Shown here: piece by piece, positions 1 through 64,000 of the stretch
Position numbering within the stretch: position 1 is the first letter of the stretch
How the letters are laid out: every line of letters starts with the position of its first letter
Assembly (NCBI GenBank): GCA_039621445.1
Contig: CP154954.1
Span: 26,672,954-26,736,953, forward strand
Source of the DNA: Euglena gracilis
Taxonomy: Eukaryota
Direction of reading: 5' to 3'
Length of the DNA: 64,000 nucleotides
The notes under the pieces: generated by a model
Databases searched by the model: none
What the model was told of the DNA's origin: nothing
Seen by the model: only the letters and a program-made list of their open reading frames with translations
Translations under genes and position numbers: made by a program

Positions 1-986
1 GTTTGATTTTTGGGGAAAAAAAGCCGGCGCCAGTGTCCATCACCGTTACCGCCTCTCCACTCCACGGTCCACCAGGGCCCCCTTTTGCTTGTAAAGTGGG
101 GGTCGTGGGGAATATGACACAGATGCCTGGGCTCACCATCATGGGAAGCTTGTCGGTATCGATGTATTTGGTGGGGGGGAGCCGAGCACCCCCTCCCCCC
201 CTAGATTTTGAAGAAGGGTGTCTGGACCCCCACCCCTCCTCTTCGCAGCTGTGCACCGGAAAATAAACAAAAACAATTTTATACTCACTTTGAGCATTTT
301 GCCCTTTTTTTTGATGTTTTGGTGTTTTCCACAAAGAAGATCTTCAAAAATTTTCTTTTTCATTAAGCTTTTTTTTGGATTTGTTTTCAAAAGAAAAATC
401 AGGAATTTCCCAACACTTTGGGCCTGGTATCCCCCTTTGCCCATCCGCAAACCCGAAAGTTTCCGGGCTCATGCCAGTTCCGAGGTTGGGGAGGGCAACC
501 CCCCCCCCTCCATGTCAGGAGGGGGGTCCCACCTTCCCCCCTCCCTCAAGGCTTTCATTCCTGACCATCCTTGTGGAAAAGCAGTGGATGGGAAAGGTTT
601 GACGGCGTCCCAGAGCTGGAGCGGGGTGTCAGGAGCACCGCATGCCGGTGGTTGACGCTCATTTCATGGCTGGCAACGACCACAGCGGGGGGGGGGTGTG
701 ACAGTTGATCAAATGATCAAATGTTCTGTTCGCCTCGGGACGCTTGCCGGGGGCGAGGATGCCCCTCCAAAGCGTTGCATTCAGGCCATGTTTCGGCGGT
801 GTTTCTGGTCGAGCCTTTGGGAAGCAGCTGACGTTGGTGTTCTTCATTGGTTGCAGCAGCGTTGGCGGTGGTTGTTGATTTAAGTTTGTTTCACTTTTCT
901 TTTGTTTTGGGCCGTGCACGTTCCGCTCCCGTTATTTTTTTGTGCCATCCCCCGCCCCCCTTCCCACCCCCCCCCCCCCCCCGCAG

Positions 987-1090
987 CCTGCGCCGCCCGC
1001 CTCGGCATGGCGGGCGTCAGCCTCGTCATCGAAACCGCCACCTGCGACTTCTTTTCCGTGTTCCCGGCGGCGCAGCGGTTGCGACCCGCT
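987..1090 (+). CDS. Putative internal exon of unidentified host gene (ACAARLGMAGVSLVIETATCDFFSVFPAAQ...)
   Basis: Poly-C tract + GCAG acceptor at 986, then GC3-rich open codons; donor position uncertain. Confidence 0.5.
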
Positions 1091-2765
1091 GTGTGGGTCC
1101 TGCAGGGGCTGGTCATGCCAGCCTGTATGCCTGGCCTGCTTGTCTCCCTACCTCCGCCTGCCCCCCCCCCGCCCGCCCACCCCTCGCCGTTTGGGCTGAA
1201 GGGCCACCCTCAGCCTGCCATGGAGTGCGCTGCGAAAGGGTTGGGCCCAATCGTCCGTCGACGCGAGAGGTGCTGTTGGGTGACGAAGTGGAGGCACTCC
1301 AAGGGGTAACGCAGCACGCAGAGCGTGTCTTTTTTATCTGGCACTTGGGGGTTTGCCGGCCCTGCTGTTCTCGGGGCCTGCAATTGCGTTTTCAGTTCCA
1401 CAAATGGGTTGGAGAGCCCATCCCAAGATCTCCATCAGATCATCCATCAGATAAGCAGTTTCTTACGGATTCAAAAAGCCATTTCAATTTGTGTCATTTT
1501 TTTTTTCACCGTCTTTTGTGCATCTTTGCGCGGGTTTTCTGATGCTCCCTGCGCAGTGATAAAGTGAACGCTCCCCGCACAGCAACAAAATGTGGTGGAA
1601 TTTCTCTGCGAATTACCCGGGGTGCCGTGGAAGCAGTGCCTGCTGGTACCTGGTTCATCTCCCTCTTATAAAAGTCCCAAGATAGAGTTTGTTGTGTTAC
1701 CTCAAGCTGGAAAGAACCATCAAATTACTTTCCAGACCTCAGAGGAGGCGACATTTCTGTCCTCCGTGGTAGACGCACCCCTTCGAAATGGGGCAGGCAC
1801 ATTTTGGCCATTTCGTCCTTTTGGTCCAGAATAGGGCTGTTCAGGAAAGGGTGGTGGTGGGGGGAGGGGCGACCACCAGACCCTCCTACACTTCAGGGGC
1901 GACACTTCTTGGGTCAGAATTCGCCCATTCATCGGGATCGGGCAGGGCGTTGTGGGAAGGCCTGGTGGGGAGGGGGGGGTCAGGCCTGCCCACCCACCAC
2001 AGCGCCATGCGAAGCAGAACTGCCATAGCCATGGCATGGGGTATGAGACGTCGTTGACGAGGAGCGCTCTGGATGTAGTTTGGGGGTATTGGGGGGGTGC
2101 GGCAGGTTCAGCGAATGAAGCCAAAATGTCCAGATGCATTTTACCCAGAACAGAGAATACACCCAGAACAGAGATTTTTTTTCCAGCTCACCAGGGGGGG
2201 GGGTCGGGCTGAGTGGGTACCCTCCGAGAGACGGGGGTTTCCTCTATTTTCAGCGCAAAGAGCCCCTTGAACTGGGTCCCCCGAGCCCCCCTCTCGGGCC
2301 CCCCAAGGGTGTGCGTGGGTCGGTCCGGACCCCCCTCCCCCAGGTCCTAATAAAACGTCTGGCCCAAAATGCCCCGTTTGCGTCGCGATTCCTTTGGGTG
2401 GGTGCCTCGATGGACAGCCAGGGAGGTCCATATGGACATCTTTTCTTTCAAAGCACTGCCCTTGGCCTTAAGGGCCGGCCTTCGCCCGGGCTGGGGCTCG
2501 AAGGGTGGGAGAATGTGAATAAAAAAGAACACATTTTTTGACGCTTTGATGAAATGGCGATGGTCCCAGGTTGCCCAGGTGTCCACCTTTTTTGGCCAAA
2601 ATATGGTGATATGGCGCTTTTTTTGACATTTCCTTTTCCGGATTTATGGTGTGGTGGTGAGTGGTGGTGGGACGGGATTTTTTCCCGCTCAGGACCGCCA
2701 CTGTCCAGACATTCCTGCAACCGCACCGGGCGCATATGCACCACTGCCCCCCCCCCTGCCCGCAG

Positions 2766-2890
2766 CGTGCAGCAACTTCGGTATCGGGTTCATAGCGCCG
2801 TACACCGTGAAGCGCTACCAGTCGGACAACACCACGTTGTTGGATTTCATTGTGGCGGACCCCCTCATGGATGGATGCCTCGCCCAGACG
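2766..2890 (+). CDS. Host gene exon (CSNFGIGFIAPYTVKRYQSDNTTLLDFIVADPLMDGCLAQT)
   Basis: C-tract + GCAG acceptor, GT donor at 2891; ends in phase 0, matching the next exon at 4175. Confidence 0.7.
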
Positions 2891-4174
2891 GTGCACCCCC
2901 CCCAGAGTGCTGACCTGTCCAATGAGTGCCCTGGAAAGTGCCGGTTCCCACATCTCCGGAGGACCCCACAATTGAGGGGAGGCGGAGTGCTCAGTCAATG
3001 ACTGCAGCTCACACGCCAATACAAAAAGAAAAATGCAGCAGCAGGTTGCCCATGGCTTCGTATCCCGTTGAAGCTGCAGTGTCAATGACGATGTCACCCT
3101 CAGGAAATTTCTTGATTTGGGAGGGGAGCTGAATTTGAGCTGAATTTGGTTGGGAAAGGACCTTCCAGGGCAACCTTCTACACCCGGGAACCTTTTCCAA
3201 GTATTGTCTGTTGATTAAATTGAAATCTCTGGGAATCGATATGTCTGGATGTTGTTTTTCGTCAGGAAAGGAACGCAAATGTTGGGCATTTGGGGGCTGG
3301 CCTCTGGACACATACTCGTCAACCTGGTTTCATACATTTGTAATTGACTGAAGGCACTCCAACCCGATTTCTGCCAAACAAAGAAAGCAATTGGGGAGGG
3401 CGAATGGGGGGGGGGGGTCGGACAGGGAGTCAACTGCATGCAGCCAAGACTGCAGGTCCAGCCTGGAGGAACATTTGTGGGGGAGATAGGTATGAGTTTG
3501 GGCTGCCTGCTTGCTCCATTGCATGCCGTTGTTCTTCACCAGTGGGTGTCACCAGTAATGACAAAACCCCTGAATGGGGAGGACATTTGGGGTTTACAAA
3601 TACCCTCTCTTGGGGCAAGATTTCATATGTATGCTGCAAAATACTGTTCATCAACCAGGCATACGTTTTAAGTCATTTTTGTAATTAAAAACTTCAAGGC
3701 ATTTTAATGTACTTTTTATGGTTTTTTAAGGCATATTGAGGCATTTTTAAGGTGCTATTTCCCACAGTGCAAGGGTTGTCCAGGCATTGAACGAACTTCT
3801 TTTTGATTTTGCATGTGGTTAAAAAAGCCCATTTTTTGAGTCTTGGTTGGATAGGCAATGTTACATGGATGCCAAAATCATATTCTTCGTGGAGTTGGCT
3901 TATTTTTGCCGAGATGTGATTTGTTGTTGTTTTTTTGCTCGGTCGGAGAGAATTCTGCCAGTCCGAATTTTTACAGCATTTTAAAGCATTTTGGCCACAA
4001 ATTTTGAGGCGCATTTTTCAGGCATTTTAAGGTGTTCTGAGGCACCTTAAAACCAATGCCTGGCAGCGACGGTGACGGCCATGGCTGACCCCGTGACGGT
4101 GCGGGCCAGTCCTGTCATTCTCGGCCCCACCACGCATGGCACCACTCGACCCTCCCCCCCCCCCTGCCCCGCAG

Positions 4175-4313
4175 ATCACGCCGGTCACGCTGCCGCCGGA
4201 GCTGCAGGGCGGGTCGTGGTTCTCCTTCACGCCGGCCACCGGCATCGCCTCCGCTGACCTCACGCTGCTGTTCTCCGGCTTCTTGTTCAGTGCCATCAGC
4301 CAGACTGCCGGAG
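4175..4313 (+). CDS. Host gene exon (ITPVTLPPELQGGSWFSFTPATGIASADLTLLFSGFLFSAISQTAG)
   Basis: C-tract + GCAG acceptor, GT donor; phase 1 end joins GG at 5871 to make Gly. Confidence 0.75.
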
Positions 4314-4644
4314 GTGTCCTCTGGTGGCAAACCCCCCAATTTGTTGCGACAAAGCAGAGCGGCACGGGAAACCATGGTTTAAAAATGTGCGGCATATAGC
4401 GCACCGATGAGGACAGACCTGAAATGCAGTCATACACCTGGTGAGCCATCTTGTACCTTGTGGTCAGTATGTGTCATATACCTTGTGGTCAGTCATCTGT
4501 GGGCCTCGTTGTGTAAAATGTCTGCCATCTGTGGCTTCCAATAAAAGAGACATGCTTTGAGTTGTCACGATTGCCAATTGGATCGTATCATGCTTCCCAC
4601 ACCATCCAGCCCCTTCTATTAGAGGACATATGCAAGCATGCTCG

Positions 4645-4766
4645 CGCACTCGCACGCGTGCGCACGCACGCGCGCGCGCACACACAGACACACACACACG
4701 CACGCACGCACACGCACGCACGCACGCACGCTTGCACGCACACACACACACATACACGCACGCACA

Positions 4767-4842
<76 letters not shown>
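4645..4842. repeat. Compound microsatellite (CACG)n/(CA)n/(GA)n
   Basis: Direct reading of sequence. Confidence 0.95.
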
Positions 4843-4846
<4 letters not shown>

Positions 4847-4913
4847 TGGGGAGGCTTGCCATAATTGGGTGTTGGTCATTGGAAGACACCAAATTTTGCT
4901 GTCAGATGCCAAC

Positions 4914-5219
4914 CAGGCTTGTGCTTAGTCGGGTGCCTACCCCACGGGGGGGGGGTGCTAGGGGCAGGCACCCCATAGCACCCGATCCGACCCCCCGGGG
5001 GGGGGGGTAGGGTTTTGGGGGGTGCCTGCCCCTAGCAGGCACCCCTCTCCGACCCCGGCGCCGAAGGCGCCGGGGGCCCGGAAACGGCCATTTTCAATGA
5101 AAATTTTCTGGGTCCGGCCCGGACCCCTATCCCCCCGGGGGGGGGGAGTGCCTGCTAGGGGCAGGCACCCTATAGCACCCAACCCCCCCCTCCCCCCCCG
5201 GTTGGTAAGCACAAGCATG
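4914..5219. mobile_element. hAT-type MITE
   Basis: TIR CAGGCTTGTGCTTA / TAAGCACAAGCATG; perfect 8-bp TSD ATGCCAAC (4906-4913, 5220-5227); internal GGCAGGCACCC repeats. Confidence 0.85.
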
Positions 5220-5870
5220 ATGCCAACGTTGTCCTCCTGGAAGGATGCTAAGTAATGTCCCTCGGGAATATTATTTAGTTTGATGAACTCCACCCGGGGT
5301 AGTTATTTTGGGGAAATGGGGGGGGCACCTGGGGGGATGTTATTTGGAAAGGTATCATTTGGTGGTGCAACATTGCAACATCCACACCACATGCATTCTG
5401 GCGCACACCATACCTTCATATTGAGGGGAGTCATGGGAGGAGTGTGAAGGTCAACAACGAGATTTTTAGTGAACGAAGTCTGGACAGTGGTGTCAAATTC
5501 AACCTGATTTGGGCAGGAGTACCCACAAAGGGTTGGCGGCACGTCCAATTTACAAACGGGAGTCTGTTGGTGTGAGACCCAGCTGTTTGCTTCATCCATG
5601 CCTGCCTTTAAACGTGGGTTGGTTGCAATGGGTATAAACGGTGTCTGGGTGTGCCAAGATGGGTCGCTCCACAAAAACAAAAATAAGAAGAGCAAAGTCA
5701 TAAGTCGTCCGCTCTAGCGCACTCACCTTGTCCGGAACCACCCACATATGCGCCACCACAAAAACGTCCAGGGGGATGGCCCCACAGCGTCATCCACCTC
5801 ACACAATGGCACTTGTGGAAGGCAGTGGAGCCCCGGGCCTCATCAGCCCCCCCCTTCCCGGGACTCTCAG

Positions 5871-5967
5871 GGGTCGTGTACGCCAAGGTGTCCGCCGTCC
5901 CGGACAACTCTTGCAACGGCTACGCCTACAGTCCCGCCCGGGACCTCATCGTCAGCCCCAGCACCAA
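5871..5967 (+). CDS. Host gene exon (GVVYAKVSAVPDNSCNGYAYSPARDLIVSPSTK)
   Basis: CTCAG acceptor, AA|GT donor in phase 2, compatible with G at 6712 (Lys). Confidence 0.75.
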
Positions 5968-6030
5968 GTGTGTGTGCGCCGGACCCTCGCGACACCCACC
6001 GCGCGCCCGGCGACGGCGATGGCGACGGCC

Positions 6031-6441
6031 CATGGGGTTTTCTTGAGCCGGGGGGTCCAGCCTCCCAGCCAAGCCAGGTTGCCCAGCCAGCCAGCACTTT
6101 TTGTCCAGCCAGCAGTCGGAGATTTTTTTGAAGTTTCATGACCGAGGGGAGGGAGGGAAGGGAGGGAGGGTGGGTCCCGGCCAAGCCCAACCCCCCAGGG
6201 GGTGGGGGTCGGGCGGAATGGGTTCCCCGCCAGAGGCGGGTTTTCTTCTATTTTCGGTGTGAAGCTCTGTATTTTTTGACCCCAAAATTGACCTCCTAAA
6301 AGTGTCCCGAGCCCCCCCCCCCCGCCCCCGCGGCCCCCAGGGGGTGGGTGGGTGGGTGCCCCGGGTTCTAAAAAACCTCTTCCAGCAGGCCAAAGCCAGT
6401 CAGTGCGGGGACCCACCCCCGAGGTCCTTAAGAAAACCCTG
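6031..6441. mobile_element. Probable MITE (GGGGTTTTCTT ... AAGAAAACCCTG termini)
   Basis: Imperfect TIR resembling the 60219 MITE, G/C-run rich interior; TSD not clean. Confidence 0.5.
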
Positions 6442-6711
6442 ACGATGCCCCCTTCTTGTGGAACTCGGGTTCCGGGGGGATGGCATTGAATGAAGGGGCC
6501 CATGTTCCCAGGCAACTCAGTCCGGGCTGGTGAGGCGCATTGTTCCCGAATCCCTGTGGGCCCGGCTCTTCCCAGGAACTTTGGAGCAAACCTTGTGCGA
6601 CGAGTTCCCCCCCCCCGCCCCGTTGCCGATGGGCGTGGTCGCTGCTCTGCCAGCTGCAGTGTGTGGGCCCCGCGCTGCTGGAGCCGCCGATGCCCCCCCC
6701 CCCCCTCGCAG

Positions 6712-6818
6712 GATGGTGACGGTGAATATTGCCCAGAGCGGGGAGTACAACGTGTGCGTCAAGGTGCTCACCACCTGGCAGCTGGCGCCGATGAACCTGG
6801 TGGTGCAGCCCGCCCCCG
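6712..6818 (+). CDS. Host gene exon (MVTVNIAQSGEYNVCVKVLTTWQLAPMNLVVQPAP)
   Basis: C-tract + CGCAG acceptor, G|GTGTGA donor in phase 1, compatible with AT at 7029 (Asp). Confidence 0.75.
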
Positions 6819-7028
6819 GTGTGAGGGGCCTGTGACGCCCCCTGAGGAGGAGTGGGTTGGGGGGGGGGACGCACACTGCACAGCCGTGACGGCGATCAGA
6901 CACCTCTCCCCTTCTCCTGAATCACATCAGGCTTTAAAAAAAAAAGTGTTCCTGGTCAGACCCCCCCCGCTTCACAAATGCATTCGCGCATGACGGCGCC
7001 CCCACCTCACCAGTGTTTTCCCGTCCAG

Positions 7029-7090
7029 ATGTGGGCTCCATCGTGGGCGGCGGCAGCACCTCGGGTTCCCCATCCAGGGGCTTTGCTTCG
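7029..7090 (+). CDS. Host gene exon (DVGSIVGGGSTSGSPSRGFAS), 3' end uncertain
   Basis: TCCAG acceptor, phase consistent with upstream exon; donor ambiguous (7091 or ~7130). Confidence 0.5.
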
Positions 7091-7440
7091 GTGGCAATCC
7101 ATACCACCTGGCCCCCCTTGTCCATCTATGTCGCGGGGGGGGGGGGGCTGCTTCCCAAAGAAAATGAAAACAAGAAGGCGTTGGCGGGCTGGATTGGCAG
7201 CCACAGCACGCCCGCAGTGGGGGACACGCAAAACACAAACCCACAACCACAGCAAGCCAGATGGAGAGCCTTGTCCGCCCATTCGTGTTTCTTTCCTTCT
7301 GCGCGACCGGGCCGCAAACCTGCCAACCTTTCGAAGGCCTTCCGCCAATCCACTGATGTGCTCGCACGTCTGCCGACACGACGTCTGGAAATGTCAGCTT
7401 CGGGCAAATGCCGGCCACCCGGTCGGCCGGTGCCGGCGAG

Positions 7441-7552
7441 GAAGGAGGCGGGGCCCTGGCTGGGGTGAGCTCGGAGTCGCCCTCCAGCGCGAACAGCCCT
7501 GCCATCATCATCACCTCGACCCAGCCCATCTTCTATGGCTACTCGTCGTGCG
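7441..7552 (+). CDS. Probable host gene exon (..SSESPSSANSPAIIITSTQPIFYGYSSC)
   Basis: GC3-rich codon pattern like neighbouring exons; both boundaries approximate, possible GC donor. Confidence 0.45.
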
Positions 7553-8037
7553 GCTTGCTGTTGACCGCTCAACCAAGCCTGTGTGGCTGCTACGCCATCG
7601 GTGTGCTCGGTTTGCCGATGACGAAGAAATTCAACACTGCGCAAATTTGGTTTTATGCATTTCTGGTGTTTGGGTAATTTTGAAGATTTTTCAAAATTCG
7701 AAATTTCATGAATTCAAGACATTTCCTGGCAGATGTCAAAAGAGTCACCGGACAGAACCCCGTAACCTTCAGACATTAAAACACACGCAAACACAATCGT
7801 GCTTAGCCACCCTTTTTTGCATGTTTTGTGGTTGTTTTTTTTTGTGTTGTGCGTTTCGAGGATCCATGTTGCGCCACCCCCCCCCTGGTTGTGTGGTGTG
7901 CAAATGGGGTACAGTCCGTGCAGATTGTGGGGCGGCTGGCAGGCCGGCGGCCGGCTCACCCTGCCCTCCCCTGCGCGTGCCGGGCGGGGGTCCGTTGCGC
8001 ATCCGAGAGGCCCTCCGCCCCGTCCCCTCCCCAACAG

Positions 8038-8116
8038 GCACCGCGGCCGACAGCGGCTCGTCCCAGCTGCCGGCGGACCTCCCGTCGGAGGTCTTCTTCA
8101 GCATGCTCCAGCCCAG
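8038..8116 (+). CDS. Host gene exon (GTAADSGSSQLPADLPSEVFFSMLQPR)
   Basis: C-tract + ACAG acceptor; AG|GC donor would give phase 2, matching exon at 9675. Confidence 0.55.
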
Positions 8117-8367
8117 GCCGCGGCAGGACGCACCCGTGTGCGAGGGGGGCAGAGGGGGGTCTCGCAGTTTCCCTTTGTGGACTGGGGCCTGCGTGATAAT
8201 GGGGATGGAACTGTGACTGTCAGGAGGAGGAGGCAGTGGAATGGGAGGGAGTGAATGAATGTAAGGGTAGTAATAATGCAATTCAATAATAATATAATGT
8301 TGATATAATCCATACATGATATTCATGACCTCATGTGCTAATTCACAATCTCCTGAATGACAACGTA

Positions 8368-8467
8368 TGGTATGATATGATATAAAATGACATGACATGA
8401 CATGACATGATATGATATGATATGATATGATATGATATGATATGATATGATATGATATGATATGATA
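8368..8467. repeat. Pentanucleotide microsatellite (ATGAT)n/(ATGAC)n
   Basis: Direct reading. Confidence 0.95.
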
Positions 8468-9674
8468 TAACATTGTATAATGTAATAGCACATGAGCATA
8501 AAGCGTGGGGGATGGGGTTTCCAAGGGTGGGTGGGCCGGTTTGAACTTTTGGACCCCCCAGGGCTTCCCCAGGGTTGGGGATTGCTGTGGGTATGCCTGA
8601 GGTCGGCTGCTGGGGAATTTTTGAAGTTTTTTTTGGCTGATTTCAGTGGTTTTGGGCTGGTGAGCCTTTGGAACCCCCCCCCCCACAAAAGGGTTGGGTT
8701 GGGCTTTCGAAGGAAAGAAAAGTGGGCGGGTTGGATTTCATTTCATTCCCTGGGGTTGCCAACAAAATTTATGGTCGAGGTAAGACGCAGGTTTGACCTA
8801 TGAGACATCTCGGGTGGTCACGATTTCAATTATTTGTGAGAGTTTCAAAAAAAATTCCTGCTGCGTCATTCGGTAATGTTTTCTTCATTCCGATGGAATT
8901 CGATTTCGCACAAAAAATATTTCTTTCTTTTGAAACTTTTGTGGTTGTCGCTCGAAATAAGACCTCCCACATTTCTTTTGTAGATTCCAGTTGGAGTTGA
9001 TCCAATGTCAAGAAAAAGAAGCCTATCCCCAAAACCTTGCAGTTGCATATTGCAGTTGCAACAAAAAAACTCTTTGACCTCTTTAATCTCTGAGCACCCA
9101 GCTCACAACTACTTTCACGTTGCATGAATGATCAAATGCATTGTTGGTATGAAAGGATTTTAAGGCAATTTTACCCTCCACGGATAAGAAAAATGACCGA
9201 AAATGGCCGAAAATGGCTGAAAATGGCGAAAATCTGGGGTCGACTTTTGCTGCTTGATCCTGATGGGTGATCTTCACCCAAAAAAATTTCTTCGGGGTTG
9301 CCAGCTTTTCGTTCAAAACTCCCCATGTGTTTTTGGCACCGATACCTGACCCACCCCCTCCTGGGCAGACAGTCAACCCCCCACCCCTCCACCGGCTTCC
9401 CACACGCCCACCCCCGCGTCACCTCCAAAGACCCAAGCGGCGCCCGAACAAAGGGGACGGAAGGGGAACAGGAGGAGGGCCTCGAAGCCGAGGGATGCCC
9501 CGGATGAGCAAACAAGTCATCGCCGGCTGCTGCACAAGCGAGCCGTTCCGCACGTGTGTGCCCCCCCTCCCCCGACCCCGCTTTGAGGCATCATGGTTTT
9601 GGCCACCCCCAGCCCGCCGGACCTGTGTTGCGGCCAGCCCCCCCCCCCCCCCCGCCCCGCTGTCCCCCTCCCAG

Positions 9675-9711
9675 GCAGTCGCCGCTGCCGGCGGACAGCA
9701 CCGTGGGAGGG
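9675..9711 (+). CDS. Possible short host exon (QSPLPADSTVGG)
   Basis: C-tract + CCAG acceptor, GT donor, phase-compatible with 8116; no further exon recognised downstream. Confidence 0.4.
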
Positions 9712-10263
9712 GTGTGGGGCACGTGCTATTAGGCCGCCCCCTCCCGATGAAGGCCCGCCGCCCCCCGGGCCGCGCAAGCAATGCTCCCCTTCAACCGACG
9801 GCGTACGGGATCTGGACTCCCCTGGGTTGGTGTCGCTCACCCATTTCTGTCGTGTGACAAGAATTGTAACCCTCCTGGGCATGGCCTTCATGTTTGTGTA
9901 TGTCGGCTGTATTGAAACTGAATTGTCCATGGGATCGTTTGTTTTGATCAGTGTTCTGTTCCCTGGAGCCCAGAATAATAATAATTAGAATGAGAATAAT
10001 TGATGACGTTGAGTACAATGTTCAACCCCCCCCGAACCAAGAGTTGGCAGGAATTCCAGGTATTTGTTAGGGGGTTGCCCGCAAATTTCAGTCACAAATA
10101 ATCACAAATCATCACAAATAACGGCAAATAAACGCAAAAAAGGCAGAATCTTTTAGGAGCTCACCTGGGATGTACATTTTCGGCTGGAGAGGACTTCGAA
10201 AAAATTTCGGCTGTTTTTTTTGCGTCGCGTTTTTCCAGCGTCCGTGTTGCGTCCCCCCCCCCC

Positions 10264-10704
10264 CAGGGTTCGATATAAGGAGGGCGTACATGGTTTAGGT
10301 GGGGGGGGGTGTCCCCCACCACCCCCCCCCCCCACCTGGCCCGCAGGGGGGGGTCCGGACCACCCCCCCCCCCCACCTGCAAGGGGGGTCCGGACCGACC
10401 CTCGGGGGCAAAAATTGACCCCCCCCAAAAAGGGTCAATTTTTTCCTCCGGCGCTTTGCGCCGAAATTTTTTTGCATTTTTGGCACATTTTTGCCCAAAA
10501 AGTGCCCAAAATGGCACTTTTGGTCGTTTTGGGGGGTCAAAAATTTTCGGCCCGGCGCTTCGCGCCGGGCCGAAAATTCGGCCACCCTGACCGCGCACCT
10601 GTTTAGGTGGGGGGTGTCTCCCCCCCCCCCCCCCCCCCCCCCTCCTGGCCCGCAGGGGGGGGTCCGGACCACCCCCCCCCCACCTGTCCTTATATCGAAC
10701 CCTG
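10264..10704. mobile_element. MITE with TIR CAGGGTTCGATATAAGGA
   Basis: 18-bp perfect TIR, flanked on both sides by poly-C (TSD unresolvable); internal ~90 bp direct duplication. Confidence 0.75.
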
Positions 10705-13401
10705 CCCCCCCCATCCTTTTGGGAGGGGGGGAGAATCCAGATGCAGGCGGACTCAGCTGTTCTGTTGTGCTCAATTCTGGCAGTCCCTCCCCCTGAGGGC
10801 CTAAACCCCCTCCAAATTTATTTGGCAGAGAAACCTGGTTTTGACCTTCCCCCTTCACGCGACACCTCGGGCTCCCCACTTTGCCCTTGCGAAGCCATGC
10901 CTTGCTCGCCGGCGGTGCTGTTTGGATTGTTTGCTGCGTTGGGCTAGGGGTCCCTGCTTAGTGCCTTTTTCGCCGGAGTTGGCTTACTCCTAATTTTCCC
11001 TTCGGCACCCAGAAGAAAGGAACATCAAATACCACATCAATTGAGAAAAGAAGAAGACAATCCAGCAGTTCAAATTATCCAGAAAGTCACGCTCGTGCAG
11101 AACCTCAAATCAAAAGTTGTTGAATTTTTCGACAGAGTTCAATGGCAGATGCCACTTCAAAGATGCACAGCGCTTCAGGAGGGAGAAGCAGCAGAAGCTG
11201 GACAACCTGACGACGCGGGTCGACTGTGGCGAACCGTGGCTGTCCCTTCCCCAAAAGAAACTTCCCCCACAGAGATTTCCAGCACCCAAACCCCCCAAAA
11301 GTGATGGCCACGGACCCGGGCAGACAGTGGTCAGAAGACCCCGAAAGGGGCAGAAGCAACATCCACCAGCAGGCAACTACGGCCATTGGCGCCAGGACCA
11401 TGGGGGCAAACATTACACAACACACAATGCATCCAAGCGGGGCTATGGCAGCCAAAACCGCACAGGCCATGAAGGCAACAAAGGCCATGAAGGCACAACC
11501 GGCCATGAAGGCATCTACATCATCATAAGTCGCTGGAACAAAGGCCAAGGGGGCCACCAGAATAAGGCCCCACAGGACATGGCAGGGGCAAAAAAGGTCA
11601 AACACCCCCCCACCCTTTCTCATTCACATCACCCCTCAGGGGTGATGTGAATGAGAAAGGGTGGGGCCCCAAGAACCCCTCAAGATTTCAAATGGGCTTG
11701 GCAGCCCCAAACCACTTCAGGAGCAAAGGAGTGGCCACCAGAGGCCCCCCAAGTTTTTTAACGGGCATAGCCAAGATTGTTATCAACAAGACCAACCGTT
11801 TCAAGGCCATTGGGCCCATCAATTATCAGAAGGGGGGCAACCCCAGAAGCTAAAAGATTGTCCCCCAACAGGGGAATTGTATATACTACTCTAGTGGCAG
11901 GCCCAGGAGGATGCAGCCCAAGGGGCAGTGGAGGACAAGGGGGCAGCCCCCCTTCAAGTTTCTTCTTCAATGCCCATGGAAGGGGCAAGTTAAAACAAGG
12001 GGGATATCCAACAAGGGGCCCCTATGGTATGTCGAATGGCAACACCAACGACAAAGTCGAGGATCAGAGAGCCTGTGAGAAGAGCATGCAACCCCCCCAG
12101 CAACCCCTGCAGAATGCCCAATCCCAAGGGGCACCATGGGTGCAGTGTCCAACACCCCCCACCAAACCCCCAGAAAATCACGTGATTGGGAAAATAAATT
12201 CCATGGAGGAAAAATGGGGAGATACCACCCTACACCAGAAGCTTCAGAAAAGTCTAAAAAGGTGGTCAAAAAATGCCCCCCCAGCAACATGTCAATTGAT
12301 AAAAAATGGAATTCAACCCCCCTGGGTGAATCCCCCAAAATTGTCCACCCACCCTGGAGCCAACCTGGACCTGAACCAAGCAGAAAAAATTTTGCTGGAT
12401 TACAAAAAAATGGGTCAGTGAAACGAGTTTAGGATTCAGAAATCCAGCATTTGATCTCATGGTTTTTAATTTCAAAACCAGAGGGAGGAACAACCAAGTG
12501 GAGAATGATCAGCGACTGCAGAGAAATAAATCAGCAGTTTCAAGTAAAACCTTTCAAGCTGGACCATATCCAGCACATTTTTCCAGTTTTGAAAAAAGGT
12601 GACGACCTTTTGAGTTCGACCGCCGGGCGGCGGAGTTTTTCCTTTTAGAAGGCCTTTTCAAAGGCGGTTTAGCTCTAATCATAACGCTTTCTAAAGATTT
12701 CCTTAAAATTCCCTCTCCTAGGGCGCCCATGGTTTGGTTGTGCAAGGAGAGAGAATGAGTGATGCTAGGTATTCCCAAAGGGTTATTTTGGGTCTATTTA
12801 GCACGTTTTAGGCTTTTTATGCATTTTTCCTTTGGCTTTAAGGGAAAATGTTGGATTGGGTGAGAGCGCTTGCAAGTGCTTGGAACAGATTTTCCTGAGA
12901 TTGGCGCCTGAGTTCCTGGAGTTTTTGGGGGGGTTTGCAAGACTCAAAAATGATGGAACTCAGCATAATTTATCAAAATCAAGGGGGGGAACCTTGATTT
13001 TGACCTGGGTTGGTTGATTTTGATGCAACGGGCAAGAATTTGGGATTTGAGAGCGCTTAGGAATCAGCGCACTCAATCCTAAATTTAATTGCCCATCAAG
13101 GGCATCAAAATCATATTTTCTCTCACAGGGGTTCCATTTATTTTCCTTTTGGCCATTGTCAATTGTTGCAATTACAAACAATTATTATTGTGAATTCAAG
13201 CATTGGAATTGCAATTGCAAATGGAAAGTCCAATTGAGAACAATCAATCAAGCCAACAAGAGGGTGAGGTTTGTTCCCCCAATCCCCCTCCATGTGTGGG
13301 AAAAGGGGCAGGGGGCTGGGGCTCCCAAACTCAGGCAACCACAGGCCAAATTTCACCCCAAAACCCCCTTTTTGGCCCAGAAACTGTGAGAAATGACACC
13401 C

Positions 13402-15112
13402 AGGGGGGGGGGCCACTCTGGCCCCCACTTTGTCTTTGCCATTGGCAGATTTGACATTTACAGGTTCTTCTGTAGCAATTCTTGTACTCCCCTGCCAGCA
13501 TAAATCCTTCCCTTTCAGCAACCTTCAGCGCCCAGGGGCCACAGACATTTGTAGGATCTTTCCCCAGGTACTTAACACACTGCCTCAAATTTTCCTTTTC
13601 AATCTGCTCCTCCTTGCGCCTTGATTCCTCAATCAGCCAATTCATTGCACCTAAACTTCCCAAAACCACAGCAAGAAACAAACCAGAAGTCAAAGCCCCA
13701 AAGGGTTCATACTGCTTGCCACCTGCACAAAGTTACAGACGACAGATTGTGGAATGTACAAATTAGGAATCTCTGGCCTGGCTCTGCTTAATTCTGCTGC
13801 CATCTGGGAGCGAATCCCACACTCCCCTCCTCAAAAAGCTTCCCAAGCTATATCAGCCCTTGGCATCTGGGAGTCGCTCACAGATGGGTTTCACCTGTTC
13901 CACCTGACTTTTCACCGCCCTCGAGCCACACAAGTCTTTTTTCGAGCAATTTCCGACCCCACCATGCCACACCCGTGCATGCCGTGGCCAATTGCCTGCG
14001 GTTTGTGCACAGGGGGCAATTGGTTCCCTGGAGCAATGGCTACCTGAGCAATCGTCGAAGGCGTGCCACCAGGGCCTGCCACACAGGGGGGGGCTTTGAG
14101 GCAAAAGTTACCTGGGCAATCATCCCGGAAGATGTGCCACCAGGACTTGCCACACAAGCCGGCATGCCACTGAAAATTCGACCCGGAGCTTTCGACAGGG
14201 GGCGAAAAGAACAAGGCAATCAGGTTAACACCCGGTCCGCTCAGTCCTCGAGCCGCTTGGCAGACTTAAGCTTCAGCCTTCTCCTTCTCCGCTTCCAACT
14301 GGTCGTCTCATTCTCCACTCTCGCCTTGGATTCGTCTGCACTTGGCTCAGCCACACCCTTCTTCGGGACTTCCCAGCTGAACGGTTCTTCCTCGTCGGTG
14401 GACTCGCATGTGACCTTTGACAGCTCCTTCTGGCTTGCTTCTTGCACTGCATCACCAGCATGTACACCTGTGGTATGCACAGCCTCAGCATCTTCTTCAT
14501 CACCCCTTCTGGCATGCAATTGGTCCCCATGACACATCTGTACATCACCACATCCACCTTCATCAACTTCAATGTCACCATTTCAAGGGCTGTAATGCCC
14601 GATGCTGGCATCACACACCTCAGCATTCCTTGACTTGTCATCTTCAGCATGTAGCACTTGAACATCCTTGCAAGGCTCATGAACCCTTTGTGTAGGGGGG
14701 GCCCCACTCTGGCCCCCACTTTGTCTTTGCCATTGGCAGATTTGACATTTACAGGTTTTTCTGTAGCAGTTCTTGTACTCCCCTGCCAGCAAAAATCCTT
14801 CCCCTTCAGCAACCTTCAGCGCCCAGGGGCCACAGACATTTGTAGGATCTTTCCCCAGGTACTTAACACACTGCCTCAAATTTTCCTTTTCAATCTGCTC
14901 CTGCTTGCGCCTTGATTCCTCAATCAGCCAATTCATTGCACCAAACCTTCCCAAAACCACAGCAAGAAACAAACCAGAAGTCAAAGCCCCAAAGGGTTCA
15001 TACTGCTTGCCACCTGCACAAAGTTACAGATGACAGATTGTGGAATGTACAAATTAGGAATCTCTGGCCTGGCTCTGCTTAATTCTGCTGCCATCTGGGA
15101 GCGAATCCCACA
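13402..15112 (-). mobile_element. Non-autonomous LTR element A (~420-bp LTRs) nested in the Gypsy 5' LTR
   Basis: Direct repeats ~13402-13821 (outer end deleted into G-run) and 14691-15112 TG..CA; PPT GAGGAGGGGAG on minus; right TSD AGGG matches the empty site in the 3' LTR (~27651). Confidence 0.88.
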
Positions 15113-15372
15113 AGGGAGGGGTTGAAACCCCAAAGGCACCCCCCTTGGAAATCCCAGTGACACACCCCTCAGGGGTCGGGGAGGGTCCACTGGGAAGTTT
15201 CTCCTTGTAAATGATGGCCCAGTTTCGGCCACAGGGGGGTGCAGAATGGGAAAAAAAATCACAAGTCGGATCGAGGAGCCAAAAAAAGATCCTACGCCGG
15301 AAACTGGCCGGGGCCGGGGTTTCCGCTTCACCCCAGTGCTGCCGTGGGACATGGCAGCACGGGTGTGAATCA

Positions 15373-15382
15373 TGGTAAGCAG
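15373..15382 (+). promoter_or_regulatory. Primer binding site (tRNA-iMet-like TGGTAAGCAG)
   Basis: Immediately follows LTR CA end; same motif at 29804. Confidence 0.7.
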
Positions 15383-16299
15383 TGGTTTTTCTTTCAGCCT
15401 TCAGTTCCAAGTTTTGGGTTGGAAATCCCTGCTCAGAATGTTTTCTTTGATGATCAGCCATTGGCCCAATCTCAGATGGCAAATCTGACGATTGAAGTTT
15501 CGGGGCACAGGGAGTTTGGACCCGAAACCAGTTTGGCTGACCTCAGAACCCCCACAAATATGGGACAGATGTTGGAATTTCAGGGTGGGGATGGCCAGGT
15601 TGTCATTTCTAACCAACAGTGTTTTCCAGAGCCTTTTTCAGGATTTTTGCCTTTGTAAAATATGGGGTACGGTTTTTTGCTGCCTGAGTTGCACCCTCTC
15701 CCAGACTTTTCATTGGCGCAAAATTTGGGGAATCTGCCATCATTACCCGCTTTTGCAATGCCTTTGCCTCCAGCTCAACCAGTTTCTTCAACACCAGCCC
15801 AAGAGCCGGTGGCACTTTTGCAGTTTTCCCAACCATCCCAGGTAGATGGGCTGGCGAAGGAAACGGTAAGTGCCTCGACAGGGCAGGGGGGTGATAACCC
15901 CAGCCCAGTTTTCTTTGAAAAGCCGGCACAGGTCAGTGTGCTGGGCTTAAACAATAATAATAACTGGGACAGCAGCGAACGGGTCAGAGCGGAAGTGGAG
16001 GGGGGCAGAGAAAAACCCGAATGACCAGCCCAGTTCCACTTCTACTCGGCGACCCCGAACACCGGCTTCATCACCAGGCAGTGATGAAGTTCAGCAAAAA
16101 CGGCTGCACCGTGAGGTTGGTCACGGTCAGCCAGCAGCTGCTGCAGCCCCCCAGCCTCCTCATATTTTCATCGAGGGGGGTGAGGAGGAGGTCTAACCCC
16201 CAGCCTATGAAAGTTCTGAAGCCATCCCCAGGGTGGGTTCACAAAATCAGAGATTTGAAGACCCCTGGGGGGCAATTTTTACAAAGTAACAGAGACCTC

Positions 16300-19022
16300 C
16301 AGTGGACTGTGCAGCACCTGACTTTTCGGGTTTGGCTTTGGAAAAAGCTAACAAAGAGTGGGTTCTGCAGCAGCAGCAGCAGCAGCAACAACCCCCCGCA
16401 GTCGACATCCACCTGGTGGAGCACATGACTGCACGAATCGAAGAAACGGCCAGGGCTGACAGACTGCAGATTTTTGAACTTTTTGAAAAAAAATGTGAGG
16501 CCCAGGTGCAAATTTCTGTGAAAAAAATTGACGCACAGGCACTTGAACTTTTCTTCGGGCAGGAGAAATGTTTTGAGGAAAAACTGGTCCACCAGTTTTC
16601 TTCCAGCCGTGATCAGTTTTTGGCCCTGAGGCAGGAATTTTTACGAATTCTGGACAGCCTGCCACAGGAAAATTTGAAACAAGTGCAAAATCAGGTGGCC
16701 GCCTTACCGATTAAGGATCTCGTGCTTGAAAATTTTCAGCGGTTTGCTGAGAATTTTGGAGCCGCCCAGCCAGCTCAGGGGGGGGGGAGAGGCAGAAACT
16801 CTCCAAGAGCTGGCCGTTGTTGCTGCCAAAATCGTTGAAGTTCAGGCTGACCTGGTATCGCTGCGTAGTACGGTACAGGGCCAGGCTCAGCAGCTCCAGC
16901 AGTTCGCTGATTATGTTCGCCAGCTGGGTGAACAAAAATCAGCATGAATACAGCCCTCCATGGTTTTAGTGGGGGTATTCAAAAACTGCACCAGAATATT
17001 TCAGATGAAGTAGGGAAACGACCCTCAGAAATGCAGAAACTGTTGACGGATTGTCAGCAGAATTTTCAGAGTGTTTATCAACAGATTTTTTCCCAGGAGA
17101 AAAAATTTGGTGGGCTGGTGGAGGAATTAAGGCAGGGACTTGAAAAAGTTGGGGGGAACACTTTCGAGTTTGCAGAAAGTGTTGCAGGATTTACAAAAAA
17201 ATGGACCCGTACACCCAACTGCAGAACCGAGAGGGGTTTTGCAAAAAAAATTCTGACATGTGGTGGCTGCGGCAGCGCAGCCAGCAGCCCCTACACCCAG
17301 TGGGGCTGCCACAGCCTGGGCAGCAGCTGGCCCAGCAGCCCGTCGTCCAGCTAGTCCAGCAGCCTGGCCAGCCAGCAGGCCAGCCGCAGCCTGCTCACGG
17401 GCTGCCAATGGGGCTGGGCCAGCCGTCAGCTGGACAGCAGCAGCCCCAGCAGGTGCCCAGTGCTGACCCAGCTTTTTCAGATCAGATTATTTCTCATAAT
17501 AAATCTGCAGTTTCAAACATTTCCCCTCCCTTAGTGATTGAGGGGGGATTTGTTTTGGAGGACACGCAAGGCACGGCAGTGGTTTCTTCTGTGTGTCCCT
17601 CCACATATTTCTGCAGCCCCTGCTTTCTCGATTAGGCCTATCGGGACAGGGGGGGGGCTGCAGCCAACCCAGGTCACGGGTTGGGTTTTCCTTTTATCGG
17701 TGACCCAGTAGCTTTTGAAATTTTGCAGGGAGGTGCTAAGCCTATTTTGATAAATCGGGCAGCATTTCCTGGCAAGATTTTGAAGTAGATTGGAATCTTT
17801 ACTGGGATAGGTTGACATCAGGCAAACCGTACTCTAATTTGCAAAAGCTGCAGGTTTCTGAGGCATGTTTAGGACCCAGATTAGGGGAGGAAATCAGGCT
17901 CTATCGGTTGAATGGAACTAAATTAAGTTACCCAACCATATTGGCCCAGTTCCAGAACCGTTATGCCTCGAATAAGGGGCTTACGGCTCGGAAAATATGG
18001 CACGAGGTAACTATGGTAAACGAAGGCAAAATTACCCGGGCTGATCTGCAAGAATTTTGGATTAAATGTTGCAGTGCCTGGCACCATGTAAAGGTTGCCA
18101 CAGCCGGGGAGGCTCGTAGATTATTTTTGGAAAGAACTCATCCTTTTTTAAGCAAGTTTTGCATAGAAGAGGAGGATAACCGAGCCCGTAAACAACCCAT
18201 TGTCAGGCTCACAGGGATACCAAATCCCACGGTGGATGGGATTCAAAGGAGTGTGAGCCAGATCACTGGGGGGATTGATCCACGGAACGTGGTTATCAAA
18301 AACCCTGGTGCCATTTGCCTTATTTATATCAGTTCCCCGGAGGAGGCACTGAAATTAACAGCCGTAAATGGAAGGAAATTGCAGGGAATGGAAAATTTGC
18401 TCAACGCCGAATTGGTGGAACAACTAATGACCGTTGAGGAAATGTTTGCTTTTGCCGAGGGCAGGTTGGCTCTTCGGGAGAAGCAGGATTTGGCTTTGAA
18501 TCAGCACCATTTTCCCAGATTATTCAGCAAATCGACAACAAAAGGCTCAGGGTAAATACAGGTGTTGGAAAAAGGCCAGACCCCCCCCCCGGTGTCCCCA
18601 ACATCCATGCCAGCACCAGCAGCCGGGGGGCAGGTTCACACCTCAAAATCTGCCCACAGCCAGCTGCGAAGGGCGATAAGGGGCCAGCCCAGCCAGCCCC
18701 GCGTGGCAGGTCCCCTTCTTCGTCTTCGCGGCCAGCAGCAGTTTCATGGTCGTGAACCCAACGTCCAGCACCCCCAGCCCGGCAAGGCAAGGGGGGGCAG
18801 ACCTGGACCCCGCACGCATCAGGTAGGGGCATGTCTCCATATCCATGCTTCAACTGTGGGGAGGGCGGACATTATTTTTTTGAGTGTGACAAACCGCTGA
18901 GTGAGGCCCTTGCTAAATGTAATGATTTTTGGCGAACTAATGGAAAAGGCAAGGGGCAGCCCAACTGTAAAGGGCAGCAAGTCACTCAGCGAAATTGCTC
19001 GGGCAATGGGGGTGCATGGTAA
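16300..19022 (+). pseudogene. gag: Gypsy gag-like region (Q-rich/coiled N-terminus, capsid-like 17812-18555, zinc knuckle)
   Basis: CFNCGEGGHYFFEC (CX2CX4HX4C) at ~18846-18887; multiple frameshifts. Confidence 0.7.
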
Positions 19023-19329
19023 AAGGTGGGTGGGCATACCTCTTCTCCACCTGGGGCCCAATAGGGGGGCCAGGGGCAGTTTGAGAATGGGGGGGGCTGC
19101 CCATGGCCGTGTCTCTCCACCCTGTGAGGGAAACGGTGTAAATATTTCTGCTTCAAAGAAACTGGGGTGTACAGGATTTTATGGCTGATTCAGGGTGTGG
19201 CGAAAAACATTCTTTGGATCAGCCCCCCAGATATTTGAATCGGTCTCGTTACTCCTGGAGGGAAGTAAAATGTTCAAGGGTTCCTGTTTTGTATTCAAAT
19301 CTGCCACAGCCCAACCCCCTACCATCAGC

Positions 19330-19960
19330 TCAGCGACCTCAGGCATTAGATTTATTCGCTGGCACAGGTTCGGTGGTGAGGCGGTTGGCAGAACGGGGGT
19401 ATGAAGTTTTGTCAATCGAAAATGCTCCCTGGACGAACTTCCACCCCCACACAGACATTTTAACCTGGCACTACAGGCGATACCCGGTTGGATTTTTTGA
19501 GGTTATTGCCGCTAGACCCCCCTGTAATATTTATTCCACGGCTAATAACCCCAGACCAAGGGACTTCTCCCAGGCGGATGCCCTGGTGGAGAGAACCATG
19601 GAAAATATAGATTATTTTGAGCCCAAGTTGTGGTGGTTGGAGAACCCCCGCACTGGTCTTTTGCGAAATAGGGAGGTGGTGAAAAACCTGCCCTATATCG
19701 ACATTGATTATTGTCAGTTTTCAGATTTGGGTTATAAAAAGCCACACACGTTTCTGGTGCTGCCCTCCCATTTCACAACTACGGTCGGTGTCGTGTGATG
19801 GCGAATCGTGTCCTAACCTGGTGATGGGGGACAATGGGCAGTTCCGGCACCGTGAATTGTTGGGGGGCAGAAAAAATGAAGTTTTCCCTCCGACAAAAAG
19901 GAAGAATACCCCCCTGGTGATTGATTATCTCCTAAGTTCTGGGTATTTTCTGGGGGGCTA
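19330..19960 (+). pseudogene. C5-cytosine DNA methyltransferase domain inside the Gypsy polyprotein (frameshift ~19745)
   Basis: Motif I ALDLFAGTGS, II VLSIE, III TDIL, IV ARPPC, VI WWLENP, VIII-like DYCQF..GYKKP/TRFW. Confidence 0.9.
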
Positions 19961-20119
19961 GCCCAAAGAGATTTCCCAAAATTCCCAGGATTTTGAGGAA
20001 GGGGAAATTCCAGACCGTTGCTGTCATTTGGCCAACACCTTGAAGGTCAATCAGATGTGGCCCATTGAAAACGAGCTGCAACTTTTGATACTATCTCAAA
20101 CGTATCTCCCTAATTGAGA

Positions 20120-20480
20120 TACCAAGCAGCTCAAAGTTTTGGTGGACACGGGAGCCCAGGTGAACCTGGTCAAAAGGTTCATCGTTCCAAAACATCTGGC
20201 CAGGTCACCACGAATGCCGATTCGGCTGGTGGCTGCCAACGGCCAATGCGTTTTGGGGGACGACCAGTATATTAAATTGGAGTTGGGTTTTCAACGCAGG
20301 GGTACGGGGCAGGGGGGCACCCGGGCCTTGTACCTCGAAGGGGAAGTCTACCTCGCGAATATTGAGGTAGATGCTATACTATCATTTCCAAGGTTAGCCG
20401 AACATGGTTTGGGTGTGTTCCCACACCATAACGCTTTGGTTTATGACAATCCTGATCTGACTTTCTTGTACGGGTGGGAT
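20120..20480 (+). pseudogene. Retropepsin aspartic protease
   Basis: LVDTGAQVNLV catalytic motif, IRLVAANG, DAIL. Confidence 0.9.
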
Positions 20481-20879
20481 ACCAGAAATCAGAAAAGGAA
20501 ATCCCATAAGGGGAAGAAAAAACACAATTCGCAAAAAAGAGTTGGGTTGTGGTTTCTGACTTCGGAGAATCCCCTGAAAACGCACCAACCACGGAGTCCC
20601 TTGAAAATGAAAAGGTGTGGTTGCACCTGCAAAAAATGAATTTGCACCTACCCTTGCAAGGCTTTGATATGCAACCAAAATTTCCTGGCAAGAAGGAATT
20701 GCATACCATAGCCAAGCATCTCACCGAATCGCCAGCCGAGGACAAGGCAGTGAATGCCATAATCCAGGCTCGCGACTCGGATGAGAAGGAGGACCCCAGG
20801 GTGGTAGCATTTCGGAATAAAATTCTTCAGGATTTTGAAGGGGAGGTGTTGGGTATGGAGGTACCCCCTGACCCTCCTG

Positions 20880-22260
20880 TTCGGGGACCTTATGGTTACG
20901 CCCAGATTCCTCTGAAGGAGGGTGCTGTACCCACAACGCAAAAAACCTTTGTGTTACACGATGAAAGATTTGAAGCTCACAACAAGGTCACCCAGGAAAG
21001 GTGGCACCGGAAATTTGTTGAGCGATTGCCCAAGGGAACAAATTCGGAATGGCTGTCCGTAACATTTGTAGTTCCGAAAAAAGGAGGCGAATGGAGGGGA
21101 GTGGTAGACATGCGGGGGCCTAACAGTCAAACTAGGCATGTGTCCTACCCATTTCCCGTAATTGAAGACCTCCTGGTAAAACAAGGTGGAAACATGATGT
21201 TTTCCATCTTGGATTTACGGCAGGCTTTCCACCAACAGCCTTTGGACCCGGAAAGCCGGCCCATCACATGTTGTAGTACCCCCCTCGGTCTTTTTCAGTG
21301 GAGGGTTAATGTGATGGGTCTAACAAACGCAAGCCAGCAGTTTTAGCAAATGATGGAAGATCGCCTCTTCCCCGTGGGAGACGTGGCTGATCCTTACATC
21401 GACGACATTTTGACTGGAACCCGAGTGCGTCCTGGTGAGGATTTACTCGCAGCACATGACATGGATTTGCGAAGAGTCCTTGAAGTTTTACGAAAAGACA
21501 GATTTGTAGCCGACAAAAGAAAATGCCGCACGATCTGGGTGGGGGGGTGAGAAAACCATCCCCTGGAAAGCTTATGGCCATTGAAAAATGGGAGCCACCC
21601 CAAACAATCACGGGTTTACGTGCTTTTCTGGGGTTCACAAATTATTACAGCTCCTATGTGAAGGATTACGCCCACATTGTCGCTTGCCTTCAAGGTAAGC
21701 TCAACGTTTCACGAGTGGACGGCAAGAAGGGTTCCAAGAAAAGGATTTCTTGGGACCATCCGACATTGAGGCATTCCAAAAAATTAAATCACTGTTGTGC
21801 AGTGAATTAATTTTGCAACACGTTAAGCCAGACAAACCATTTGTTTTAAGAGTGGATGCCAGCCAGTATGCGGTTGGTGCCACCCTTGAACAATTAGTCG
21901 GGGAGGATAGGGCTCCTACTCCTGAAGACGCACGGGCCAAGCGTACTGTGCCTGTCGCCTTCATGAGTAGGAAGCTAACGGGCAGCCAAAGAAACTGGGT
22001 ACCTAGGAAACAGGAGACTTATGCCATAATCCTAGCCTTACAAAAGTGGGAATCATGGATTGGGCTGCAGCCCATCCTGGTTCTCACGGACCACAATTCT
22101 AGATGCACCAAGTGGTCCCATTGGGAGAAGGGCTAGGTGGCATCAAATATTATCAAATTTCGATTTGTCGGTTGGGTATATCCCGGGACGGGAAAATACC
22201 ATAGCCGATTTGTTGTCAAGGTGGGCTTACCTGGCCTCCCATGCCTTGAAGGACAATTTC
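20880..22260 (+). pseudogene. pol: Gypsy reverse transcriptase + RNase H (stop and frameshifts)
   Basis: WRGVVDMRGPNSQT, FSILDLRQAFHQ, YIDD, LRAFLGFTNYY, LRVDASQYAVGATL, ETYAI, N.IADLLSR. Confidence 0.95.
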
Positions 22261-22433
22261 AAGGCATGGGTTAGCCCTTGACACCAAGGAAATGAGGGAA
22301 ATCATTCAAACAGAAAAATTGGAAGAGGCAGAATCTATGTGGCTACGGTTAGTGGCCAACCAACCACAGCCAATACATACATTCGTGGAGTCACCACACG
22401 GGGAGGTGCTACCAGGGGGTCCGGGGACACGGG

Positions 22434-24116
22434 TGTTTTCTGAGTGTCTCCTTTTACCCACTGGGGGGTCAAACTTGAAAACGTTTCCTTTCCAGCAGCA
22501 CTCACTTTCCTTCAGCACAGCATAAACCAAGACTTGAAATCGTCATCTGGCGCTCAGGCCTTCCAGGAGTCAAAGAGTTCAGGACAGTTGCAGCTGCAAA
22601 AACAGAAATTTTGTAATTAGGATTCTCGCCTCCTAATTTAATTTTGGGTTTTGAAATTTTAAACCTGGCGCCGCCCACACACCCCTCTCTGGACACTTCG
22701 TGCCCACTGCCTTCGGCAATTTTTTTGCGGCGCCAAAATTGGCCTTTTTTCTTTTGGGGGGGAGGCGGCTGAAATTTGTTGTTTTTTTAATTTTTGAACG
22801 CTGAATCAGGGATATAATACATCCGTTGCAGGGATTTAGTCCAACAATGTCCAGCAGCAAAATAGGGGGGGCACAGGGCCACCAGCCAACCCCAGAGCCC
22901 TTGGGGCACCATGGGAAAGTTTGGTCCCCCTCCCAACCTTCCCCAGGACACTCCTGGGATGAGGGGGCCAGTGGGGGGTTTCCAGGGGGAGTCCCAGGGC
23001 CTGTGGGTAGGCCCCCTTGTGGCGGTCCTCCCACCTGGGCCCTGGGCCTGGGCCTGGCCAGCACAAACTCAAAGCCAATCTTGCAGGGAGGGGGCTCAAA
23101 TTGAACACACAATCATTGCAAAGAAGCTTCACCACTTGAATCACTGAAATTTGGGCTGTCCCCTGTGCCGACCTGGAGCCTAAGGTGCACTTGTTGGCAG
23201 GACCCTCCTTTCATCTTTTGCCTCCTCATTCTCCTTTTTGCTGAACTTGAAATTTGATTAGAAACTTTTGCCATTTTGAAACATTGCCTTATCCTTCTGC
23301 AGACAAATGCCACTTGTACTGGCCATTTTGTGGGGGGGACTGTGAACCCTGCCCCAACCAACTCAAACAACGGTGTGGCACAAGGATACTCCAGCATTCT
23401 GACAACAATGTCTGGAAGATCTTCCCACCAGGGGACAGTCACCCACCTTGGGACAACCAGCACCGCATGACCATGATCCTTCTTCAGCTTGTGGATGACA
23501 TTTGCAATGAGGTTGAAGGGGGGATTTGCCCACAACAATCCAACAATGGAATGTGTCCACTTCACTGTGAAGGAGTCTTCCACAAATTGTGACCCAGGTC
23601 CCCACCAGCATTTGAATCTCTTGCTGTCTTCCAAACTGAATGCATCAATGTTGGGGGTCTTCAAACCCAATCTCTCAAAGATTTCAACAACATACTGAAA
23701 TTTCACTGCATACAGCTCAGATTTCCAGCCAAGTTTTCTGCAGCATTTATCTTCCCAAATTTCTTCATCATTGACAATCCCTGACTTGACACTTTCTGAA
23801 ATGTCCATTTCTTCTGGCCAAACTGGCTGACTTTTGTCCTCCAAGACTTGCGCAACAAATGAACTCTTTGTGTTTTCTGAGTGTCTCCTTTTACCAACTG
23901 GGGGGTCAAACTTGAAACTTTTTCCTTTCCAGCAGCACTCACTTTCCTTCAGCACAGCATAAACCAAGACTTGAAATCGTCATCGTGCGCTCAGGCCTTA
24001 CAGCAGTCAAAGAGTTCTGAACAGTTGCAGCTGCAAAAACAGAAATTTTGTAATTAGGATAGGCGCATCCTAATTCAATTTTGGGTTTTGAAATTTTAAA
24101 CCTGGCACCGCCCACA
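22434..24116 (-). mobile_element. Non-autonomous LTR element B (246-bp LTRs) carrying an N6-adenine MTase
   Basis: LTRs 22434-22679 and 23871-24116, TG..CA, 4-bp TSD CGGG, PPT AGAGAGGGG on minus; sits between Gypsy RH and IN. Confidence 0.92.
23113..23808 (-). CDS. Dam-like N6-adenine DNA methyltransferase (DIRS-MT-like), open ORF
   Basis: PNIDAFS (motif I-like), LLWANPPF (motif IV), AVLVVPRW..PWW; no stops; first ATG ~23808. Confidence 0.8.
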   Translation of the reverse strand: MDISESVKSGIVNDEEIWEDKCCRKLGWKSELYAVKFQYVVEIFERLGLKTPNIDAFSLEDSKRFKCWWGPGSQFVEDSFTVKWTHSIVGLLWANPPFNLIANVIHKLKKDHGHAVLVVPRWVTVPWWEDLPDIVVRMLEYPCATPLFELVGAGFTVPPTKWPVQVAFVCRRIRQCFKMAKVSNQISSSAKRRMRRQKMKGGSCQQVHLRLQVGTGDSPNFSDSSGEASLQ

Positions 24117-24559
24117 CGGGTTGACGGTGCACACAACCGGGGGATAGGAATTCAGAACCACTTGGAGGAACAAAACCCCAGGTTGGGTTCAACCTCCACC
24201 CCCAAGGGAGAAAAATGAAAACATGTTTCATTCTCAACTCGGGTTGACGAGTTTGGGAATGAGACAAGTCTTGTGGACGAGGTCCAAGAGCCAAGGGGGG
24301 AGCATTTTCCATTGACACGCTTTTCTATACCAGCTTCGCCAACAATTCCAACCCCTGAACCTGCTGCCGCGGCTACCACTGAGGTACCTGGGGCAGACCG
24401 AGAATCACCTGTGTTGTCTTCAGGTGGTTTGAGTGGTGAGGGGGGGGGGAGCCACATCTACAGCCGATTCCTCACCCATCTCCCCCGGATCTGTGTGGGA
24501 TTTATCGTGGAAGGAGGAATATTTAAAAAGTTCCCTCCTTGGTCACCAATTTTTCAGGT

Positions 24560-25976
24560 TACCCAGGATTCAAAGGTGCCGTGGCCTGAAAATGTAAAGG
24601 TTTTTGGGGACAAAAGGTTTTTCGAGGAGAGGCTTTGTGTGCCCAAATCTCTCCAAGAAAACCTCATTCGGGATCACCACTCATACCAAGGGCATGTGGG
24701 ATTCCCAAGGTTATGGGAATGCATGTCCCTTAGGTATGATTAGGCTGATCACTCACTCGCTCGAGAATTTGCTAAAGGAGTCATGGGCCTTTCTGGGACT
24801 TGCCAAGCGTGCCGACGGCCGGAGAGTCTTAAGGGTATAGTGGAATCTACACCCATACCCCCAGCCGTAATGTATTCGGTGGCCCTGACATGTTTAGCAT
24901 GCCTCTCGTGGAGTGGGAAGGAAATTCTTACGACTCCAGGCTTGGGTGTGTGGATCGTCTCTCCGGTTGGATAGTGGCGATCCCCCACCTAGCAATAGGA
25001 TTTACCCAAGCCAAGGCAGCCAACCAAATGCTGTTGCATGCTTGGAGACCCTTTGGCGTCCCTTCCATTATTACTTCCGATCTGGGCCCACATTTTGTCG
25101 CCGGTTGGTGGCAGTGTGTGGCAGTTGGTGGCAATGTGTGCCTTGATGGGAATTAGGAAAGCCTACTCCCAGGCCTACGATCACCAGGCGAATGGAAGGG
25201 CGGAGAGGGCTGGCCAACAAATAATGGAACGGCTTGAGAAAATTCAGGTTGAGGACAAGTTGAATTGGGTTGAAGCCCTCCCCCAAGCACTAGACCGTAT
25301 CCAGGATACGCCGGGGGGGAGAGGCCTAAGCCCATTTCAAATCTTGTTCGGTCGACACCGTTCATTGTGTGGTTTACCTTATGAACCGTTAAGGGATTGT
25401 GAAGATGCCTGATCATTTTTTTCTCGGCAAAGATAAATTGATTTGGTAGTGGCTGGCAAAATGAATAATTTGCATGCCAAGCAATGTGCTCGGGCCAACT
25501 GTGGGAGTTGGGAGCCATTGGAGGTGGGGAATCTGGTGTTGTACCTCAGACCCCCCGATGGTGGCACAAAACTGGATTCCCGTTGGTTGGGCCCTTGCAA
25601 GGTTACCGCAAGGGAGGGAATTCATTCCTACCTAATTGAGGTCAAACCGGGCCATATTATGAAGGCCCATCGGAAGGCTTTGAAGGTATATGTGGAGGAC
25701 CCCACATCCGATAAGCCTATCCCCCTATTTTTCCATCGGCGGACGGTACCTGAGGCGGAAGGTGCCCCAGATACCTGGTTAGTGGATAAAATCCTAAACC
25801 ACAAGTTCGTTAATGGAAAAATGTTTTTCTTAACGAAGTGGCAAGGTCTTGAGGAGGCGAATTGGGAACCGGTGGAACATTTTTCCCAGGAGTATTATAG
25901 TGATGTAATAGATTATTGTCTGGCAAAAGGGTTGCCGTTGGATGTCTCTAAGGATTTAACGGCAACGGCAACCTGA
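24560..25976 (+). pseudogene. pol: Gypsy integrase with C-terminal chromodomain
   Basis: HH..GH/CQAC zinc motif, VDRLSG, IITSDLGPHF, QANGRAER, SPFQILFG, WLGP, chromodomain VDKILNHK..FFLTKWQG..NWEP. Confidence 0.92.
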
Positions 25977-27916
25977 AAAAAGGGGGAAAGGAGAGGTGAA
26001 AAAGAGCCTGGAGTGGTTGCCTGGGGAGAGGGAGGTTCCATTCTATGCCCCTTCACAGATGCAGGTGGACCCCATCACAGGGCTGAGGCATTGTGAAAAA
26101 TGACGGGAGTTTCCTCGTCATTGGTTTCATTTTTTTATTTCTCCCCTGAAGTTTTCATTCGCCACCACACCCTGGTTTGGGTGAGGCTGGTGTCGGCAAT
26201 CGAGGACATTTCATTGCCCCTGTTGATTTGTTGCCATTTTTCATTGAACTCCCGTGAAATGATTTCAAAAGAGAATGAAGGATTCTCGTGGCTGGGGGGA
26301 AACCAGCCGAGAATATTATTTTTTATACGGGTGGGTGTTTTCCAATCGAGGGATCCCACCCCGGAACGGGAAGGGATGTTGCTAACAACATCAAAAGCAA
26401 AACGTTGAATGAGTGCATGATTGCCACCCGTTTTGTTTACGTTGTTGTGGGTGGATTCCGGTTTGGAAGTTTCACCAAAAATTCTTAACGAGGACAAACC
26501 AACGGAAGCACAACCGAGGGTTTGTTCTTTTGACAGCCTCCTCCAAGTATGGCTTTGAGATTGCCCTGTCGGTTTGGCTGGGCAAAGCCACATTGCTAAA
26601 TTTCCAAATGGGGGAAGGAACCACCCCCCACAACGGTGTGCATGGTTTGCCACCACACTAAGGGGAGGCAAACCGGCACCCAAGGAAGACGCCGAAGCCC
26701 AACACCCCGAACTTCGACGAGGCGTTTGGCTCTGGCAACCATCACTATCCGTTTCATCCACCTACGCAGGTCGGATTGTCAATTCGAAGTCTGGGACTCT
26801 GAGTTGGTCGAGTTGGAGGTTGATGCAAGATATTTGAAACGGTTGTTTTCTGGTATTGGCGTACGAGGAGCATGTGGAGAGAACGACTGGAGATGGTAAT
26901 TTCATCGGCCTACCCATGCGACTCGCTATCCTGACTGATTCAAAAGGTCGTGACTCCTCCCCTTGCGACGACAGTCGGGGGTTTCACCCCCCCCCCTCCT
27001 TTTCGCTTTCCTTGGGATGGGAATGAAAAAAATATTGAAATAGTGCGTGTTAAGAGAAAAAAATGGATTGGGTGAGAGCGCTTGCAAGCGCTTGGAACAG
27101 ATTTTCCTGAGATTGGCGCCTGAGTTCCTGGAGTTTTTGCAAGGGTTTGCAAGACTCAAAAATGATGGAATTCAGCATAATTTATCAAAATCAAGGGGGG
27201 AAAACTTGATTTTGACCTGGGTTGGTTCATTTTGATGCAATGGGCAAGAATTTGGGGTTTCAGAGCGCTTAGGAATCAGCGCACTCAATCTTAAATTTAA
27301 CTGCCCATCAAGGGCATCAAAATCATATTTTCTCTCACAGGATTTACCTTTATTTTCCTTTTGGCCATTGTCAATTGTTGCAATTACAAACAATTATTAT
27401 TGTGAATTCAAGCTTTGAAATTGCAATTGCAAATGGAAAGTCCAATTGAGAACAATCAATCAAGTCAACAAGAGGGTGAGGTTTGTTCCCCCAATCCCCC
27501 TCCATCTGTGGAAAACGGGGCAGGGGGGTGGGGCTCCCAAACTCAGGCAACCACAGACCAAATTTCACCCCAAAACCCCCTTTTTGGCCTAGAAACGGTG
27601 AGAAATGACACCCAGGGGGGGGGGGGTTGCTCTAACTGGTTCAACTGAGCAGGGAGGGGTTGCAACCCCAAAGGCACCCCCCTTGGAAATACCAGTGACA
27701 CCCCACTCAGGGGTCGGGGAGGGTCCACTGGGAAGTTTATCCTTGGAAATGATGGCCCAGTTTCGGCCACGGGGCGATGCAGAATGGGAATAAAAATTCC
27801 GACACAAGTCGGCTCGAGGAGCCAAAAAACGATCCTACGCCGGAAACTGGCCCGGGGCCGGGGTTTCCGCTTCACTCCAGTGCTGCCGTGGAACATGGCA
27901 GCACGGGTGTGAAACA

Positions 27917-28989
27917 AGGGCCACTGGGCAGCAAAAATAGACCTCAAGGATGCCTATTCTCATTTTCCAGTTCGTCCAGGCCTAAGGCCATTTTTGAGAC
28001 ATCAGGTGGGAGGGGGGCAGACCTGGGAATTTCAAACAGGCTGCTTTAATGCGTCAAATTTTCATGTCAGTCATGAAAGCTTTCGAAAAGCTCTGGAGAA
28101 AAAGGGGCATCCAGGTGTTTATTTACCTGGACGACATTTTGCTGGTGTCCCCCACCCAAAACACTTTGCAAAATTACCTGAAAACAGTTTCAAATATTTG
28201 CTGGTTTCTGGGTTCAAAATCAATGTGAAAAAGTCCACCCTCCAGCCTGCCCAAGTAGTAACCCATCTGGGTTTTCAACTGAGCTTCCAGGAAGGAAAGT
28301 TACAGGTGCCCTATCAGAAAGTCAAAACCATCAAAAAGAAACTGGGAAGAACTGTGAAAAAAGGTTGCCTGTGAAAAAGGCAGTTGGCTGCCATTTTTTG
28401 GTCAAATAAGATGCAATCTAATGGCCCTGCTCTTTTTAAGGGCTTTTACGGACACCCTGGAAAAATTTTTGGTGGCAAAGTCCACAGCCTCCTGGGACTC
28501 AAAACACCCCATTTCTCCGGAAATAAAGGCCCAATTAAGGGAAATAAAAATTCTGGAGGACACCTGGGGGGCAGACCCTTCCCCCAAAATGCAACCAGGA
28601 GTTGCACTCAGACAGCAGCACCCATTCCTGGGGGGAGGGGGGGGCTGGACATCCACACAGGAGAACTAGTGCAGGAATTTTGGTGAAAAGACTCCATTTT
28701 AAAAAAAATGTAAAGGAGCTCACTGCAGCAATCAGCACTGTGAAAGGTTTGAGCAAACCTGCGGACACAGTTTCTTTGTCCATAGACAACCAAGGGATTT
28801 ACTATTACCTGACAAAAGGGAGGGGGGCAGAAAGCACTCCTTCAACACAATGCTAAGAACTCAATGCGGAAAGTACTCTTCAACGCAATGTTAAGACCAT
28901 TTTCAAATGGCGCATAGAGCACCAAGTAAACCTTCAAGTCAACTGGGTGCCTTCAAAAGAGTGACTGGCAGACCGCATAAGCAGACGGG
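27917..28989 (+). pseudogene. DIRS-A RT (C-terminal part) and RNase H, frameshifted
   Basis: HWAAKIDLKDAY, YLDD (tacctggacgac ~28124), HSDSS, KELTAA, SIDNQ motifs across frames. Confidence 0.85.
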
Positions 28990-31900
28990 TGTATTGAGAC
29001 CATTGGGTCTCAATGAGTGGAAACTTCAAAATCCCTGTGACTGAAACTTTTCACTGAAATCCTTGGATTACCCTGTCGGGAAACCACTGCCAGTGTGAGC
29101 CAAGGGGGTCCCAATGCCCAATCCCCCTCTTCTGCTCATCTGCCCCAGCAGCTGTAGAAGAGCTGTCCCCTGAGCCCTGTTGGACACACAGCCCCCCCCC
29201 CACTAAATGCAAAGACAAGTGTCGGCTGTCGGCCCGTCGACAGCCGGTTTCTCAACATTCCCCCCGCGATAGGACTCACCCAGTGGGTAGGAAGCTCCAG
29301 AAGTCAATTGGAAGGTGAGCAAAATGTTGCAAGTCTGGAAATACAAAAGAAAAGAATGAAGGAGCAAGGCATTCCATTCCAAAATCATTGTTTGTATGTT
29401 CCTCTCACCCACTGCAAGCACAGGTGTGTCTGACCAAGGTGTGCAGGTTGCCTTGTGTGTGCTTTGCCTTCTGAATCAAGTCCATGCTTCAAAAGGGTCT
29501 TATTTGTGGTTTTCTTTGAATTCAAGGGCAGAAAAAGCCATTTTCAGTTACAAAGTTTTGGATTCTATGCCGGTATGCCAACCCAGCCACTGGCAGGGGG
29601 CGAAAAGCCGGGCCTCCGGCCCTGAGCCCTCCGGAGGCTCTTTTTATTGAAAAACCCTGGGGCTGGGTGGTGACCGTAGGTGGGGGAAAAGGAAGAAGGA
29701 GGCCCAGTCAGTCGGGCACTCCATTACCCAGGCATTTCAATTCATTCCGGTACACCTTTACACTTTCGTCGTCCTTCTTTTTTCTTAAAACCCCCCACCG
29801 ACATGGTAAGCAGAGGTTTGCTGCTGGGCTGTGCCCAGCAGAATCTTTTTGAAATCTGTGGTTTTTTTGGAATCTGTGCACCATAAATCTGCTGGAATCT
29901 GTGAACCAACCAGTTTGTGCTGTAAATCGTAGTGGGTGAATCATCTCGCGTTGGCAAATGGAATGGAATCAAACTGTGAGCAAGGCTCTGGGGGGAAGGG
30001 ACACTGAAAACGGCCCAGATTTTTGCAATTCGCAGTAATAGGAGAATGGGCCAGTGTGAGTGTCAGCTGTGAGCCAAGCTCTAGCTCCAGGTTGTCGGGT
30101 GTGATTTTTTTCTGTGGCTTGTGGTTTTGTCAGTGTTATTTTCAGCAGTTTTTTCCCAATCAGGCTGTGCTTTTTGAACGAACTGTCGAGTCCAATCTGG
30201 AAGATATTTTTTCTGGCAGAAGTTTTCATTTTCAGGTGTTCAGCCCATTTTCATTGGTCGTTTTACAGTTTTGGCTGTGGGAAGTCAAGTTTACGTTTTC
30301 TTCAGCAGTGATTCAAGTTTTTCATCGTTGTCTGGTTGTGGATTTTTTGGATAAACCTCAGAATGCTTGAAGCATGTCATTTTTGAGAAACACCGTTTTC
30401 TCTGGGGTGCACAGTACCCTTTTACTTGTGCTCAAGCAGCCAGACAAACATTTCCAAAAGTTTTTTGTTTTGTGAGTCCCAGTTTGGCTTTGATCGGGGT
30501 GAGTTCACTGCAGAATTGGCAGGTGCTCAATCCACAGACTAGGACATCATTTCAGTGGGTTTGTATGCTGGTCCCATGCATTTGTGGGCTCCGAGTCCAT
30601 CTTTTGGGAGAGGTTTACGGTTTACGGGTTTGTTCAGTGACTTTTTTCCTGTCTGGGACATGCATCGACCTGTTCCATTTTCACAGTTTTGTTGTTCCAC
30701 AGTTTCGGTGTGCTTCCAGTGAGGCAGCCCAGTTCGGTTTTGGGTTATGCCGTTTCGAGGGGAAAAACACCTCTATCGAACACTGGCAGGCAGAGTAATT
30801 TTCATTCATTTTTGGGATTGACTGGTCAAAGAGGGGAACCGGGTGTGTAAATCCGGGAGGAACAGACACCCCCGTCGACACACACTTAAGGGCCCAGGGA
30901 TCCTGAGTTCAGTGGTGTTCAGTTTTCAGTTCAGTGTTCAGTGGTTCAGTTTCAGTTCAGTGGTTTTGTTTTTGGTTGCAACCTGGGGAATTTTTAGTGA
31001 CCAATCCAAGTTTTCAGTTGATGAGTGACGAGGGGGGGAACATACACAAGGGGTGCTGCGGCCGCACCATCTCTTGTATAAACCCCCAAGAAACGAAATC
31101 AGCTGGGACATATGGGTGGTTGCATTTTCTGAGAGCCCCATTCCGGAAAATCTCAGAGTCATCATTGGGCAGCTGAGGGTGTTGTTCAGCTGCATAATCG
31201 CCAGAATTTTGTTTCATGAAATTTGGTTGTATTGTCAAGCCTGTTGGGAAACAAAGTCCACCAGAATATTTCTGGAAAAAATCCCAAAGTGGTGGCAAAG
31301 CTCATTTTTTCCTTGTCCTGTGTGATCTGTTGGCCAATTGGTGAGCCATAATCTCAATCTCATCTGGGTTGGTTTGCTTGGTTGTGGTCGGCTGCACATT
31401 TTTCCAACAGCAGCACTGTTTTTTTGATTTTTCCAACAGCTGCGTTTTGTGTTGCAGCCTGCTGCTGGGGATGCAAATTTTGTCGTAATGGGGTTCCTCC
31501 CTTCCCCAATTGCCATGAGTTGTTCGGCAATATGATAGACAATGATGCATCCTGGTTTTTTTGTTGTGGTTTGGCCACACCGACAAATCAATCTGTGTGG
31601 GTGTTGTGAGAAGGCAGCCATAGGGTCCAGCTTCAGTGGATGTTTGTTGCTGTGTTTGGTTTTTTTGTTTCTTTTTTCCCCTCGTGCAGGTTTTCAACTC
31701 AACAACGCAAGGAGCAAGAATTGAGAGAATTTCGAGGATTTCACCGTGGAGAATTTATCAAGAATTTTGCAATTTGGACTACCACAAGCAGAATTTCGGC
31801 GCCACGGTGGGGTACTTGGAAGTGGTATGGTTAACCAGCTGGGAAGCTAATGCTGAGCCTTGGTGTGTTGGAGCCTGGCTGATAATTGGTTGTGATGCAG

Positions 31901-34900
31901 GGGGTCAACACGGAGTTTGTTTTCCCCCTGTTTGTTGTTTAAGTGAGCCAGTGAGCCAGGCCTGGCAGTCTGAACTCACCGATCGTTCTGCCCAAACATT
32001 CAGGTGGCTGCCAAAATGGGTGCAAGAATCAGCTTATTTTTCCTCCAGTGAAGAAGAGGAATACAAATGTAAATGGGTTCTCCCATCATGTGGGGGGGGG
32101 TCCATTTGGCTGAGTGCACCGAAGTAATTGTTATGACAACTGGGTTACTTTCTTTGGAGAGCCGAGCCTGAGGACCGAGCATTCAAATTTTCCTGGTTTT
32201 TTTTTTGGAATCTGGCAGATTTTGGCCTGGGCCACGATTTTCCCAGTTTTTAACCCCTGCCACCCCGTGTGCTTGGGGGGGGGGGGGGGGGCTCAGCGAA
32301 GCCTGATCCTGTGACTCATTCGGCTTTGGTGGAGCTGAACTTTGTTTTTGCAATCAGTTTGGGAATGTGAAGCCCAGGTTGAATTAATTGAGGTTTTGCC
32401 CTCCAGCCCTTTTGCGGGGGGGGGGGGGCAGTGAGAAGCCCCATCCTTTATGGTGGAGTTGAGTGGTGGTGTTTGATTTCGTTCGGTTAGGACAAGAGGC
32501 CCAGGTTTGTGATTTTTTTTTGGTTTGGAGGCTGAAGCCAGGTTATGCGGCTTGGCCAGGTTATGCCCCTTGCCTCTTGTTGGGGGGGGGGGGGCAGCAA
32601 AAAATCGCCTTGGCTGCGAGACTTGGATTTGAATTTTTGGGATTTTTGAGTTTGCCAAGTTGTTTGACCCCCATTGCCCCGTGTGAATGGGGGGGGGCAG
32701 TGAGAAATTTTCTGGCTGAGAAAGCGGAATTGTATTTTTTAAGATTTTTGAATTTGCTGGGAATCCCCGACCCTCACGGCTGTGTTGCCAGGGGGGGGGG
32801 GGGCAGATCGGTTGGTTATCACGGATATTGTGATTCGGTTTGGCAGGCTGTGCAGTCCACAGTTGTGGGATATTGTGTGGCTGACTTTGGGTTTGGAGAT
32901 TGGAATTCCTGGTTGGATTTGTTGAGGGCTTTTGCAAGCCCTGCTTTTGTGGAGGATCTGTGTTGGAAAAAACCTGGTATTTTTATTTTTTCCAAGGAGA
33001 AAACCGAGTTCAGATTTGCAGACTCAGTTTTTTGATTCGGTTTGGACTTTGAGAACTGCAATTTTCATGGAATATTCGAACTCGGGGGGGGGGGGGTGGA
33101 CCCTCCTCAGGCCCTGGTGTGGGCCAACAAAAAACAGCCACGTGGGCACTCAAGCCCTGTGATATAGTGGCTGAGGGCCAATGTGAAGCCCTGTTCTGCG
33201 TCCAACAAAAAAAAATCGACCCAAGTCATTTTCGGTTGGAATGCATGACAAGGAAGAGGGCGTGCATACACACAAAACATGCAACCGCGCACGCACACGA
33301 ACCCGCACACCCATCTGTACACTATTCCCCCATATAACCGCCTTACCTCGTACCTTTGCGCCTCACCGTTTTTCCTTTTCCTCACCCTTCTTTGCCTTTT
33401 CCTTGTCCCGAATTGGAAAGGAATTCCTCGCTCCTGTTCTTTTTTCCCCCACCCATACAAAGAATTAGGCCGGGCACTGTGAGCCAAGTCCCTGATTCAA
33501 AAGAATTTCATTTCTTCACAAAAAAAAATCAACGAATGTTCAGTTGTTATTGTTTGGATTCTTTCCTTCCTCACCAGGGGCAATATTCTTGAACGCTGCC
33601 AAAGGGACGTTTTAATTAAGGCAGTGTGAGGGACAGGCCTGGGGGGAAGTGTGCCCGAAGATTTTTTTGTTTTCGATTCTTTTATGGGTTCCATGTTCCT
33701 TTTGCATACACAAGTTCGGACTCAACAAAGTACAAGAATTCCCTCACATTTTTGTGGGACGTTTCTTTCTCCCTTCCACCACCGGTGGGGGGGGGGCCAT
33801 TATCACCTGATTTTTCAGGTGCCCCTAAAAGCACTATCAAGTTGCTGGGGGGGGGGCTCACCACAGCCCTTCAAAAAAAAAAACAATGCCCCCAAAGGCC
33901 AAAAACGGCAAAACTTCAAAAAAGAATTTTCCCCCTTTCGGGGGGGGGGGGGGCAAAAATTGGTCCGACTGACGTCGCAAGGGAGGGGGTGTCGGCTGTC
34001 GGCCCGTCGACAGCCGGTTTCTCAACATTCCCCCCGCGATAGGACTCACCCAGTGGGTAGGAAGCTCCAGAAGTCAATTGGAAGGTGAGCAAAATGTTGC
34101 AAGTCTGGAAATACAAAAGAAAAGAATGAAGGAGCAAGGCATTCCATTCCAAAATCATTGTTTGTATGTTCCTCTCACCCACTGCAAGCACAGGTGTGTC
34201 TGACCAAGGTGTGCAGGTTGCCTTGTGTGTGCTTTGCCTTCTGAATCAAGTCCATGCTTCAAAAGGGTCTTATTTGTGGTTTTCTTTGAATTCAAGGGCA
34301 GAAAAAGCCATTTTCAGTTACAAAGTTTTGGATCCTATGCCGGTATGCCAACCCAGCCACTGGCAGGGGGCGAAAAGCCGGGCCTCCGGCCCTGAGCCCT
34401 CCGGAGGCTCTTTTTATTGAAAAACCCTGGGGCTGGGTGGTGACCGTAGGTGGGGGAAAAGGAAGAAGGAGGCCCAGTCAGTCGGGCACTCCATTACCCA
34501 GGCATTTCAATTCATTCCGGTACACCTTTACACTTTCGTCGTCCTTCTTTTTTCTTAAAACCCCCCACCGACACAAGGCTAAAATTATAGCCGGGCCGCG
34601 CCTGATTTTTATCGCTCGAACCACTGGGGTTCGGACTGGGATGGCAGTGTGGGCGGCCCGGTGCCCTGCAGACAAGCAAATCCAAATTACAAGATCAGAG
34701 CTGAAATTAGGAGTGGAGCCTCCTAATTCAAGGGGGAAACCGCACAATTTCACACAGGCCGCAACCAGCCTGAACACAATGACTCAGAAAGCCACAAGCA
34801 TTTGGATTGGTGCTGTGTATCAAATACTATGAGCATTGGGCTTCCTTGTCAAGGTTACCTACCCCCCTCGACAAGGTAGCCCTGAGGTGGGCCCTATCCC

Positions 34901-35779
34901 CTGCAGGGATATAAACTCGGAACTTAGGGCTCACAATCTTGTTAAATGTCTTCTCTTTTTTTTCTTGGACAAGACGGCTCACCAATGCAGCAAACACAGA
35001 ATTCTCCAAGAGGAAAACTTCAACAGCTATGTGAAAATTTCACCTTGAGCTGCACCAAATTCCTGTCTTGGAAAGTCGGCTTGCCAAAAGTAACACAAGC
35101 ACAGAATGTTCAAGAACAAGAACCACAGCACAGCGTACATGACCAGTAACTTCACATCTTGTGGTGAATTGGGGTGGCTGGCAGCCAGGTGGACCTCGAC
35201 CTGGCGCAAAGGTAGGCCTCTTGTTAGGCTGCTGCAGCCACTGCAAACAAAATTCTGAACCACAATTCAAACCAGATTGATGATGACAGCAGTAAATCCT
35301 CCTTCATATCCTCAACACTTGAGCATGGGCAACACACATTCTTCCCACAGATTGTCTCCAGATTGAAACTTTTTCACAGATCTAATCCCAGAATGTCCAC
35401 TTGAAGTTCAATGCTTCAAATCCCATCTGCCATATCACCTTCCAAGTGTCTTTCTTCACAGCCAACCATCTGACAAATGGCCTCCAAGCCACAACAGCAA
35501 ATGAACACAATGTGTATTGAGACCATTGGGTCTAAATGAGTGGAAACTTCAAAATCCCTGTGACGGAAACTTTTCACTGAAATCCTTGAAATTTTCACAG
35601 TATTTGATACACAGCATCAATCCAAATGCTTGTGGATTTCTGAGTCATTGTGTTCAGGCTGGTTGCGGCCTGTGTGAAATTGTGTGGTTTCCCCCTTGAA
35701 TATGGAGGCTCCACTCCTAATTTCAGCTCTGATATTGTAATTTGGATTTGCTTGTCTGCAGGGCACCGGGCCGCCCACA
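28990..35779 (-). mobile_element. LTR element C (267-bp LTR), internally inverted and interrupted by element D
   Basis: Complete LTR 35513-35779; other LTR split into 28990-29067 and inverted 34648-34832; TSD CGGG both sides; removal restores the DIRS RH-MT junction. Confidence 0.85.
29220..34573 (+). mobile_element. Young non-autonomous LTR element D (LARD-like, 584-bp LTRs)
   Basis: LTRs 29220-29803 and 33990-34573, nearly identical, TGTCGG..CCGACA, TSD CAAG, PBS TGGTAAGCAGAGG, PPT AAGGGAGGGGG; no RT/IN motifs seen inside. Confidence 0.92.
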
Positions 35780-35783
35780 CGGG

Positions 35784-36210
35784 AAATAGACAACGGGGAT
35801 TACTCCTTAGACCCCCAACTTTGTCAATGGTTAAGACTGCAATTCCAAAGGTTCATAAATTTGGAAACAGATTTACTTGCCTCCCCAGGCAACAAAAAAA
35901 TACCCAATTTCGTGGCCAGATGGCCCCACTGCGATGCCACAGCCGTACATGCATTACAATGTCCGGCATCTTTATGCAACCTCCCCCCCTGGTCAAAAAT
36001 TCAAAATTTTCTCCCGAGGTTGAGAATGTTTCCCCAGACCAAAGTTTTGATGGTCACCACCTACTGGGATTCAGCCACATGTTGGCCCCAATTAAAAAAA
36101 ATGAAAGTTCCAGGGACCGCCAGCCTGAAAATCACCCCCCTAAGAGGGTATGTTCACCAATTGCAGGGGGGAACAAATGCCACCCCTAGGTGGCCCCTTC
36201 TTTGCATGAT
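35784..36210 (+). pseudogene. DIRS-A N6-adenine methyltransferase (Dam-like) domain, frameshifted
   Basis: DLLASPGNKK, degenerate YANPPW, positioned between RH and YR as in DIRS. Confidence 0.7.
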
Positions 36211-36249
36211 TTGCTCAGGAAAATATTGGAGGGGAAACAAATTCAGGTT

Positions 36250-37060
36250 AAAACCATTGGCTATTTCCTGGGGAGAAACCCTAGTTTAAAACGTTATCAG
36301 AGTCTTTTGCACTTCTGTGGGTAATTTTGGAGCAAATGGGGGTGCCCCCCCCTGAAGCCACCACAGACCAAGTGGCTGACGCTTTAATACAATTAATCAA
36401 ATTTTCAAAGGCCCAAGCCCGTAATGCATATAGTGCAATGCTTTTGATTCCTGGGTTTGGTGGTCTAAGATTCCACCCCCTGTTGACCCCTGACAAGAGG
36501 CTTCGGAACCAAAATCCAGAGAAGTATGGGGCATTTTGGGATCCTCTCCCATTCCTCCTGGGGCTGGCCAAGGCCCCAATGCCCACTGATATTTGTAAAT
36601 TGCGTACACAACTTATTTTGTTGCTCAAAAATCCTCTGTTTATACAGATACTTTGACTTGGCACAAGTCAAACGAACCACCAGTGTTCTGGATAGGGCAC
36701 CCTATATAAAAATTAAGTGTAAATACCAGAATTTTCACAAGTGGGGGAGGGTGGTGTCCATTCCCCAAATTGCACAAATAAGCCCCTTTAATTTAATGAT
36801 GTCTTATGTGGCTGCCACACGTTCATTCGTCAGAACGGGGCGCCCCCTTCTGATTTAATTAAAACCCCCCGTCAGGGCTATAAGCGCAGACACCGTGGCT
36901 TCTATCACAAACGACTTTTTGGCCAAAAAAGGGGTACCCACCAGGTGTTGGGGGCACACTCCACCGGAGGAGCAGGAGTTGGTTTACTCAAAAAATTGCC
37001 AGTGGAAGGGGAGGCTTTTACAGCCCATTATCGACGACTTGTTGCCCAAGGTGCCCTGGA
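36250..37060 (+). pseudogene. DIRS-A tyrosine recombinase, decayed
   Basis: RNAYSAMLL, LCLYR.FDLA, GAHSTGGAG, W..F.AHY, i.e. R-H-x-W-Y catalytic layout. Confidence 0.8.
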
Positions 37061-38252
37061 AAATGCCCTGGCCCCCCTAGTTTCAGTGCACAATCCGGCC
37101 TCACAAGGGCAAGTGCGGAGCCCGAGGTGACTCGTACTCAATCGGGACAACCGAACAGGGAGGAAGGGACACCGAGGGTGAAGCACAAAGACCTTGTGAG
37201 CCCGACCCCCCCACCCGTAAAAGAAAATTTGCCTTCAAAAGCCCTCGGTCAGAAAGTGGGGGCCAGGGTGGGCAGAGGGGGGACCCCCCCAGGGGCAAGA
37301 AGTTACGTCGCCAAGTCGGATCAGCATCGTCAGCCAACTTCGGCGAGGCGGAACTAAGCAGGGGCCTATCCCAACGCAGCAAACAATACAAACAACACCG
37401 CCGGCGAGCAAGGCATGGACTCACAAGGTCTTGTGCTTCGCCCACGATGTCCCTTTCTCCCTGGTCGGTTGTCCTCGAGGGAGCACGATATCTTGGCATG
37501 AAGCAACCACAAATCGGCGCCAATGGCGACACCCGCGGCTCCGCACTTTGCCCTTGAGAGGCCATGCCTTGTTCGCTGGAGAGATTTTCTTTTGTCGAAG
37601 TCCAAAAATCAGCATCAGCCAAACCAGGCGAAAAAGGCACCAAGCAGGGACTCCGAACCACGGCGCCAGAAACTCGCATTGATGCCCCCTCCCCCCTGGT
37701 TGGTTATTCCGCAAGGGCGTACGACGCCCTTTTGAATATGGGCAAAAAAACAACTGCCCAATGGAGGGAAAAGCACCGAAAATCGTAATCAAGCACCGGC
37801 GATAAGTGTCCTGTTTCCCGACGCTCCCGGCCACCTTCGCCAGCTCTGCGACTTTTGGGGCCAATCTGGCATTTTCTTCAAAATCCGAAGTACTATCCGC
37901 CCCCTTTCGATCCAGAAAGGCCAGGTCCCTCTTCCCCCCTGGCATGACGTTTTTTTCTTAAAAAAAAGTCTCTACTTGGCTGCCCTTCAGCTTCTGACTG
38001 GCCTTTGGAGGTCCACCCATTTAGCCATAGCCCCTTTGTTAGGCCGCCTTGGCTTGCCTCCATGGCCGGGGCTGTAAATTCGGGTTTCTTTCACGGCCAA
38101 ATTGAAATGTGCGGAGCGCTGCTGGAAGGCCTCCATTACTCCTCCTGATTCCATCTGAAGATGTAGGGAGGGCTTTCTGCACCCAAGTTCGAATTGCTTT
38201 GGTATTCCGTTATTGTCTTGGCATTTTGCCCACTGTTTTCCTGCGTTTGCCT

Positions 38253-41200
38253 AGGCAAACGCAGGAAAACAGTGGGCAAAATGCCAAGACAACAACGGAA
38301 TACCAAAGCAATTCGAACTTGGGTGCAGAAAGCCCTCCCTACATCTTCAGATGGAATCAGGAGGAGTAATGGAGGCCTTCCAGCAGCGCTCCGCACATTT
38401 CAATTTGGCCGTGAAAGAAACCCGAATTTACAGCCCCGGCCATGGAGGCATGCCAAGGCGGCCTAACAAAGGGGCTATGGCTAAATGGGTGGACCTCCAA
38501 AGGCCAGTCAGAAGCTGAAGGGCAGCCAAGTAGAGACTTTGTTTTATTAAAAAGAATCGTCATGACAGGGGGGAAGAGGGACCTGGCCTTTCTGGATCGA
38601 AAGGTGGCGGATAGTACTTCGGATTTTGAAGAAAATGCCAGATTGGCCCCAAAAGTCGCAGAGCTGGCGAAGGTGGCCGAGGGCGTCGGGAAACAGGACA
38701 GTTATCGCCGGTGCTTGATTACGATTTTCGGTGCTTTTCCCTCCATTGGGCAGTTGTTTTTTTGCCCATATTCAAAAGGGCGTCGTACGCCCTTGCGGAA
38801 TAATCGACCAGGGGGGAGGGGGCATCAATGCGAGTTTCCGGCGCCGTGGTTCGGAGTCCCTGCCTGGTGCCTTTTTCGCCTGGTTTGGCTGATGCTGATT
38901 TTTGGACTTGGACAAAAGAAAATGTCTCCAACGAACAAGGCATGGCCTCTCAAGGGCAAAGTGCGGAGCCGCGGGTGTCGCCATTGGCGCCGATTTGTGG
39001 TTGCTTCATGCCAAGATATTGTACTCCCTCGAGGACAACCGACCAGGGAGAAAGGGACACCGTGGGCAAAGCACAAGACCTTGTGAGTCTATGCCTTGCT
39101 CGCCGGCGGTGTTGTTTGTATTGTTTGCTGCGTTGGGATAGGTCCCTGCTTAGTGCCGCCTCGCCGGAGTTGGCTGACGATGCTGCTCCGACTTGGCGAC
39201 GTAGCTTCTTGCCCCTGGGGGGGTCCCCCCTCTGCCCACCCTGGCCCCCACTTTCTGACCGAGGGCTTTTGAAGGCAAATTTTCTTTTACGGGTGGGGGG
39301 GTCGGGCTCACAAGGTCTTTGTGCTTCACCCTCGGTGTCCCTTCCTCCCTGTTCGGTTGTCCCGATTGAGTACGAGTCACCTCGGGCTCCGCACTTTGCC
39401 CTTGTGAGGCCGGATTGTGCACTGAAACTAGGGGGGCCAGGGCATTTTCCAGGGCACCTTGGGCAACAAGTCGTTGATAATGGGCTGTAAAAGCCTCCAC
39501 CCCCTTCCACTGGCAAATTTCACAAACTCCGTAGGCCGAAAGGCCCAATTTTTTGAGTAAACCAACTCCTGCTCCTCCGGTGGAGTGTGCCCCCAACACC
39601 TGGCGGGTACCCCTTTTTTGGCCAAAAAGTCTTTTGTGATAGAAGCCACGGTGTCTGCGCTTACGGCACTGAAGGGGAGTTTTAATGAAATCAGAAGGGG
39701 GCGCCCCGTTCTGACGAATGAACGTGTGGCAGCCACATAAGACATCATTAAATTAAAGGGGCTTTTTTGTGGAAATTGGGGAATGGACACCACCCTCTCC
39801 CACTTGTGAAACTTCTGGCATTTACACTTAATTTTTGTATACGGTGCCCTATCCAGCACACTGGTGGTTCGTTTGACTTGTGCCAAGTCAAACTATCAAT
39901 ATAAACAGAGGATTTTTGAGCAACAAAATAAGTTGTGTACGCAATTTACAAATATCAGTCGGCATTGGGGCCTTGGCCAGCCCCAGGAGGAATGGGAGAG
40001 AATCTCAAAATGCCCCATACTTCTCTGGATTTTGGTTCCGAAGCCTCTTGTAAGGGGTCAACAGGGTGTAGAATCTTAGACCACCAAACCCAGGAATCAA
40101 AAGCATTGCACTATATGCATTACGGGCTTGGGCCTTTGAAAATTGGATTAATTGTTTTAAAGCGTCAGCCACTTGGTCTGTGGTGGCTTCAGGGGGGGGC
40201 ACCCCCATTTGCTCCAAAATTACCCACAGAAGTGCAAAAGACTCTGATAACGTTTTAAACTGGGGTTTCTCTCCAGGAAATAGCCAATGGTTTTAACCTG
40301 AATTTGTTTCCCCTCCAATATTTTCCTGAGCAAATCATGCAAAGAAGGGGCCACCTAGGGGTGGCATTTGTTCCCCCCTGCAATTGGTGAACATACCCTC
40401 TTAGGGGGGTGATTTTCAGAACCTGCCGGGGGGTGATTTTCGCAACCAGCCTGAACACAATGACTCAGAAAGCCACAAGCATTTGGATTGGTGCTGTGTA
40501 TCAAATACTATGATAAATTCAAGGATTTCAGTGAGAAGTTTCCGTCACAGGGATTTTGAAGTTTCCACTCATTGAGACCCAAAGGTCTTAATACACCCGT
40601 CTGCTTATGCGGTCTGCCAGGCATTCTTTTGAAGGCATCCAGTTGACTTGGAGGTTTACTTGGTGCTCTATGCACCATTTGAAAATGGTCTTAGCATTGT
40701 GTTGAAGGAGTGCTTTCTGCCCCCCTCCCTTTTGTCAGGTAACAGTAAATCCCTTGGTTGTCTATGGACAAAGAAACTGTGTCCGCAGGTTTGCTCAAAC
40801 CTTTCACAGTGCTGATTGCTGCAGTGAGCTCCTTTACATTTATTTTAAAAATGGAGTCTTTTCACCAAAATTCCTGCACTAGTTCTCCTGTGTGGATGTC
40901 CAGCCCCCCCCCCCAGGCATGGGTGCTGCTGTCTGGGTGCAACTCCTGGTTGCATTTTGGGGGAAGGGTATGCCCCCCAGGTGTCCTCCAGAATTTTTAT
41001 TTCCCTTAATTGGGCCTTGATTTCCGGAGAAATGGGGTGTTTTGAGTCCCAGGAGGCTGTGGACTTTGCCACCAAAAATTTTTCCAGGGTGTCCGTAAAA
41101 GCCCTTAAAAAGAGCAGGGCCATTAGATTGCATCTTATTTGACCCAAAATGGCAGCCAACTGCCTTTTTCACAGGCAACCTTTTTTCACAATTCTTCCCA

Positions 41201-41626
41201 GTTTCTTTTTGATGGTTTTGACTTTCTGATAGGGCACCTGTAACTTTCCTTCCTGGAAGCTCAGTTGAAAACCCAGATGGGTTACTACTTGGGCAGGCTG
41301 GAGGGTGGACTTTTTCACATTGATTTTGAGCCCAGAAACCAGAAAATATTTGAAACTGTTTTCAGGTAATTTTGCAAAGTGTTTTGGGTGGGGGACACCA
41401 GCAAAATGTCGTCCAGGTAAATAAACACCTGGATGCCCCTTTTTCTCCAGAGCTTTTCGAAAGCTTTCATTAATGACATGAAAATTTGACGCATTAAAGC
41501 AGCCTGTTTGAAATTCCCAGGTCTGCCCCCCTCCCACCTGATGTCTCAAAAATGGCCTTAGGCCTGGACGAACTGGAAAATGAGAATGGGCATCCTTGAG
41601 GTCTATTTTTGCTGCCCAGTGGCCTT
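38253..41626 (-). mobile_element. Mirror copy of DIRS-A 3' portion, with element C LTR remnant at 40441-40595
   Basis: ORF-track peptides near-identical to those at 27994-28860 and 36327-37945. Confidence 0.9.
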
Positions 41627-43808
41627 TGTTTCACACCCGTGCTGCCATGTTCCACGGCAGCACTGGAGTGAAGCGGAAACCCCGGCCCCGGGCCAGTTTC
41701 CGGCGTAGGATCGTTTTTTGGCTCCTCGAGCCGACTTGTGTCGGAATTTTTATTCCCATTCTGCATCGCCCTGTGGCCGAAACTGGGCCATCATTTCCAA
41801 GGAGAAACTTCCCAGTGGACCCTCCCCGACCCCTGAGTGGGGTGTCACTGGGATTTCCAAGGGGGGTGCCTTTGGGGTTTCAACCCCTCCCTGCTCAGCT
41901 GAACCAGTTAGAGCCAACACCCCCCCCCTGGGTGTCATTTCTCACAGTTTCTAGGCCAAAAAGGGGGTTTTGGGGTGAAATTTGGCCTGTGGTTGCCTGA
42001 GTTTGGGAGCCCCACCCCCCTGCCCCTTTTCCCACAGATGGAGGGGGGTTGGGGGAACAAACCTCACCCTCTTGTTGGCTTGATTGATTGTTCTCAATTG
42101 GACTTTCCATTTGCAATTGCAATTCCAATGCTTGAATTCACAATAATAATTGTTTGTAATTGCAACAATTGACAATGGCCAAAAGGAAAATAAAGGGAAC
42201 CCCTGTGAGAGAAAATATGATTTTGATGCCCTTGATGGGCAGTTAAATTTAGGATTGAGTGCGCTGATTCCTAAGCGCTCTGAAACCCCAAATTCTTGCC
42301 CATTGCATCAAAATGAACCAACCCAGGTCAAAATCAAGTTTTCCCCCCTTGATTTTGATAAATTATGCTGAATTCCATCATTTTTGAGTCTTGCAAACCC
42401 CTGCAAAAACTCCAGGAACTCAGGCGCCAATCTGAGGAAAATCTGTTCCAAGCGCTTGCAAGCGCTCTCACACAATCCATTTTTTTCTCATAACACGCAC
42501 TATTTCAATATTTTTTTCATTCCCGTCCCAAGGAAAGCGAAAAGGAGGGGGGGGTGAACCCCCCGACTGTCGTCGCAAGGGGAGGAGTCACGACCTTTTG
42601 AATCAGTCAGTATAGCGAGTCGCATGGGTAGGCCGATGAAATTACCATCTCCACTCGTTCTCTCCACATGCTCTTCGTACACCAATACCAGAAAACAACC
42701 GTTTCAAATATCTTGCATCGACCTTCAACTCGACCAACTCAGAGTCCCAGACTTCGAATTGACAATCCGACCTGCGTAGGTGGATGAAACGGATAGTGAT
42801 GGTTGCCAGAGCCAAACGTCTCGTCGAAGTTTGGGGTGTTGGGCTTCGGCGTCTTCCTTGGGTGCCGGTTTGCCTCCCCTTAGTGTGGTGGCAAACCATG
42901 CACACCGTTGTGGGGGGGGGGGGTTCCTTCCCCCAATTGAAAATTTAGCAATGTGGCTTTGCCCAGCCAAACCGACAGGGCAATCTCAAAGCGATACTTG
43001 GAGGAGGCTGTCAAAAGAACAAACCCCGGTTGTGCTTCCGTTGGTTTGTCCTCGTTAAGAATTTTTGGTGAAACTTCTAAACCGGAATCCACCCACAACA
43101 ACATAAACAAAACGGGTGGCAATCATGCACTCATTCAACGTTTTGCTTTTGACGTTGTTAGCAATATCCCTTCCCGTTCCCGGGTGGGATCCCTTGATTG
43201 GAAAACACCCACCCGTATAAAAAATAAGCCCCCTAGCCACGAGAATCCTTCATTCCCATTTGAAATCATTTCACGGGAGTTCAATGGAAAATGGCACAAA
43301 AAATCAACAGGGGCAATGAAATCTCCTCGATTGCCGACACCAGCCTCACCCAAACCAGGGTGTGGTGGCGAATGAAAACTTCAGGGGAGAAATAAAAAAA
43401 TGAAACCAATGACGAGGAAACTCCCGTCAATTTTCCCAATGCCTCAGCCCTGTGATGGGGTCCACCTGCATCTGTGAAGTGGCATAGAATGGGACCTCCC
43501 CCTCCCCAGGCAACCACTCCAGTCCCTTTTTCACCTCTCCTTTCCCCCTTTTTTCAGGTTGCCGTTGCCGTTAAATCCTTAGAGACATCCAACGGCAACC
43601 CTTTTGCCAGACAATAGTCTATTACGTCACTGTAATACTCCTGGAAAAAATGTTCCACCCGTTCCCATTTCGCCTCCTCAAGCCCTTGCCACTCCGTTAA
43701 GAAAAACATTTTTCCCTTAACGAACTTGTGGTTTAGGATTTTATCCACTAACCAGGTATCTGGGGCACCTTCCGCTTCAGGTACCGTCCACCGATGGAAA
43801 AATAGGGG
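41627..43808 (-). mobile_element. Mirror copy of Gypsy 3' end (chromodomain to 3' LTR)
   Basis: DKILNHKFVKGKMFFLTEWQG at 43554-43748; LTR end TGTTTCACAC at 41627. Confidence 0.9.
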
Positions 43809-44427
43809 TATGTGTGAGTCGTGTGTTCACAATCACAATAAGGTATGCGGTTTTTCGTCCCCAAACCACACGACACTCATGCTTAGAATGACACTTTGCG
43901 GGCACCTAAGACAGGTCGGGTTGCAACTTCGAAAGTTGCACGCCGAGCCACAATGGGGCCTAGGCATGGTTCCGCGTTTCCAACCCTTGCGAACCGTTTT
44001 TTTTTTCTTGACCAACCGTCATTCAAGAAATCTGGGGGTTTAATAAGCTAGCTTTCCCTCCAGGATTCTTTCTCTTGACGAGCAAACTCCTTCTTTTTTG
44101 TTGGTTGGGATCCCTTTTTGTTAGGGGTTTTTGCTTAGTTTCTCTTTAAGTAGCAAATTGCCCCCTTTTTTGAAAGGCTGCAGCTTTTTTTGTTGGGGGG
44201 ATTGTTGAATTTCGTGATCTGTTGCTTGTCACGACCAAACACACAAAATCAGAATCAACGAAACCACCCCGCAAACCGCGTGATTGGTTCCTGGCAATGA
44301 CAATTCTTTACTTTTCCCACAAACATAACGTGAATGTGACTTACGGCCGTTTTTGTGGGGGGGGGGGTCACATCAACCCGTGCCCTCCCGGGTCATCTCT
44401 CAAAACTTGGCCCAAATTTTGCGCCTC

Positions 44428-45183
44428 CTAGAGAAACAATGCGCTTGGAAAATCTGTCCACCTTTCGCTTTTCAAAAGCAAATCTAAATCTGTGAAATTC
44501 TGACCTCCTTGCCCTTCCAAAAATTGTTCCCCCGAACCGAAAGTTCCTTGGGGGGTACCTACGGGAGCCTCACCGACAAAATAATCGGCCATGTCCCATG
44601 CCTGGCAAGTTTCTTTCCAAAAATTATCTGAAATTTCTGCACACTGTCCTTTATGGGGGGGGTTGGGTTCCACCTCCTCCCCGTAAATAACAAAAATTCT
44701 GGGGGGTTGCAAAAATTGGGTGTAGGAAAGTGTCATTTTTGTGCGAGAATCGGCATACTCCAAATTTCGTTCACACACGGTGGGGTCTTGACCATATTTC
44801 GTTTTAGACACGGATGCAAAAGTCAAGTCCACCCCCCCTCCAAAATTGGTTCCCGTAAAAAGCTTCAAAGCCTTTGGTACTTTTGACCCAAAAAATCGCT
44901 GGACTTTGTCCACAAAAGTGTTTGACTGTAGCGCAAATATTTTCTGAAGCTTTTGCGCTGGGGGCACTTGAACAAAAGTGTTGCCCCGGAAACGTTGGCC
45001 ACCACTTTTTCCTTTGGCAGTTTCCCAACCTTTGTCTTTAAAATTGGTCGTCCCGCCCCCCTTGCCTGGTAGTCCCCCACCATGGGCATGGGGCCCAAAA
45101 CTGGGTGTGCGGGGGAGTTTGATTTGCATCCAGAATTTTTGTCCAACAATTAGAGGCAGTATTCCCAACCTCACCAAAAACAC
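44428..45183 (-). pseudogene. Heavily decayed possible second gag-DNMT junction
   Basis: PKALKLFTGTN (~ALDLFAGTG), QPP (~PPC), ADYFV/DYF and EAP.G (~ENP.G) at similar spacing, after a G/K-rich gag-tail-like stretch. Confidence 0.4.
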
Positions 45184-48100
45184 TTACATGGTGCTCTGAT
45201 TACACAGGTTGTGTGGTTGGGGTTTGGGAGCGGTGCTTCTTTCACCTCTGACAAAATTTTTCGCCAACGCACACCCTTTTTTATGCTTTCTGGTAACATT
45301 CTGAGAAAAATTCTCGTTTCGCGTTTTCTGAATGAATTTTGGTCCCCCCCCATCCAATCGGGGGGTTGACTCGTTTCAATCGGGGGGCACCTGGCCCTTT
45401 AAATTCCGTCCCCCCTCCGTTTGTTCAAGGCCTCCATGTGTCATTCCTATGATTTGAGCGGGGGTGAAATGAAAATCGCTGGGGGAAAACAGTAATTTTT
45501 GTCCAAATTACCACCTACTGAGTGAAAGAAGCGAAATTCTGTCCCTTGCCAACTCCTTTCTGATTACTTCTTCGTTTTGGCTTTCATTCCTCCTTTCTTT
45601 GTGAAAAAACTGGGTAAATTCTCGTCTTAGCACATGCCATGTGTCCGCATGAGATTTGACAAAATTCTGATTCGTCAAAAATTGTGTCTCAAAATGTTTC
45701 CAATCTTCCCCAAAATACGTTGTTGAAAGTCTGGACAGTTTTGATGTACAATTCTGCCAACGAAAAGAAAATTACGGCCCGTGACCTGAAAATCTGTTGA
45801 TTTTTGCCTCATTTTCCACCACGTCCCAAAACGGGATACCAACAAAAATTGAAATCTGGCAACCAAAAATGGTGCCTTCCCCCATCATCCCTACCCCCGC
45901 CCCCATCCCTGCGAGCAAATTTTGCACCAGGGCCATCACAGATGGATATTTTTCGTGTGTTTCAACTGGAAATTCCAACACGCTTACCTGGGGGGGCAAA
46001 CAAACGGGGTATTGTTTGTGAGGCTGTTACTTCCAAACTTACGGAAGGAAAATCCACCATTCTGGGGGAAACAAAAAAACAGAGTGAGGGGGTAAAAACT
46101 GTTATGGTTTTTAGTAATGGGAGCGAGCGTGCAAAGTGTGGCTTTGCCAACAGGGGGTAGAGACCACCTTATGGTGCTCCTCCCCTTTGGGCAAGACCGC
46201 AACTTCAACACCGTTGCCCAAAAAAGCCGCTCTCCCTACCTCTGGGCCTAGGTTGCCCGAGTAGGGAGCGACGGGGAGGATGTTTTGAAAATTTTCGAAA
46301 ACCAACCCACTCACCTCTCGAGAGGGGATTGAGAGGGGATCGGTCTCCGCTTGCTTGGGTGGTCGAAGTTCCCTCCTACCCAAAAATCCAAAACCCAACC
46401 CATAGCTGGGGCTTGGGGTTGCTGTCGTTGTGCTGGGTGCTGCTGGGCCCCCCTGCACCGCGACCACAGCGGTGCGGTGGAGTGGGCCCCCGGACGCCGC
46501 CACCACAGCGACGCCTGGGTTGGTGGTCTCCCTTCCGGGGTGTGAAAAAAAAACTTGCGGCCAGTGATCTGTGCAGGGGGAAAAAAACTGTCCACGTTGA
46601 CCCCCTTCCGCAATAAACTTGGATTGTGTCCGTTTGAAAATTCTGAGACCCTCCACTAGAGAACAGCTTTGCTCAATCCCAATAACCAAAGTGGAAATTT
46701 CGACAAATCCTTGAATTTTCAGCAAAACTGCCTGAAACGGCGTTTGATTTGAGTTTTCCAAACCCAAAATTGGTGATTTCTCGTCAAAAGTTCTTGCCTT
46801 TTTGCGCTGTTGTCCAAAGTAAAATTGGGCTGGAATCCCGCTGAATTTTGATCACCTTTGACCAAAGCGGTTTCCATTTTTGAATGTGGGGAATCTGCAG
46901 TTTTTTCCAACTTTGCCCAGGGAAATTGAAAACATTCTTCGCCCAGCAGATCAAACGGAATTATTTCGTGCACTCTCCTCCTTGCACGTTTTTCCCAAGG
47001 ATCTTTGTTTCCCCCCTCCATCTCCATTTCCATGGGGGGGACTGAAATTTGTGTGAATGGGGACAATTCCCGTTTCTCCTCCACCGGCCAAAAAGGCTGA
47101 TCCGTGCCCACTCCCAGCCTTGGGGGCAAAAGGGAAAAATTTCCCGTACGGATGATTCCTCCCATCTCCGACAAGGTTGGCTGAAAAAATTTCAAAAACC
47201 ACAGCAAAAATCTCTGGCATCAGGGAAAGTTGTCCCGTACGGAGGATATCATCCATCTCCGACCGTTTTGGCTGAAAATCTGCCAAATTCACACGAAATT
47301 TCTGTGACGGGGAAAGGGAAAATTCACTTTTTTCACTTGAAAACTGAAAGATCCTTGGGTGAGACAACGCCTGGGTTTTTTTGGGGGGGAAAATACGTGC
47401 CACTTTGTAAATGGGACCCTGCCCCCCACAATAAGTGTTGCTGAAAATGCATGCCGTTGGCAAAAACTGTGGGGAGACTTCAGAAAATTCCAGAAAATTC
47501 TGGGTCCTCATCGTAATTCGTGCTGAAATTGGCCAAGTTGATTATGAAAAATCTTATCGGGTCTGAAAATTCAGTGGTAACCCATGAACATCTGCTGGGA
47601 TTTCACTTTTCTGAAAAATCTGTGGTGATGCGACAAGTAAATTTGGCAAGAATGATCTTTCTGAAAAATCTGTAGATCGAATGCATTGTGGCACCGAAAT
47701 TTTCCCTCCTGACACTTCTGAATGTCTACAATTCTTCGGGTTCTTTAAAAGCCTTAGGGCTGTGGGTGGGGGTTGTATGCTGGCACACCCTCGTCGTGTG
47801 TTGTATCTGTCCGCATGCTGAGGTCCACCAGCTTAAATACCGCGCAGCTTCAACAATGTATTTGTTCTTTCTTCAGCTTCAATCTTCTTTCTTTCCTTTC
47901 TTCTTTGTCTTACTTCTGCTTCAGCTGCCTGGCGCGCCTCGATCTGGCCGGAGGATCCGGGTAGGACCTCCATGAAAACTCTTCCTTGGTTCGATGTTTT
48001 TGCGGATCCTTCGTCCTTGGCTTTTTCTTGAGGCGGCCGCCGGGCTTCGAAGCCAAAATTCTCAATGTTGTCTTTTTTTTCCTTGTACTTTTGCAGCTGC

Positions 48101-48487
48101 AGCTTGAAATTCATTTTTTCTTTAAATTCTGTACCTTGAATGCACAAACAATTGGTTTTTTTTGTATTATTCTCAGGTGCATGGGTGTGGGCAAAGAACC
48201 CTGTGTGTGAGATGGTTTGAAATTGGTGGGTTCGAGTGGGGACTTTCTTAGGTTAATTAGGGAAAATGGGCAAATCCTACTGTGGAAAATTGGTCGGCCG
48301 GTCTTCAAAATTTCAAAGAATAGGCCTTGCAAGGTCAAAAATTGAGTTCAGGCCTTCAATCCGAACCATAATAATCTTTTCCCTAGGTTAAATTCGACTG
48401 AAAACCAAAAATGGTATTTCAGTGATTTTCGGCGCCACTCTGGCAAATTTTTGGCCAAATTTTGTGTTAGGACCACTTTACACCAGG

Positions 48488-49860
48488 TTAGATTTTTCTG
48501 AGTCTCCGGTACAGGGGTGTATCTCCCACTTTTTCTCCATAGAATTTATTTCCTGAATTAGATGATTCTTTTGGGGCTGGGTGTTGGGGTGTTGGACATT
48601 TCACATCCCCTGGAGCCCCTAGGGCTTGAGCCATTGGAAAAAGAAAATGTTCCTGGGGGGATGTGCATGCACTCTCTTCTCTTCTCACGCTCTCTCTCTC
48701 TCTCTCTCTCTCTCTGGAGGATCTTGTTGTTTGAATACATACCATAGGGCTTACTGCCCCTGTTTGGCCTGGCCTATCTGGTCTGCTTGATGCTGATAGG
48801 GTTGGTAGCCATACCATAGGGGGGCCTCTGAGGGTCCCTCCCTTGTTGATTGAATAAATGCTGGTGGTAAGTCTCCCCCTTCCTGTTTCCAGCTGGCCCC
48901 TGGTGGTCCATCTTCCTCCTGGGGCTGGGCAGTGGGCTGCCCATTTAAATTCAAAGCCCTTGCAGGGCTGTCCGTTAGCTTCTGGGGGGCCTGTGAAGGA
49001 CCCCCATGTGACCTATTTGTAATTTCTGATCTTCTGGTTGAACTTTCTGGCCCCAGTGGCCTTGATGATAAAGGCCCCAATGTCCTGATTGGGTTCTGAG
49101 TCGCCATGCCCATTTGAAATCTTGAGGGGTTCTTTGGGGCCCACCAATGACCCCTGGGGGGTGGTGTGAATGGGAAAGGATGGGGATGGTGCGTCTGACC
49201 TTTTCTGCCCCTGCCATGTCCTGTGTGGTCTGGGTGTTGGTGGCCCCCTTGGCCTTTTTTCCAGCGACTTTTGATGATGTAGATGCCTTCATGGCCGGTT
49301 GTGCCGTCATGCCCCTTGTTGCCTTCATGGCCTGTGCGGTTCTGGCTGCCATGGCCCCGCTTAAATGAATTTTGTGTTTTGAATCGTTGGCCCCCATGGC
49401 CCTGGTTCCAATGGCCGTAGTGGCCTGCTGGTTGTTGTCTCTGCCCATTGCAGGGCCTTCTGACCACTGTCTGCCAGTATCCGTGGCCATCACTTTTGTG
49501 GGGTTTTGGTTGTTGAAGTTTCTTTTGGGGACATTTCTTTTGGGGAAGGGGCAGCCAATGTTCGCCACAGTCGATCCGCGCCGTCAGATTGTCCAACTGC
49601 TGCTTCTGCTGCTCCCTCTTGAAGTTATCCAGCGCTACTCGTCTTGGAAATTGCATCTTTCATTGAAATCTTTCAGAAACTTGGGCAATTTCAGCTTTGA
49701 GATTCTGCACGAGCGTCTTTTTCTTGATAATTGACTTGATTGATTAAATTCTTCTTCTTCCAAATGATAAGGTGTTTGACGTTCCTTTCTTCTGGGTGTC
49801 GAAGGACAAATTCAGAATCAGCTAACTCCGGCGAAAAAGGCCTAAGGAGGGACTCCTAGC
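48488..49860 (-). mobile_element. Truncated DIRS 5' part (ORF1 and start of RT), head-to-head with the next DIRS
   Basis: 48751-49656 ORF closely similar to 11117-11650 (LDNLTARIDCGE..GHEGNKGH); terminal motif at 49790-49850. Confidence 0.85.
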
Positions 49861-49879
49861 CCTACACAACAAACAATCG

Positions 49880-52800
49880 AGACACCTCGGGCTCCGCACT
49901 TTACAATTGTGAGGCCATGCCTTGCTCGCCGGCGGTTTGTTGTGTGATTGTTCGCTGCGCTGGGTTCGGAGGTTCTGCTTAGTGCTTTTTTTCTCCGGAG
50001 TTGGCTGATTCCTAACTTGCCCTTCGACACCCAGAAGAAGGAAAAGAGTTCACGAACGAAGAAGAACCGAGAAAAGACGTCAATATTAATTCAATATCCA
50101 GAAGGACACGAACCAGACGAATAGCAATTGAGAATTCAATTATCAATTTTCAATTTTCACTTCAATGAGCAATGCAGTGGAAAAGAAATTGAAATTGCAT
50201 GGCCACGGACGTCCTGGAGCAGTTGCCGCAGAAGCAGGAGATCTTGGAGATGCGGTTGACACGCGGAAAACCGTGGCCGTTTTCCCCCCAGACCCCCACC
50301 CCAGAAATTTCCCAGCCCAAACCCCCCCCAGTGACGGCCACGGTCCTTGGACCACGGTGGCTGGCCAGAAGGCCCAGAAGGCAAAAGTCTGCCCCAGCCC
50401 TTGATGGGCAAAGTATTGGCCAGGGGGGCCCAAATTGCTCTACAATCGAACAACCACAGCCCACACACCTGGGGCATCTCCCCCAAAGGCGCACAGTCGC
50501 CTATACACAACTTGGGCAAAGGATGGGGAGATGAAAGCCATGTTGGCCAGTTTTACAAGCAAATCCCCTCAGGAAAGGGATGAAAAGGTCTGTCAAACCC
50601 CCCCAATTCACCTATCACAACAGCCCCTCTCAAAGGGAAAAGGGGGGGCCACAGCAGCCCCCCCAGATTTCCAGTGGGGTTGGAGGCCAAGAAGAAATCA
50701 AGGCGTGGAAGACCCACAGAAGGATTATGGAAAACAATTTACACACGGAGACCTTGGAGACCAGCAGGGTGGACACACAGTGGCCACCAAGAAGCTAACG
50801 GACATCATCCCCAACCAGCAGGGTGGACCCACGGTGGCCACCAAGAAGCTAAGAAAGCCGCTGGAGAAATCTCCCGAGGGACCCACAGAGGCCCTCTGCC
50901 AAAAAAAGGGGGAAAAGGGGACCCACAGTGGCCTCTTTAATGACCCAGCCTCAGTAGGACAAGGGACCCACAGTGGCTCTTTTGGGGGGAGGGGCAGGAA
51001 ACCCTCCTACATTTATTTCTCAGTTCCCGATCAATCAATCAAGGGGAGAACCCACAGAGGCCCCCCTATGGTATGTCAACCAACCACATCAACATGCAGA
51101 AGACAAGATAGGCCAAACAGGGGCATTAGGCTCTATGGTATGTCTCCCAACAACAAGACCATCCAGAGAGAGTGCATGCACATCCCCCTAGAAAAAAATT
51201 CTTTTCTAAGGGCCCAAGCCCTAGGGGACCTAGGGGTGCAATGTCCAACACCCCCAACCCAGCCCCCCCAGAATCATCTTATCCAGAAACTAAAATCAAT
51301 GGGGGAAAGAGGGGGAGACACCCCCCTCCATCAAAGGTTACAAAAAAGCCTAAAATGTCCAACACCCCCAGCCCAGCCCCCCCAAAATCATCTGATCCAA
51401 GAAATAAATTCCATGGAGGAAAAATGGGGAGACACCCCCCTCCATCAAAGGCTGCAACAAAGCCTGAAATGGTGGACAAAAAATTCCCCCCCAACAGCAT
51501 GTCAACTAATCAGGGATGGCATTCAACTCCCTTGGGAAAACCCACCAAAATTGTCCACCAATCCAAAACCCAGGGCAAATTTGAACCTGCAGAAAGCAGA
51601 AAAAATACTGCTGGATTACGAAAAATCTGGATCTCTAAAGAGGGTGAGGGATTCAACCACCCAGCACCTAATCCCCTGGTTTCTGATTTCGAAACCAGAA
51701 GGGGAGCAGATAAAATGGAGACTAATAAGCGATTGCAGGAAACAAATCAACGATTCCAAGTGAAACCTTTCAAGCTGGATCACATCCAGCACATTTTTCC
51801 AGTGTTAGAAAAAGGCCACTGGGCAGCAAAAATAGACCTAAAGGATGCTGACTTCCACATCAAAGTGAGCCAGGCCCTAAGACTTTGTAAGGCAGCAGGC
51901 GGGGGGGGGGCAGACCTGGGATTTCCAGGCAGGCTGCTTGGCCTAAATGTAATGCCCCAAATTTTTATGTCAGTAATGTAGACAATCGAAAAGCTGTGGA
52001 GGAAAAAGGGCATCCAGGTATTTATTTACCTGGACAACATTTTACTGGTGGAACAAACACAAAACACCTTACAAAATCACCTGAACACAGTGGTCAGGGA
52101 TTTAATGAAATCAGGATTCAAAATTAATGTAAAAAAGTTCCACCCTGCAGCCGACCCAAATCGTAAATCTTCTTGGATTTCAGCTAAACTTCAAAGAGGG
52201 AAAATTACAGGCCCCCCCCAGAAAATAAATACAGTAAAAAAGGCACTGGGAAAAACGGTGAAAAAAGGTTTCATGTCAAGAAGGCAACTGGCTGCCATTT
52301 TGGGCCAAATCATATGCAACCTAATGGTCTTGCCCTTTCTAAGTGCCTTTACGGAAGCCCTGGCAAAAAAAAAATTTTGGTGGAAAATTCCACAGCCCCC
52401 TGCGACTCAAAACACCCCATTTCCCAAAGAATAAAGGACCAATTAAGAGAATTAAAAAATCTGCTGGACACCTGGGGGGGCAGCCCCTTCCCCCAAAGTG
52501 CAACCAGGCAGTTGCACTCAAACAGCAGTACACATGCCTGGGGGCGTGGGCTGGACATTCGAACAGGCAAAATTGTGCAAGAATTGTGGAGGAAAAACTC
52601 CATTTTGCGCATAAATGTCAAAGAATTAAGTGCAGCAATAAGCACAGTTCAAAGCCTCAGCCAGCCAGGGGAAACTGTGTCCCTATCCGTGGACAATCAA
52701 GTAATTTACTATTACTTAACAAAAGGGGGGGGGGCATAAAGGCCCCTTTCAATTCCATGCTAAGACATTTCTTAAATTGTGCATGGAGCACAACATAAAC

Positions 52801-53882
52801 CTGCAAGTAAAGAGAGTCCCCTCCAAGGAATGCATGGCAGACCCCATAAGCAGGTGGGAAATGGACAGGGAGGATTATTCCCTGGATCCCCAACTTTTTC
52901 AATGGCTGAGGCAGCAGCTAAAAAATTAAAATAAACCTGAAAACAGACCTTGTTGCCTCACCCGGCAACAAAAAAACTGCCACACCAGGCGGCCCCACTG
53001 GGGAGCCACAGCAGCAGATGCATTACAATGTCCACTGGACAAGATGGGGGATCTTTATGCAAACCCCCCCTGGTCTGTAATCCAAAAATTTCTCCCCGGA
53101 TTAAAAATGCTTCCACAGGTCAAAAAATTGATGGTCAGCCCCTACTGAGATTCAGCCACATGGTGGCCCCAGTTAATAAAAATGAAAGCTCCAGGGACCC
53201 GCTGCCTGAAAATCACCCCCTACATGGGTATGTTCACAATTGCAGGGGGGAAAAAATGCCACCCCCCAGGTGGCCCCTGCTTTGCATGAGTGCTCAGGCA
53301 AATTCTGGAGGGGAAACAAGTACAAAATTAAACCATTAACGATTTACTGGGAAGAAACCCCAGTTTAAAGCGTTATCAAAGCGCTTTTACGCTTTTTTAT
53401 GGGTAATTTTGGACAAAATTACCCCCCCCCCCCTGAAGCCACCACTGACCAAGTGGTTGACGCTTTAATTCAACTGTTTCAAATTTCAATGGCCCAAGCA
53501 CGCAATGCATACAGTGCTATGCCATTGATCCCTGGCTTTGGAGGCCTGAGTTTCCATGCAATGTTGGCACCTTATAAAAGGCTTTGGAACCAAAATTTGG
53601 AGAAATATTGTGCATTCTGGGATCCCCTCCCAATCCTCCTGGGGCTGGCACAGTCCCCCCTGCCCTTTGATATATGTACATTGCGTACACAACTCATTTT
53701 CTGTTCATGAATCCTCTGTTTATACAGAAATTCTGATTTGGCACAGGTCCAAAGAACCACCAGTTTATTGGAGGGGGGGCACCCTACAACAAAATTAAAC
53801 GTAAAGGTCAAAAACTCCACATGTGGGAGCGATTTGTCTCCATTCCCCAATGCCCCCAGATGAGTCCCTTTCATTTAATGAT
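49880..53882 (+). mobile_element. DIRS element (ORF1-RT-RH-MT-YR), decayed, YR truncated
   Basis: Left terminus GACACCTCGGGCTCCGCACTTT; WFLISKPE..WRLISDCR, KIDLKDA, YLDN, VDNQ, YANPPW, RNAYSA. Confidence 0.9.
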
Positions 53883-55407
53883 GTCTCGGACTCCCACGAC
53901 ACAGGAAGGGGGAGGAAGGGACCAGGAGGGCGAAGCACAAGAAGATGGTGAGGTCCTGCTTTCCTTGCCGGCTGTTCTGTTCTGGTGTGTTTGTGCGTGC
54001 GCGGAGGGTGCTTCTGACTGCGCCTTTGTTGCCGGAGTTGGCGATGATGAGGCCTCCTCCGACACCTTGGCGAAGCTGAACCGTCGTGGCCCCGCCTCCC
54101 CCCCCCTCTCCCATGGTTGCTTGGTCGGGGGTCCACTTTCTGGTTGGGATGTTTTTCTTTTTCTGCTGATTTTTTGGGTGGGGGGGGGTTGGGCTCACCA
54201 TCTTCTTGTGCTTCGCCCTCCTGGTCCCTTCATCCCCCTTCCTGTGTCTCTCTCGTGGGAGTCCGAGACCCTTCGGGCTCCGCACTGCGAGATCGTGAGG
54301 TACTGTGCACCCCCCTTTGGGCCATAGTTTTTTGAATTTTTGATACGACCCCGAGTCGCAAATAATGAGCTTGGAAGGCCCCAAAATTTTTCCACTGACC
54401 CAATTGCTGGACTTCTTCCACTTGTAAACCAGCATTTTTCCACCATAAAACCCCAGCCCCTCTGGTGCTGTGAGGTTTCCTGTGGGTGGTGTCCACCCCC
54501 CCTCTTGCAGAATTTATTTGGTCAGGGAATTCACTCTTTCGGATGTCAAAGGTCGTTTACCATCCAAGGACCACAAAAAATTATTTTTGTGCCCAACCAT
54601 GTGGGTTGTCCTTTCCACATATGCCTGCAATAAATGCCAGGGGGCTTATGAGGGGTGTGTGTGGCAAATTCAAAACTTCCTCCCATCTTGGTAATTCCCA
54701 CCCTTTCCTTTGCAATAAAATGAAATTTTTTTCTCCCACGAAACTGATTTTTCCCTGTGTCCTGGCTAGATCAACCCCCCTATGGAGGGCCAAAAGCCTC
54801 CAACAGATGATGAGTCTGTTTCTGAGCTCTTTCAAAGATAGGTCTGAGAGGGGACTTGAATTCCTGATGATGTTTCCTAAGAAGTCAGTGGGGTCCCAAA
54901 AGTGGCCATACTTGCAGACATTGGAAGTCCATTTCCTTTTCAAAGGAGCCAAAAGAGGATAAAACCTCAATGAACCAACCCCTGGGAGTAATAAAGCTGT
55001 TGCATATGCATTTCGTGCAGTGTTGAGGCTGTGAACAGCAAGATCAAGGATGGCCTCAGCCATCCTGTGGACTGTGCAGTCCTGCAGGGGCACCCCTTTG
55101 TGCAACAATTGGCCCACAAATGTCCTGAAGGCTGAGTCATATCTTTTGACATTTGCCAGATTTTTTATGTAAGTGTCGACACTGGACATCGAAACTTTCT
55201 GGGATTGTAATATTTGCCTGACACAATCAAGCAGGCCAAATTACACCTTGGGGGGGGGCATCTCCTCCCCCCAGCAATTGGTGAACAGACCCCACTGGGG
55301 GTGGTACCAGTAAAACTTTGCTGCCTGGCTGCCTGATTGACATCAATTGGCGCCACCAGGATGTCGAAGCCCAGTGGGGTACGATCAACAGACAAGTCAG
55401 GTCTGGG

Positions 55408-56429
55408 TGTGTGCGGCAGACGGGAGATCCTACGGAGGTTGGTAGCCGGCGCGTAGTACCAAGCCGAGCATCGCTCGAGTAGCTTATTCGGTAAGGTGCT
55501 GGGCTCACACGCGGGAGGTCGTGGGTTCGAGACCCAGGTCCCGCCGTGTGAGTCCTGGTCGATCCCGTACGGGCAGAGGGCATACCACGGGGATCGACCG
55601 GGGCGCGTAACTGCGCCCAAGGACGAGACACTGGTTGGCCGGACCTTGGGTGTAGTTCCCCGCCTAAGGGCGTGCAACGGCAAGCAGTATGAGCTGCCCC
55701 GTGGCCGTCCAACGGCGGGTGGTGACAACCAACGTAAACATGGTAGCAGAGGAACCCGTCTAATGCCACACGAACCGGGAAATCACAGCCTGACCCCACG
55801 GCGCCCGGAAGGCGGAAGCGGACGCGCCGAGTCTAGGGCGACTGAAACTCCTACACCGTTCCAAAGTCTTAAGCCGATGCAAAGGAGGACGCTCCAAGGC
55901 GGCAGAGCCCGTGGAAGTCGACAACACGTAAACTGCCGGCAATAGCAAACCCGAGCTGCAGGGGTCGGCAGCCTGGTGACGCAGTACTCGTGAGAAGCAC
56001 TCAGCCAACTAGGGCCGTGTGAGGCATAACCCGAGCTGCAGGGGCCACGGCCATAGTGACGCAGTGGGCTAGCGTAGTCAGGCTCTTGGGAGGGAGTGTG
56101 TGCGGCAGACGGGAGATCCTACGGAGGTTGGTAGCCGGCGCGTAGTACCAAGCCTAGTATCGCTCGAGTAGCTTATTCGGTAAGGTGCTGGGCTCACACG
56201 CGGGAGGTCGTGGGTTCGAGACCCAGGTCCTGCCGTGTGAGCCCTGGTCGATCAAGTACGGGCAGAGGGCATACCGCGGGGATCGACCGGCACGCGTAAC
56301 TGCGCCCAAGGACGAGACACTGGTTGGCCGGACCTTGGGTGTAGTTCCCTGCCTAAGGGCGTGCCACGGCAAGCAGTATGAGCTGCCCCGTGGCCGTCCA
56401 ACGGCGTGTGGTGACAACCAACGTAAACA
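55408..56429 (+). mobile_element. TRIM (1022 bp; 333-bp LTRs) with tRNA-derived cassette in LTRs
   Basis: LTRs 55408-55740 and 56097-56429 TG..CA, 5-bp TSD CTGGG, PBS TGGTAGCAGAGG, PPT GGGAGGGAG. Confidence 0.95.
55473..55545 (+). pseudogene. tRNA-derived sequence (anticodon loop CT-CAC-AC, Val-like) in 5' LTR; second copy 56162-56234
   Basis: A-box TAGCTTATTCGG, B-box GGTTCGAGACC, canonical spacing; D and T stems pair, acceptor and anticodon stems degenerate. Confidence 0.7.
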
Positions 56430-59400
56430 CTGGGTTTACCATTAATCTCTGAACACACTGAGGAATGATGCTCCAGGGGGGGGTTTGCATAAACTGGGGG
56501 GAGGTCCCTCAAGTCTGCCCTTAAGGCATCCACCAGCAAAGCCTCTTGGTCGGGGTATCAACAAACAAACTTGGGGATTTTTTTGTTTCTGGGTGTGCAA
56601 AACATGTCCACCTCTGGGGTAATGTCCTGCCTGAAAAAGTTCAGAATCAGGTGAAAGATGTTTAGTTTTAGGGTATAATCCCCTGGGTCCTTTTGCTCCC
56701 TGGTCAGGGAGTCTGCCAATTGCTCCTTTGTGGGAACCCAAACCACTTGCAAATTGATTTGCTTTTCTTGGCAATGATATAGCAGGGGTTTAAATATAGA
56801 ATTGATGTAGGGCTTTTTGCCTCCCCACTTTGTTAAATAGCTCACAGCCAACTGGCTGTCGACATGAAGCATAATTGTTTGCTTTGGCTTGGCTAGTGCT
56901 TTTGTAGTTTCCACTGCAGCCTGCAACTCTTTTTGGTTGATATGAAGGACATGCAGGTCCCTCCAAAAATCCTGCACCTTTTGGCCTGAATCTTTGTCCA
57001 GCCCCCCCCCCATTGCCAGGTGCTGCTGTCTGAGAAGAGTTCCTGAGAGGCCTGTGATTGAAATGCCCTGCCAACCCCTGGCTGTAAAAATGTTTTTTAA
57101 CTCCACAATCTGATCTTTGAACCCCTGGGGAATGGTAAGGGCGTGGTCCCAACCCCACCTGGTGTGCGAATCCACCATTTTGCAAAGTTGATCTGTCAGA
57201 ATTCTGAGAAATGGCATGGAGACTAAATAGCTTCTGACCTGCCCCACAATAGATCTGAGTTTTCTGCAGCTCATTTTTTGTGCAGTGAGCACCTTGCCTA
57301 GCTCCTTTCTTAAAATTTTTTAATTTTTCCTGTGAAATTTCCAGTTGGCCTTTTTTCAAATTGATCCACTGGCCCAAATGCTTTATTCCCTGTGTGGGTT
57401 CCAAACAGGACTTGGGAAGGTTTAATCTGAAACCTGCCAGTAAAAGATCCTGTTTTATTTCTGCCAAATGCTGGGCTGCTGTCTTTTTGCTGGGTGCTAA
57501 CAGCAAAATGTCGTCGAGGTAGATGAAAACTACCTTTCCGTCCTTTCTCCATTTCCTTTCCCAGACTCTCATGAGAGCCATAAATTTTTGTGGCAGGCTG
57601 CTTATACCAAAGCATGCAGCTTGAAACTGCCAAGTTTCCCCCCCCCCACCAGCATGCAAACATGTTTTTCCAGGCTGCTGTGCAGTTTTAAGTGGAAATA
57701 AGCATCTTTCAGATCTATTTTTCCACAGAACCAACCTTTCTTTAAGGATGGGAAGCTTCCCATGTGTTCCAGCCTGAACTTCTGGGGGGTGAAATGTAGA
57801 TTTAACTGTCGACAATCTGAAATTAGTCTTTCCTTGGTTTGTTCCCCTTCTTTTTTGGAAATGATGAAATAAGGGACAAAATGTTTTGCCTCCTCTGGGG
57901 GAATCTGCCTGGTTGCCCCTGCACATTCGTCCTTGGGGGGGAGGCCCAAGATTGGCTGCAACAGGGTCCCCCCAGAAGATAATCAGCCCAGACACCCCAG
58001 CTGTGTATGTACCCCCCCACTGCAGACACGGACCTTCCCCCATCATTGAAAATCAGGGGGAAAGCCTGTCCTTGAAAGGCCCTATGGCAGGGCCAGCTGC
58101 AGCCCCAGTGATGGGGCAACCAAGGGGAAGGACCCCTGTGATGGGGCCTGTGGGATCCCCAGACACATTACACCCAGGGGTGCCCCCTTACAAGGCCCTG
58201 CAGGCCAGCCTGCCCCATTGGGTCAAGGCAGGTGCCTGAAGAGAGGTGTGCTTATGTTCCCCCTGGGTGGGTGGTGGCGATGTGAAAACAGGGGGTAGTC
58301 TTCCAGACCTGTCTGCCCATTTCTGTCCCTCTGGGCTGTGGGCTGCTGGTGTCTTTGTCTCCTCGACTTCATGGCCACCAATGTCCAGGGTCCATGGCCG
58401 TCGTCGAAATGATGGAATTGAAATTTTTCCGGGAAATTGGAGGGTGGGGGGGTTGCGACGGCCACGGACTGGTGCTCCGCTCCTGCTCCATCATCGTCCA
58501 GCGCCTGCTGCGCCTGCCCTTTTCTCCACTTCAGGTTTCTTCCTTGAAACTCCTTGCAAAGCTACTTGAAAGCTTGGTGCCATGTTGGTTGCTCCGGCTC
58601 CTGCTGGAACTCCATCTTCTCCAGCTTCTGCTGCCTTCGCCGGCGTTCTTTGTTGCTTTGCTGGGCCGCTGGACACCAGGTATGTGGCATCTTTCATCGA
58701 AGTCAAAATTTCCTTCCTCCGCTGATCGTTGAATTGCTCTTCCCCCTCTGTGTTGATTGGTCGCTGTGGTGAACGTTTTTGACCTCGTTGAGTTGAAATT
58801 CTGCCTTCTTGCGGTCGAAGGGCAGAATTAGGAGTCAGCCAACTCCGGCAACAAAAGCAGTAGGAAGCACCCCCCGCGCACACACAAACACACCGAACAG
58901 AACAGCCGGAAAGGAAAGCAGGACCTCACCATCCCGAAGTGCGGAGCCCGAATGGTCCACAAGGGAAAAGTGCGGAGTCCGCGGTGTCGGCAAGGGCTCG
59001 CCCCTGGACGCTGGTTGGCTTCCACACGTGCGTGGGTCCTCGGTGCATGTTAAAAAAAAAGGTTCCATAATAAACGGATGTAAGAAGGTGGAACCTTGGG
59101 GGTGAAGAGAACCTGCGCTTCCTCGGACCAGGCTGAATAAAATGACAATTCCCCAACAATTTCTACCTGGTTTGAACGCAAAGACAGAGACTCCCCGACT
59201 GCACCAAAGAGCACTGCATCACATCGACGAGGCTCAAATCCAGTCTGGCAAGCTTATGCAATGGGCCACAAGGCAGGTGCGTGCTGAAGCTTAGGTGGCG
59301 GATCTCGCAATATGCGGCTTTTGCTTTGTGTGCACATTTGCGCAAATCAACGCTTTTTTCCCTTCAAAATGACTACACCTGGATCCTGAAGTCAAATATG

Positions 59401-60218
59401 TGGAGGCGGAGATGGAAGCATGGGCTTTGCAGTTAGGGTGCCCAAGAGCAGGTGCCACCACAGAAGGTGCATAATACCCAGCATGTGTGTTTGGGAACCT
59501 TGAAATGGCTGCCGCATGGGATGTTGCCAGAAAAATTTGGGGGCAGGTGAGAATTAGCCAGAAACGATGTCCCCAAAATTTTGACCGTGTGAGAATTCAA
59601 TGGTTGGTGTGCACTTTTGTGCAAGCGAATGATGCGCGCAAATATGCAAATCAATCATTTTTGCAAATGCGTAAACGGGCCACAGTACAAGCTGAAAATG
59701 GTGTGCTTGTGAGTTGTACAAGTGGTTGGTTTGCACAAATGCGCAAACAGTCTGTCTGAAGTTCAGCATTGCTGCGATTTGAAAATCCTTAAATGCCAGA
59801 TATTTCACAAAAGTCAAATACCACAAAAAGACCAGCTTCTGGGTCCGAATGTGGGCATCGGTGATTGAACATGTGCAAAAGAATTTTCAAAGAAACAAAA
59901 TATATAAAAAACAAAAAATCATCAAAACGGCATGTCCAGTGCCATCCTTGAAAATTTAGTTTAAAGCTGCCCCTCAGCCCCAGTATTTTGGTCCGAAAAC
60001 GAGGCAAAATGCATTTGGCTGTAACTGGATGTGTCTACTCACTTGAAAATCCCTGGGTTCAGGGGGGGCATAAAATGTAATACCCCGACACTTTATTTCA
60101 CCTGTCAGACATACTGCACAACACATCCACTTTGTGGACGCTGCTCTCCTCCTGTTTTCTCGTCTCAGAAATCCCTGTTGTTAAAGTCCCAAAGCTAAAA
60201 CAACATTTAGGTCAGTGT

Positions 60219-60511
60219 CAGGGGTTTTTTTAAGACCAGGGGGGGAGGTGGGAGGGGGTCGCCCCCCACCCACTCACCCCCTGGGGGGGCCCCCGGGGGG
60301 GGGGGGGGGGGGGGGTCCCGGGGGGGCCCACTTTTGCCCGAAAATGCTAAAAAAAGCACCTTTTCAAAATTTTCGGTTCCAAAGGCGCCTAAAAAGATAT
60401 ACCCACCAGCCCCTACCCCCACCCCCCCGGGGGGGAGGGGGGTCCAAGGGACCCACCCACCCGACCCCCCCTCCCCCCGGGGGAGGGGGTCCAAGACTAA
60501 AAAAACCCCTG
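60219..60511. mobile_element. hAT-type MITE
   Basis: TIR CAGGGGTTTTTTTA/TAAAAAAACCCCTG, perfect 8-bp TSD GTCAGTGT. Confidence 0.9.
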
Positions 60512-60574
60512 GTCAGTGTGTGCAATTAGAAATGTGCCATAAATTTCTTCCAGATCAGTTTTTCTGAATAATGT

Positions 60575-63415
60575 AGATAGACAGATGGATAGATCGATAG
60601 ATAGATTGAAAGAAAATAGATAGATAGATGGATAGATAGACGCCAAGTTTGCATTTAAGGAGAAGGGCTTAGGCGGCCTAACTCGCACTTAGCTTTGAAA
60701 GTGACTGTAAATTTGCGCCGACGCGCAAATCCCCAAAAAAGTTTGGTTTTCGACCACCGTGGCCTGAGACTCAGGACAGTCTGAAAATAGTGTCTCCCTG
60801 CACCCCAGGGCCTGGGGACGAAAGCAACGACTGGGAACTCCACGGTCCACGGGCACAGCGCTCCCGGGTCCCAGTGTGCATGAACACAAAGCGGCGGGTG
60901 ATGAAACGAGGGGACTCCACTTACTCATTTGCGCTTTGGCGCAAATTTTTAAATTACAAAAAATAAAACCATTTGCGCTTTGGCGCAAATTTTTGACTTT
61001 TTTGTGATTCAACACGTGGGTGACCATTGCCGCATTTGAACAATGATAACAACTTTTGAGTCAACATGTGTTTCCATTTGTGCCAAAGCGCAAGGGGTAG
61101 GCCTATGAAGGATGGAAATTTACGAGTTACCTTGCGCCAAAGCGCAAATAGAAATACAATTTTTAAAATTGCAAAAGCAACATGGCTTGCGCCGAAGCGC
61201 AAATATAACTGTTTAAAACTTATCTCACAACGCAGGGAGAGAACGGCCCTGGTGGAGTAAAACCACCAGAGGAGATAGAGCACAAAAATGTAGAACAGGG
61301 GGACGGAAGCCTACTCTCAGTCACGTTGAGTTAAAACTGGTCAACATTGCGCGTCGGCACAAGAGCCACGTTGCTTTGACAATTTTAAAAGTGTTTTTCT
61401 ACTTGCGCTTTGGCGCAGTATAACTCTTAAATTTCCATTCTTCATGAGCCTACCCATTGCGCTTTGGCGCAACAGCCATCAAGTTGTATTTTCCATTTTT
61501 ATCACTGCGGGTGGAGAGAGCAGTCCTGGGAGCATCTCATCGCCAGAGCGGACAGAGCTCAGATGGAGGGAAGCCTTGCCTGGGACAGGAAGCCAACCCG
61601 TCTGTGAAAACAACCACCAACTTCTTGATAGCTAGACGTGTCTTGTCTTATGCGTTGTAAACCCAACTTCCAGTGCCGGAGGTTCCTCCCACTTGCCTCG
61701 CAGTTAAGCGTGCCTGAGGGGCCCTTCTCTTTGGCCGACTTTTAAAAGTCGGAAAAATTCTGTTTGGAAAAGAACAGGTACCAGATAAACCCTGGGAACC
61801 ACAGCCGAGGAAACAGTTTTAGGCGTTGAAAGGGTGTTTTAATAAAGCTCGTCACCCCCCTTTCCTCGCCCAGGATTTGAAGCACAGAACTTTGGGGATG
61901 AGCGAATGGAATTGAGAAATTGAAAGGGCCCATCAACAACGGCGGAGAAGGGAAGACATGCTGACACACCTTTTTTCGGTATTTTGCAACCCACCAGACA
62001 GCCACATGCCACCAGGCAGATGGAGGCATTGTTCAGCAGAAAAAGCCTTTCTGTCAACATCCCCAAAAACCCCACTTTGTGCACCGAGTGCAAGGTCACT
62101 GAGGCACCACAGCCTACCGCCCACCATTCGTCTTATTGTAACAACCACTTCCTCCCCAGCACCTGAATAGTTCAAAAGCACCAACCCAGCTTCTGGCACA
62201 GCAGCGCACAAACCCTCCTCACCATTCTCCCCTATCCTCCACCTTCTCACACAGCACGAATGCATTCAAATACATCTGCCATTTAAAAGGACATTTGCGC
62301 TTAAGCGCAAATTTTTAGCTTGCGCTTAAGCGCAAATTAAAATTTTGCGCTTAAGCGCAAGCTAAAACTAAAACAGAAGCCGCTGAGCTTGTGGGAGTCC
62401 CTCTGATGTGTTACGGTGTGTCGGGGGCCCCTCTCTGCATGGCCAGAGCGCGGGCTTGGTGAGAAAATACATTTGCGCCGAAGCGCAAGGGACATGCCTA
62501 CATAATGCACTGCTTGTTCATCCACATTACACTTCGGCGCAAGGTATTTCCTCACCAAGCCCGCACTCTCTGGCCTTTCAGAGAGGGGCCCCCGACACAC
62601 CGTAACACATCAGAGGGACTCCCATAAGCCAGGGGCTTCTGTTTTAGCTTGCGCTTAAGCGCAAATTTTTAATTTGCGCTTAAGCGCAAGCTAAAAATTT
62701 GCGCTTAAGCGCAAATGTCCATAACCATTGCCTTCTGTGCCTGGCAGTGTGGGGCCTGGCGTTGCTCACCAGACGTTGGGAGAGGTCCCTAGGCTTGCCC
62801 TCAGTCCCCCCAACCCCCCCCACCTGGGTGGTTCCCGCTGTACCGCTCCTCACGCTTCAAGCACCCAGGGATCACAACTCTGTGGCATGCCGTTTTTTCC
62901 AACTTTTCACAACGTGCATGTAGAGTCCACCCTCTGGATGCCTCAGCAGCCAAACTCTTCACGGACATATCACAGAGCCAAAAAAACAACAAAAAGGGCC
63001 AATTGTCACCTGGACTGTGTGACACCATCCGGGGAACACAGCCAAGGCTTCAAAAACGAGGGACTCACAACGGGGGTTTCGGCCCATTTTTGGGAAAATT
63101 CACGTGTCCCGGCGGTCAAACCCAGGGTTTTGGGCCTTTTTCAAAATGGTGCACAGGCTGAAAAACACCAAAAATGGGCCTGTTCCCCGGGTTCCAACAT
63201 CGGAAAATGATGCACACGCCACCGTGGAGGGTCTCCGCGGAACCAGAGGGTCAAAAGGGTGGGTTCTACCGCCGGGTCTCAAAGAAATCGAAAATTTGCG
63301 CCAAAGCGCAAGCTAAAAATGAAAACCTTAAGTGCGAGTTAGGCCGCCTAAGAAGGGGGACCAAGCCCGAGGGCCTATCTGCCCATCCATCCATCCATCC
63401 ATCCATCCATCTATA
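60575..63415. mobile_element. Putative fold-back/non-autonomous DNA element
   Basis: 24-bp perfect IR 60668-60691 / 63329-63352, flanked by mirror (ATAG/ATGG)n and (CCAT)n tracts; many TTGCGC-N4-GCGCAA palindromes inside. Confidence 0.6.
62289..62720. repeat. ~430-bp near-perfect hairpin with triple TTGCGCTTAAGCGCAA at each end
   Basis: Arms are reverse complements around a short loop near 62500-62525. Confidence 0.9.
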
Positions 63416-64000
63416 GGCCTTTTGCACATGGACGACAAAATTCTTACCTTGGCCCAAACTTGGCCTCGTTGTCCCCCTGGCCTTACCTTCAATCATGGCC
63501 CAGGCTACAGGGGGGGGGGGGATCTGGAGGTGGGGTTTTCCTTTATTTTCAGCGCAAAGCACGGAACTTTTTTTTTTGACCACAAAATTACTCTCCAAAA
63601 GCGGTTCCCCTTGAGGCCCCCCCCTGGGGGGCCACAAGTGGCCACAAAGTGGCAACAAGTGTGTTGTCCCCTGGGGGACAACACACAAATTCTGAAGCAG
63701 ATACGCCCCCGGACATACGGGGAAAGTGAAAGGGAGGGAAACATTACCATTAGGCTCTTGGAATTTTTGGATTGAAGCACTGACCCAGAAAAAAAAATGC
63801 ATCCAGGTCGGCCGGTACAATCCAATTAATGTACCGCACAAAAAAACTCATGCTGAAATAAAAAAAGAACCAGACAGCCCAGCCCCTCCTGAAAGAGAAT
63901 GCAAAAAAAATGACGCAAAAAAAGTGGAACTGCTTAGAAAGAGCTTTGGATTGCAGGTTTTTGGTTTTTCAGCGAACTAAATTCACTGATTCATCCGAAA

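Follow-up and report, generated by a model that had tools for sequence, protein, structure and literature searches.

As described in the passages cited here (PMC7175516), Tf1 RNA pairs through its first 11 bases with the primer binding site, and RNase H cleaves it between bases 11 and 12. The same sources, in those passages, present self-priming as reported or predicted for Tf1, Tj1, the Tf1/sushi elements "from fungi to vertebrates", the Tcn1 clade of mosses and the TAR elements among plant copia retrotransposons, as well as for 12% of the plant elements surveyed (PMC6317226, PMC4600332, PMC7175516). Self-priming has already been reported or predicted among fungi and vertebrates, in mosses and for plant copia elements, and it is less exotic than the original prediction for the present locus implied. 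The authors of a study of bivalve TRIMs, in the portion cited, were unable to suggest how these elements are primed (PMC6934838).

We analyzed a 64,000-nt stretch of Euglena gracilis DNA (the window) containing three elements, A, B and C, that lie on the minus strand and whose LTRs begin with TGTGGG and finish with ACA (Table 1). The original prediction held that these elements lack a TGG tRNA-type site next to the 5' LTR, and carry in its place the reverse complement of a motif inside the same LTR. No TGG-type site was present in any of the three, whose sites begin with CAAAG or CATTG. Seven of the eight motif coordinates given in the prediction were exact letter by letter, and the eighth, in the B 5' LTR, contained the single mismatch that it had stated. 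Elements D, E and F, located in the same window, served as controls.

Table 1. Features of elements A, B and C and of control elements D, E and F, in window coordinates. Sequences of the A self-primer and of the A, B and C primer binding sites are given in minus-strand sense. The bounds of B and C are exact, and the repeat-finder figures for them are one base off.
Feature	Coordinates	Strand	Description
A	13402..15112	-	small non-autonomous LTR element, ~1.71 kb, located within the 5' LTR of chromovirus D
A 5' LTR	14691..15112	-	422 nt, TGTGGG...TACA
A putative self-primer	14990..15001	-	ATGAACCCTTTG, LTR position 112
A putative primer binding site	14679..14690	-	CAAAGGGTTCAT, from the first base after the LTR
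A purine tract	13822-13832	-	GAGGAGGGGAG, just upstream of the 3' LTR
A 3' LTR	13404..13821	-	without terminal TACA; second motif copy at 13699-13710
B	22434..24116	-	1683 nt, in the pol region of D; CCCG at 24117-24120 and 22430-22433
B 5' LTR	23871..24116	-	246 nt; motif copy at 24008-24018, 10/11, first base changed
B putative primer binding site	23860..23870	-	CAAAGAGTTCA, offset 0 from LTR end
B ORF	23113..23808	-	only ORF of B, 231 aa; putative retrotransposon-type DAM (N6-adenine methyltransferase-like) domain with NPPF
B 3' LTR	22434..22679	-	motif TGAACTCTTTG at 22571-22581, 11/11, LTR position 99
C	28990..35779	-	6790 nt, 1432 nt without nested E and its duplication; CCCG at 35780-35783 and 28986-28989
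C 5' LTR	35513..35779	-	267 nt; motif TGAACACAATG at 35646-35656, LTR position 124
C putative primer binding site	35502..35512	-	CATTGTGTTCA, offset 0
C inverted LTR part	34648..34832	+	LTR positions 1-185, inverted, 96% identical; 5' part of the former 3' LTR
C 3' LTR remnant	28990..29065	-	LTR positions 192-267
C LTR copy	40441..40595	+	LTR positions 113-267, carried by an inverted duplicate of the DIRS-like copy that hosts C
D	12850..27917 (outer bounds approximate)	+	high-copy chromovirus hosting A and B; TGG-type site TGGTAAGCAGTGG
E	29220..34573	+	5354 nt, nested in C; duplication CAAG; TGG-type site TGGTAAGCAGAGG
F	55408..56429	+	miniature LTR element, 1022 nt; duplication CTGGG; TGG-type site TGGTAGCAGAGG

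We searched the first 40 nt beyond each 5' LTR for complementarity to the LTR itself. The longest reverse-complement matches were 12 nt in A, 11 nt in B (with the 3' LTR copy) and 11 nt in C, all exact, and in all three elements the pairing began at offset 0, which is the first base past the LTR end (...ACA). This placement counts in favor of priming because the logic of LTR formation puts the 3' end of the primer there. The partner motif was found where it had been predicted, roughly 100–125 nt into the LTR (positions 112, 99 and 124 for A, B and C), leaving a primer-to-site loop of 133–299 nt. When each LTR was subjected to 5000 mononucleotide shuffles and offsets of 0–3 were accepted, matches at least as long as the observed one arose in 0/5000 (A), 1/5000 (B) and 4/5000 (C) cases, each family being represented by one complete 5' LTR-plus-site junction. 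In the controls D, E and F, whose sites all start with TGG, an anchored self-complement of at least 6 nt was absent in 3/3, and the best unanchored matches were 8, 6 and 7 nt, respectively.

All three elements are real insertions, and for B and C this is proven by empty sites. Contigs from all four runs contained the empty site of B (two contigs in X1, and one each in X15, X16 and X20); these contigs join 22435 to 24123 and skip 1687 nt, equal to the 1683 nt of the element plus 4. A JGI protein that is 93% identical reads the same residues, TKSS, across the B primer binding site. For C, the empty site was paralogous: the DIRS-like element around C has a 77%-like copy elsewhere in the window, and the site is located there at ~52853-52856. 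Other copies of the D LTR lacked A (six contigs of run X1), and a 94%-like copy of A was found with another 5' flank and the same LTR boundary, 15112/15113 (X15 record 9). The contig in that record, from a run presumed to be RNA, spans the complete A 5' LTR and continues for 60 nt into the upstream flank; should it indeed be RNA, it represents read-through and not a transcript beginning at the motif, and would then speak against the self-priming reading. The predicted 4-bp target duplications were borne out for B and C, both CCCG on the minus strand and both confirmed by the empty sites, but not for A, where no clean duplication was seen. At the 3' junction of A the last four LTR nucleotides (TACA) are gone, together with ~24 nt of the D LTR that served as target, such that the duplication was lost with a small deletion.

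The LTR pairs differed in their state of preservation. Those of A are 97.6% identical across 418 nt, and those of E (584 nt each) match at 583/584 positions. The LTRs of B are only 93.5% identical to each other, and for this reason decay after insertion is plausible and can explain the mismatch in the 5' motif. Element C is rearranged and is not a simple element, with E nested inside it and its 3' LTR split in two. From the arrangement we infer an inversion of 29066-34832. The LTR copy at 40441..40595 runs through the 185/192 break, and therefore the C 3' LTR was formerly continuous across it.

As had been proposed, the three elements are non-autonomous: A (~1.7 kb), B (~1.7 kb) and C (~1.4 kb) encode no RT or integrase. 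Like non-autonomous LTR elements of the TRIM/LARD-like type, they have a pair of LTRs and a priming site, along with a purine tract and a target duplication (clean in B and C), and are devoid of pol. The further suggestion that they carry variable cargo stood for B, which contains the putative DAM-type methyltransferase domain. It was not extended by the other two: the one internal ORF of A that was scanned yielded no family and a sub-threshold match only, and the interior of C outside nested E held no ATG-started ORF of at least 100 aa. Relatives of the B ORF numbered 1150 representatives at E<=1e-3, of which 208 were at E<=1e-10. A Pfam scan of the B ORF itself gave no match; among ten of its relatives that were scanned, eight matched Pfam Dam (PF05869), three of them above the gathering score, and one also matched RVT_1. 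Judged by these sequence relationships, the B ORF belongs to the DAM-like family that DIRS elements and certain LTR elements carry. An Atlas lead was also among the evidence for the B ORF as a DAM-type domain. Among the controls, D encodes RT, an integrase C-terminus with chromodomain and a DNMT-like ORF, and ATG-started ORFs in the interior of E do not exceed 128 aa. We found no autonomous partner sharing the site type of A, B and C in the window, where the sole RT/integrase-encoding LTR element, D, has a TGG-type site.

The three families had been described as distinct. We found instead that A, B and C have one LTR architecture in common and are related. Elements B and C are homologous across the LTR and past the site, with a mean column identity of 73%. 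A, B and C thus represent small non-autonomous LTR retrotransposons of three related families. These elements are not assignable to the Tf1/sushi clade, because RT, integrase and chromodomain are all absent.

The co-variation of site and LTR that was claimed for these families was confirmed in the comparison of B with C, which differ at three primer positions, each accompanied by a compensating change in the site. In the consensus fold of B and C, the closing stem keeps ten pairs, has three changed on both sides and has none broken. Between A and B a single primer position is different (C for T), and the site has the matching change. The 5' half of the motif, TGAAC, is invariant and lies within a block that A, B and C conserve; the A copy overlaps a 14-mer that also occurs in the LTR of the tRNA-type element F (four hits versus 0.01 expected). 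The TGAAC block would fit a promoter or start-site box, and a motif at LTR positions 99–124 may be compatible with the U3/R border.

Motif and site were paired in the MFE and centroid folds of all three elements, and in these folds the predicted stem encloses the entire R-U5 domain. This last property is also what would be expected if the pairing formed a long-range RNA stem with another role, such as packaging, dimerisation or translation control, with priming achieved otherwise; functional U5 stems occur in retroviral and Tf1 leaders, according to the portions of the literature drawn on here. The pairing starts exactly at the LTR end in 3/3 elements, however, and because U5 ends where the 3' end of the primer sits, any primer must pair with these very bases. 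Moreover, A, B and C lack an alternative TGG site directly following the LTR. We consider a stem with another role improbable. As to overall stability, C folded with z = −2.61 (3/200 shuffles equally stable), and the overall folds of A (z = −0.80) and B (z = +0.67) were no more stable than shuffles.

A host RNA, whether a tRNA fragment or another small RNA, might also serve as primer, with the LTR motif a coincidental or mimicking copy of it. Priming by half-tRNAs is known in copia lineages (PMC6317226, in the passage cited), and the window has no tRNA gene against which the sites could be compared, but a TGG start is absent at 3/3 sites of A, B and C, and other elements of the same window do have TGG-type sites. 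The sites of A, B and C differ at the end where extension starts; the host would therefore have to supply three different RNAs, each with a further copy at the corresponding position of the LTR. A search with Rfam detected no known RNA family anywhere in the window. Priming by host RNA is very unlikely in our estimation. Chance complementarity or a repeat or assembly artefact is scarcely credible, for although the window is rich in homopolymers and dense in repeats and the 3' junction of A is damaged, the shuffle counts were 0, 1 and 4 in 5000, three independent elements agree in offset and approximate LTR position, the B/C stem carries compensatory changes, the LTR copies agree with one another and independent runs confirmed the B insertion.

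We concluded that Tf1-like self-priming is the best explanation for A, B and C, and probably the right one. The core of the original claim, that the elements would be primed by their own LTR-derived RNA and not by a tRNA, held up in each line of analysis: the adjacency of site and LTR end, the shuffles, the controls, the compensatory changes and the folds. The original claim as a whole, which also took in a 4-bp duplication of A and the distinctness of the three families, is partly supported. Under Tf1-like self-priming, the element RNA would begin at or upstream of the 11–12 nt motif, ~100–125 nt into the 5' LTR. The motif would then fold back across the 133–299 nt of R-U5 and pair with the 11–12 nt directly after the LTR. 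A cut by RNase H past the last paired base (G) would leave a free 3' OH for extension into U5. Plus-strand synthesis would re-copy the primer, such that the site is re-written from the LTR motif in every cycle, and motif and site would therefore stay in step while the families diverge. The RT, RNase H and integrase would be supplied in trans by an autonomous element, and integration would proceed by an integrase giving 4-bp target duplications. A wider reading, which we put forward as doubtful, is that A, B and C form a pol-less self-priming superfamily in a non-fungal, non-plant, non-vertebrate protist, trans-mobilised by tRNA-primed chromoviruses like D, with family B pared down to a carrier of one DAM adenine methyltransferase gene. 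If trans-mobilisation by D-like chromoviruses were true, either a self-primer needs no dedicated Tf1-type enzyme, or self-priming arose independently outside Tf1/sushi and TAR.

Tf1/Tf2 of Schizosaccharomyces pombe and Tj1 of S. japonicus are self-priming Ty3/gypsy chromoviruses that, like A, B and C, are without a tRNA-type site. According to the passages cited (PMC7175516, PMC4600332), RNA derived from the 5' LTR of Tf1 and Tj1 pairs with an 11-nt site that immediately follows this LTR, and the predicted pairing in A, B and C is 11–12 nt. Unlike Tf1 and Tj1, A, B and C lack genes for gag, RT, RNase H and integrase, the duplications are 4 bp (in B and C) and the host is not a fission yeast. 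The Tf1/sushi elements, Tcn1 (mosses, club-mosses) and TAR (Houba, Osr-1) show, as far as the cited sources describe them, the same predictive signature as A, B and C: the site matches no tRNA and is complementary to the LTR of the element itself. Those elements are autonomous and are placed by RT/integrase phylogeny, whereas A, B and C are not placeable that way. With TRIMs, A, B and C have in common short LTRs (246–422 nt) and the absence of pol, a priming site together with a purine tract, target duplication, and nesting in other elements; they differ in being 1.4–1.7 kb in total, and B differs in having an intact gene. Lastly, Skipper, a dictyostelid chromovirus with unconventional priming, resembles A, B and C in its protist host and in the absence of the TGG signature (PMC5006619, in the passages cited). 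The same passages describe for Skipper a polypyrimidine stretch and a left LTR devoid of any complementary region, whereas A, B and C possess an exact complement.

Three small LTR retrotransposons, designated A, B and C, carry TGTGGG at the start and ACA at the end of their LTRs, and in all three the reverse complement of a stretch of the LTR begins at the first base past the LTR. We call the stretch inside the LTR the motif (the putative self-primer) and its complement adjoining the 5' LTR end the site (the putative primer binding site). Seven of the eight motif and coordinate pairs in the original prediction were exact, and the eighth, the motif copy in the 5' LTR of B, had the one mismatch that the prediction itself had noted. 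In 5000 shuffles of each LTR, with offsets of 0–3 allowed, a match of at least the observed length was found 0 times for A, once for B and 4 times for C. The same procedure was applied to the other LTR elements of the window, D, E and F, whose sites are TGG-type (TGGTAAGCAGTGG, TGGTAAGCAGAGG and TGGTAGCAGAGG, respectively). These controls contained no anchored complement of at least 6 nt, and their best unanchored matches were 8, 6 and 7 nt. Because the shuffle frequencies were low and the controls were negative, we concluded that the complementarity between site and LTR is real, particular to A, B and C, and far beyond chance. Coordinates, shuffles and controls thus confirmed the predicted complementarity of the adjoining site to the element's own LTR.

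A 22-kb region of the window proved to be a pile of retroelements nested one in another; its members and element F are listed in the table below.

Retroelements of the window, with the lengths and positions of the site/LTR complementarity where present
Element	Position	Strand	LTR (nt)	Match (nt)	Motif at LTR position	Setting and content
A	13402-15112	-	422	12	112	inside 5' LTR of D
B	22434-24116	-	246	11	99	inside pol region of D
C	28990-35779	-	267	11	124	inside DIRS-like element; itself carries E
D	about 12850-27917	+				high-copy chromovirus; RT, integrase C-terminus with chromodomain, weakly DNMT-like ORF; inserted in DIRS-like element
E	29220-34573	+				LTR element in C; 5354 nt; LTRs 583/584 identical; CAAG duplication
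F	55408-56429	+				miniature LTR element; 1022 nt; CTGGG duplication
DIRS-like element	several copies in window					old; receives insertions D and C

Judging by its near-identical LTRs, E is apparently a young element. Its 4186-nt interior held no ATG-started ORF longer than 128 aa and its site is nearly the same as that of D; E has the appearance of a young passenger, non-coding, carried by D-like machinery. Between the two LTRs of F there are 12 differences over 333 positions. These LTRs include a tRNA-like stretch that has a T-arm look (GGTTCGAGACC), and ARAGORN called no tRNA in it. We take the site of F to resemble the complement of the initiator tRNA-Met 3' end. The best Atlas cluster for the integrase C-terminus of D was labelled Euglenozoa because of one member, which makes it a lead to the host and no more. 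Across the whole window (G+C 50.5%) there were 48 C or G runs of at least 10 nt versus 7 such A or T runs, and several element junctions, including the 3' end of A, fall in runs of this kind.

Comparison of the three families revealed that the 5' parts of their LTRs can be aligned. Common to all are the TGTGGG start, an inverted repeat in U3 (AATTAGGA...TCCTAATT), of which B and the inverted fragment of C have the complete form, and a block, GCAA(C/G)-N-(T)GAAC, ending in the motif. The alignment of B with C extends further, through U5 and some 60 nt past the site, with a mean column identity of 73%. A, B and C are related families. Motif bases 1–5 are TGAAC in all three, and the bases that follow are CCTTTG in A, TCTTTG in B and ACAATG in C, with the site matching each. 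When B and C were folded to a consensus, the closing stem had 10 pairs, of which three were altered on both sides and none was broken, and the comparison of A with B added a fourth compensated position. Across the intact copies of the three families, four positions were thus compensated and every pair was kept. In single-sequence folds the motif paired with the site in all three elements, in the minimum-energy structure as well as in the centroid, and overall fold stability exceeded that of shuffles in C only (z = −2.61). These data form a compact co-variation series for self-priming within one window, where a survey of a whole genome is usually required for such evidence.

The original prediction also gave all three elements 4-bp target duplications, which held for B and C and failed for A. 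Contigs from all four sequencing runs compared (X1, n = 2; X15, X16 and X20, n = 1 each) join 22435 to 24123, omitting 1687 nt, which equals the 1683-nt B element plus a 4-bp duplication. For C, the empty site is seen in a paralogue of the surrounding DIRS-like element that is 77% alike: it is unbroken at about 52853-52856, and the two flanks of C come together there, overlapping by 4 bp. Both elements duplicated CCCG on the minus strand (B, 22430-22433 and 24117-24120; C, 28986-28989 and 35780-35783), which may reflect an integrase target preference or coincidence. A was absent from copies of the D LTR in six X1 contigs, which have 23–33 nt between the two sides. A lacks a clean duplication because those target letters are missing from the window and its 3' LTR has lost its final four bases. 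Its outer LTR boundary was confirmed by an A-like copy (94%) in X15 that departs from the window sequence exactly at 15113. A contig from X16 matches A over 14214-15048, departs from it inside U3 near LTR position 65 and goes on for 103 letters that do not resemble the window; it appears to be a variant or chimeric A-family LTR.

Element C, which measures 1432 nt without E, is rearranged. Positions 1–185 of its LTR lie inverted at 34648-34832 and positions 192–267 lie at 29065-28990, and we infer a probable inversion of 29066-34832. The 3' LTR was once whole, because positions 113–267 are continuous at 40441-40595, where the host copy has an inverted duplicate. The DIRS-like copy hosting C forms an inverted duplication (27900-28989 and 36125-37000 versus 41643-39546, 97–98% identical), and the second, inverted copy is without most of C and without 345 nt of flank. 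This duplication postdates the insertion of C. A third copy, at 51808-53886 and 77–80% alike, shows the C empty site.

An intact ORF of 231 aa in B (23113-23808, minus strand) contains the letters NPPF, which we take to be an adenine-methyltransferase motif. It had 1150 representative relatives at E ≤ 1e-3; among the ten relatives scanned, eight matched Pfam Dam, three of these with scores exceeding the gathering threshold, and one matched RVT_1 as well. Pfam and PDB sequence searches with the ORF itself returned nothing usable. A word-index protein search gave one near-length match, P0001, a 93%-identical and stop-free homologue from a JGI contig of 1460 nt; among longer proteins there was no match. 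B is a small LTR element with a single gene, for a DAM-type adenine methyltransferase domain. The element lies antisense inside D, copies of which occur without B in contigs of all four runs compared. D has a DNMT-like ORF (19142-19798; weak DNMT1 matches, best E 0.017) and a chromodomain, and a gene caller blind to strand and nesting could take the two as one DAM/DNMT/chromodomain element. Euglena LTR elements with these three domains are described in a 2026 preprint, whose authors raise a nested-insertion caveat (10.64898/2026.05.21.726589); the position of B inside D bears on that caveat and on recent claims of retrotransposons combining both methyltransferases. In A, an internal 135-aa ORF scored 22.2 bits against a threshold of 27 for Methyltransf_31 and was taken as noise. 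An ORF starting inside the LTR of A (MNWLIEESRRK...; 14583-14936 and 13331-13645, minus strand) crosses the priming site in its 5' copy and continues into the interior.

No autonomous partner was found within the window: D, its sole pol-bearing LTR element, has a TGG-type site. Scans of the whole window gave no Rfam match and no ARAGORN tRNA. Of 42 pattern matches from a protein-based metagenome scan with the B ORF, none was confirmed, and of five loci from a second such scan, with a 19-nt U5 pattern, none resembled the window in blastn. Among the sequencing runs listed, 20 of 24 hold part of the window and none holds half its words; the four runs compared consist of contigs, and for two small ones the label RNA is a guess. 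In these two, A and B had higher relative depth, but such depth tables neither rank parts nor indicate expression, and no conclusion is drawn from them. A leaf-litter RNA run held only 85–99%-like pieces (36 records), which give no basis for habitat or host.

Tf1-like self-priming is, in our judgment, the best explanation for the sites of A, B and C, and a quite probable one. U5 ends at the position of the minus-strand primer's 3' end, so the primer must pair with exactly these site bases. The elements' own RNA is a perfect partner for the site and would act as that primer. By the logic established for retroviruses, plus-strand strong-stop synthesis would copy the primer; the site would be re-written from the LTR motif, and co-variation would then arise automatically. 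The 14-mer GGCAAGCAGTATGA occurs in the LTRs of A (13707-13720 and 14998-15011, minus strand) and F (55679-55692 and 56368-56381, plus strand), four hits versus 0.01 expected, and in A its overlap with the putative primer covers the primer's first 4 nt. In the LTR elements of this host it may serve as a promoter or start-site box. Because it is common to A and the tRNA-type F, and because TGAAC is invariant, there are hints that the motif begins at such a box. One contig from a run guessed to be RNA spans the whole U3 of A and its upstream flank. If host RNAs were the primers, three different RNAs would be required for the three sites, and each would need mirroring at the same place in the LTR. 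DIRS-type replication through an internal complementary region was considered for B, which has a DIRS-type domain, and was rejected because the LTRs of B and C are direct, purine tracts are present, and empty sites prove the target duplications. On sequence grounds, a tRNA 3' end is excluded as primer of A, B and C because their sites are without TGG.

Self-priming has been established experimentally for Tf1 and elsewhere is inferred from sequence. It was proposed for Tj1 and has been reported or predicted in hosts that span fungi to vertebrates (PMC4600332), for Tcn1 of Cryptococcus (PMC7175516), and for the Tcn1 clade of mosses and club-mosses, the TAR lineage of plant copia elements and 12% of the plant elements surveyed (PMC6317226). 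The dictyostelid Skipper is without both TGG and an LTR complement (PMC5006619). The bivalve TRIM paper offers no priming mechanism, and the literature searched, partly in excerpt, yielded no prior report of self-priming pol-less LTR elements, which is weak evidence of absence; for protists, likewise, no report was found with a query too loose to show absence. Self-priming is already known, and the present case is made neater by the co-variation across three families and their pol-less state. If confirmed, pol-less elements can depend on self-priming, the question becomes which RT/RNase H cuts their primer, and the range of the mechanism reaches a host that is probably neither fungus, vertebrate nor land plant. 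A, B and C are not assignable to the Tf1/sushi clade because they are without pol genes. Their proposed pairing of site with own RNA has the same arrangement as that shown for Tf1, and by every sequence criterion the three elements appear alike to it.

What the first reader, a model, noticed from the sequence alone, without database searches (positions are those of the whole stretch)
19330..19960. Chromodomain Gypsy retrotransposon encoding a C5-cytosine methyltransferase between gag and protease
Seen: ordered C5-MTase motifs (DLFAGTG, PPC, ENP, YC..GYKKP.TRFW) in the same orientation, between the CCHC knuckle and DTG protease, with no separate repeats or TSD around them. The ENP/YC-type motifs resemble compact viral/bacterial-type MTases rather than DNMT1/3 (inference from motif style). 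Known: DNMT-carrying retrotransposons have been reported in dinoflagellates and charophyte algae. Inference: possibly an independent capture, giving an element that both writes 5mC (for example on its own cDNA) and reads chromatin through its chromodomain.
Basis: partly seen in the sequence, partly recalled or inferred. Interest (0 to 1): 0.85.

Follow-up and report, generated by a model that had tools for sequence, protein, structure and literature searches.

The report
Retrotransposon carrying a compact virus-type cytosine methyltransferase
A decayed jumping gene of the Gypsy/chromovirus type carries, between its capsid and protease genes, a miniature DNA cytosine methyltransferase whose closest relatives are small virus genes. 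The domain belongs to the whole element family, and a 2026 preprint already describes similar methyltransferase-bearing elements.

Summary
Window 19325-19960 encodes a compact (~215 aa) C5-cytosine-methyltransferase-like domain between the gag CCHC knuckle and the DTG protease of an LTR Ty3/Gypsy chromovirus (about 12852-27916). This copy is dead: the domain has a frameshift near 19744, gag and pol have many more, there are two nested inserts, and the LTRs are 92-95% alike.

The domain is a family trait and not a one-off insert. Other copies in three DNA runs cover it. Relatives also carry it in uninterrupted ORFs: P0050 (2513 aa) is MTase-RT-RNaseH-integrase-chromodomain, and metagenome locus L124 is MTase-PR-RT-RNaseH.

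The catalytic Cys and Glu are nearly invariant across 154 relatives. An AlphaFold model of relative P0012 matches DNMT3A and M.HhaI at Z about 14.

By sequence, the nearest relatives are standalone ~210-aa methyltransferases on phage and giant-virus contigs (phrog_757). All retrotransposon-linked sequences form one clade.

A sister architecture, DAM-PR-MTase-RT in one ORF (L121), matches the "EpiLTRs" of a May 2026 preprint. In the window, the Dam-like ORF is only an antisense nested insert.

I rate this a new variant of a known kind, of moderate interest. Enzyme activity and its target are inferred, not shown.

The parts
12852..15372 (+). 5' LTR (TG...CA). It is interrupted by a ~1.7 kb nested insert, 13413-15112, which has its own 418-bp terminal direct repeats (13404-13821 and 14695-15112).
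   Evidence: Self-BLAST: 12838-13412 matches 27050-27624 at 94.6%; 15113-15369 matches 27651-27913 at 92.4%; 13404-13821 matches 14695-15112 at 97.6%. Sequence read.
15373..15385 (+). Primer-binding-site-like stretch starting TGG, directly after the 5' LTR.
   Evidence: Read directly from the sequence. Not matched to any tRNA; no tRNA gene lies in the window.
15964..19022 (+). gag region in several broken frames, ending with a CCHC zinc knuckle at about 18846-18887.
   Evidence: ORF list. Pfam zf-CCHC E=0.0014, 19.1 bits, below the 20.8 cut-off. The motif CX2CX4HX4C was read directly.
19325..19960 (+). Compact C5-cytosine-methyltransferase-like domain. Motifs I (FAGTG), IV (PPC), VI (ENP) and the VIII-like YCQF..GYKKP lie in the frame of ORF 19142-19798. 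The rest (TRFW, C..C..H cluster, C-terminal helix) lies in the frame of ORF 19683-19961. The frameshift is near 19744.
   Evidence: The length difference at 19744 against other copies comes, table 4.
20118..20440 (+). Aspartic protease (VLVDTGA).
   Evidence: ORF 20118-20639. tblastn of P0044, P0090 and P0067 protease parts hits 20124-20438.
20696..21530 (+). Reverse transcriptase, in broken frames.
   Evidence: Pfam RVT_1 E=7.6e-9 on ORF 20510-21346. tblastn of P0074, P0025 and P0050.
21756..22254 (+). RNase H.
   Evidence: Pfam RT_RNaseH_2 E=7e-24 and RT_RNaseH E=4.6e-21. tblastn.
22433..24117 (.). Nested insert. A unique 1189 bp (22681-23869) is flanked by a 248-bp direct duplication of the element's own RNase H-integrase linker (22433-22680 and 23870-24117).
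   Evidence: Repeat D3 at 94%. P0050 residues 1750-1941 (190 aa) have no match between window 22521 and 24522. The roughly 564 bp left after removing the insert and one repeat fits that gap.
23113..23979 (-). Dam-like (N6-adenine MTase-like) ORF with an NPPF motif, antisense to the element and inside the nested insert.
   Evidence: ORF. It matches the Dam (PF05869) parts of P0040, P0044 and P0067, 9 of 154 relatives, and locus L121. Pfam on the ORF itself gave no family even at E<=10.
24522..25412 (+). Integrase (zinc-binding H2C2 and core), in broken frames.
   Evidence: Pfam Integrase_H2C2 E=0.0017. tblastn of P0050 1941-2413 and P0093 361-841 hits 24522-25961.
25779..25883 (+). Chromodomain at the integrase C-terminus.
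   Evidence: Pfam Chromo E=1e-4, 22.6 bits, below the 25.1 cut-off. The homologous region in P0050 scores 28.2 bits, in P0093 32.3 and in L179 36.5.
27052..27063 (+). Polypurine tract (AAGAGAAAAAAA) directly before the 3' LTR.
   Evidence: Read directly from the sequence.
27064..27916 (+). 3' LTR (TG...CA).
40689..43808 (-). Second, 5'-truncated copy of the element's 3' end (chromodomain region and LTR) together with the same flank. It looks like an inverted segmental duplication and not a separate insertion.
   Evidence: Self-BLAST: 25722-28858 matches 43808-40689 at 96.5% and runs about 940 bp past the LTR end.

Best explanation
The window holds an old, inactivated copy of an LTR Ty3/Gypsy chromovirus. 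As a family trait, this element encodes a miniature C5-cytosine DNA methyltransferase between gag and protease.

Shown:
- The element's anatomy.
- Homology and fold of the domain. It has the full catalytic core (motifs I, IV, VI, a VIII-like motif and the C-terminal helix). In place of the usual target-recognition domain it has a ~45-residue segment with a near-invariant Cys/Cys/Cys/His set.
- In-frame linkage of the domain to PR and RT in relatives.
- Strong conservation of the catalytic residues.
- Sequence kinship with standalone small MTases on phage and giant-virus contigs.
- A single clade for all retrotransposon-linked sequences.

Inferred:
- In intact copies the MTase is made as part of the Gag-Pol polyprotein and released by the protease in or near the virus-like particle.
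- It methylates cytosines of the element's own double-stranded cDNA, and perhaps nearby host DNA after integration.
- A new copy therefore enters a CpG-methylating host genome already marked, while the integrase chromodomain steers it to heterochromatin.
- The module was most likely exchanged once between a virus and a retrotransposon. A sub-lineage later combined it with a DIRS-type Dam domain, giving DAM-PR-MTase-RT, the 'EpiLTR' layout.
For: Anatomy
- LTRs, PBS-like TGG, PPT, and the order CCHC, MTase, PR, RT, RNase H, IN, chromodomain.

Family trait
- Of the 10 longest relatives scanned, P0050 is one 2513-aa protein with PF00145 (25.3 bits), RVT_1, RNase H, rve and Chromo, and P0025 is MTase-RT-RNase H.
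- In a second scan of 10 relatives, P0001 and P0022 have the MTase followed by an aspartic protease.
- Among 80 metagenome loci kept, 7 link the MTase to PR, RT or IN (L121-L126, L179).
- L124 has one uninterrupted 1196-aa ORF with PF00145, RVT_1 and RNase H.
- In runs X1, X2 and X14, contigs cover every one of 30 bins, including the MTase region. Examples are X1 records 2-3 at 19197-19590 and X14 records 9-10 at 19159-19742.
- At 19744 nearly all laid depth differs from the window by one base in length: 18590 of 18833 in X1, 17544 of 17836 in X2, and 13032 of 13061 in X14. The frameshift is therefore private to this copy.

Enzyme-like nature
- Across 154 relatives the motif IV Cys is kept in 152, the motif VI Glu in 154, and the motif I Phe in 127 of 131 non-gap rows.
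- C125, C152, C157 and H170 are kept in 146/147, 117/119, 117/119 and 105/109 non-gap rows.
- The profile search against PDB puts only C5-MTases at the top (DNMT1 E=1e-4, M.HhaI 0.013).
- The AF2 model of P0012 has pLDDT 89 and pTM 0.80.
- Foldseek's top hits are DNMT3A/3B/3C, DNMT1 and M.HaeIII at E=5e-9.
- VIA gives Z=14.6 to DNMT3A (188 residues aligned, rmsd 4.5). It gives Z=14.2 to M.HhaI (194 aligned), with model residues 1-208 spanning chain residues 13-326.

Viral kinship
- phrog_757 matches the window ORF at 3.2e-9, P0012 at 1.6e-15 and the L060 ORF at 2e-32.
- 389 of 594 pattern matches in IMG/VR encode relatives, and all 80 kept loci hold standalone ORFs of 169-295 aa.
- Their neighbours include family-B DNA polymerase (L030, L034, L188, L199), ribonucleotide reductase plus SNF2 (L004), and PcfJ plus a peptidoglycan-binding domain (L068).
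- The nearest ESM Atlas clusters are PF00145-bearing and labelled Viruses.

One clade
- FastTree, 153 rows: 13 of 13 TE-linked rows fall in a 50-row set (support 95) that holds none of the 69 viral rows.
- IQ-TREE quick, 87 rows: 18 of 18 TE-linked rows plus 15 unlabelled rows separate from 54 others, including all 28 viral or standalone rows (SH-aLRT 95.1).

Host context
- CpG observed/expected is 0.46-0.63, with TG/CA at 1.1-1.3, across the window.
Against: - No activity or methylation data exist for this domain family in any call or in any paper I read.
- The window's own domain fails the Pfam gathering score (15.5 against 22 bits). Six of the 20 relatives scanned also score below it, and four of the 10 long ones show no PF00145 at E<=0.001.
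- The canonical target-recognition domain and motif IX are missing, and motif VIII is altered (K-P-T-R instead of Q-x-R-x-R). A different substrate (RNA, single-stranded DNA, RNA:DNA hybrid) or loss of activity is therefore not excluded.
- The zinc site is inferred from conservation only.
- The trees are unrooted, so the direction of transfer (virus to TE or TE to virus) is not shown.
- A few contigs skip across the region, for example 18831 to 20545 (one contig each in X1 and X2, depth 49 and 90). Some deleted derivatives without the MTase probably exist (table 5).
- P0050's 620 N-terminal residues are low-complexity and lack a CCHC knuckle. A gag-MTase fusion in one frame is therefore not demonstrated.
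- The RNA-library contigs (X20) may come from DNA in that library.
Confidence: 0.72

Rival explanations
1. The domain is retained but is not a DNA 5mC writer. It could be an RNA m5C methyltransferase acting on the element's RNA or primer tRNA, as DNMT2 acts on tRNA. It could instead be a SAM-binding or nucleic-acid-binding pseudo-enzyme with a structural role in the particle.
For: There is no canonical target-recognition domain and motif VIII is altered. DNMT2 is among the weak PDB hits (E=0.035). Inside a retroelement particle the available substrates are RNA, RNA:DNA hybrid and nascent DNA.
Against: The catalytic Cys, the Glu and the SAM-binding loop are almost invariant, which argues against a dead fold. 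The closest relatives sit in double-stranded DNA virus contigs, where DNA modification is the usual role; that role is from established knowledge and was not tested here. The best fold matches are DNA MTases.
Confidence: 0.15
2. The methyltransferase comes from a cellular eukaryotic DNMT lineage (DNMT4-like), as the 2026 preprint concludes for EpiLTR DNMTs. The viral small MTases would then be secondary or convergent.
For: The preprint's section 8 (read) places the Euglena and Cymbomonas EpiLTR DNMTs as sister to DNMT4 with 100% bootstrap for their monophyly. My trees are unrooted.
Against: As its main text describes, that tree used representative eukaryotic DNMT families. No viral compact MTases are mentioned, and the supplementary figure could not be seen. 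Here the window ORF matches a phage family (phrog_757, 3.2e-9) far better than PF00145 (0.012). Hundreds of standalone ~210-aa relatives with the same Cys/His segment lie on viral contigs. I had no DNMT4 sequence to test directly.
Confidence: 0.2
3. The domain is a one-off foreign insertion, or a chimeric assembly, present only in this copy.
For: This copy does hold two nested inserts elsewhere, and the region is repeat-dense.
Against: No repeats bracket the domain. Contigs from three DNA runs cover it. The same MTase-PR-RT order occurs in P0050, P0074, P0141, L123, L124, L125 and L179.
Confidence: 0.02
4. The enzyme acts mainly in trans on the host genome and not on the element's own cDNA. 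It might spread or maintain CpG methylation, or blunt a methylation-sensitive host defence.
For: The window is CpG-depleted throughout. The 2018 paper discusses possible effects of retrotransposon DNMTs on host epigenomes (abstract). The preprint reports 5mC as nearly the default CG state in Euglena gracilis (section 10).
Against: No data here separate cis from trans action. The preprint reports low or undetectable LTR expression in E. gracilis, and whether the window comes from that species is unverified.
Confidence: 0.1

Closest known systems
'EpiLTRs' of Euglena gracilis and Cymbomonas tetramitiformis (Fernandez-Moreno et al., bioRxiv 10.64898/2026.05.21.726589; I read sections 5-8 and 10 and passages of 9, 11, 14, 18 and 20; supplements closed)
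   Same: These are LTR/Ty3-like elements with a chromodomain and a cytosine MTase. They are associated with Dam-type adenine MTases and DIRS elements, and nested or chimeric copies are reported in E. gracilis. Relatives of the window's MTase occur in exactly this layout: L121 is DAM-PR-MTase-RT in one ORF, and P0044, P0040, P0090, P0067 and P0023 carry Dam plus MTase.
   Different: The window's element type has the MTase between gag and protease, with no in-frame DAM. Its Dam-like ORF is antisense inside a nested insert. The preprint started from DAM, so DAM-less MTase chromoviruses were outside its screen. It puts the DNMT next to DNMT4, whereas I find compact viral MTases as nearest sequence relatives. 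Whether the two DNMT modules are the same could not be checked.
KnitGypsy-Dnmt3 of Klebsormidium nitens (de Mendoza et al. 2018, PMC5890265; I read the abstract and sections 6 and 9)
   Same: It is a Gypsy LTR retrotransposon with a cytosine MTase inside its polyprotein. Key residues are conserved, and self-methylation of cDNA was proposed.
   Different: That MTase is a full-size eukaryotic Dnmt3 within Pol. Here it is a ~215-aa virus-type enzyme upstream of PR. No chromodomain is mentioned for KnitGypsy in the sections I read.
SymbioLINE-Dnmt and SymbioDIRS-Dnmt3 of Symbiodinium (same 2018 paper)
   Same: These are retrotransposon-borne DNMTs in a host with pervasive CG methylation. The paper raises a possible viral source for them.
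   Different: They are LINE and DIRS backbones, not a chromovirus. They use an orphan DNMT or Dnmt3, not the compact family.
phrog_757 and related standalone small DNA methyltransferases of phages and giant viruses
   Same: They share the ~200-235 aa size, the motifs (LELFSGTGS, ASPPC.EYS, ENP, DYC..YRK.TR.W) and the Cys/His segment. They fall on the same tree.
   Different: They are free-standing genes in DNA virus genomes, with no PR, RT or IN linkage. The TE-linked sequences form their own clade.
Chromoviruses (Ty3/Gypsy with an integrase chromodomain, e.g. Tf1/MAGGY-type; recalled knowledge; Gao et al. 2008 seen only as a reference-list entry)
   Same: They share LTRs, the PR-RT-RNase H-IN order and a C-terminal chromodomain.
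   Different: Canonical chromoviruses carry no methyltransferase.

Membership tests
C5-cytosine methyltransferase superfamily (PF00145) | Motif I, F-x-G-x-G SAM-binding loop | tested here: met
   The window reads DLFAGTG. Phe is kept in 127 of 131 and Gly in 130 of 131 non-gap relatives.
C5-cytosine methyltransferase superfamily (PF00145) | Motif IV, Pro-Cys catalytic nucleophile | tested here: met
   The window reads ARPPCNIYS. Cys is kept in 152 of 154 relatives. It aligns with the PPCQ of DNMT1.
C5-cytosine methyltransferase superfamily (PF00145) | Motif VI, E-N-V | tested here: met
   It is present as E-N-P. Glu is kept in 154 of 154 and Pro in 152 of 154 relatives. It aligns with the LENV of DNMT1.
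C5-cytosine methyltransferase superfamily (PF00145) | Motif VIII (Q-x-R-x-R), motif IX and a full target-recognition domain | tested here: inconclusive
   The family has DYCQF..GYKKPTRFW followed by a ~45-residue Cys/Cys/His segment. PF00145 matches stop at about profile position 110-136 of 324. Even so, the model spans M.HhaI residues 13-326.
C5-cytosine methyltransferase superfamily (PF00145) | Pfam gathering score (22 bits) | tested here: inconclusive
   The window ORF scores 15.5 bits. Relatives reach the score in 10 of the 20 scanned: 3 of 10 and 7 of 10.
C5-cytosine methyltransferase superfamily (PF00145) | Catalytic-domain fold | tested here: met
   This was tested on relative P0012 (52% identical to the window piece), not on the window copy. 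pLDDT is 89. Foldseek gives E=5e-9 to DNMT3A, and VIA gives Z=14.6 to DNMT3A and Z=14.2 to M.HhaI.
C5-cytosine methyltransferase superfamily (PF00145) | Transfer of a methyl group to cytosine C5 in DNA | not testable with these tools
   No assay or methylome was available.
Ty3/Gypsy chromovirus | LTRs with TG...CA ends, PBS and PPT | tested here: met
   No matching target-site duplication was found: the left flank 12600-12851 is unexplained.
Ty3/Gypsy chromovirus | Gene order PR-RT-RNase H-IN | tested here: met
Ty3/Gypsy chromovirus | Chromodomain at the integrase C-terminus | tested here: met
   The window scores 22.6 bits, E=1e-4, below the 25.1 cut-off. The homologous regions of P0050, P0093 and L179 pass it.
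EpiLTR (chromodomain + DAM + DNMT in one LTR element; 2026 preprint) | DAM and DNMT both encoded by the element itself, in sense | tested here: not met
   In the window the Dam-like ORF (23113-23979) is antisense and lies in a 1189-bp insert flanked by a 248-bp duplication. The relative L121 does meet this feature.
EpiLTR (chromodomain + DAM + DNMT in one LTR element; 2026 preprint) | DNMT module belonging to the clade the preprint describes (sister to DNMT4) | not testable with these tools
   The preprint's sequences and its Supplementary Fig. 2D are in closed supplements, and I held no DNMT4 sequence.
DNMT3-type retrotransposon MTases (KnitGypsy-Dnmt3, SymbioDIRS-Dnmt3) | Phylogenetic placement within Dnmt3 | not tested
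   DNMT3A/B are the top fold matches. They are tied within one Z unit with M.HhaI, and DNMT1 is 1.1 Z units below. By sequence, DNMT1 and phage families score better. No tree with Dnmt3 was built.

The most novel reading that the evidence does not exclude
A large, old and diverse lineage of chromoviruses took a minimal, zinc-stabilised C5-methyltransferase from a DNA virus and placed it ahead of the protease. The enzyme pre-methylates the element's cDNA so that new insertions pass as 'self' in hosts whose genomes are CpG-methylated by default. The DAM+DNMT 'EpiLTR' layout evolved from this ancestor. In hosts where the family is very abundant, these element-borne enzymes could contribute substantially to genome-wide CpG methylation.
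Probability: 0.2. Interest if true: 0.8.

Novelty: new variant of a known kind. Interest (0 to 1): 0.5.

Why it matters
Retrotransposons that carry their own DNA-methylation enzymes show that mobile elements manipulate the host's epigenetic system as well as being silenced by it. The variant described here adds four things.
- An element type with the methyltransferase between gag and protease and without the adenine methyltransferase.
- Evidence that the enzyme belongs to a miniature, virus-associated family, which points to a virus-retrotransposon exchange.
- A compact ~215-aa enzyme with a conserved Cys/His segment in place of the usual DNA-recognition domain. If active, it would be a small and tractable cytosine methyltransferase.
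- Two alternative positions of the module in related elements, which shows module shuffling within Pol.

The concept itself is already in print (2018 paper, 2026 preprint), so the interest is moderate.

Tried and rejected
- Host genome. No whole genome is held for this window, so genome-wide copies, a copy census and dN/dS could not be done.
- Earlier findings of this scan. There was nothing for this genome or sequence. One note on another genome was found.
- RNA genes. Rfam and tRNA scans of the window found nothing, so there is no host marker and no tRNA to match the PBS.
- Other copies in the window. No second MTase copy is present.
- Pfam on the Dam-like ORF gave no family even at E<=10. 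Its identity rests on relatives.
- The first IMG/VR scan, with the broad alignment A1, failed for lack of a conserved stretch. It worked with the narrower A2.
- Rooting the tree. The canonical Dcm-type genes among the GTDB loci were cut by the 2-kb flanks, so I abandoned rooting and the direction of transfer is open.
- Prokaryote genomes. Only 39 loci were found, and the full-length ones are almost all in MAGs. That is too little to call the family bacterial.
- Copy number. I considered estimating copy number or genome share from contig depth and rejected it, because the tool states that summed contig depth is not a copy number.
- RNA library. X20 holds 19 contigs at 85-99% likeness, including 19068-19535 and 19625-19903. 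DNA carry-over is not excluded, so I do not claim transcription or a habitat.
- Host species. The window's features match what the preprint and PMC11252322 report for Euglena gracilis: CpG depletion, about 50% GC, dense nested LTR/DIRS/Dam elements and an LTR-rich genome. This is only a fit to published descriptions and was not tested.
- Target-site duplication. None was found, and the 252 bp at 12600-12851 remain unexplained.
Full report
OBSERVATION

The stretch 19325-19960 on the + strand reads as an ordered set of C5-methyltransferase motifs.
- ORF 19142-19798 gives ...ALDLFAGTGS (motif I) ... ARPPCNIYS (motif IV) ... WWLENPRTG (motif VI) ... DYCQFSDLGYKKPHT.
- The adjacent frame (19683-19961) continues ...TRFWCC ... 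SCDGESCPNL ... FRHRELLGG ... TPLVIDYLL.
- The domain lies after a CCHC knuckle (about 18846-18887; zf-CCHC E=0.0014) and before a DTG protease (ORF 20118-20639).
- No direct repeats of 60 nt or more bracket it.

On its own the window ORF is a weak Pfam hit: PF00145 E=0.012, 15.5 bits against a cut-off of 22. Its best PDB sequence match is DNMT1 at E=0.017.

It is nonetheless a member of a large conserved family. phmmer against 1.84 billion representatives found 1939 proteins at E<=0.001, 830 at E<=1e-10 and 72 at E<=1e-30, the best at 47-53% identity. The second-frame piece matches the same proteins immediately downstream (best E=1.5e-17). The domain is therefore complete apart from one frameshift near 19744 (alignment).

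THE ELEMENT

Self-BLAST defines the LTRs.
- The 5' LTR is 12852-15372 and the 3' LTR is 27064-27916. Both have TG...CA ends and they are 94.6% and 92.4% alike in two blocks.
- TGG follows the 5' LTR, and a polypurine tract precedes the 3' LTR.

Between the LTRs lie, in order, the following.
- gag in broken frames.
- The MTase-like domain.
- PR.
- RT: RVT_1 E=7.6e-9.
- RNase H: E=7e-24.
- Integrase.
- A chromodomain: E=1e-4, below cut-off. The homologous regions of P0050, P0093 and L179 pass the cut-off.

The copy is old and dead.
- It has many frame breaks.
- A ~1.7-kb insert with its own 418-bp terminal repeats sits in the 5' LTR.
- A 1189-bp insert (22681-23869) sits between RNase H and integrase, flanked by a 248-bp duplication of the element's own sequence.

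That second insert carries, antisense, a 288-codon ORF with an NPPF motif. The ORF is homologous to the Dam (PF05869) parts of relatives.

The element sits inside a DIRS-like RT gene: 12146-12596 plus 27911-28858 match 51356-52765 at 77%. I found no target-site duplication, and 12600-12851 is unexplained.

FAMILY TRAIT OR ONE-OFF?

The domain is a family trait.

(i) Relatives carry it in frame.
- Of the 10 longest relatives, P0050 (2513 aa) is PF00145 (25.3 bits)-RVT_1-RNase H-rve-Chromo in one protein, P0025 is MTase-RT-RNase H, and P0074 is MTase-RT.
- In a further scan of 10 relatives, P0001 and P0022 have the MTase followed by an aspartic protease.

(ii) Metagenome contigs link it to pol.
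- 293 of 349 pattern matches encode relatives.
- Of the 80 loci kept, 7 link the MTase to PR, RT or IN (L121-L126, L179).
- L124 has one uninterrupted 1196-aa ORF with PF00145, RVT_1 and RNase H. L179 continues into integrase and chromodomain.

(iii) Other copies in sequencing runs cover it.
- Contigs of DNA runs X1, X2 and X14 at 85% likeness or more numbered 3660, 3417 and 1811. They cover all 30 bins of 17700-22400, including the MTase region.
- At 19744 almost all laid depth differs from the window by one base in length: 18590 of 18833 in X1, 17544 of 17836 in X2, and 13032 of 13061 in X14. The frameshift is therefore private to this copy, or an assembly error in it.

Against a fully uniform family, single contigs skip 18831 to 20545 (X1 and X2) and 18194 to 19352 (X2). 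Some deleted derivatives probably exist.

WHAT THE DOMAIN IS

A 43-sequence alignment (A1) and a 154-sequence profile alignment show near-invariance of the catalytic set.

| Residue | Kept in |
|---|---|
| Motif I Phe | 127 of 131 non-gap rows |
| Motif I Gly | 130 of 131 non-gap rows |
| Motif IV Cys | 152 of 154 |
| Motif VI Glu | 154 of 154 |
| Motif VI Pro | 152 of 154 |

Four further residues are also nearly invariant. In P0012 numbering these are Cys125, Cys152, Cys157 and His170, kept in 146/147, 117/119, 117/119 and 105/109 non-gap rows. From conservation alone I read them as a probable zinc site that replaces the usual target-recognition domain.

The window copy keeps all of these residues, spread across its two frames.

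Structural evidence comes from relative P0012, not from the window copy.
- The A1 profile finds only C5-MTases at the top of the PDB search: DNMT1 E=1e-4, M.HhaI 0.013, DNMT2 0.035.
- AlphaFold2 on P0012 (52% identical to the window piece) gives pLDDT 89 and pTM 0.80.
- Foldseek's best hits are DNMT3A/3B/3C, DNMT1 and M.HaeIII at E=5e-9.
- VIA gives Z=14.6 to DNMT3A (188 aligned, rmsd 4.5), Z=14.2 to M.HhaI (194 aligned; model 1-208 on chain 13-326) and Z=13.5 to DNMT1.

So this is the whole catalytic domain of a C5-MTase in about 205 residues. Activity is not shown.

NEAREST RELATIVES

By sequence the domain is closer to a phage family than to PF00145. phrog_757 ('DNA methyltransferase', 247 positions) matches the window ORF at 3.2e-9, P0012 at 1.6e-15, and the viral ORFs L060 and P0153 at 2e-32 and 5.6e-31.

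In IMG/VR, 389 of 594 pattern matches encode relatives, and all 80 loci kept hold standalone ORFs of 169-295 aa.

Their neighbours point to both giant viruses and phages.
- Family-B DNA polymerase lies 2-5 kb downstream in L030, L034 (a 'GVMAG' contig), L188 and L199.
- Ribonucleotide reductase and an SNF2 helicase lie in L004.
- PcfJ and a peptidoglycan-binding domain lie in L068.

The ESM Atlas also returns PF00145-bearing clusters labelled Viruses. GTDB genomes gave only 39 loci, with the full-length ones nearly all in MAGs.

On trees the retrotransposon-linked sequences form one group.
- FastTree, 153 rows: 13 of 13 TE-linked rows lie in a 50-row set (support 95) with none of the 69 viral rows.
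- IQ-TREE quick, 87 rows: 18 of 18 TE-linked rows plus 15 unlabelled rows separate from 54 others, including all 28 viral or standalone rows (SH-aLRT 95.1).

The trees are unrooted and an attempt to root them failed. One exchange between virus and retrotransposon fits the data, but its direction is not shown.

TWO ARCHITECTURES

Relatives place the module in two ways.
- MTase-PR-RT: the window, P0050, P0074, P0141, L123-L125, L179.
- PR-MTase-RT: L121, L122, L126, P0044, P0090, P0067.

In L121 a single ORF (3771-6305) reads Dam (PF05869 E=1e-7)-PR-MTase-RT. Nine of the 154 relatives also contain a stretch like the window's Dam-like ORF.

This second layout is what a May 2026 preprint calls 'EpiLTRs' (10.64898/2026.05.21.726589; sections 5-8 and 10 and passages read).
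- These are LTR elements of Euglena gracilis and Cymbomonas with chromodomain, DAM and DNMT.
- The preprint places the DNMT sister to DNMT4.
- It notes nested or chimeric DIRS/LTR copies in E. gracilis and near-default CG methylation there.

The 2018 paper (PMC5890265; abstract and sections 6 and 9) described SymbioLINE-Dnmt, SymbioDIRS-Dnmt3 and KnitGypsy-Dnmt3. My full-text searches for further reports returned only these two works on retrotransposon DNMTs.

Because the preprint screened from DAM, DAM-less MTase chromoviruses like the window's were outside its net. Whether its DNMT is this compact module I could not check, because the supplements are closed.

MECHANISM (INFERRED)

In intact copies the MTase would be translated with Gag-Pol, cut out by PR, and be present where reverse transcription occurs. 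The simplest role, as proposed in 2018 for other elements, is methylation of the element's own double-stranded cDNA, or of DNA around the new insertion.

The window is CpG-depleted (observed/expected 0.46-0.63; TG/CA 1.1-1.3), as expected in a CpG-methylating host. A pre-methylated copy would resemble resident DNA, and the chromodomain would steer integration to heterochromatin. That chromodomain role is established for chromoviruses; I recall it and did not test it here.

The viral relatives suggest the ancestral job was marking or protecting viral DNA. Rivals are an RNA or hybrid substrate, a non-catalytic role, and action in trans on the host genome. None is excluded.

HOST

The host is unknown. 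The window's features fit published descriptions of E. gracilis: about 50% GC, CpG depletion, dense nested LTR, DIRS and Dam elements, and an LTR-rich genome. This fit is untested.

VERDICT

This copy is a fossil of a family that carries a compact, virus-type C5-MTase ahead of the protease.

Retrotransposon DNMTs, and chromodomain+DNMT(+DAM) LTR elements, are already reported. I therefore rate it a new variant of a known kind, with interest 0.5.

Noticed in passing
window 22433-24117: A 1189-bp insert carrying an antisense Dam-like ORF (NPPF motif) is flanked by a 248-bp direct duplication (94% alike) of the host element's own RNase H-integrase linker. That is far longer than any ordinary target-site duplication. 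The mechanism is unexplained; template switching, a repair event or misassembly are possible.
   Followed up: partly
window 13404-15112: A ~1.7-kb insert in the 5' LTR has 418-bp terminal direct repeats (97.6% alike) and an ~870-bp interior. It looks like a miniature terminal-repeat element (TRIM-like). It is absent from the 3' LTR and from the second copy at 41627-42479.
   Followed up: partly
window 25722-28858 and 40689-43808: An inverted duplicate (96.5%) of the element's 3' end continues about 940 bp beyond the LTR into the same flank. This is a segmental duplication or an assembly duplication, not an independent insertion.
   Followed up: partly
window 12146-12596, 27911-28858, 51356-52765, 56561-58052: DIRS-like reverse-transcriptase genes (motif HWAAKIDLKDA). 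The Gypsy element is inserted into one of them. A 77%-alike uninterrupted copy at 51356-52765 serves as the 'empty site'. Another RT/RNase H-like ORF pair lies at 56561-58052 on the minus strand.
   Followed up: partly
window 12600-12851: About 250 bp between the break in the DIRS-like host repeat and the first LTR base match neither. No target-site duplication for the Gypsy element could be found.
   Followed up: no
window, whole: CpG observed/expected is 0.46-0.63 with TG/CA excess (1.1-1.3) and TA depletion (0.41-0.72) throughout. No tRNA or Rfam family was found, and I recognised no host gene. Long G and C homopolymer runs occur, for example in the repeats at 10284-10372 and 10593-10681.
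   Followed up: partly
L030, L034, L188, L199: In four virus-like contigs the compact standalone methyltransferase lies 2-5 kb upstream of a family-B DNA polymerase. Three of those polymerases have a C-terminal SAP domain. This looks like conserved neighbourhood in one group of large DNA viruses.
   Followed up: partly
L121 3771-6305; L122; L126: Related elements carry the methyltransferase after the protease instead of before it. L121 has Dam-PR-MTase-RT in one uninterrupted ORF. The module has therefore moved within the polyprotein during the family's history.
   Followed up: partly
L081-L084 and L085, L086, L090: Two MAGs labelled bacterial hold three or four copies each of the compact methyltransferase (up to 80% identical to a query of unknown origin). 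They may contain mis-binned viral or eukaryotic contigs.
   Followed up: no

What the first reader, a model, noticed from the sequence alone, without database searches (positions are those of the whole stretch)
19330..19960. Chromodomain Gypsy retrotransposon encoding a C5-cytosine methyltransferase between gag and protease
Seen: ordered C5-MTase motifs (DLFAGTG, PPC, ENP, YC..GYKKP.TRFW) in the same orientation, between the CCHC knuckle and DTG protease, with no separate repeats or TSD around them. The ENP/YC-type motifs resemble compact viral/bacterial-type MTases rather than DNMT1/3 (inference from motif style). Known: DNMT-carrying retrotransposons have been reported in dinoflagellates and charophyte algae. 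Inference: possibly an independent capture, giving an element that both writes 5mC (for example on its own cDNA) and reads chromatin through its chromodomain.
Basis: partly seen in the sequence, partly recalled or inferred. Interest (0 to 1): 0.85.

Follow-up and report, generated by a model that had tools for sequence, protein, structure and literature searches.

The report
Gypsy retrotransposon carrying a cytosine methyltransferase
This is a decayed copy of a very abundant chromodomain Gypsy-type jumping gene that carries a small, virus-like DNA cytosine methyltransferase between its capsid and protease parts, a kind of element first described in 2018 and extended in a 2026 preprint.

Summary
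Window 19346-19940 (+) encodes a compact (~200 aa) C5-cytosine methyltransferase domain. Motif I, the catalytic Pro-Cys and the ENP glutamate are intact. It lies between a CCHC knuckle and a DTG protease in an LTR element that runs gag-DNMT-PR-RT-RNaseH-IN-chromodomain (12838-27919).

On its own the copy is only a weak Pfam match (PF00145 E 0.013). It has 2221 relatives, 14 of 25 scanned relatives pass Pfam's cut-off, and its model folds as a C5 DNA methyltransferase.

The domain is a family trait. One 2513-aa metagenome ORF has the same domain order, and contigs of four sequencing runs cover the domain.

This copy is dead. It has at least three frame breaks in the methyltransferase and more in pol, a 1687-base nested insert, and LTRs only 92-95% alike.

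The closest structural match is a 218-aa giant-virus enzyme (TM 0.78). In trees, all retroelement-linked copies sit on one side of a branch and all viral-contig copies on the other.

A 2026 preprint already describes chromodomain LTR elements with DNMT plus Dam domains in Euglena and Cymbomonas. This element is a Dam-less variant, probably from a euglenid. Methylating activity is inferred, not shown.

The parts
12838..15375 (+). 5' LTR in two pieces (12838-13411 and 15113-15375), split by a nested insertion of about 1.7 kb (13412-15112) that has 418-base direct repeats (13404-13821 and 14695-15112, 97.6% alike)
   Evidence: Self-BLAST: 12838-13412 matches 27050-27624 at 94.6%, and 15113-15375 matches 27651-27919 at 91.8%. 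Ends were read. No target-site duplication was recognised.
15964..18555 (+). gag-like region, fragmented into several ORFs. No family match; called gag by position only.
   Evidence: ORFs. No Pfam family at E<=0.01 for 17740-18555, and only hits of E 0.035 or weaker for 16290-16838.
18756..19022 (+). ORF holding the nucleocapsid-type CCHC zinc knuckle (CFNCGEGGHYFFEC)
   Evidence: Pfam zf-CCHC E 0.0014, 19.1 bits, cut-off 20.8.
19346..19940 (+). Compact C5-cytosine methyltransferase domain. Motif I is at 19346-19372, Pro-Cys at 19514-19525, ENP at 19640-19648 and the GYKK.TRFW motif at about 19730-19757. Next come a Cys/His-rich short segment and a C-terminal helix. The frame is broken at about 19744, and by inference near 19862-19876 and at 19908.
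   Evidence: The break at 19744 is absent from nearly all laid contigs (table 4).
20118..20440 (+). Aspartic protease (VLVDTGAQVNLV; DTG at 20145-20153)
   Evidence: tblastn to the protease regions of P0040, P0157 and P0120. No Pfam protease family matched.
20732..21792 (+). Reverse transcriptase, in two frames (break near 21529)
   Evidence: Pfam RVT_1 E 7.6e-9. tblastn to P0040 residues 1125-1485.
21756..22435 (+). RNase H and the linker after it, with a frame break near 22100
   Evidence: Pfam RT_RNaseH_2 E 7e-24 and RT_RNaseH E 4.6e-21. tblastn.
22436..24122 (.). Nested 1687-base insertion, not part of the family's own structure. It has terminal direct repeats (22433-22680 and 23870-24117, 93.5% alike). 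It carries a Dam-like (NPPF) ORF on the minus strand (23113-23979; homology 23200-23727).
   Evidence: Repeats. Contigs of all 4 runs join 22435 to 24123 (table 5). The Dam-like ORF matches the Dam regions of P0067 (E 7e-29) and P0051 (E 6e-26). It has no Pfam hit itself.
24522..25412 (+). Integrase (zinc-binding region and core), interrupted by stop codons
   Evidence: Pfam Integrase_H2C2 E 0.0017. One tblastn alignment, 24522-25934, to P0040 residues 1941-2413, E 1.3e-75. ORF pieces.
25779..25883 (+). Chromodomain at the C-terminal end of pol
   Evidence: Pfam Chromo E 1e-4, 22.6 bits, cut-off 25.1. The homologous stretch of P0040 scores 28.2 bits.
27050..27919 (+). 3' LTR

Best explanation
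Window 12838-27919 is an old, inactivated copy of an abundant chromodomain Ty3/Gypsy LTR retrotransposon. The family's polyprotein carries a compact (~200 aa) C5-cytosine DNA methyltransferase domain between the gag nucleocapsid knuckle and the protease.

Shown:
- The domain is homologous to, and folds like, C5 DNA methyltransferases.
- Its catalytic Cys, its Glu and its SAM-binding motif are kept in this copy and are nearly invariant in relatives.
- The domain belongs to the family and is not a one-off insertion.
- Retroelement-linked versions sit on one side of a tree branch, apart from the standalone ~200-250-aa genes on viral contigs.

Inferred:
- In intact copies the domain is made as part of Gag-Pol and is probably released by the protease.
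- It methylates cytosines in DNA, either the element's own new cDNA or DNA at or near the integration site. The chromodomain would steer integration to marked chromatin.
- This would let the element fit into a heavily CpG-methylated host genome.
- The host is probably a euglenid.
For: Homology
- P0001 finds 2221 representatives at E<=1e-3 and 118 at E<=1e-30.
- 19 of 25 scanned relatives match PF00145 at E<=1e-3, and 14 of 25 reach the 22-bit cut-off, up to 35.2 bits.
- A family profile finds DNMT1 in the PDB at E 7.8e-5.

Fold
- The model has pLDDT 87.8 and pTM 0.86.
- All listed PDB matches are C5 DNA methyltransferases: DNMT3A/B, M.HaeIII, M.HhaI, DNMT1 and DIM2.
- The best viral match is the Tetraselmis virus 1 enzyme, TM 0.78.

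Conservation
- C73 is kept in 99% of 105 retro-clade rows and 100% of 176 viral-clade rows.
- E112, C136 and T147 are kept in 100% of both sets.

Family trait
- P0040 (2513 aa) reads DNMT-RVT_1-RNaseH-rve-Chromo in one ORF. L002 and L003 have DNMT then PR, and in L002 RT as well.
- Contigs of 4 runs cover all 30 bins of the element.
- Nearly all contigs lack the extra base at 19744 (X1 depth 17544 of 17836, 7 contigs; X2 6 contigs; X15 and X16 one each).
- At 19377, 19605 and 19728 the contigs carry the residue of the wider family consensus where the window differs.

Clade
- A FastTree of 282 rows has one branch (SH-like 95). On one side are 106 rows: all 24 retroelement-context rows, the window, 79 rows without context, and L001 and L046. 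On the other are 176 rows, including all 79 viral-contig rows.
- IQ-TREE on 90 rows gives the same split (SH-aLRT 97).

Precedent for activity
- Retrotransposon DNMTs of other families methylated CG de novo (PMC5890265, abstract).

Host methylation
- CpG observed/expected is 0.51 against 0.92 for GpC across the window.
Against: - This copy cannot make the protein. Against P0040 the frames run 2,3,2,1,3,1, then the insert, then 3. There are stop codons in the integrase and the LTRs are 92-95% alike.
- The copy has changes at nearly invariant positions: D38E, I100N and W141L.
- The copy alone fails Pfam's cut-off.
- Pfam and PDB sequence matches cover only motifs I-VI (profile positions about 2-136 of 324). 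The C-terminal half is very short, so target recognition, and even the choice of DNA over RNA as substrate, is not established.
- No activity, methylation or expression data were obtained.
- No target-site duplication was found.
- Whether gag and the DNMT share one frame in intact copies was not determined.
- The single-base breaks sit in short repeats or homopolymer runs, so some could be assembly errors rather than decay.
- The trees are unrooted and contain no DNMT1/3/4/5 sequences.
Confidence: 0.85

Rival explanations
1. The domain is a true family trait but does not write 5mC on DNA. It might act on RNA or on an RNA/DNA hybrid, as DNMT2-type enzymes act on tRNA, or it might serve as a non-catalytic binding module.
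For: The target-recognition part is minimal. Sequence matches to Pfam and PDB stop after motif VI. No activity data exist for this clade. DNMT2 and DNA methyltransferases share one fold, so the fold search cannot separate them.
Against: The catalytic Cys, the Glu and the SAM motif are nearly invariant across 105 retro-clade and 176 viral-clade rows, which argues against a dead module. All listed PDB matches are DNA methyltransferases. The nearest relatives are genes of DNA viruses named cytosine DNA methyltransferases by their depositors. Other retrotransposon DNMTs methylate DNA (PMC5890265, abstract).
Confidence: 0.1
2. A one-off event: a methyltransferase gene, for example from an endogenised virus, landed in this single Gypsy copy and is not part of the family.
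For: Relatives are common on viral contigs. The window is full of nested insertions.
Against: There are no flanking repeats. The domain has the same strand and the same order as the single-ORF polyprotein P0040, P0030, P0059, P0120 and loci L002 and L003. Contigs of four runs cover the domain and correct its frame break. The window groups with the retroelement clade and not with the viral clade.
Confidence: 0.02
3. The motifs are a chance resemblance, or belong to a different class of SAM-dependent methyltransferase such as an N6-adenine enzyme.
For: The copy alone is below Pfam's cut-off and also grazes the D12 N6-adenine family at E 0.042.
Against: Thousands of homologues, PF00145 above the cut-off in 14 of 25 relatives, the Pro-Cys and ENP motifs, and a C5-methyltransferase fold.
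Confidence: 0.01

Closest known systems
EpiLTRs of Euglena gracilis and Cymbomonas tetramitiformis (bioRxiv 10.64898/2026.05.21.726589, May 2026; abstract, sections 7-8 and searched passages read; supplements closed)
   Same: Both are chromodomain Ty3/Gypsy-type LTR retrotransposons that encode a cytosine DNA methyltransferase, and the preprint says this acquisition is distinct from the dinoflagellate and streptophyte ones. The window's nearest context-bearing relatives (P0009, P0013) combine this DNMT with a Dam-like domain. The host here is probably a euglenid.
   Different: The defining Dam domain is missing from this element's own coding strand. The only Dam-like ORF is antisense, inside a nested insert that other copies lack. 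Here the DNMT lies between gag and the protease, whereas in Cymbomonas it is at the 3' end of pol. I could not see the domain order drawn for Euglena. The preprint places its DNMTs as sister to DNMT4. I could not test that, and found compact viral enzymes as the nearest relatives.
KnitGypsy-Dnmt3 of Klebsormidium nitens (PMC5890265, section 9 read)
   Same: A Gypsy LTR retrotransposon with a cytosine methyltransferase inside its polyprotein. Key residues are conserved and the domain is under purifying selection.
   Different: That domain is a Dnmt3 inside Pol. Here it is a ~200-aa virus-like domain upstream of the protease. DNMT3A/B are only distant structural matches (13-19% identity, TMq 0.53-0.61).
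SymbioLINE-Dnmt and SymbioDIRS-Dnmt3 of Symbiodinium (PMC5890265, section 6 read)
   Same: Retrotransposon-borne DNMTs in a protist whose genome is heavily CG-methylated.
   Different: Those are LINE and DIRS backbones, not LTR/Gypsy, and they carry other DNMT lineages.
Compact cytosine methyltransferases of giant viruses and small dsDNA viruses of protists, for example the Tetraselmis virus 1 putative cytosine DNA methyltransferase (BFVD A0A2P0VN45)
   Same: Same size (218 aa), same fold (TM 0.78/0.77, 27% identity, E 1.3e-16) and same motifs. tblastn identity to viral-contig genes is up to 46% (L081, E 5e-42).
   Different: The viral genes are standalone ORFs in low-GC contigs beside primase-helicase and N6-adenine methylase genes. 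They fall on the other side of the tree's main branch.

Membership tests
C5-cytosine DNA methyltransferase superfamily (Pfam PF00145) | Motif I (F-x-G-x-G) SAM-binding loop | tested here: met
   LDLFAGTGS at 19346-19372. L14, F17, G19 and S22 are kept in 96-100% of rows in both clades.
C5-cytosine DNA methyltransferase superfamily (Pfam PF00145) | Motif IV Pro-Cys with the catalytic cysteine | tested here: met
   RPPC at 19514-19525. C73 is invariant in A1 and kept in 99% and 100% of rows in the two clades. It aligns to the PPC of DNMT1.
C5-cytosine DNA methyltransferase superfamily (Pfam PF00145) | Motif VI E-N-V with the glutamate | tested here: met
   ENP at 19640-19648. E112 is kept in 100% of rows in both clades. 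It aligns to the LEN of DNMT1.
C5-cytosine DNA methyltransferase superfamily (Pfam PF00145) | Motif VIII arginines and motifs IX-X, with a target-recognition domain between them | tested here: inconclusive
   GYKK.TRFW has K145, T147 and R148 kept in 96-100% of rows. Equating it with motif VIII rests on my recollection of the canonical motif. Pfam and PDB sequence matches end at profile position about 136 of 324. The segment after it is short and rich in Cys and His (C163 and C168 invariant, H181 99% in the retro clade).
C5-cytosine DNA methyltransferase superfamily (Pfam PF00145) | Score at or above Pfam's gathering cut-off (22 bits) | tested here: not met
   The window copy scores 15.3 bits, E 0.013. 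Among relatives, 14 of 25 are at or above 22 bits, 5 of 25 are listed below it and 6 of 25 have no hit.
C5-cytosine DNA methyltransferase superfamily (Pfam PF00145) | C5-methyltransferase fold | tested here: met
   Model pLDDT 87.8. Foldseek against the PDB gives 203 matches at E<=0.001, and all listed ones are C5 DNA methyltransferases. In BFVD the three best named matches are cytosine DNA methyltransferases (ranks 1, 4, 6), and most named rows bear such names.
C5-cytosine DNA methyltransferase superfamily (Pfam PF00145) | Transfers methyl to C5 of cytosine in DNA | not testable with these tools
Chromovirus (Ty3/Gypsy LTR retrotransposon with chromodomain) | Pol order PR-RT-RNaseH-IN | tested here: met
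Chromovirus (Ty3/Gypsy LTR retrotransposon with chromodomain) | Chromodomain C-terminal to the integrase | tested here: met
   Pfam Chromo E 1e-4 at 25779-25883, 22.6 bits, just under the 25.1 cut-off. The homologous P0040 segment scores 28.2 bits.
Chromovirus (Ty3/Gypsy LTR retrotransposon with chromodomain) | Long terminal repeats with a target-site duplication | tested here: inconclusive
   LTRs were found. No duplication was recognisable at the ends. The 3' flank is shared with a second, inverted partial copy.
EpiLTR (preprint 10.64898/2026.05.21.726589) | Dam-type adenine methyltransferase, DNMT and chromodomain encoded together by one LTR element | tested here: not met
   DNMT and chromodomain are present. 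The only Dam-like ORF is antisense (23200-23727) in a 1687-base insert that contigs of all 4 runs skip. There is no Dam match on the element's sense strand.
EpiLTR (preprint 10.64898/2026.05.21.726589) | DNMT belongs to the EpiLTR DNMT clade (reported as sister to DNMT4) | not testable with these tools
   The preprint's sequences and its Supplementary Fig. 2D are not available here. Indirect support: 10 relatives of the window's DNMT carry Dam-like segments in the same protein.
Dnmt3-bearing retrotransposons (KnitGypsy-Dnmt3, SymbioDIRS-Dnmt3) | DNMT domain falls in the Dnmt3 clade | tested here: inconclusive
   No tree with Dnmt3 was built. DNMT3A/B are the top PDB fold matches, but at 13-19% identity and TMq 0.53-0.61, well below the viral compact enzyme (TM 0.78). 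The family profile finds DNMT1 in the PDB by sequence, not DNMT3.

The most novel reading that the evidence does not exclude
A single minimal DNMT module is shared between dsDNA viruses of protists and a radiation of protist chromoviruses. It is about 200 aa, and an invariant Cys/Cys/Cys(/His) cluster, possibly a zinc site, takes the place of a normal target-recognition domain. It would have crossed between virus and retroelement once. It was then shuffled to at least three positions in the polyprotein: before PR, between PR and RT regions alongside Dam, and between RNase H and IN. It occurs with or without a Dam partner. The Dam-less gag-DNMT-PR lineage seen here would show that the DNMT alone is enough to be kept in a heavily CpG-methylated euglenid genome.
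Probability: 0.4. Interest if true: 0.6.

Novelty: new variant of a known kind. Interest (0 to 1): 0.5.

Why it matters
Retrotransposons that carry their own DNA methyltransferase reverse the usual picture of methylation as a host defence. They may mark their own DNA or shape the host methylome.

This case adds three things to the 2018 and 2026 reports.
- It is a Dam-less chromovirus lineage with the DNMT placed between gag and the protease.
- The DNMT module's nearest relatives are compact enzymes on giant-virus and other viral contigs, which points to traffic between viruses and retroelements.
- The module is widespread in environmental data and sits at several positions in the polyprotein.

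With about 200 residues it is also one of the smallest C5 DNA methyltransferase designs. That makes it worth testing for activity and target specificity.

Tried and rejected
Searches that gave nothing or were closed
- The host genome could not be searched because none is held. There is therefore no census of intact copies and no dN/dS.
- Pfam on the raw ORF pieces gave nothing at E<=0.01. NCBIfam gave nothing meaningful. Rfam found no RNA family in the window.
- The Atlas tool turned P0001 away because it holds an X. The unbroken window ORF was then sent. Its nearest clusters are named cytosine methyltransferase families, mostly viral. This is a lead only.

Expression
- Runs X15 and X16 are labelled RNA only by a guess. 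Their contigs cover the element, which does not show transcription.
Nothing is concluded about expression or habitat.

Depth
- Depth figures are per contig and were not used for copy number.
- The lower figures over 22786-23955 are not interpreted.

Element ends
- No target-site duplication or canonical TG..CA ends were found.

Origin
- A bacterial origin was looked for. Only 2 MAG contigs turned up in 185,579 species' genomes, with a single peptide pattern, so weak relatives could have been missed.

Limits of the trees
- The direction of transfer between virus and retroelement cannot be told, because the trees are unrooted (midpoint only) and lack reference DNMT1/3/4/5/6 sequences. These could not be brought in without typing sequence from memory.
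- The lists behind the trees are truncated: 150 of 2221 representatives, 80 of 575 confirmed metagenome stretches and 80 of 432 confirmed viral stretches.
- 35 of 317 hmmsearch hits were dropped for covering fewer than 150 profile positions or for being second hits of one record.

Failed script
- One search was a script error, repeated correctly.
Full report
**1. What is at the coordinates**

- LDLFAGTGS lies at 19346-19372.
- RPPC lies at 19514-19525.
- ENP lies at 19640-19648.
- DYCQFSDLGYKK..TRFW runs from about 19700 to 19757.

Upstream is an ORF with a CX2CX4HX4C knuckle (18756-19022; Pfam zf-CCHC E 0.0014, 19.1 bits, just under the cut-off). Downstream is VLVDTGA, with DTG at 20145-20153.

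The methyltransferase frame is broken. The ORF 19142-19798 runs into a stop, and the protein continues one base over in the ORF 19683-19961. I read it through with an X at that break to obtain P0001, 217 residues.

**2. The surrounding element**

The element spans 12838-27919.
- Pfam finds RVT_1 (E 7.6e-9), RT_RNaseH_2 (E 7e-24), Integrase_H2C2 (E 0.0017) and Chromo (E 1e-4) in order on the same strand.
- Self-BLAST gives LTRs at 12838-13411 plus 15113-15375, and at 27050-27919. They are 94.6% and 91.8% alike.
- The 5' LTR is split by a 1.7-kb insertion that has 418-base direct repeats.
- Against the single-ORF relative P0040, the window's frames run 2,3,2,1,3,1, then an insertion, then 3. The integrase also contains stops.
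- No target-site duplication was recognisable.

This is an old, dead copy.

**3. Is it a C5-methyltransferase?**

Alone, the copy is a weak match. Nothing is found at E<=0.01 for the ORF pieces. P0001 gives PF00145 at E 0.013 and 15.3 bits against a cut-off of 22, over profile positions 4-136 of 324. DNMT1 in the PDB comes up at E 0.02.

The family makes the case.
- P0001 finds 2221 representative proteins at E<=1e-3, 996 at E<=1e-10 and 118 at E<=1e-30.
- Of 25 relatives scanned, 19 match PF00145 at E<=1e-3 and 14 reach the cut-off, up to 35.2 bits. Six have no hit.
- A profile of 23 sequences (A1) finds DNMT1 at E 7.8e-5, aligned over motifs I, IV and VI.
- An AlphaFold model built on that alignment has pLDDT 87.8 and pTM 0.86.
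- Foldseek against the PDB returns 203 matches at E<=0.001. Every listed one is a C5 DNA methyltransferase: DNMT3A/B at TMq 0.53-0.61, then M.HaeIII, M.HhaI, DNMT1 and DIM2.

Key residues are conserved across 105 retro-clade rows and 176 viral-clade rows.
- The catalytic Cys73 is kept in 99% and 100%.
- Glu112, Cys136 and Thr147 are kept in 100% of both.
- Cys163 and Cys168 are kept in 99% and 100%.
- Arg148 is kept in 96% and 97%.

The window copy keeps all of these. It differs at other near-invariant positions: D38E, I100N and W141L. The segment after the GYKK.TRFW motif is short and rich in Cys and His. I infer, without a test, that a small metal-binding segment stands in for the usual large target-recognition domain.

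**4. A family trait, not a one-off**

Only one locus in the window encodes the domain, and no repeats flank it. Elsewhere the same arrangement occurs intact.
- P0040 (2513 aa) has DNMT at 627-822, then RVT_1, RNase H, rve and Chromo in one ORF.
- P0030, P0059 and P0120 have DNMT upstream of RT.
- Metagenome loci L002 and L003 have DNMT then PR, and L002 has RT as well.

Sequencing runs of a coded 'organism A' hold parts of the stretch in 15 studies. I laid four runs on 15376-27049.
- About 8,100 contigs per DNA run lay on it at 85% likeness or more.
- All 30 bins, including the two over the methyltransferase, had cover in all four runs.
- Nearly all contigs lack the extra base at 19744 (X1 depth 17544 of 17836, 7 contigs; X2 18590 of 18833, 6 contigs; X15 and X16 one contig each). 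That frame break therefore belongs to this copy, or to few copies.
- Most contigs have one more C at 19908.
- From the frames and the alignment I infer a third single-base difference near 19862-19876.
- At 19377, 19605 and 19728 the contigs carry G, I and W where the window has V24, N100 and L141. These are the residues of the wider family consensus.

The breaks sit in short repeats or homopolymer runs, so assembly error cannot be excluded for some of them.

**5. The Dam-like ORF is a passenger**

Between RNase H and the integrase lies a 1687-base insertion (22436-24122) with 248-base terminal direct repeats. Contigs of all four runs join 22435 directly to 24123 (table 5), so other copies lack the insertion.

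Its minus strand carries an unbroken 288-codon ORF with an NPPF motif. This ORF matches the Dam-like regions of P0067 (E 7e-29) and P0051 (E 6e-26). P0051 and P0049 match Pfam Dam. No Dam-like match lies on the element's sense strand.

**6. Relatives and origin**

Ten relatives of the window's DNMT carry a Dam-like segment in the same protein. The module sits at different places in the polyprotein.
- Dam-PR-DNMT in P0049 and P0087.
- Dam-DNMT-PR in P0051.
- DNMT-PR-Dam in P0009.
- PR-DNMT-Dam in P0067.
- PR-RT-RH-DNMT-IN-chromo in P0157 and L004 (for L004).

The same pattern searches found many standalone genes.
- 575 of 600 candidate stretches in metagenomes encode relatives.
- 432 of 583 candidate stretches in viral contigs do, including giant-virus bins, at up to 46% identity (L081, E 5e-42).
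- Only 3 of the 159 kept loci have PR, RT or IN beside the gene.
- In 13 loci examined, the gene is an ORF of about 195-290 aa in contigs of 27-49% GC.
- 25 neighbour ORFs from 12 of these loci were scanned. They include primase-helicases (DUF5906, PriCT_2, AEP_C962R), a D12 adenine methylase and a TET-associated glycosyltransferase. 17 of the 25 had no family.
- The prokaryote collection gave 2 MAG contigs only.
- The best structural match among viral proteins is the 218-aa putative cytosine methyltransferase of Tetraselmis virus 1 (TM 0.78/0.77, 27% identity, E 1.3e-16).

Two trees give the same split.
- In a FastTree of 282 domain sequences, one branch (SH-like 95) separates two sets. The first has 106 rows: all 24 rows with retroelement context, the window, 79 rows without context, and L001 and L046. 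The second has 176 rows and holds all 79 viral-contig rows. The midpoint root falls on this branch.
- IQ-TREE on a 90-row subsample gives a 42-row set with all 24 retroelement rows and the window, and none of 25 viral-contig rows (SH-aLRT 97).

The trees are unrooted, built from truncated hit lists, and contain no reference DNMT families. They show one retroelement group and one viral group. They do not show the direction of transfer.

**7. Host**

No name is given for the host. CpG observed/expected is 0.51 across the window against 0.92 for GpC, as expected of a CpG-methylated genome.

Both terminal repeats of the nested insert begin with a 13-mer. It has 2 matches in the window against 0.09 expected, and the two are copies of one repeat. 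I recalled this 13-mer as the core of the euglenid spliced leader. Five of the 7 papers that print it are on Euglena or Eutreptiella, and one abstract prints the leader in full (search listing only).

I take the host to be a euglenid with about 0.65 probability.

**8. Comparison with what is in print**

- de Mendoza et al. 2018 (PMC5890265; abstract and sections 6 and 9 read) described SymbioLINE-Dnmt, SymbioDIRS-Dnmt3 and KnitGypsy-Dnmt3. They showed de novo CG methylation by retrotransposon DNMTs.
- A 2025 paper (PMC12344493; passages only) notes DNMT3s inside retrotransposons.
- A May 2026 preprint (10.64898/2026.05.21.726589; abstract, sections 7-8 and passages read; supplements closed) defines 'EpiLTRs'. 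These are chromovirus-like elements of Cymbomonas, with the DNMT at the 3' end of pol, and a subset of Euglena LTR elements with a chromodomain, Dam and DNMT. It reports their DNMTs as one clade sister to DNMT4 and distinct from the earlier cases.
- My searches found no other report of a Gypsy element with this type of DNMT.

The present element fits that picture but lacks Dam in cis, and its DNMT lies between gag and the protease. The preprint screened for Dam-containing proteins, so Dam-less relatives may lie outside its set. I could not see its supplementary DNMT tree or its figures.

**9. Verdict**

The element is a Dam-less architectural variant of a kind already in the literature, and this copy is dead.

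How it works is inferred. Intact copies would make the DNMT within Gag-Pol. It would methylate the element's cDNA or nearby DNA, and the chromodomain would guide integration. Nothing here tests activity, substrate or expression.

Noticed in passing
window 22436-24122: A nested 1687-base element has 248-base terminal direct repeats, each starting with the 13-mer core of the euglenid spliced leader. Its only intact ORF, a Dam-like NPPF protein, lies on the opposite strand. Why a leader-like sequence starts each repeat is unexplained. It might reflect reverse transcription of a trans-spliced RNA.
   Followed up: partly
window 13404-15112: A second nested insertion of about 1.7 kb sits inside the 5' LTR, bounded by 418-base direct repeats (97.6% alike). 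Its ORF 13792-14532 has no Pfam match at E<=1.
   Followed up: partly
window 25719-29069 and 40516-43811: An inverted duplicate (95% over 3357 bases) covers the element's 3' end, its LTR and 1150 bases of flank. This suggests a segmental duplication rather than an independent insertion. The LTR of this second copy is 96% like the 5' LTR.
   Followed up: partly
window 27913-28374, 41172-41630, 51802-52765, 56561-58052 (-): Several other retroelement fragments are present: reverse transcriptase with the KIDLKDAY motif, which looks DIRS-like by eye, plus RVT_1 and RNase H on the minus strand. The window is a nest of repeats, and no host gene was recognised.
   Followed up: partly
whole window: CpG observed/expected is 0.51 (0.34-0.68 per 4 kb) while GpC is 0.92. 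This is consistent with long-term CpG methylation of the region.
   Followed up: partly
window 19744, about 19862-19876, 19908: All three single-base frame breaks in the methyltransferase lie in short repeats or homopolymer runs (CACACAC, a G/A run, a C run). Some may be assembly errors rather than mutations.
   Followed up: no
proteins P0157 and P0073, locus L004: A related chromovirus lineage carries the same DNMT module between RNase H and the integrase instead of before the protease. The module has therefore moved within the polyprotein.
   Followed up: partly
protein P0049: This Dam-PR-DNMT-RT fragment is filed at NCBI as a hypothetical protein of the carnivorous plant Genlisea aurea, on a 2.5-kb contig. 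It is probably contamination from a protist in the plant's traps.
   Followed up: no
loci L081-L159: Many viral contigs with the standalone methyltransferase are 20-27 kb long, of low GC, and carry primase-helicase genes. That size and content would fit virophage-like or polinton-like viruses as well as giant-virus fragments. They were not classified.
   Followed up: no

Follow-up and report, generated by a model that had tools for sequence, protein, structure and literature searches.

A 1.7-kb LTR element with a Dam-like methyltransferase as its only credible open reading frame, nested in a DNMT-bearing Ty3/gypsy retroelement

The window, a 64-kb stretch of Euglena gracilis DNA (64,000 nt), contains a 1,683-bp LTR element at positions 22434-24116 on the minus strand (Table 1). 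The element is bounded by direct repeats of 248 nt with 94% identity (22433-22680 and 23870-24117), which the TG..CA termini delimit to LTRs of 246 bp each. Both the element and its open reading frame (ORF) lie on the minus strand, which makes the LTR at the right the 5′ LTR and places the start of the open frame within that repeat. The DAM ORF stands alone in the 1,191-bp interior, and gag, protease, reverse transcriptase (RT) and integrase are all absent by ORF map and Pfam. An earlier sequence-only reading of this DNA had noted the 246-bp LTRs, the CGGG target-site duplication (TSD) on both flanks, a purine tract (read here as AGAGAGGGG) and broken ORFs in the neighbouring transposable elements, all of which were confirmed, the host retroelement ORFs being fragmented. 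Its estimate of roughly 15-20 differences between the LTRs agrees with the 16 mismatches counted by blastn (93.5% identity over 247 nt, 0 gaps). The remaining interior frames are compositional Pro/Gly-rich runs. A read-through of 159 further open codons past the DAM TGA was also rejected as compositional and non-coding, because three minus-strand and two plus-strand frames are open there and copies vary by indels of 1, 2, 9 and 12 nt. The indel-prone stretch at 22720-23090 extends from the 3′ untranslated region into the region of the purine tract. An Rfam scan of the window returned zero families.

Table 1. Features of the LTR element and of the retroelement that surrounds it, in window positions.
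Feature	Position	Strand	Evidence or remark
Host Ty3/gypsy DNMT-like domain (LDLFAGTGS, PPCNIYS, WWLENP)	19265..19756	+	tblastn and translation
Host RT (RVT_1) and RNase H (RT_RNaseH_2), upstream of the insertion	20510..22136	+	Pfam
Target-site duplication CGGG, left copy	22430..22433	.	Sequence identical to 24117-24120
3′ LTR (element sense), 246 bp, TG..CA on both strands	22434..22679	-	Repeat search and blastn
Polypurine tract AGAGAGGGG	22682..22690	-	2 nt upstream of 3′ LTR; element positions 1427-1435
3′ untranslated region, GC-rich, indel-prone	22691..23112	-	8 of 12 listed contig indels at 22720-23090
DAM CDS, Met58 to TGA, 231 aa: acidic N-terminus, DAM core, basic tail SAKRRMRRQKMK	23113..23808	-	
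DAM (PF05869-superfamily) methyltransferase core, residues 82-257	23209..23736	-	Family profile 2.6e-68, pLDDT, fold matches
Catalytic-type motif NPPF, residues 152-155	23515..23526	-	Translation and conservation in relatives
PBS-like decamer CAAAGAGTTC, directly after 5′ LTR	23861..23870	-	Exact reverse complement of LTR positions 100-109
5′ LTR (element sense); stop-to-stop frame starts within, at 23979	23871..24116	-	Repeats and ORF map
LTR-internal GAACTCTTTG, putative transcript 5′ end, would pair with PBS (Tf1-like self-priming)	24008..24017	-	
Target-site duplication CGGG, right copy	24117..24120	.	Sequence
Host integrase zinc-binding region, integrase and chromodomain, downstream of the insertion	24219..25976	+	Pfam

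Elements of the Tf1/sushi group are self-priming, with a primer site complementary to a site in their own LTR transcript. The primer site directly after the 5′ LTR is likewise a 10-nt self-complement and not tRNA-like (no TGG). Its complement is found, without mismatch, at LTR positions 100-109, and a match of at least 10 nt was reached in only 4 of 5000 LTR shuffles. The LTR-internal decamer GAACTCTTTG occurs in the second LTR too. The decamer at the primer site closes the minimum-free-energy stem of the leader, the fold energy of which is no better than that of shuffles (z = +1.0). Self-priming as in Tf1 is suggested by the 10-nt complement only. The proposal of an integrase-type LTR unit with TSD, polypurine tract (PPT) and self-complementary primer site is thus supported.

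The cassette is nested, in antisense orientation, inside a DNMT-bearing Ty3/gypsy chromovirus. The DNMT-like domain of this host element bears motifs I, IV and VI, and was matched at 43% identity in tblastn searches with the polyproteins P0028 and P0067 (E 8e-33 and 1e-35), while a Pfam search of the region gave nothing at E ≤ 0.01. The nesting in a DNMT-type element described earlier therefore stands. In-silico excision of the cassette together with one TSD copy yields a host frame that runs from 22250 into the integrase ORF with one stop, and reconnects the host RNase H linker with that ORF.

In principle, two solo LTRs could happen to flank a gene of cellular or captured origin, or the locus could be an error of assembly, and the 64-kb window has just one copy of the element. 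This explanation is highly improbable, given the identical 4-bp flanks at exact TG..CA ends, the PPT and primer site that abut the LTR edges correct for one orientation, and the host reading frame restored by excision. Contigs of other sequencing runs also cover every part of the element (all 30 bins) and bridge both LTR-internal junctions (X15 records 9, 15 and 16, and X17 record 17). Runs X15 and X17 are RNA only by guess, and their contigs were not counted as evidence of expression.

DAM domains in Ty3/gypsy elements have already been reported, as DAM-LTRs and as “EpiLTRs” with both DAM and DNMT, some with a chromodomain (10.64898/2026.05.21.726589). That report overtakes the statement of the sequence-only reading that such domains are typical of DIRS elements and not of integrase-type LTR elements. 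DNMT and chromodomain elements co-occur with DAM both in EpiLTRs and at the present locus. However, DAM, DNMT and chromodomain do not form one unit here, as the DAM lies on the opposite strand within its own LTRs and TSD. It is separate from the host, since its removal restores the host DNMT-PR-RT-RH-IN-chromo frame. A fused arrangement is found in P0155, a Ty3/gypsy polyprotein of the order PR-DNMT-DAM-RT-RH, the RT/RH of which is 41-61% identical to that of the host element and the DAM 37% identical to the cargo DAM. Other autonomous polyproteins with a related DAM are P0028 and P0067. No autonomous parent with the same LTRs, PBS or PPT was found in the 64-kb window or in the sequence collections scanned. 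The primer site of the host element begins with TGG, and its longest self-complement is 7 nt, with none of 10 nt, so the immediate neighbour is not obviously a helper. Two further repeat-bounded units in the window have no credible ORF: a non-coding LTR element at 29219-34573 with 585-bp LTRs (99.8% alike), and a repeat unit at 13404-15112 with 418-bp repeats (97.6% alike). The ORFs P0152 and P0153 inside the latter were dropped as low-complexity.

The stop-free frame of the cassette (23113-23979, minus strand) comprises 288 codons from stop to stop, and a reading of 231 aa begins at its first ATG, at 23808. As the sequence-only reading had stated for a stop-free ORF of about 230 aa, the motifs IDAF (residues 111-114), NPPF (152-155) and VPRWVTVPWW (176-185) are present in its product, P0001. 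The open frame alone is unremarkable, since the probability of no stop is 0.31-0.22 after 22-28 random substitutions. A Pfam scan of P0001 itself gave 0 matches even at E ≤ 10, and its membership of the Dam family thus rests on transitive and structural evidence. P0001 matched 1085 cluster representatives at E ≤ 1e-3. A family alignment was built from 141 of 151 listed sequences, ten of the shortest matches being omitted, and 123 of the 141 aligned homologues matched PF05869 Dam in Pfam (best 2.6e-12). By BLASTP, P0001 matched a phage ORF (E 1e-11, 42% over 53 residues spanning the catalytic core) that is itself PF05869 (E 8e-15), and hhalign to the phage Dam gave 97.3% probability. The two share a common core of D-x-F/A, GPGS, D/E-S-F and W, followed by LLW-x-NPP-F/Y; the cassette DAM differs in its eukaryotic retroelement setting and in an extra basic C-terminal tail. 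PF05869 enzymes methylate GATC-type DNA sites.

Among 140 relatives the NPPF motif is nearly invariant (N in 136, P in 135, P in 137, F or Y in 139), and in the P0001 model it directly follows the strand at residues 148-151. The window copy retains all strongly conserved core residues of the family alignment. Two of its substitutions, S156N and G228R, are private to this copy and fall in fairly conserved columns. Searches of PDB sequences gave only a chance match with P0001 (E 1.5) and none with the family profile. In a protein atlas, the nearest clusters were short eukaryotic hypothetical proteins (score 0.92) from sparse taxa, which serves only as a lead.

In the AlphaFold prediction, mean confidence by 10-residue block (pLDDT) is 79-98 over residues 81-260 and 96-98 over residues 91-200. 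This confidently predicted core is a Rossmann-type class I SAM methyltransferase fold resembling N6-adenine methyltransferases. A search of BFVD returned 30 matches at E ≤ 1e-3, with phage DNA N6-adenine methyltransferases on top. The best match among solved structures is PCIF1/CAPAM (PDB 6irx, 6irw), ranked first by Foldseek against the PDB (E 8.8e-5) and given Z 11.6 by VIA-align over 145 residues at rmsd 3.1, about 3 Z above rRNA adenine methyltransferases; T4 Dam and E. coli Dam follow at Z 7.9 and 7.6. PCIF1 is nevertheless only 10-13% identical, and the cassette DAM is without its WW or helical domains (~180 residues vs ~480 in PCIF1). PCIF1 carries the same NPPF-type motif. Its substrate is capped RNA, on which it acts as a cap-specific adenosine N6-methyltransferase. 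The earlier assignment as a Dam-like adenine methyltransferase is upheld by the 123 PF05869-matching homologues, the phage BLASTP match and the fold comparisons, which together supply the N6-methyltransferase profile and structure matches that had been called for. Sequence comparison and structure prediction thus support a PF05869-superfamily N6-adenine methyltransferase domain as the sole credible ORF of the element.

The chemistry of this domain is less certain than its fold. In the same element, the DAM might methylate RNA or a cap-adjacent adenosine as PCIF1 does, or might lack catalysis and bind nucleic acid or SAM in the service of the element RNA, e.g., by aiding its packaging or stability or by mimicking host PCIF1. 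The rank of PCIF1 among solved structures favours such a function, as do the giant-virus PCIF1-WW proteins among the BFVD matches and the weak match of 4 of the 141 relatives to Pfam PCIF1_WW. For DIRS1-type domains, Iyer et al. (2016) placed the family in the PCIF1 clade, judged the domains inactive and PCIF1-derived, and suggested that they are RNA binders or PCIF1 mimics. No 6mA resulted when eukaryotic DAM relatives were expressed in dam- E. coli, and an RNA-DNA hybrid substrate was raised by the preprint authors (10.64898/2026.05.21.726589). On the other side, the sequence links favour phage PF05869 (123 of 141, vs 4 of 141 for PCIF1, with the BLASTP E of 1e-11), and the leading BFVD fold matches are DNA methyltransferases. 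The near-invariance of NPPF and other core residues argues against a dead domain, and copies of DAM-LTRs are richer in 6mA than other LTR elements in three species (10.64898/2026.05.21.726589). An RNA-directed or silent role is accordingly the less likely course, while carrying real weight. That the DAM writes 6mA on DNA is itself a tentative proposal, only slightly better placed, and the label “6mA writer” given by the sequence-only reading stays conjectural in view of the dam- E. coli results with relatives.

The methyltransferase domain of DIRS1-type elements (Goodwin and Poulter) belongs to a homologous family, and capture of the cassette DAM from a DIRS-like or viral source had been proposed. 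The window contains DIRS-like RT-RNase H-DAM frames at 58052-55230 (minus), 35741-36286 and 52930-53145. Their DAM domains are only remotely similar, with family-profile E-values of 7e-5 to 6e-3 vs 2.6e-68 for the cargo DAM, and such a capture was not borne out. The cassette also differs from the DIRS order in having no tyrosine recombinase and no RT/RNase H, and in its canonical LTRs and 4-bp TSD in place of DIRS repeats. A tree was computed from one window DIRS-like ORF and the 120 family proteins, of 151, that span profile positions 80-200; P0155 and a frameshifted DIRS-like copy (55230-57319) were left out. The DIRS-like ORF (35741-36286) formed a long outgroup branch, and the nearest relatives of the cargo DAM were short stand-alone DAMs, contrary to the suggested DIRS affinity. 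The cargo DAM and four short proteins form a group within a supported 51-row clade, in which 48 rows are short, two are DNMT-fused and one is of another kind. By sequence comparison, the DAM inside the polyprotein P0155 also counts among the nearest relatives.

The short form prevails in the family, with 106 of the 151 listed proteins at or below 300 aa. The nearest listed relatives (48%, 48% and 40-43% identity) are also short, with a DAM core, a basic tail and a stop, and 68 of the 69 profile-spanning family proteins end no more than 42 residues after the basic tail. At the other end, 137 of the 151 start with M, but N-termini are uncertain because gene callers write M for alternative starts.

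The element is present in many copies and, to judge by contigs of two public DNA-type runs, of which 711 and 909 align to it, with flanks that diverge at the LTR ends, at different genomic sites. Loose contig ends at the LTR termini show low consensus agreement (0.47-0.64), as expected with many insertion sites. In run X1, 170 contigs have at least 99% identity, 268 have 95-99%, 226 have 90-95% and 47 have less than 90%. A set of 20 runs from 15 studies, all under one organism label and with no RNA run listed, contains 13-30% of the sampled words of the element. The search for further copies that had been suggested earlier therefore shows a multi-copy family represented over its whole length, and not a single-copy sequence. 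No close DNA copy of the element was found in scans of genome contigs or, with P0001, of viral contigs. A metagenome scan for close DNA copies gave only six distant loci (26-44% identity), none with direct repeats of at least 60 nt.

The window copy looks old and to be evolving approximately neutrally. When it was compared with the majority letters of the aligned contigs, the sole basis of the selection comparison, 8 synonymous and 14 non-synonymous differences were counted (p = 0.086), and purifying selection was not significant. This is compatible with a passive LARD- or TRIM-like deletion remnant of an autonomous DAM-bearing Ty3/gypsy element, in which the DAM was kept by accident, has no role and spread solely through the surviving cis signals. 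Such an origin would also fit the existence of autonomous polyproteins with a related DAM (P0155, P0028 and P0067), the non-coding LTR-bounded elements common in the window (29219-34573 and 13404-15112), and the similar substitution density in the 40 rows shown, with 80 more omitted (18 in the 696-nt CDS, 11 in the 433-nt 3′ UTR). However, the DAM within P0155 has no basic tail and continues into RT. Independent accidental deletions are an unlikely source of the shared DAM core-basic tail-stop ending of the nearest relatives and of the profile-spanning proteins. The 12 contig indels listed, with five further rows omitted, also all lie in the flanking untranslated parts: the 3′ UTR has eight of them, the leader four and the CDS none. 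A passive remnant is thus an improbable explanation, and maintenance of the DAM ORF by selection in an active lineage is somewhat favoured.

LARDs and TRIMs are non-autonomous LTR elements that need helper proteins in trans, and are usually described as non-coding. The cassette has the same LTR-PBS-internal-PPT-LTR layout without gag-pol, but keeps a conserved enzyme ORF. With DAM-LTRs and EpiLTRs it shares a eukaryotic retroelement DAM with Asn-Pro-Pro plus an aromatic residue, in an integrase-type LTR context. In those autonomous elements the DAM forms part of the pol polyprotein, whereas the 1.7-kb cassette, a separate, nested antisense insertion, lacks gag-pol and has the DAM as its single ORF, which terminates with a basic tail followed by a stop. 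In the text of the preprint, DAM-only sequences are treated as degenerate remnants, and the term “non-autonomous” does not occur there, supplements aside (10.64898/2026.05.21.726589). The DAM in Ty3/gypsy elements is thus already known, and the new part is the non-autonomous DAM-only LTR cassette.

The element is best explained as one old copy of a many-copy, non-autonomous, DAM-only LTR family, a reading to which a probability of about 0.68 is given; that a DAM-only LTR family of this kind is mobilised in trans is very probable. Transcription would begin in the 5′ LTR, near element position 100, and the element's own reverse transcription may be primed in the manner of Tf1. Autonomous Ty3/gypsy elements would supply RT and integrase in trans for its copying and insertion; the DNMT(+DAM)-bearing chromovirus lineage to which the host element and P0155 belong is a candidate source of such helpers. 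The basic tail may take the DAM protein to the nucleus or to the particle. There the DAM could methylate adenine N6 on element cDNA, on an RNA:DNA intermediate or on integrated copies, and new copies would thereby gain a 6mA mark of permissive chromatin, as in the model proposed for DAM-LTRs (10.64898/2026.05.21.726589).

Adenine methyltransferases of retroelements have recently been proposed as a means by which transposons exploit 6mA-marked permissive chromatin, and earlier descriptions have the DAM only as a domain of autonomous DIRS or Ty3/gypsy polyproteins. A high-copy DAM-only cassette would show that the DAM module can travel, and be kept, alone. It would also offer a natural minimal construct for testing the methylation target, 231 aa in length and equipped with a promoter-bearing LTR of its own. 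Pipelines based on domain proximity may mistake a nested insertion, such as a DAM cassette in a DNMT-chromovirus, for a single “dual-methylation” element. If the ORF is dispensable, this is an ordinary non-autonomous LTR family. A bolder and rather unlikely extension is that DAM-only mini-LTRs are selected, widespread satellite retroelements that rely on DNMT/chromodomain Ty3/gypsy helpers for Gag, RT and integrase. If so, many “orphan” DAMs, and some calls of DAM, DNMT and chromodomain in proximity, would be cassettes or nested insertions, the DAM would be a separate trans-acting gene, and the “epigenetic toolkit” would be split between helper and satellite.

The DAM cassette is a 1,683-bp unit on the minus strand with integrase-type LTR cis anatomy and no replication proteins of its own. 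Its order is LTR, self-complementary primer site, single ORF, untranslated region, PPT and LTR, and gag, protease, RT and integrase genes are all absent from within it. Direct repeats are found at 22433–22680 and 23870–24117 (248 nt, 94% alike). A blastn search of the element against the 64-kb window aligned the LTRs at 93.5% identity over 247 nt, with 16 mismatches and no gaps, and returned no second copy elsewhere in the window. The cargo ORF contains the motifs IDAF, NPPF and VPRWVTVPWW. Repeats, blastn and translation thus bear out the LTR element, flanks, ORF and motifs described in the sequence-only reading, with the correction that the element is minus-oriented.

Features of the DAM cassette, its host element and the DIRS-like elements in the window
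Feature	Position	Strand	Basis or remark
Cassette 3′ LTR (element sense)	22434–22679	minus	TG..CA ends
Cassette 5′ LTR (element sense)	24116–23871	minus	TG..CA ends
CGGG flank	both ends of cassette		read directly
Open frame	23979 to 23113	minus	288 codons stop to stop; first ATG 23808, giving 231 aa
Primer site CAAAGAGTTC	23870–23861	minus	directly past terminal CA of 5′ LTR
LTR decamer GAACTCTTTG	24017–24008 (LTR positions 100–109)	minus	exact reverse complement of CAAAGAGTTC
PPT, purine run AGAGAGGGG	2 nt upstream of 3′ LTR	minus	
Host LTRs	about 12838–15372 and 27050–27916	plus	about 93% alike
Host DNMT-like domain	19265–19756	plus	tblastn with database polyproteins, 43% identity, E 8e-33 and 1e-35
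Host protease	20124–20441	plus	tblastn with database polyproteins
Host RVT_1	20510–21346	plus	Pfam
Host RT_RNaseH	21699–22136	plus	Pfam
Host integrase zinc-binding domain	in 24219–24743	plus	Pfam
Host chromodomain	in 25437–25976	plus	Pfam
DIRS-like DAM	35741–36286	plus	family profile
DIRS-like DAM	52930–53145	plus	family profile
RT-RNase H-DAM, frameshifted	58052–55230	minus	family profile

A TGG-type tRNA primer site is absent from the cassette. The LTR decamer complementary to the primer site also occurs in the 3′ LTR, and a complement of at least 10 nt at the primer site arose in 4 of 5000 shuffled LTRs. This complement suggests a possible Tf1-like self-priming of the cassette. The minimum-energy leader fold is closed by the two decamers, while its overall energy is no better than that of shuffles (z = +1.0). 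The presumed U3 of both LTRs (22615–22638 and 24052–24075) contains a palindrome, AATTAGGAT-N6-ATCCTAATT, a possible factor-binding site. The right LTR and most aligned contigs have it in perfect form, and it is degraded in the left LTR. A GC-rich stretch of ~420 nt separates the stop codon from the purine run. Past its TGA, the DAM frame remains open over 159 further codons, through the PPT into the 3′ LTR (22633–23112, minus). Read-through was rejected as an explanation: the extension is probably compositional, because further frames, some on either strand, are also open there and copies differ by indels.

The cargo protein (P0001, numbered stop to stop with its first Met at residue 58) has no Pfam match even at E ≤ 10, and neither it nor its family profile has a real match among PDB sequences. 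HMMER against 1.84 billion cluster representatives returned 1085 relatives at E ≤ 1e-3, of which 201 reach E ≤ 1e-10; they align to residues about 82–257. In the family alignment (141 rows: the query and 140 matches), 123 of the 141 members match PF05869 Dam, the best at 2.6e-12. Scanning viral contigs with a family alignment led to 10 phage loci, two ORFs of which encode PF05869 proteins (E 8e-15 and 2e-15). P0001 matches one phage PF05869 protein directly (BLASTP E 1e-11, 42% over 53 residues, D112 to K164), and the family profile aligns with a second at an hhalign probability of 97.3%. The DAM ORF is conserved and its catalytic-type motif is intact, all strongly conserved core residues being retained (P109, D112, F114, W126, G127, D135, W141, W150, N152, P153, P154, F155, K164, P177, W179 and W219).

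An AlphaFold model built from the 141-row alignment is of high confidence in the core, with block means of 79–98 over residues 81–260 and 96–98 over residues 91–200; the whole-chain average is 75. The model has 30 matches at E ≤ 1e-3 among predicted viral structures, phage DNA N6-adenine methyltransferases first and giant-virus PCIF1-WW proteins next. PCIF1 ranks first among solved structures (Z 11.6, 145 residues, rmsd 3.1), followed by rRNA adenine methyltransferases (Z about 8–9), T4 Dam (7.9) and E. coli Dam (7.6). The top match to a solved structure recalls the placement of the DAM family in the PCIF1 clade, thought inactive, in the available text of Iyer et al. (2016). The main rival explanation takes up this likeness: the element would be the same, with an RNA methyltransferase or a silent binder as its cargo. 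E. coli assays on cargo relatives, negative in the available text of the 2026 preprint on DAM-LTRs (10.64898/2026.05.21.726589), also speak for it. The same text derives the DAM family from prokaryotic Dam, and the sequence links favour this derivation over the PCIF1-clade placement. A lack of any N6-adenine methyltransferase profile or structure match had been named in advance as refuting; since both kinds of match were found, the Dam-like identity proposed earlier was not refuted, and the indirect evidence argues strongly that the cargo ORF encodes a Dam-like methyltransferase.

Many diverged copies of the cassette exist. Between 13 and 30% of the element's sampled words are present in each of 20 runs from 15 studies, which share a single organism label, and contigs at least 85% alike were placed on the element from four runs (711, 909, 23 and 1), their depths not being converted into copy numbers. 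All 30 element bins, CDS included, are covered in two DNA-type runs. The contigs of sequencing run X1 comprise 170 at ≥99% identity, 268 at 95–99%, 226 at 90–95% and 47 below 90%. LTR-interior junctions are bridged by records 9, 15 and 16 of run X15 and by a 1,279-nt record of run X17 over 22775–24031. Consensus agreement is low (0.47–0.64) at the loose ends of the outer LTR termini, as expected with many different flanks, and a number of contig joints that leap over about 1,440 nt look like solo LTRs. The database relative P0002 is 92% identical to P0001 over 284 residues and stops at the same place. Its source contig measures 1,460 bp, about 23 nt more than the cassette's LTR start-to-start distance of 1,437 nt. 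Assembler collapse of an LTR-interior-LTR unit with the same period would yield such a length, but for now the agreement is only an arithmetic coincidence.

Single-copy occurrence with neutral decay had been named in advance as the pattern that would count against a mobile cassette. The first part does not apply, as 711 and 909 contigs from two DNA-type runs together cover the element; the second fits the window copy, whose substitutions do not depart significantly from neutral expectation (p = 0.086). Against the contig majority letters, 22 differences are listed in the CDS frame, 8 synonymous and 14 non-synonymous, and at 14 of the 22 the majority letters yield the P0002 residue. Two fairly conserved columns carry private changes: S156N, where 97 of 139 have S, and G228R, where 88 of 120 have G. 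This copy looks like an old insertion under neutral drift. A frame would stay open after 22–28 random substitutions with a chance of 0.31–0.22, and the intact frame of this copy alone is no evidence of selection. It is the family that provides evidence for selection on the DAM ORF. The contigs show at least 12 indels; the 12 listed comprise eight in the 3′ untranslated part, four in the leader and none within the CDS of 696 nt. Family proteins of at most 300 aa make up 106 of 151 relatives, and 68 of 69 profile-spanning relatives end no more than 42 residues past a shared basic motif of the SAKRRxRRxK type. The short DAM and basic-tail architecture is conserved far beyond the cassette family.

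The cargo is joined with P0002 (support 99) in an unrooted tree of 121 rows, with P0004 and P0005, two short proteins (48% identity), as sister. The surrounding clade (support 98) holds 51 rows, of which 48 are short, two are DNMT-fused and one is other. When longer proteins were searched, P0155 (1,538 aa) emerged, a single frame with PR, DNMT-like, DAM, RVT_1 and RNase H domains; its DAM shares 37% identity with the cargo and its RT/RNase H 41–61% with the host element. DNMT and DAM are also joined in P0028 and P0067. Given the tree clade and these fusions, the cargo is placed by its sequence in a DAM radiation living among DNMT-bearing Ty3/gypsy elements. DNMT-like (C5) and DAM domains occur in single frames in three orders among P0028, P0067 and P0155 (PR-DNMT-DAM, DAM-DNMT-PR and PR-DNMT-DAM-RT-RH). 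These three orders suggest that both methyltransferase modules have been reshuffled repeatedly in this Ty3/gypsy lineage. The host has its DNMT-like domain first and then the protease, whereas P0155 has protease, DNMT, DAM and RT. A DIRS-like or viral source had also been proposed for the cargo. With the family profile, the window's DIRS-like DAM domains reach only E 7e-5 to 6e-3 (cargo 2.6e-68), and the domain included in the tree (35741–36286) forms a very long outgroup branch. Recent capture from these elements is therefore unsupported. The DIRS-like frames encode RT, RNase H and a remote DAM-like domain, with the motifs DMFCTPRNKKIP, ANPPWS and VPHWASTSWW, and the copy at 55–58 kb contains 334-nt direct repeats 96% alike (55407–55740 and 56096–56429).

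The host is a large Ty3/gypsy chromovirus (about 12838–27916, plus) with the order DNMT-like, protease, RT, RNase H, integrase and chromodomain. Its DNMT region has no Pfam match at E ≤ 0.01; the frame contains the motifs LDLFAGTGS, PPCNIYS and WWLENP. Insertion into a 5mC-writer element, as first suggested, is supported at this level, because the flanks show both DNMT-like homology and motifs. In-silico excision of the cassette with one CGGG puts the integrase ORF in phase with the frame that precedes the insertion (from 22250), and only one stop separates them. A single composite element was rejected, the cassette being a nested, antisense insertion. LTR divergence is similar in the two elements (host about 93% alike, cassette 93.5%). 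The host primer site starts TGGTAAGCAGTGG, of which no 10-nt self-complement was found. The host's 5′ LTR is interrupted by a 1.7-kb unit (13404–15112) with 418-bp direct repeats 97.6% alike; its longest frames (P0152 and P0153) are low-complexity, and its repeat ends in CCCACA, as does the cassette LTR. A further LTR element of 5.36 kb (29219–34573) has TG..CA ends and 585-bp LTRs that are 99.8% identical; its primer site TGGTAAGCAGAGG is of the tRNA type, and it has a PPT AAGGGAGGGG and a CAAG-type duplication. It contains no ORF above 229 codons and none that is gene-like, and is young and apparently non-coding (LARD-like).

A cassette transcript would start in the 5′ LTR near position 100, about 30 nt downstream of an AT-rich box, and its RNA would prime its own reverse transcription. 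A Ty3/gypsy helper could provide reverse transcription and integration in trans. The DAM protein, imported or packaged via its basic tail, might then methylate adenine on the cDNA, the hybrid or the integrated copy, by analogy with the model of adenine methylation of element copies proposed for DAM-LTRs in the preprint (10.64898/2026.05.21.726589).

DAM in DIRS elements has long been known. DAM in Ty3/gypsy elements and “EpiLTRs” combining DAM, DNMT and chromodomain are described in the available preprint text, in which the term “non-autonomous” is absent and the DAM sequences that lack TE features, 46% of the total, are read as degenerate remnants (10.64898/2026.05.21.726589). Full-text searches of a limited literature collection yielded no account of an LTR cassette with DAM alone, which would be a new variant beside the known DIRS and Ty3/gypsy DAM elements. 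Classification based on proximity could take such a nested DAM cassette for a dual-methylation element.

Follow-up and report, generated by a model that had tools for sequence, protein, structure and literature searches.

A non-coding LTR element of Euglena gracilis with a tRNA-like, predicted polymerase III promoter module in each LTR, probably a Helenus-type TRIM

Positions 55408-56429 of the window (the whole 64,000-nucleotide stretch of Euglena gracilis DNA that was analysed) are occupied by a non-coding LTR element of 1022 bp, with a tRNA-like segment in each of its LTRs. Considered as a whole, the element is probably best explained as a Helenus-type TRIM with a tRNA-derived, predicted polymerase III promoter module. 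The parts of this explanation should be read with different confidence: we are largely confident of the structural assignment of the element, while its use of polymerase III is a tentative proposal drawn from the sequence, to which we give somewhat less than even weight. The initial annotation had described a TRIM-type element with a tRNA-like A/B-box module in sense orientation in each LTR, and this structure is borne out. It had also proposed a tRNA analogue of the plant element Cassandra; the design does match, but it is not new, having been published as Helenus (Kojima 2024, PMC10886601). The element is a further family of the Helenus kind and is new by exact-word comparison, while the principle of a tRNA counterpart to Cassandra was already published in 2024.

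Helenus comprises TRIMs with tRNA-derived sequence in their LTRs (Kojima 2024, Biology 13:119, PMC10886601) and, together with Cassandra (5S rRNA, plants) and Ajax (5S rRNA, nemerteans), makes up TRIMp3 (PMC10886601). Helenus elements are 311-1263 bp long and have been found in Pucciniales, a few Agaricomycetes, six animal phyla and Selaginella; their conserved parts are box A (TRGCY, YGG) and box B (GGTTC), and in most families a functional tRNA could not be encoded (PMC10886601). Target site duplications (TSDs) are of 5 bp in the fungi and the plant and of 4 bp in animals, and the primer-binding sites (PBSs) of the fungal families are of types common with Copia, including the 3' end of initiator tRNA-Met, while those of the animal families are common with Gypsy (PMC10886601). 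The likely origin of Helenus is a tRNA-derived SINE inserted into an LTR, and such elements arose several times (PMC10886601); sequence kinship to a published family is thus not required for assignment to the class. Among TRIMp3, polymerase III transcripts have been validated for Cassandra only, with Helenus being unvalidated (PMC10886601). Table S1 of the same paper has 235 rows, corresponding to 200-odd Helenus families (PMC10886601). In the full-text literature, only citations of Kojima 2024 were found and no experimental follow-up, with a meeting report and a sugar-beet paper mentioning it in passing only in the portions at hand.

The features of the element and its immediate surroundings are as follows, in window coordinates, with the basis of each given in brackets.

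54584-58052, minus strand: host retroelement interrupted by the TRIM (Pfam; reverse transcriptase at 56793-58052, weak RNase H match at 56561-57319, ORF at 54584-55240)
55403-55407, plus strand: left TSD copy, CTGGG (sequence; empty-site contigs)
55408-55740, plus strand: 5' LTR, 333 bp, TG..CA (12 mismatches against the 3' LTR; RNA fold z -5.0)
55473-55545, plus strand: tRNA-like segment of the 5' LTR, with D and T arms kept and acceptor and anticodon stems decayed (RF00005, 15.8 bits)
55480-55491, plus strand: A-box-like motif TAGCTTATTCGG, fitting TRGCY...YGG as TAGCT...CGG (motif definition: Kojima 2024, section 3.5, PMC10886601)
55501-55555, plus strand: 55-nt hairpin that includes the T arm, with anticodon-loop bases paired to sequence 3' of the tRNA-like part (minimum-energy fold)
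55524-55534, plus strand: B box GGTTCGAGACC, perfect (pattern scan; 3' LTR copy at 56213-56223)
55741-55753, plus strand: PBS TGGTAGCAGAGGA (sequence; assignment to initiator tRNA-Met presumed)
55741-56096, plus strand: internal region, 356 bp, no Pfam coding match
56088-56096, plus strand: polypurine tract (PPT) GGGAGGGAG (sequence)
56097-56429, plus strand: 3' LTR, 333 bp (LTR comparison)
56162-56234, plus strand: tRNA-like segment of the 3' LTR, with A box at 56169-56180 and B box at 56213-56223 (RF00005, 16.9 bits)
56430-56434, plus strand: right TSD copy, CTGGG (sequence; empty-site contigs)
56578-56584, plus strand: first downstream T run, T7 (putative terminator)

The architecture is that of an LTR retroelement and is clearly beyond chance. 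The two LTRs (55408-55740 and 56097-56429), of 333 bp each, have TG..CA termini and differ at 12 positions, corresponding to 96.4% identity, and the 5-bp duplication CTGGG lies on either side of the element. The PBS and PPT directly adjoin the LTRs at their canonical places, the former after the 5' LTR and the latter before the 3' LTR. The PBS, over its first 13 bases, is presumed to pair with the 3' end of an initiator tRNA-Met of the animal, vertebrate type. LTRs, PBS, PPT and TSD are all present where the initial annotation had placed them. No coding capacity was recognised in the 356-bp core by means of Pfam and stop-to-stop ORFs: no stop-to-stop ORF over the element gave a Pfam match, and a protein search with a 162-residue stop-to-stop frame over LTR and core returned 122 candidates, none at E <= 0.001. 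Within the core, two 38-nt direct repeats (55948-55985 and 56028-56065), 79-85% alike, lie 80 nt apart. The 64-kb window contains no second copy of the element.

In composition, the element stands out from its surroundings, with a G+C content of 63% and a CpG observed/expected ratio of 0.97, as compared with 49% and 0.38, respectively. Such a high CpG ratio in a CpG-depleted genome, together with LTRs that are 96.4% alike, marks the insertion as fairly young. Neither TATA[AT]A nor AATAAA/ATTAAA occurs on the plus strand of the element. There is likewise no run of at least four T on the plus strand inside the element, as had been claimed, and indeed no run of at least four A or T at all; it should be noted, however, that 58% of shuffled versions, at the same 63% G+C, are likewise free of TTTT, such that the missing T4 is not significant.

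The insertion is confirmed independently by contigs from four public runs, which were placed on positions 55200-56700 (1501 bases). Such contigs cannot reveal RNA starts, ends or strand. Contigs from three of the runs (14 from X1, one from X18 and one from X20) join position 55402 to 56430, skipping 1027 bases, i.e. the 1022 bp of the element plus 5 bp; this empty-site joint confirms both the insertion and the 5-bp duplication. The element is a member of a multi-copy family with a high copy number. The DNA run X1 placed 8599 contigs on the 1501-base stretch, with a summed word depth of ~1-7e5 over the element and ~1-1.6e6 on the flanks, whereas single listed contigs had depths of 68-247; the summed depth being far above that of single contigs, the family comprises many diverged copies. 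At position 55750, inside the PBS, G replaces A in roughly half of the family depth. In the X1 bin covering the T arm (55506-55556), word depth reaches 7.1e5, some 1.5-2 times that of the neighbours, and one X20 contig departs from the element at 55536 into unrelated sequence. These two observations are crude hints, and not decisive ones, of a module common to other repeats and hence of a SINE origin. Among the 40 of 100 differences that were listed, only that at 56231 falls within the 73 nt of the tRNA-like part, which is suggestive at most.

For runs X15 and X18, the uncovered parts of the 5' LTR are uninformative, because contigs were assigned to the 3' LTR. The leaf-litter metatranscriptome X20 contains a 661-nt contig (depth 9.4; 55407-56094) in the order core-LTR-core, which nearly equals the full 689-nt unit of LTR plus core; the X20 empty-site contig of the host repeat has a depth of 8.2. 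The core-LTR-core order could reflect tandem copies, circles or assembly collapse of both LTRs, and tandem arrays have been reported for LTR-11_DR and Cassandra. As DNA carry-over may be involved, this contig was not counted as evidence for transcription. Exact-pattern scans of metagenome contigs with an LTR-end/PBS anchor and with a T-arm anchor yielded 0 loci each, and scans of viral contigs and of genome contigs for family copies likewise yielded 0 loci.

The tRNA-like segment has a length of 73 nt in each LTR and runs in sense orientation from LTR position 66, i.e. with 65 nt preceding it, followed by a further 195 nt of LTR; the module thus lies in the first half of the LTR. Position, CAC loop, A box and B box were all located as the initial annotation had claimed. 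The start of the A box is separated from that of the B box by 44 nt, a spacing as in tRNA genes, and the position of the anticodon loop reads CUCACAC, a 7-nt loop with CAC at the anticodon. In both LTRs, RF00005, the tRNA model of Rfam, matches over its full length (model positions 1-71) at corresponding positions. The earlier description of the segment as tRNA-shaped holds for the D and T arms, which pair well, but not for the acceptor and anticodon stems, with 6 of the 21 cloverleaf pairs being non-canonical. The covariance-model check proposed with that description gave a mixed outcome: RF00005 does score both copies (15.8 and 16.9 bits), but well under the Rfam gathering score of 29 bits.

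How unusual such scores are should be considered when referring to the tRNA likeness. The RF00005 E-value was 0.58 for 141 bases and 4227 families, from which we calculated ~0.03-0.06 chance tRNA-model hits per 64-kb window and, for the stretch itself, a per-family E-value of ~1e-4. In the 64 kb, the only B-box matches are the pair in the LTRs, which count as one event by descent, as against 0.45 expected; the B box taken alone is within chance. Of the 12 differences between the LTRs, one falls inside the tRNA-like part, versus 2.6 expected, which is not significant. ARAGORN called no tRNA in the window at default settings; for the LTRs, thresholds set to 100-85% of the default likewise yielded no call, and a setting of 80% produced one call per LTR, the pair being mutually inconsistent. 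The cloverleaf has an energy of -4.6 kcal/mol, as against -33.2 kcal/mol for the minimum-energy fold. Overall, the tRNA likeness is marginal on sequence grounds. A functional tRNA gene is ruled out by the sub-threshold covariance scores, the negative ARAGORN result, the broken pairs and the difference in folding energy, and the segment is best read as at most a putative promoter relic with its boxes intact. In annotation, the element should be entered as a repeat, and neither as a tRNA gene nor as a microRNA.

The preferred fold of the tRNA-like segment, alone as well as in a larger context, is the 55-nt hairpin at 55501-55555. The minimum-energy fold of 55465-55575 has -55.5 kcal/mol (z -3.99), with 0 of 200 shuffles folding equally well, and the RNA of the entire LTR (55408-55740) has -176.6 kcal/mol (z -5.0 versus shuffles). 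Two differences between the LTRs fall in the hairpin stem (55542 C/T and 55553 T/C) and, by eye, both keep the pairing. The LTR RNA contains several more long, near-perfect hairpins beyond that of the T arm. On the tRNA-like bases, Rfam models of microRNA precursors also give matches (mir-662, 19.4 bits; mir-182, 18.2 bits), as compared with thresholds of 70-94 bits. Given the fold preference of -33.2 versus -4.6 kcal/mol, the conserved object could, as far as folding models go, be the hairpin instead of the boxes.

These data can be read in other ways that need to be weighed. The element might be an ordinary polymerase II TRIM, with the tRNA-like piece being a passenger, a relic left in the ancestral LTR by an inserted SINE or tRNA retro-copy and with no role in transcription. 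The decayed cloverleaf and sub-threshold RF00005 score agree with this reading, as do the 195 nt of LTR beyond the module and the structured LTR RNA (z -5.0), which are like ordinary R/U5 regions, and the raised T-arm depth and the X20 contig leaving at 55536 fit a module common to other repeats. Against a mere passenger speaks that decay has affected the stems but spared exactly the two promoter boxes, that the plus strand has neither a TATA box nor a canonical poly(A) signal, and that unrelated Helenus lineages repeat the intact-box pattern (PMC10886601), which argues that the boxes are selected. We regard a mere passenger as unlikely, but as deserving serious weight. The tRNA likeness might instead be a product of chance in a G+C-rich, hairpin-rich LTR, of which the true feature would be the 55-nt hairpin together with the other LTR stems. 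In its favour, mir-662 and mir-182 score equally or better than RF00005 on the same bases, ARAGORN is negative, a single B box per window does not exceed chance expectation, and the hairpin is stable (z -3.99) with both stem differences preserving its pairing. The probability of such a coincidence is nonetheless small in our view: the same kind of module occurs in the 200-odd Helenus families of the 235 rows of Table S1 (PMC10886601), the tRNA model aligns over its full length with the D and T arms, the two boxes and the 7-nt loop in register, and this joint pattern is already unusual at the per-family E-value of ~1e-4.

Two further readings give the hairpin a function. The module might be a small-RNA unit, in which polymerase III would make a short transcript of tRNA-like part plus hairpin that is processed to small RNAs and does not serve as genomic RNA. 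It should be noted that some viruses have tRNA-linked microRNA precursors. A stable hairpin overlapping the T arm and weak matches to several microRNA-precursor models are what such a unit would display, but these matches are far under their thresholds and no T run follows the hairpin to terminate a short transcript, which leaves this reading very improbable. Alternatively, the element could represent an undescribed type of Helenus, combining a Copia-like helper that is primed by the initiator tRNA and makes 5-bp duplications, a terminator-free polymerase III genomic RNA of ~1.1 kb, and a T arm rebuilt as a selected 55-nt hairpin that would have a role, for example, in processing or packaging or as the precursor of small RNAs; the chances of this full combination are slim.

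For the preferred reading of a Helenus-type TRIM with a predicted polymerase III promoter module, the following course of events is proposed. A tRNA or the head of a tRNA-derived SINE was probably acquired once, by insertion into an ancestral LTR, and such a module would then have spread into both LTRs through replication. With the cloverleaf decayed, no tRNA would be produced, whereas the A and B boxes are intact and keep the spacing of tRNA genes. The module would most likely serve as an internal polymerase III promoter, with a predicted start at ~55460-55472, just upstream of 55473. As the element contains no T run, polymerase III would read on to a T run in the flank; starting from the 5' LTR, it would transcribe the core and the whole 3' LTR and could stop at the flanking T7 (56578-56584). 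An RNA of ~1.1 kb is long for polymerase III. Such an RNA would be a possible template for normal LTR-type reverse transcription, as it would have the LTR sequence twice, on either side of the core, such that strand transfer could go as usual. For copying, the element would depend on an autonomous LTR element that provides reverse transcriptase and integrase, shares the primer (most likely initiator tRNA-Met) and makes 5-bp duplications; to judge from the fungal Helenus families, such a helper may be Copia-like. From the anatomy of the element and established LTR-retroelement biology it follows that the PBS primes the first strand and the PPT the plus strand, and that the helper integrase inserts the product with a 5-bp duplication.

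TRIMs with polymerase III promoters blur the boundary between SINEs and LTR elements and inflate tRNA-gene predictions. A high-copy, fairly young family without an internal T run would, moreover, be a convenient system for testing polymerase III as a source of genomic RNA for LTR retroelements.

The retroelement that the TRIM interrupts has a very high copy number, lies on the opposite strand, and is identified by Pfam matches to RVT_1 (9.7e-09) and, weakly, to RNase_H (0.0024). In X1, the word depth on its flanks is ~1e6, roughly threefold that of the TRIM. By eye, the ORF at 54584-55240 looks like the start of a tyrosine recombinase, and Pfam on this ORF did not confirm a recombinase; given a tyrosine recombinase, the host retroelement would be DIRS/Ngaro-like. 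Six relatives, either unnamed or misnamed, were found for its reverse transcriptase, with the nearest Atlas clusters being a mixture of Chordata, Euglenozoa and Cnidaria. Over the 266 ORFs of the window, Pfam gave only retroelement domains and low-complexity matches. These include a degraded Gypsy/chromovirus-type element at 20510-25973 on the plus strand (RVT_1, RT_RNaseH_2 at 7e-24 and a weak chromodomain; frames broken) and a reverse transcriptase fragment at 51982-52431 on the plus strand (RVT_1, 1.2e-06). The latter is preceded by long ORFs at 50405-51978 on the plus strand, with a 452-residue open frame without a Pfam match, and fragment and upstream frame may together be a further retroelement. 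At 38183-38324, the window contains a near-perfect palindrome of ~142 nt, the ~70-nt arms of which meet at CCTAGG; the mir-3910 model gives 62.8 bits on either strand, as against a threshold of 95, and the palindrome probably represents a repeat of foldback or MITE-like type rather than a microRNA.

When compared with known systems, the element shares with Helenus the two LTRs, the PBS and PPT, the absence of coding capacity and a length (1022 bp) inside the published range, as well as a sense tRNA-like module per LTR with box A of the type TRGCY...YGG and box B containing GGTTC, which is not a functional tRNA. Like Helenus, it belongs to a multi-copy family, and its 5-bp TSD is that of the fungal and Selaginella families. 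As criteria for Helenus, we considered a TRIM architecture of ~0.3-1.3 kb, a boxed tRNA-like part in each LTR and a TSD of 4-6 bp, all of which were found in the element. At the level of words, the part of the Helenus consensus file (supplement of Kojima 2024) that was available contains no exact 10-16-nt word of the parts of the element that were compared by exact-word look-up, namely the start of the LTR, the regions of A box and anticodon, the flank of the B box and the LTR-end/PBS junction. In the same part of the file, a 15-nt word of the T arm recurs in two unrelated families; the internal portion of Helenus-1_AmAr (Amylostereum) begins with the same 9 nt as the PBS. At 333 bp, the LTR of the element surpasses both the Helenus LTR given as second-longest (321 bp) and the one that is 2 bp longer still, at 323 bp (PMC10886601). 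The fungal, Copia-linked families resemble the element in TSD length and primer type but, in the consensus sequences available, differ from it in their A+T-rich composition, and several of their LTRs have TTTT shortly after the module, whereas the element has no T run there.

The chordate Helenus families resemble the element in other respects. The element has CAC at the position of the anticodon loop, and the fish modules were aligned with tRNA-Val-CAC (Figure 2c legend, PMC10886601); two cyprinid consensus LTRs, among those available, are G+C-rich and without T runs, as is the element. However, chordate LTR-11_DR, LTR1_LCh and Helenus-1_AcRu are of 429-552 bp with a 4-bp TSD, as compared with 1022 bp and 5 bp here, and their PBSs correspond to tRNA-His, Leu or Lys, unlike the PBS of the element.

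Outside Helenus, identity with Cassandra and with retrozymes was rejected, as the Rfam hits with E up to 10 included no 5S rRNA match over 55000-56900 and no hammerhead family. A tRNA-derived SINE, which would be free of LTRs and end in a LINE-type or A-rich 3' tail, was likewise rejected as an identity, as LTRs, PBS and PPT are present and runs of at least four A or T are absent. Cassandra, like the element, carries an internal promoter of polymerase III type, taken from a small RNA gene, in both LTRs of a TRIM, the difference being a 5S module in Cassandra and a tRNA-like module in the element. SINE2 elements share with it a decayed tRNA head, A and B boxes and the lack of a terminator of their own, and are the likely donors of the module, as Kojima proposes (PMC10886601); they are, however, copied by LINEs and are without LTRs, PBS and PPT, whereas the element has the full LTR-type apparatus together with a 5-bp TSD.
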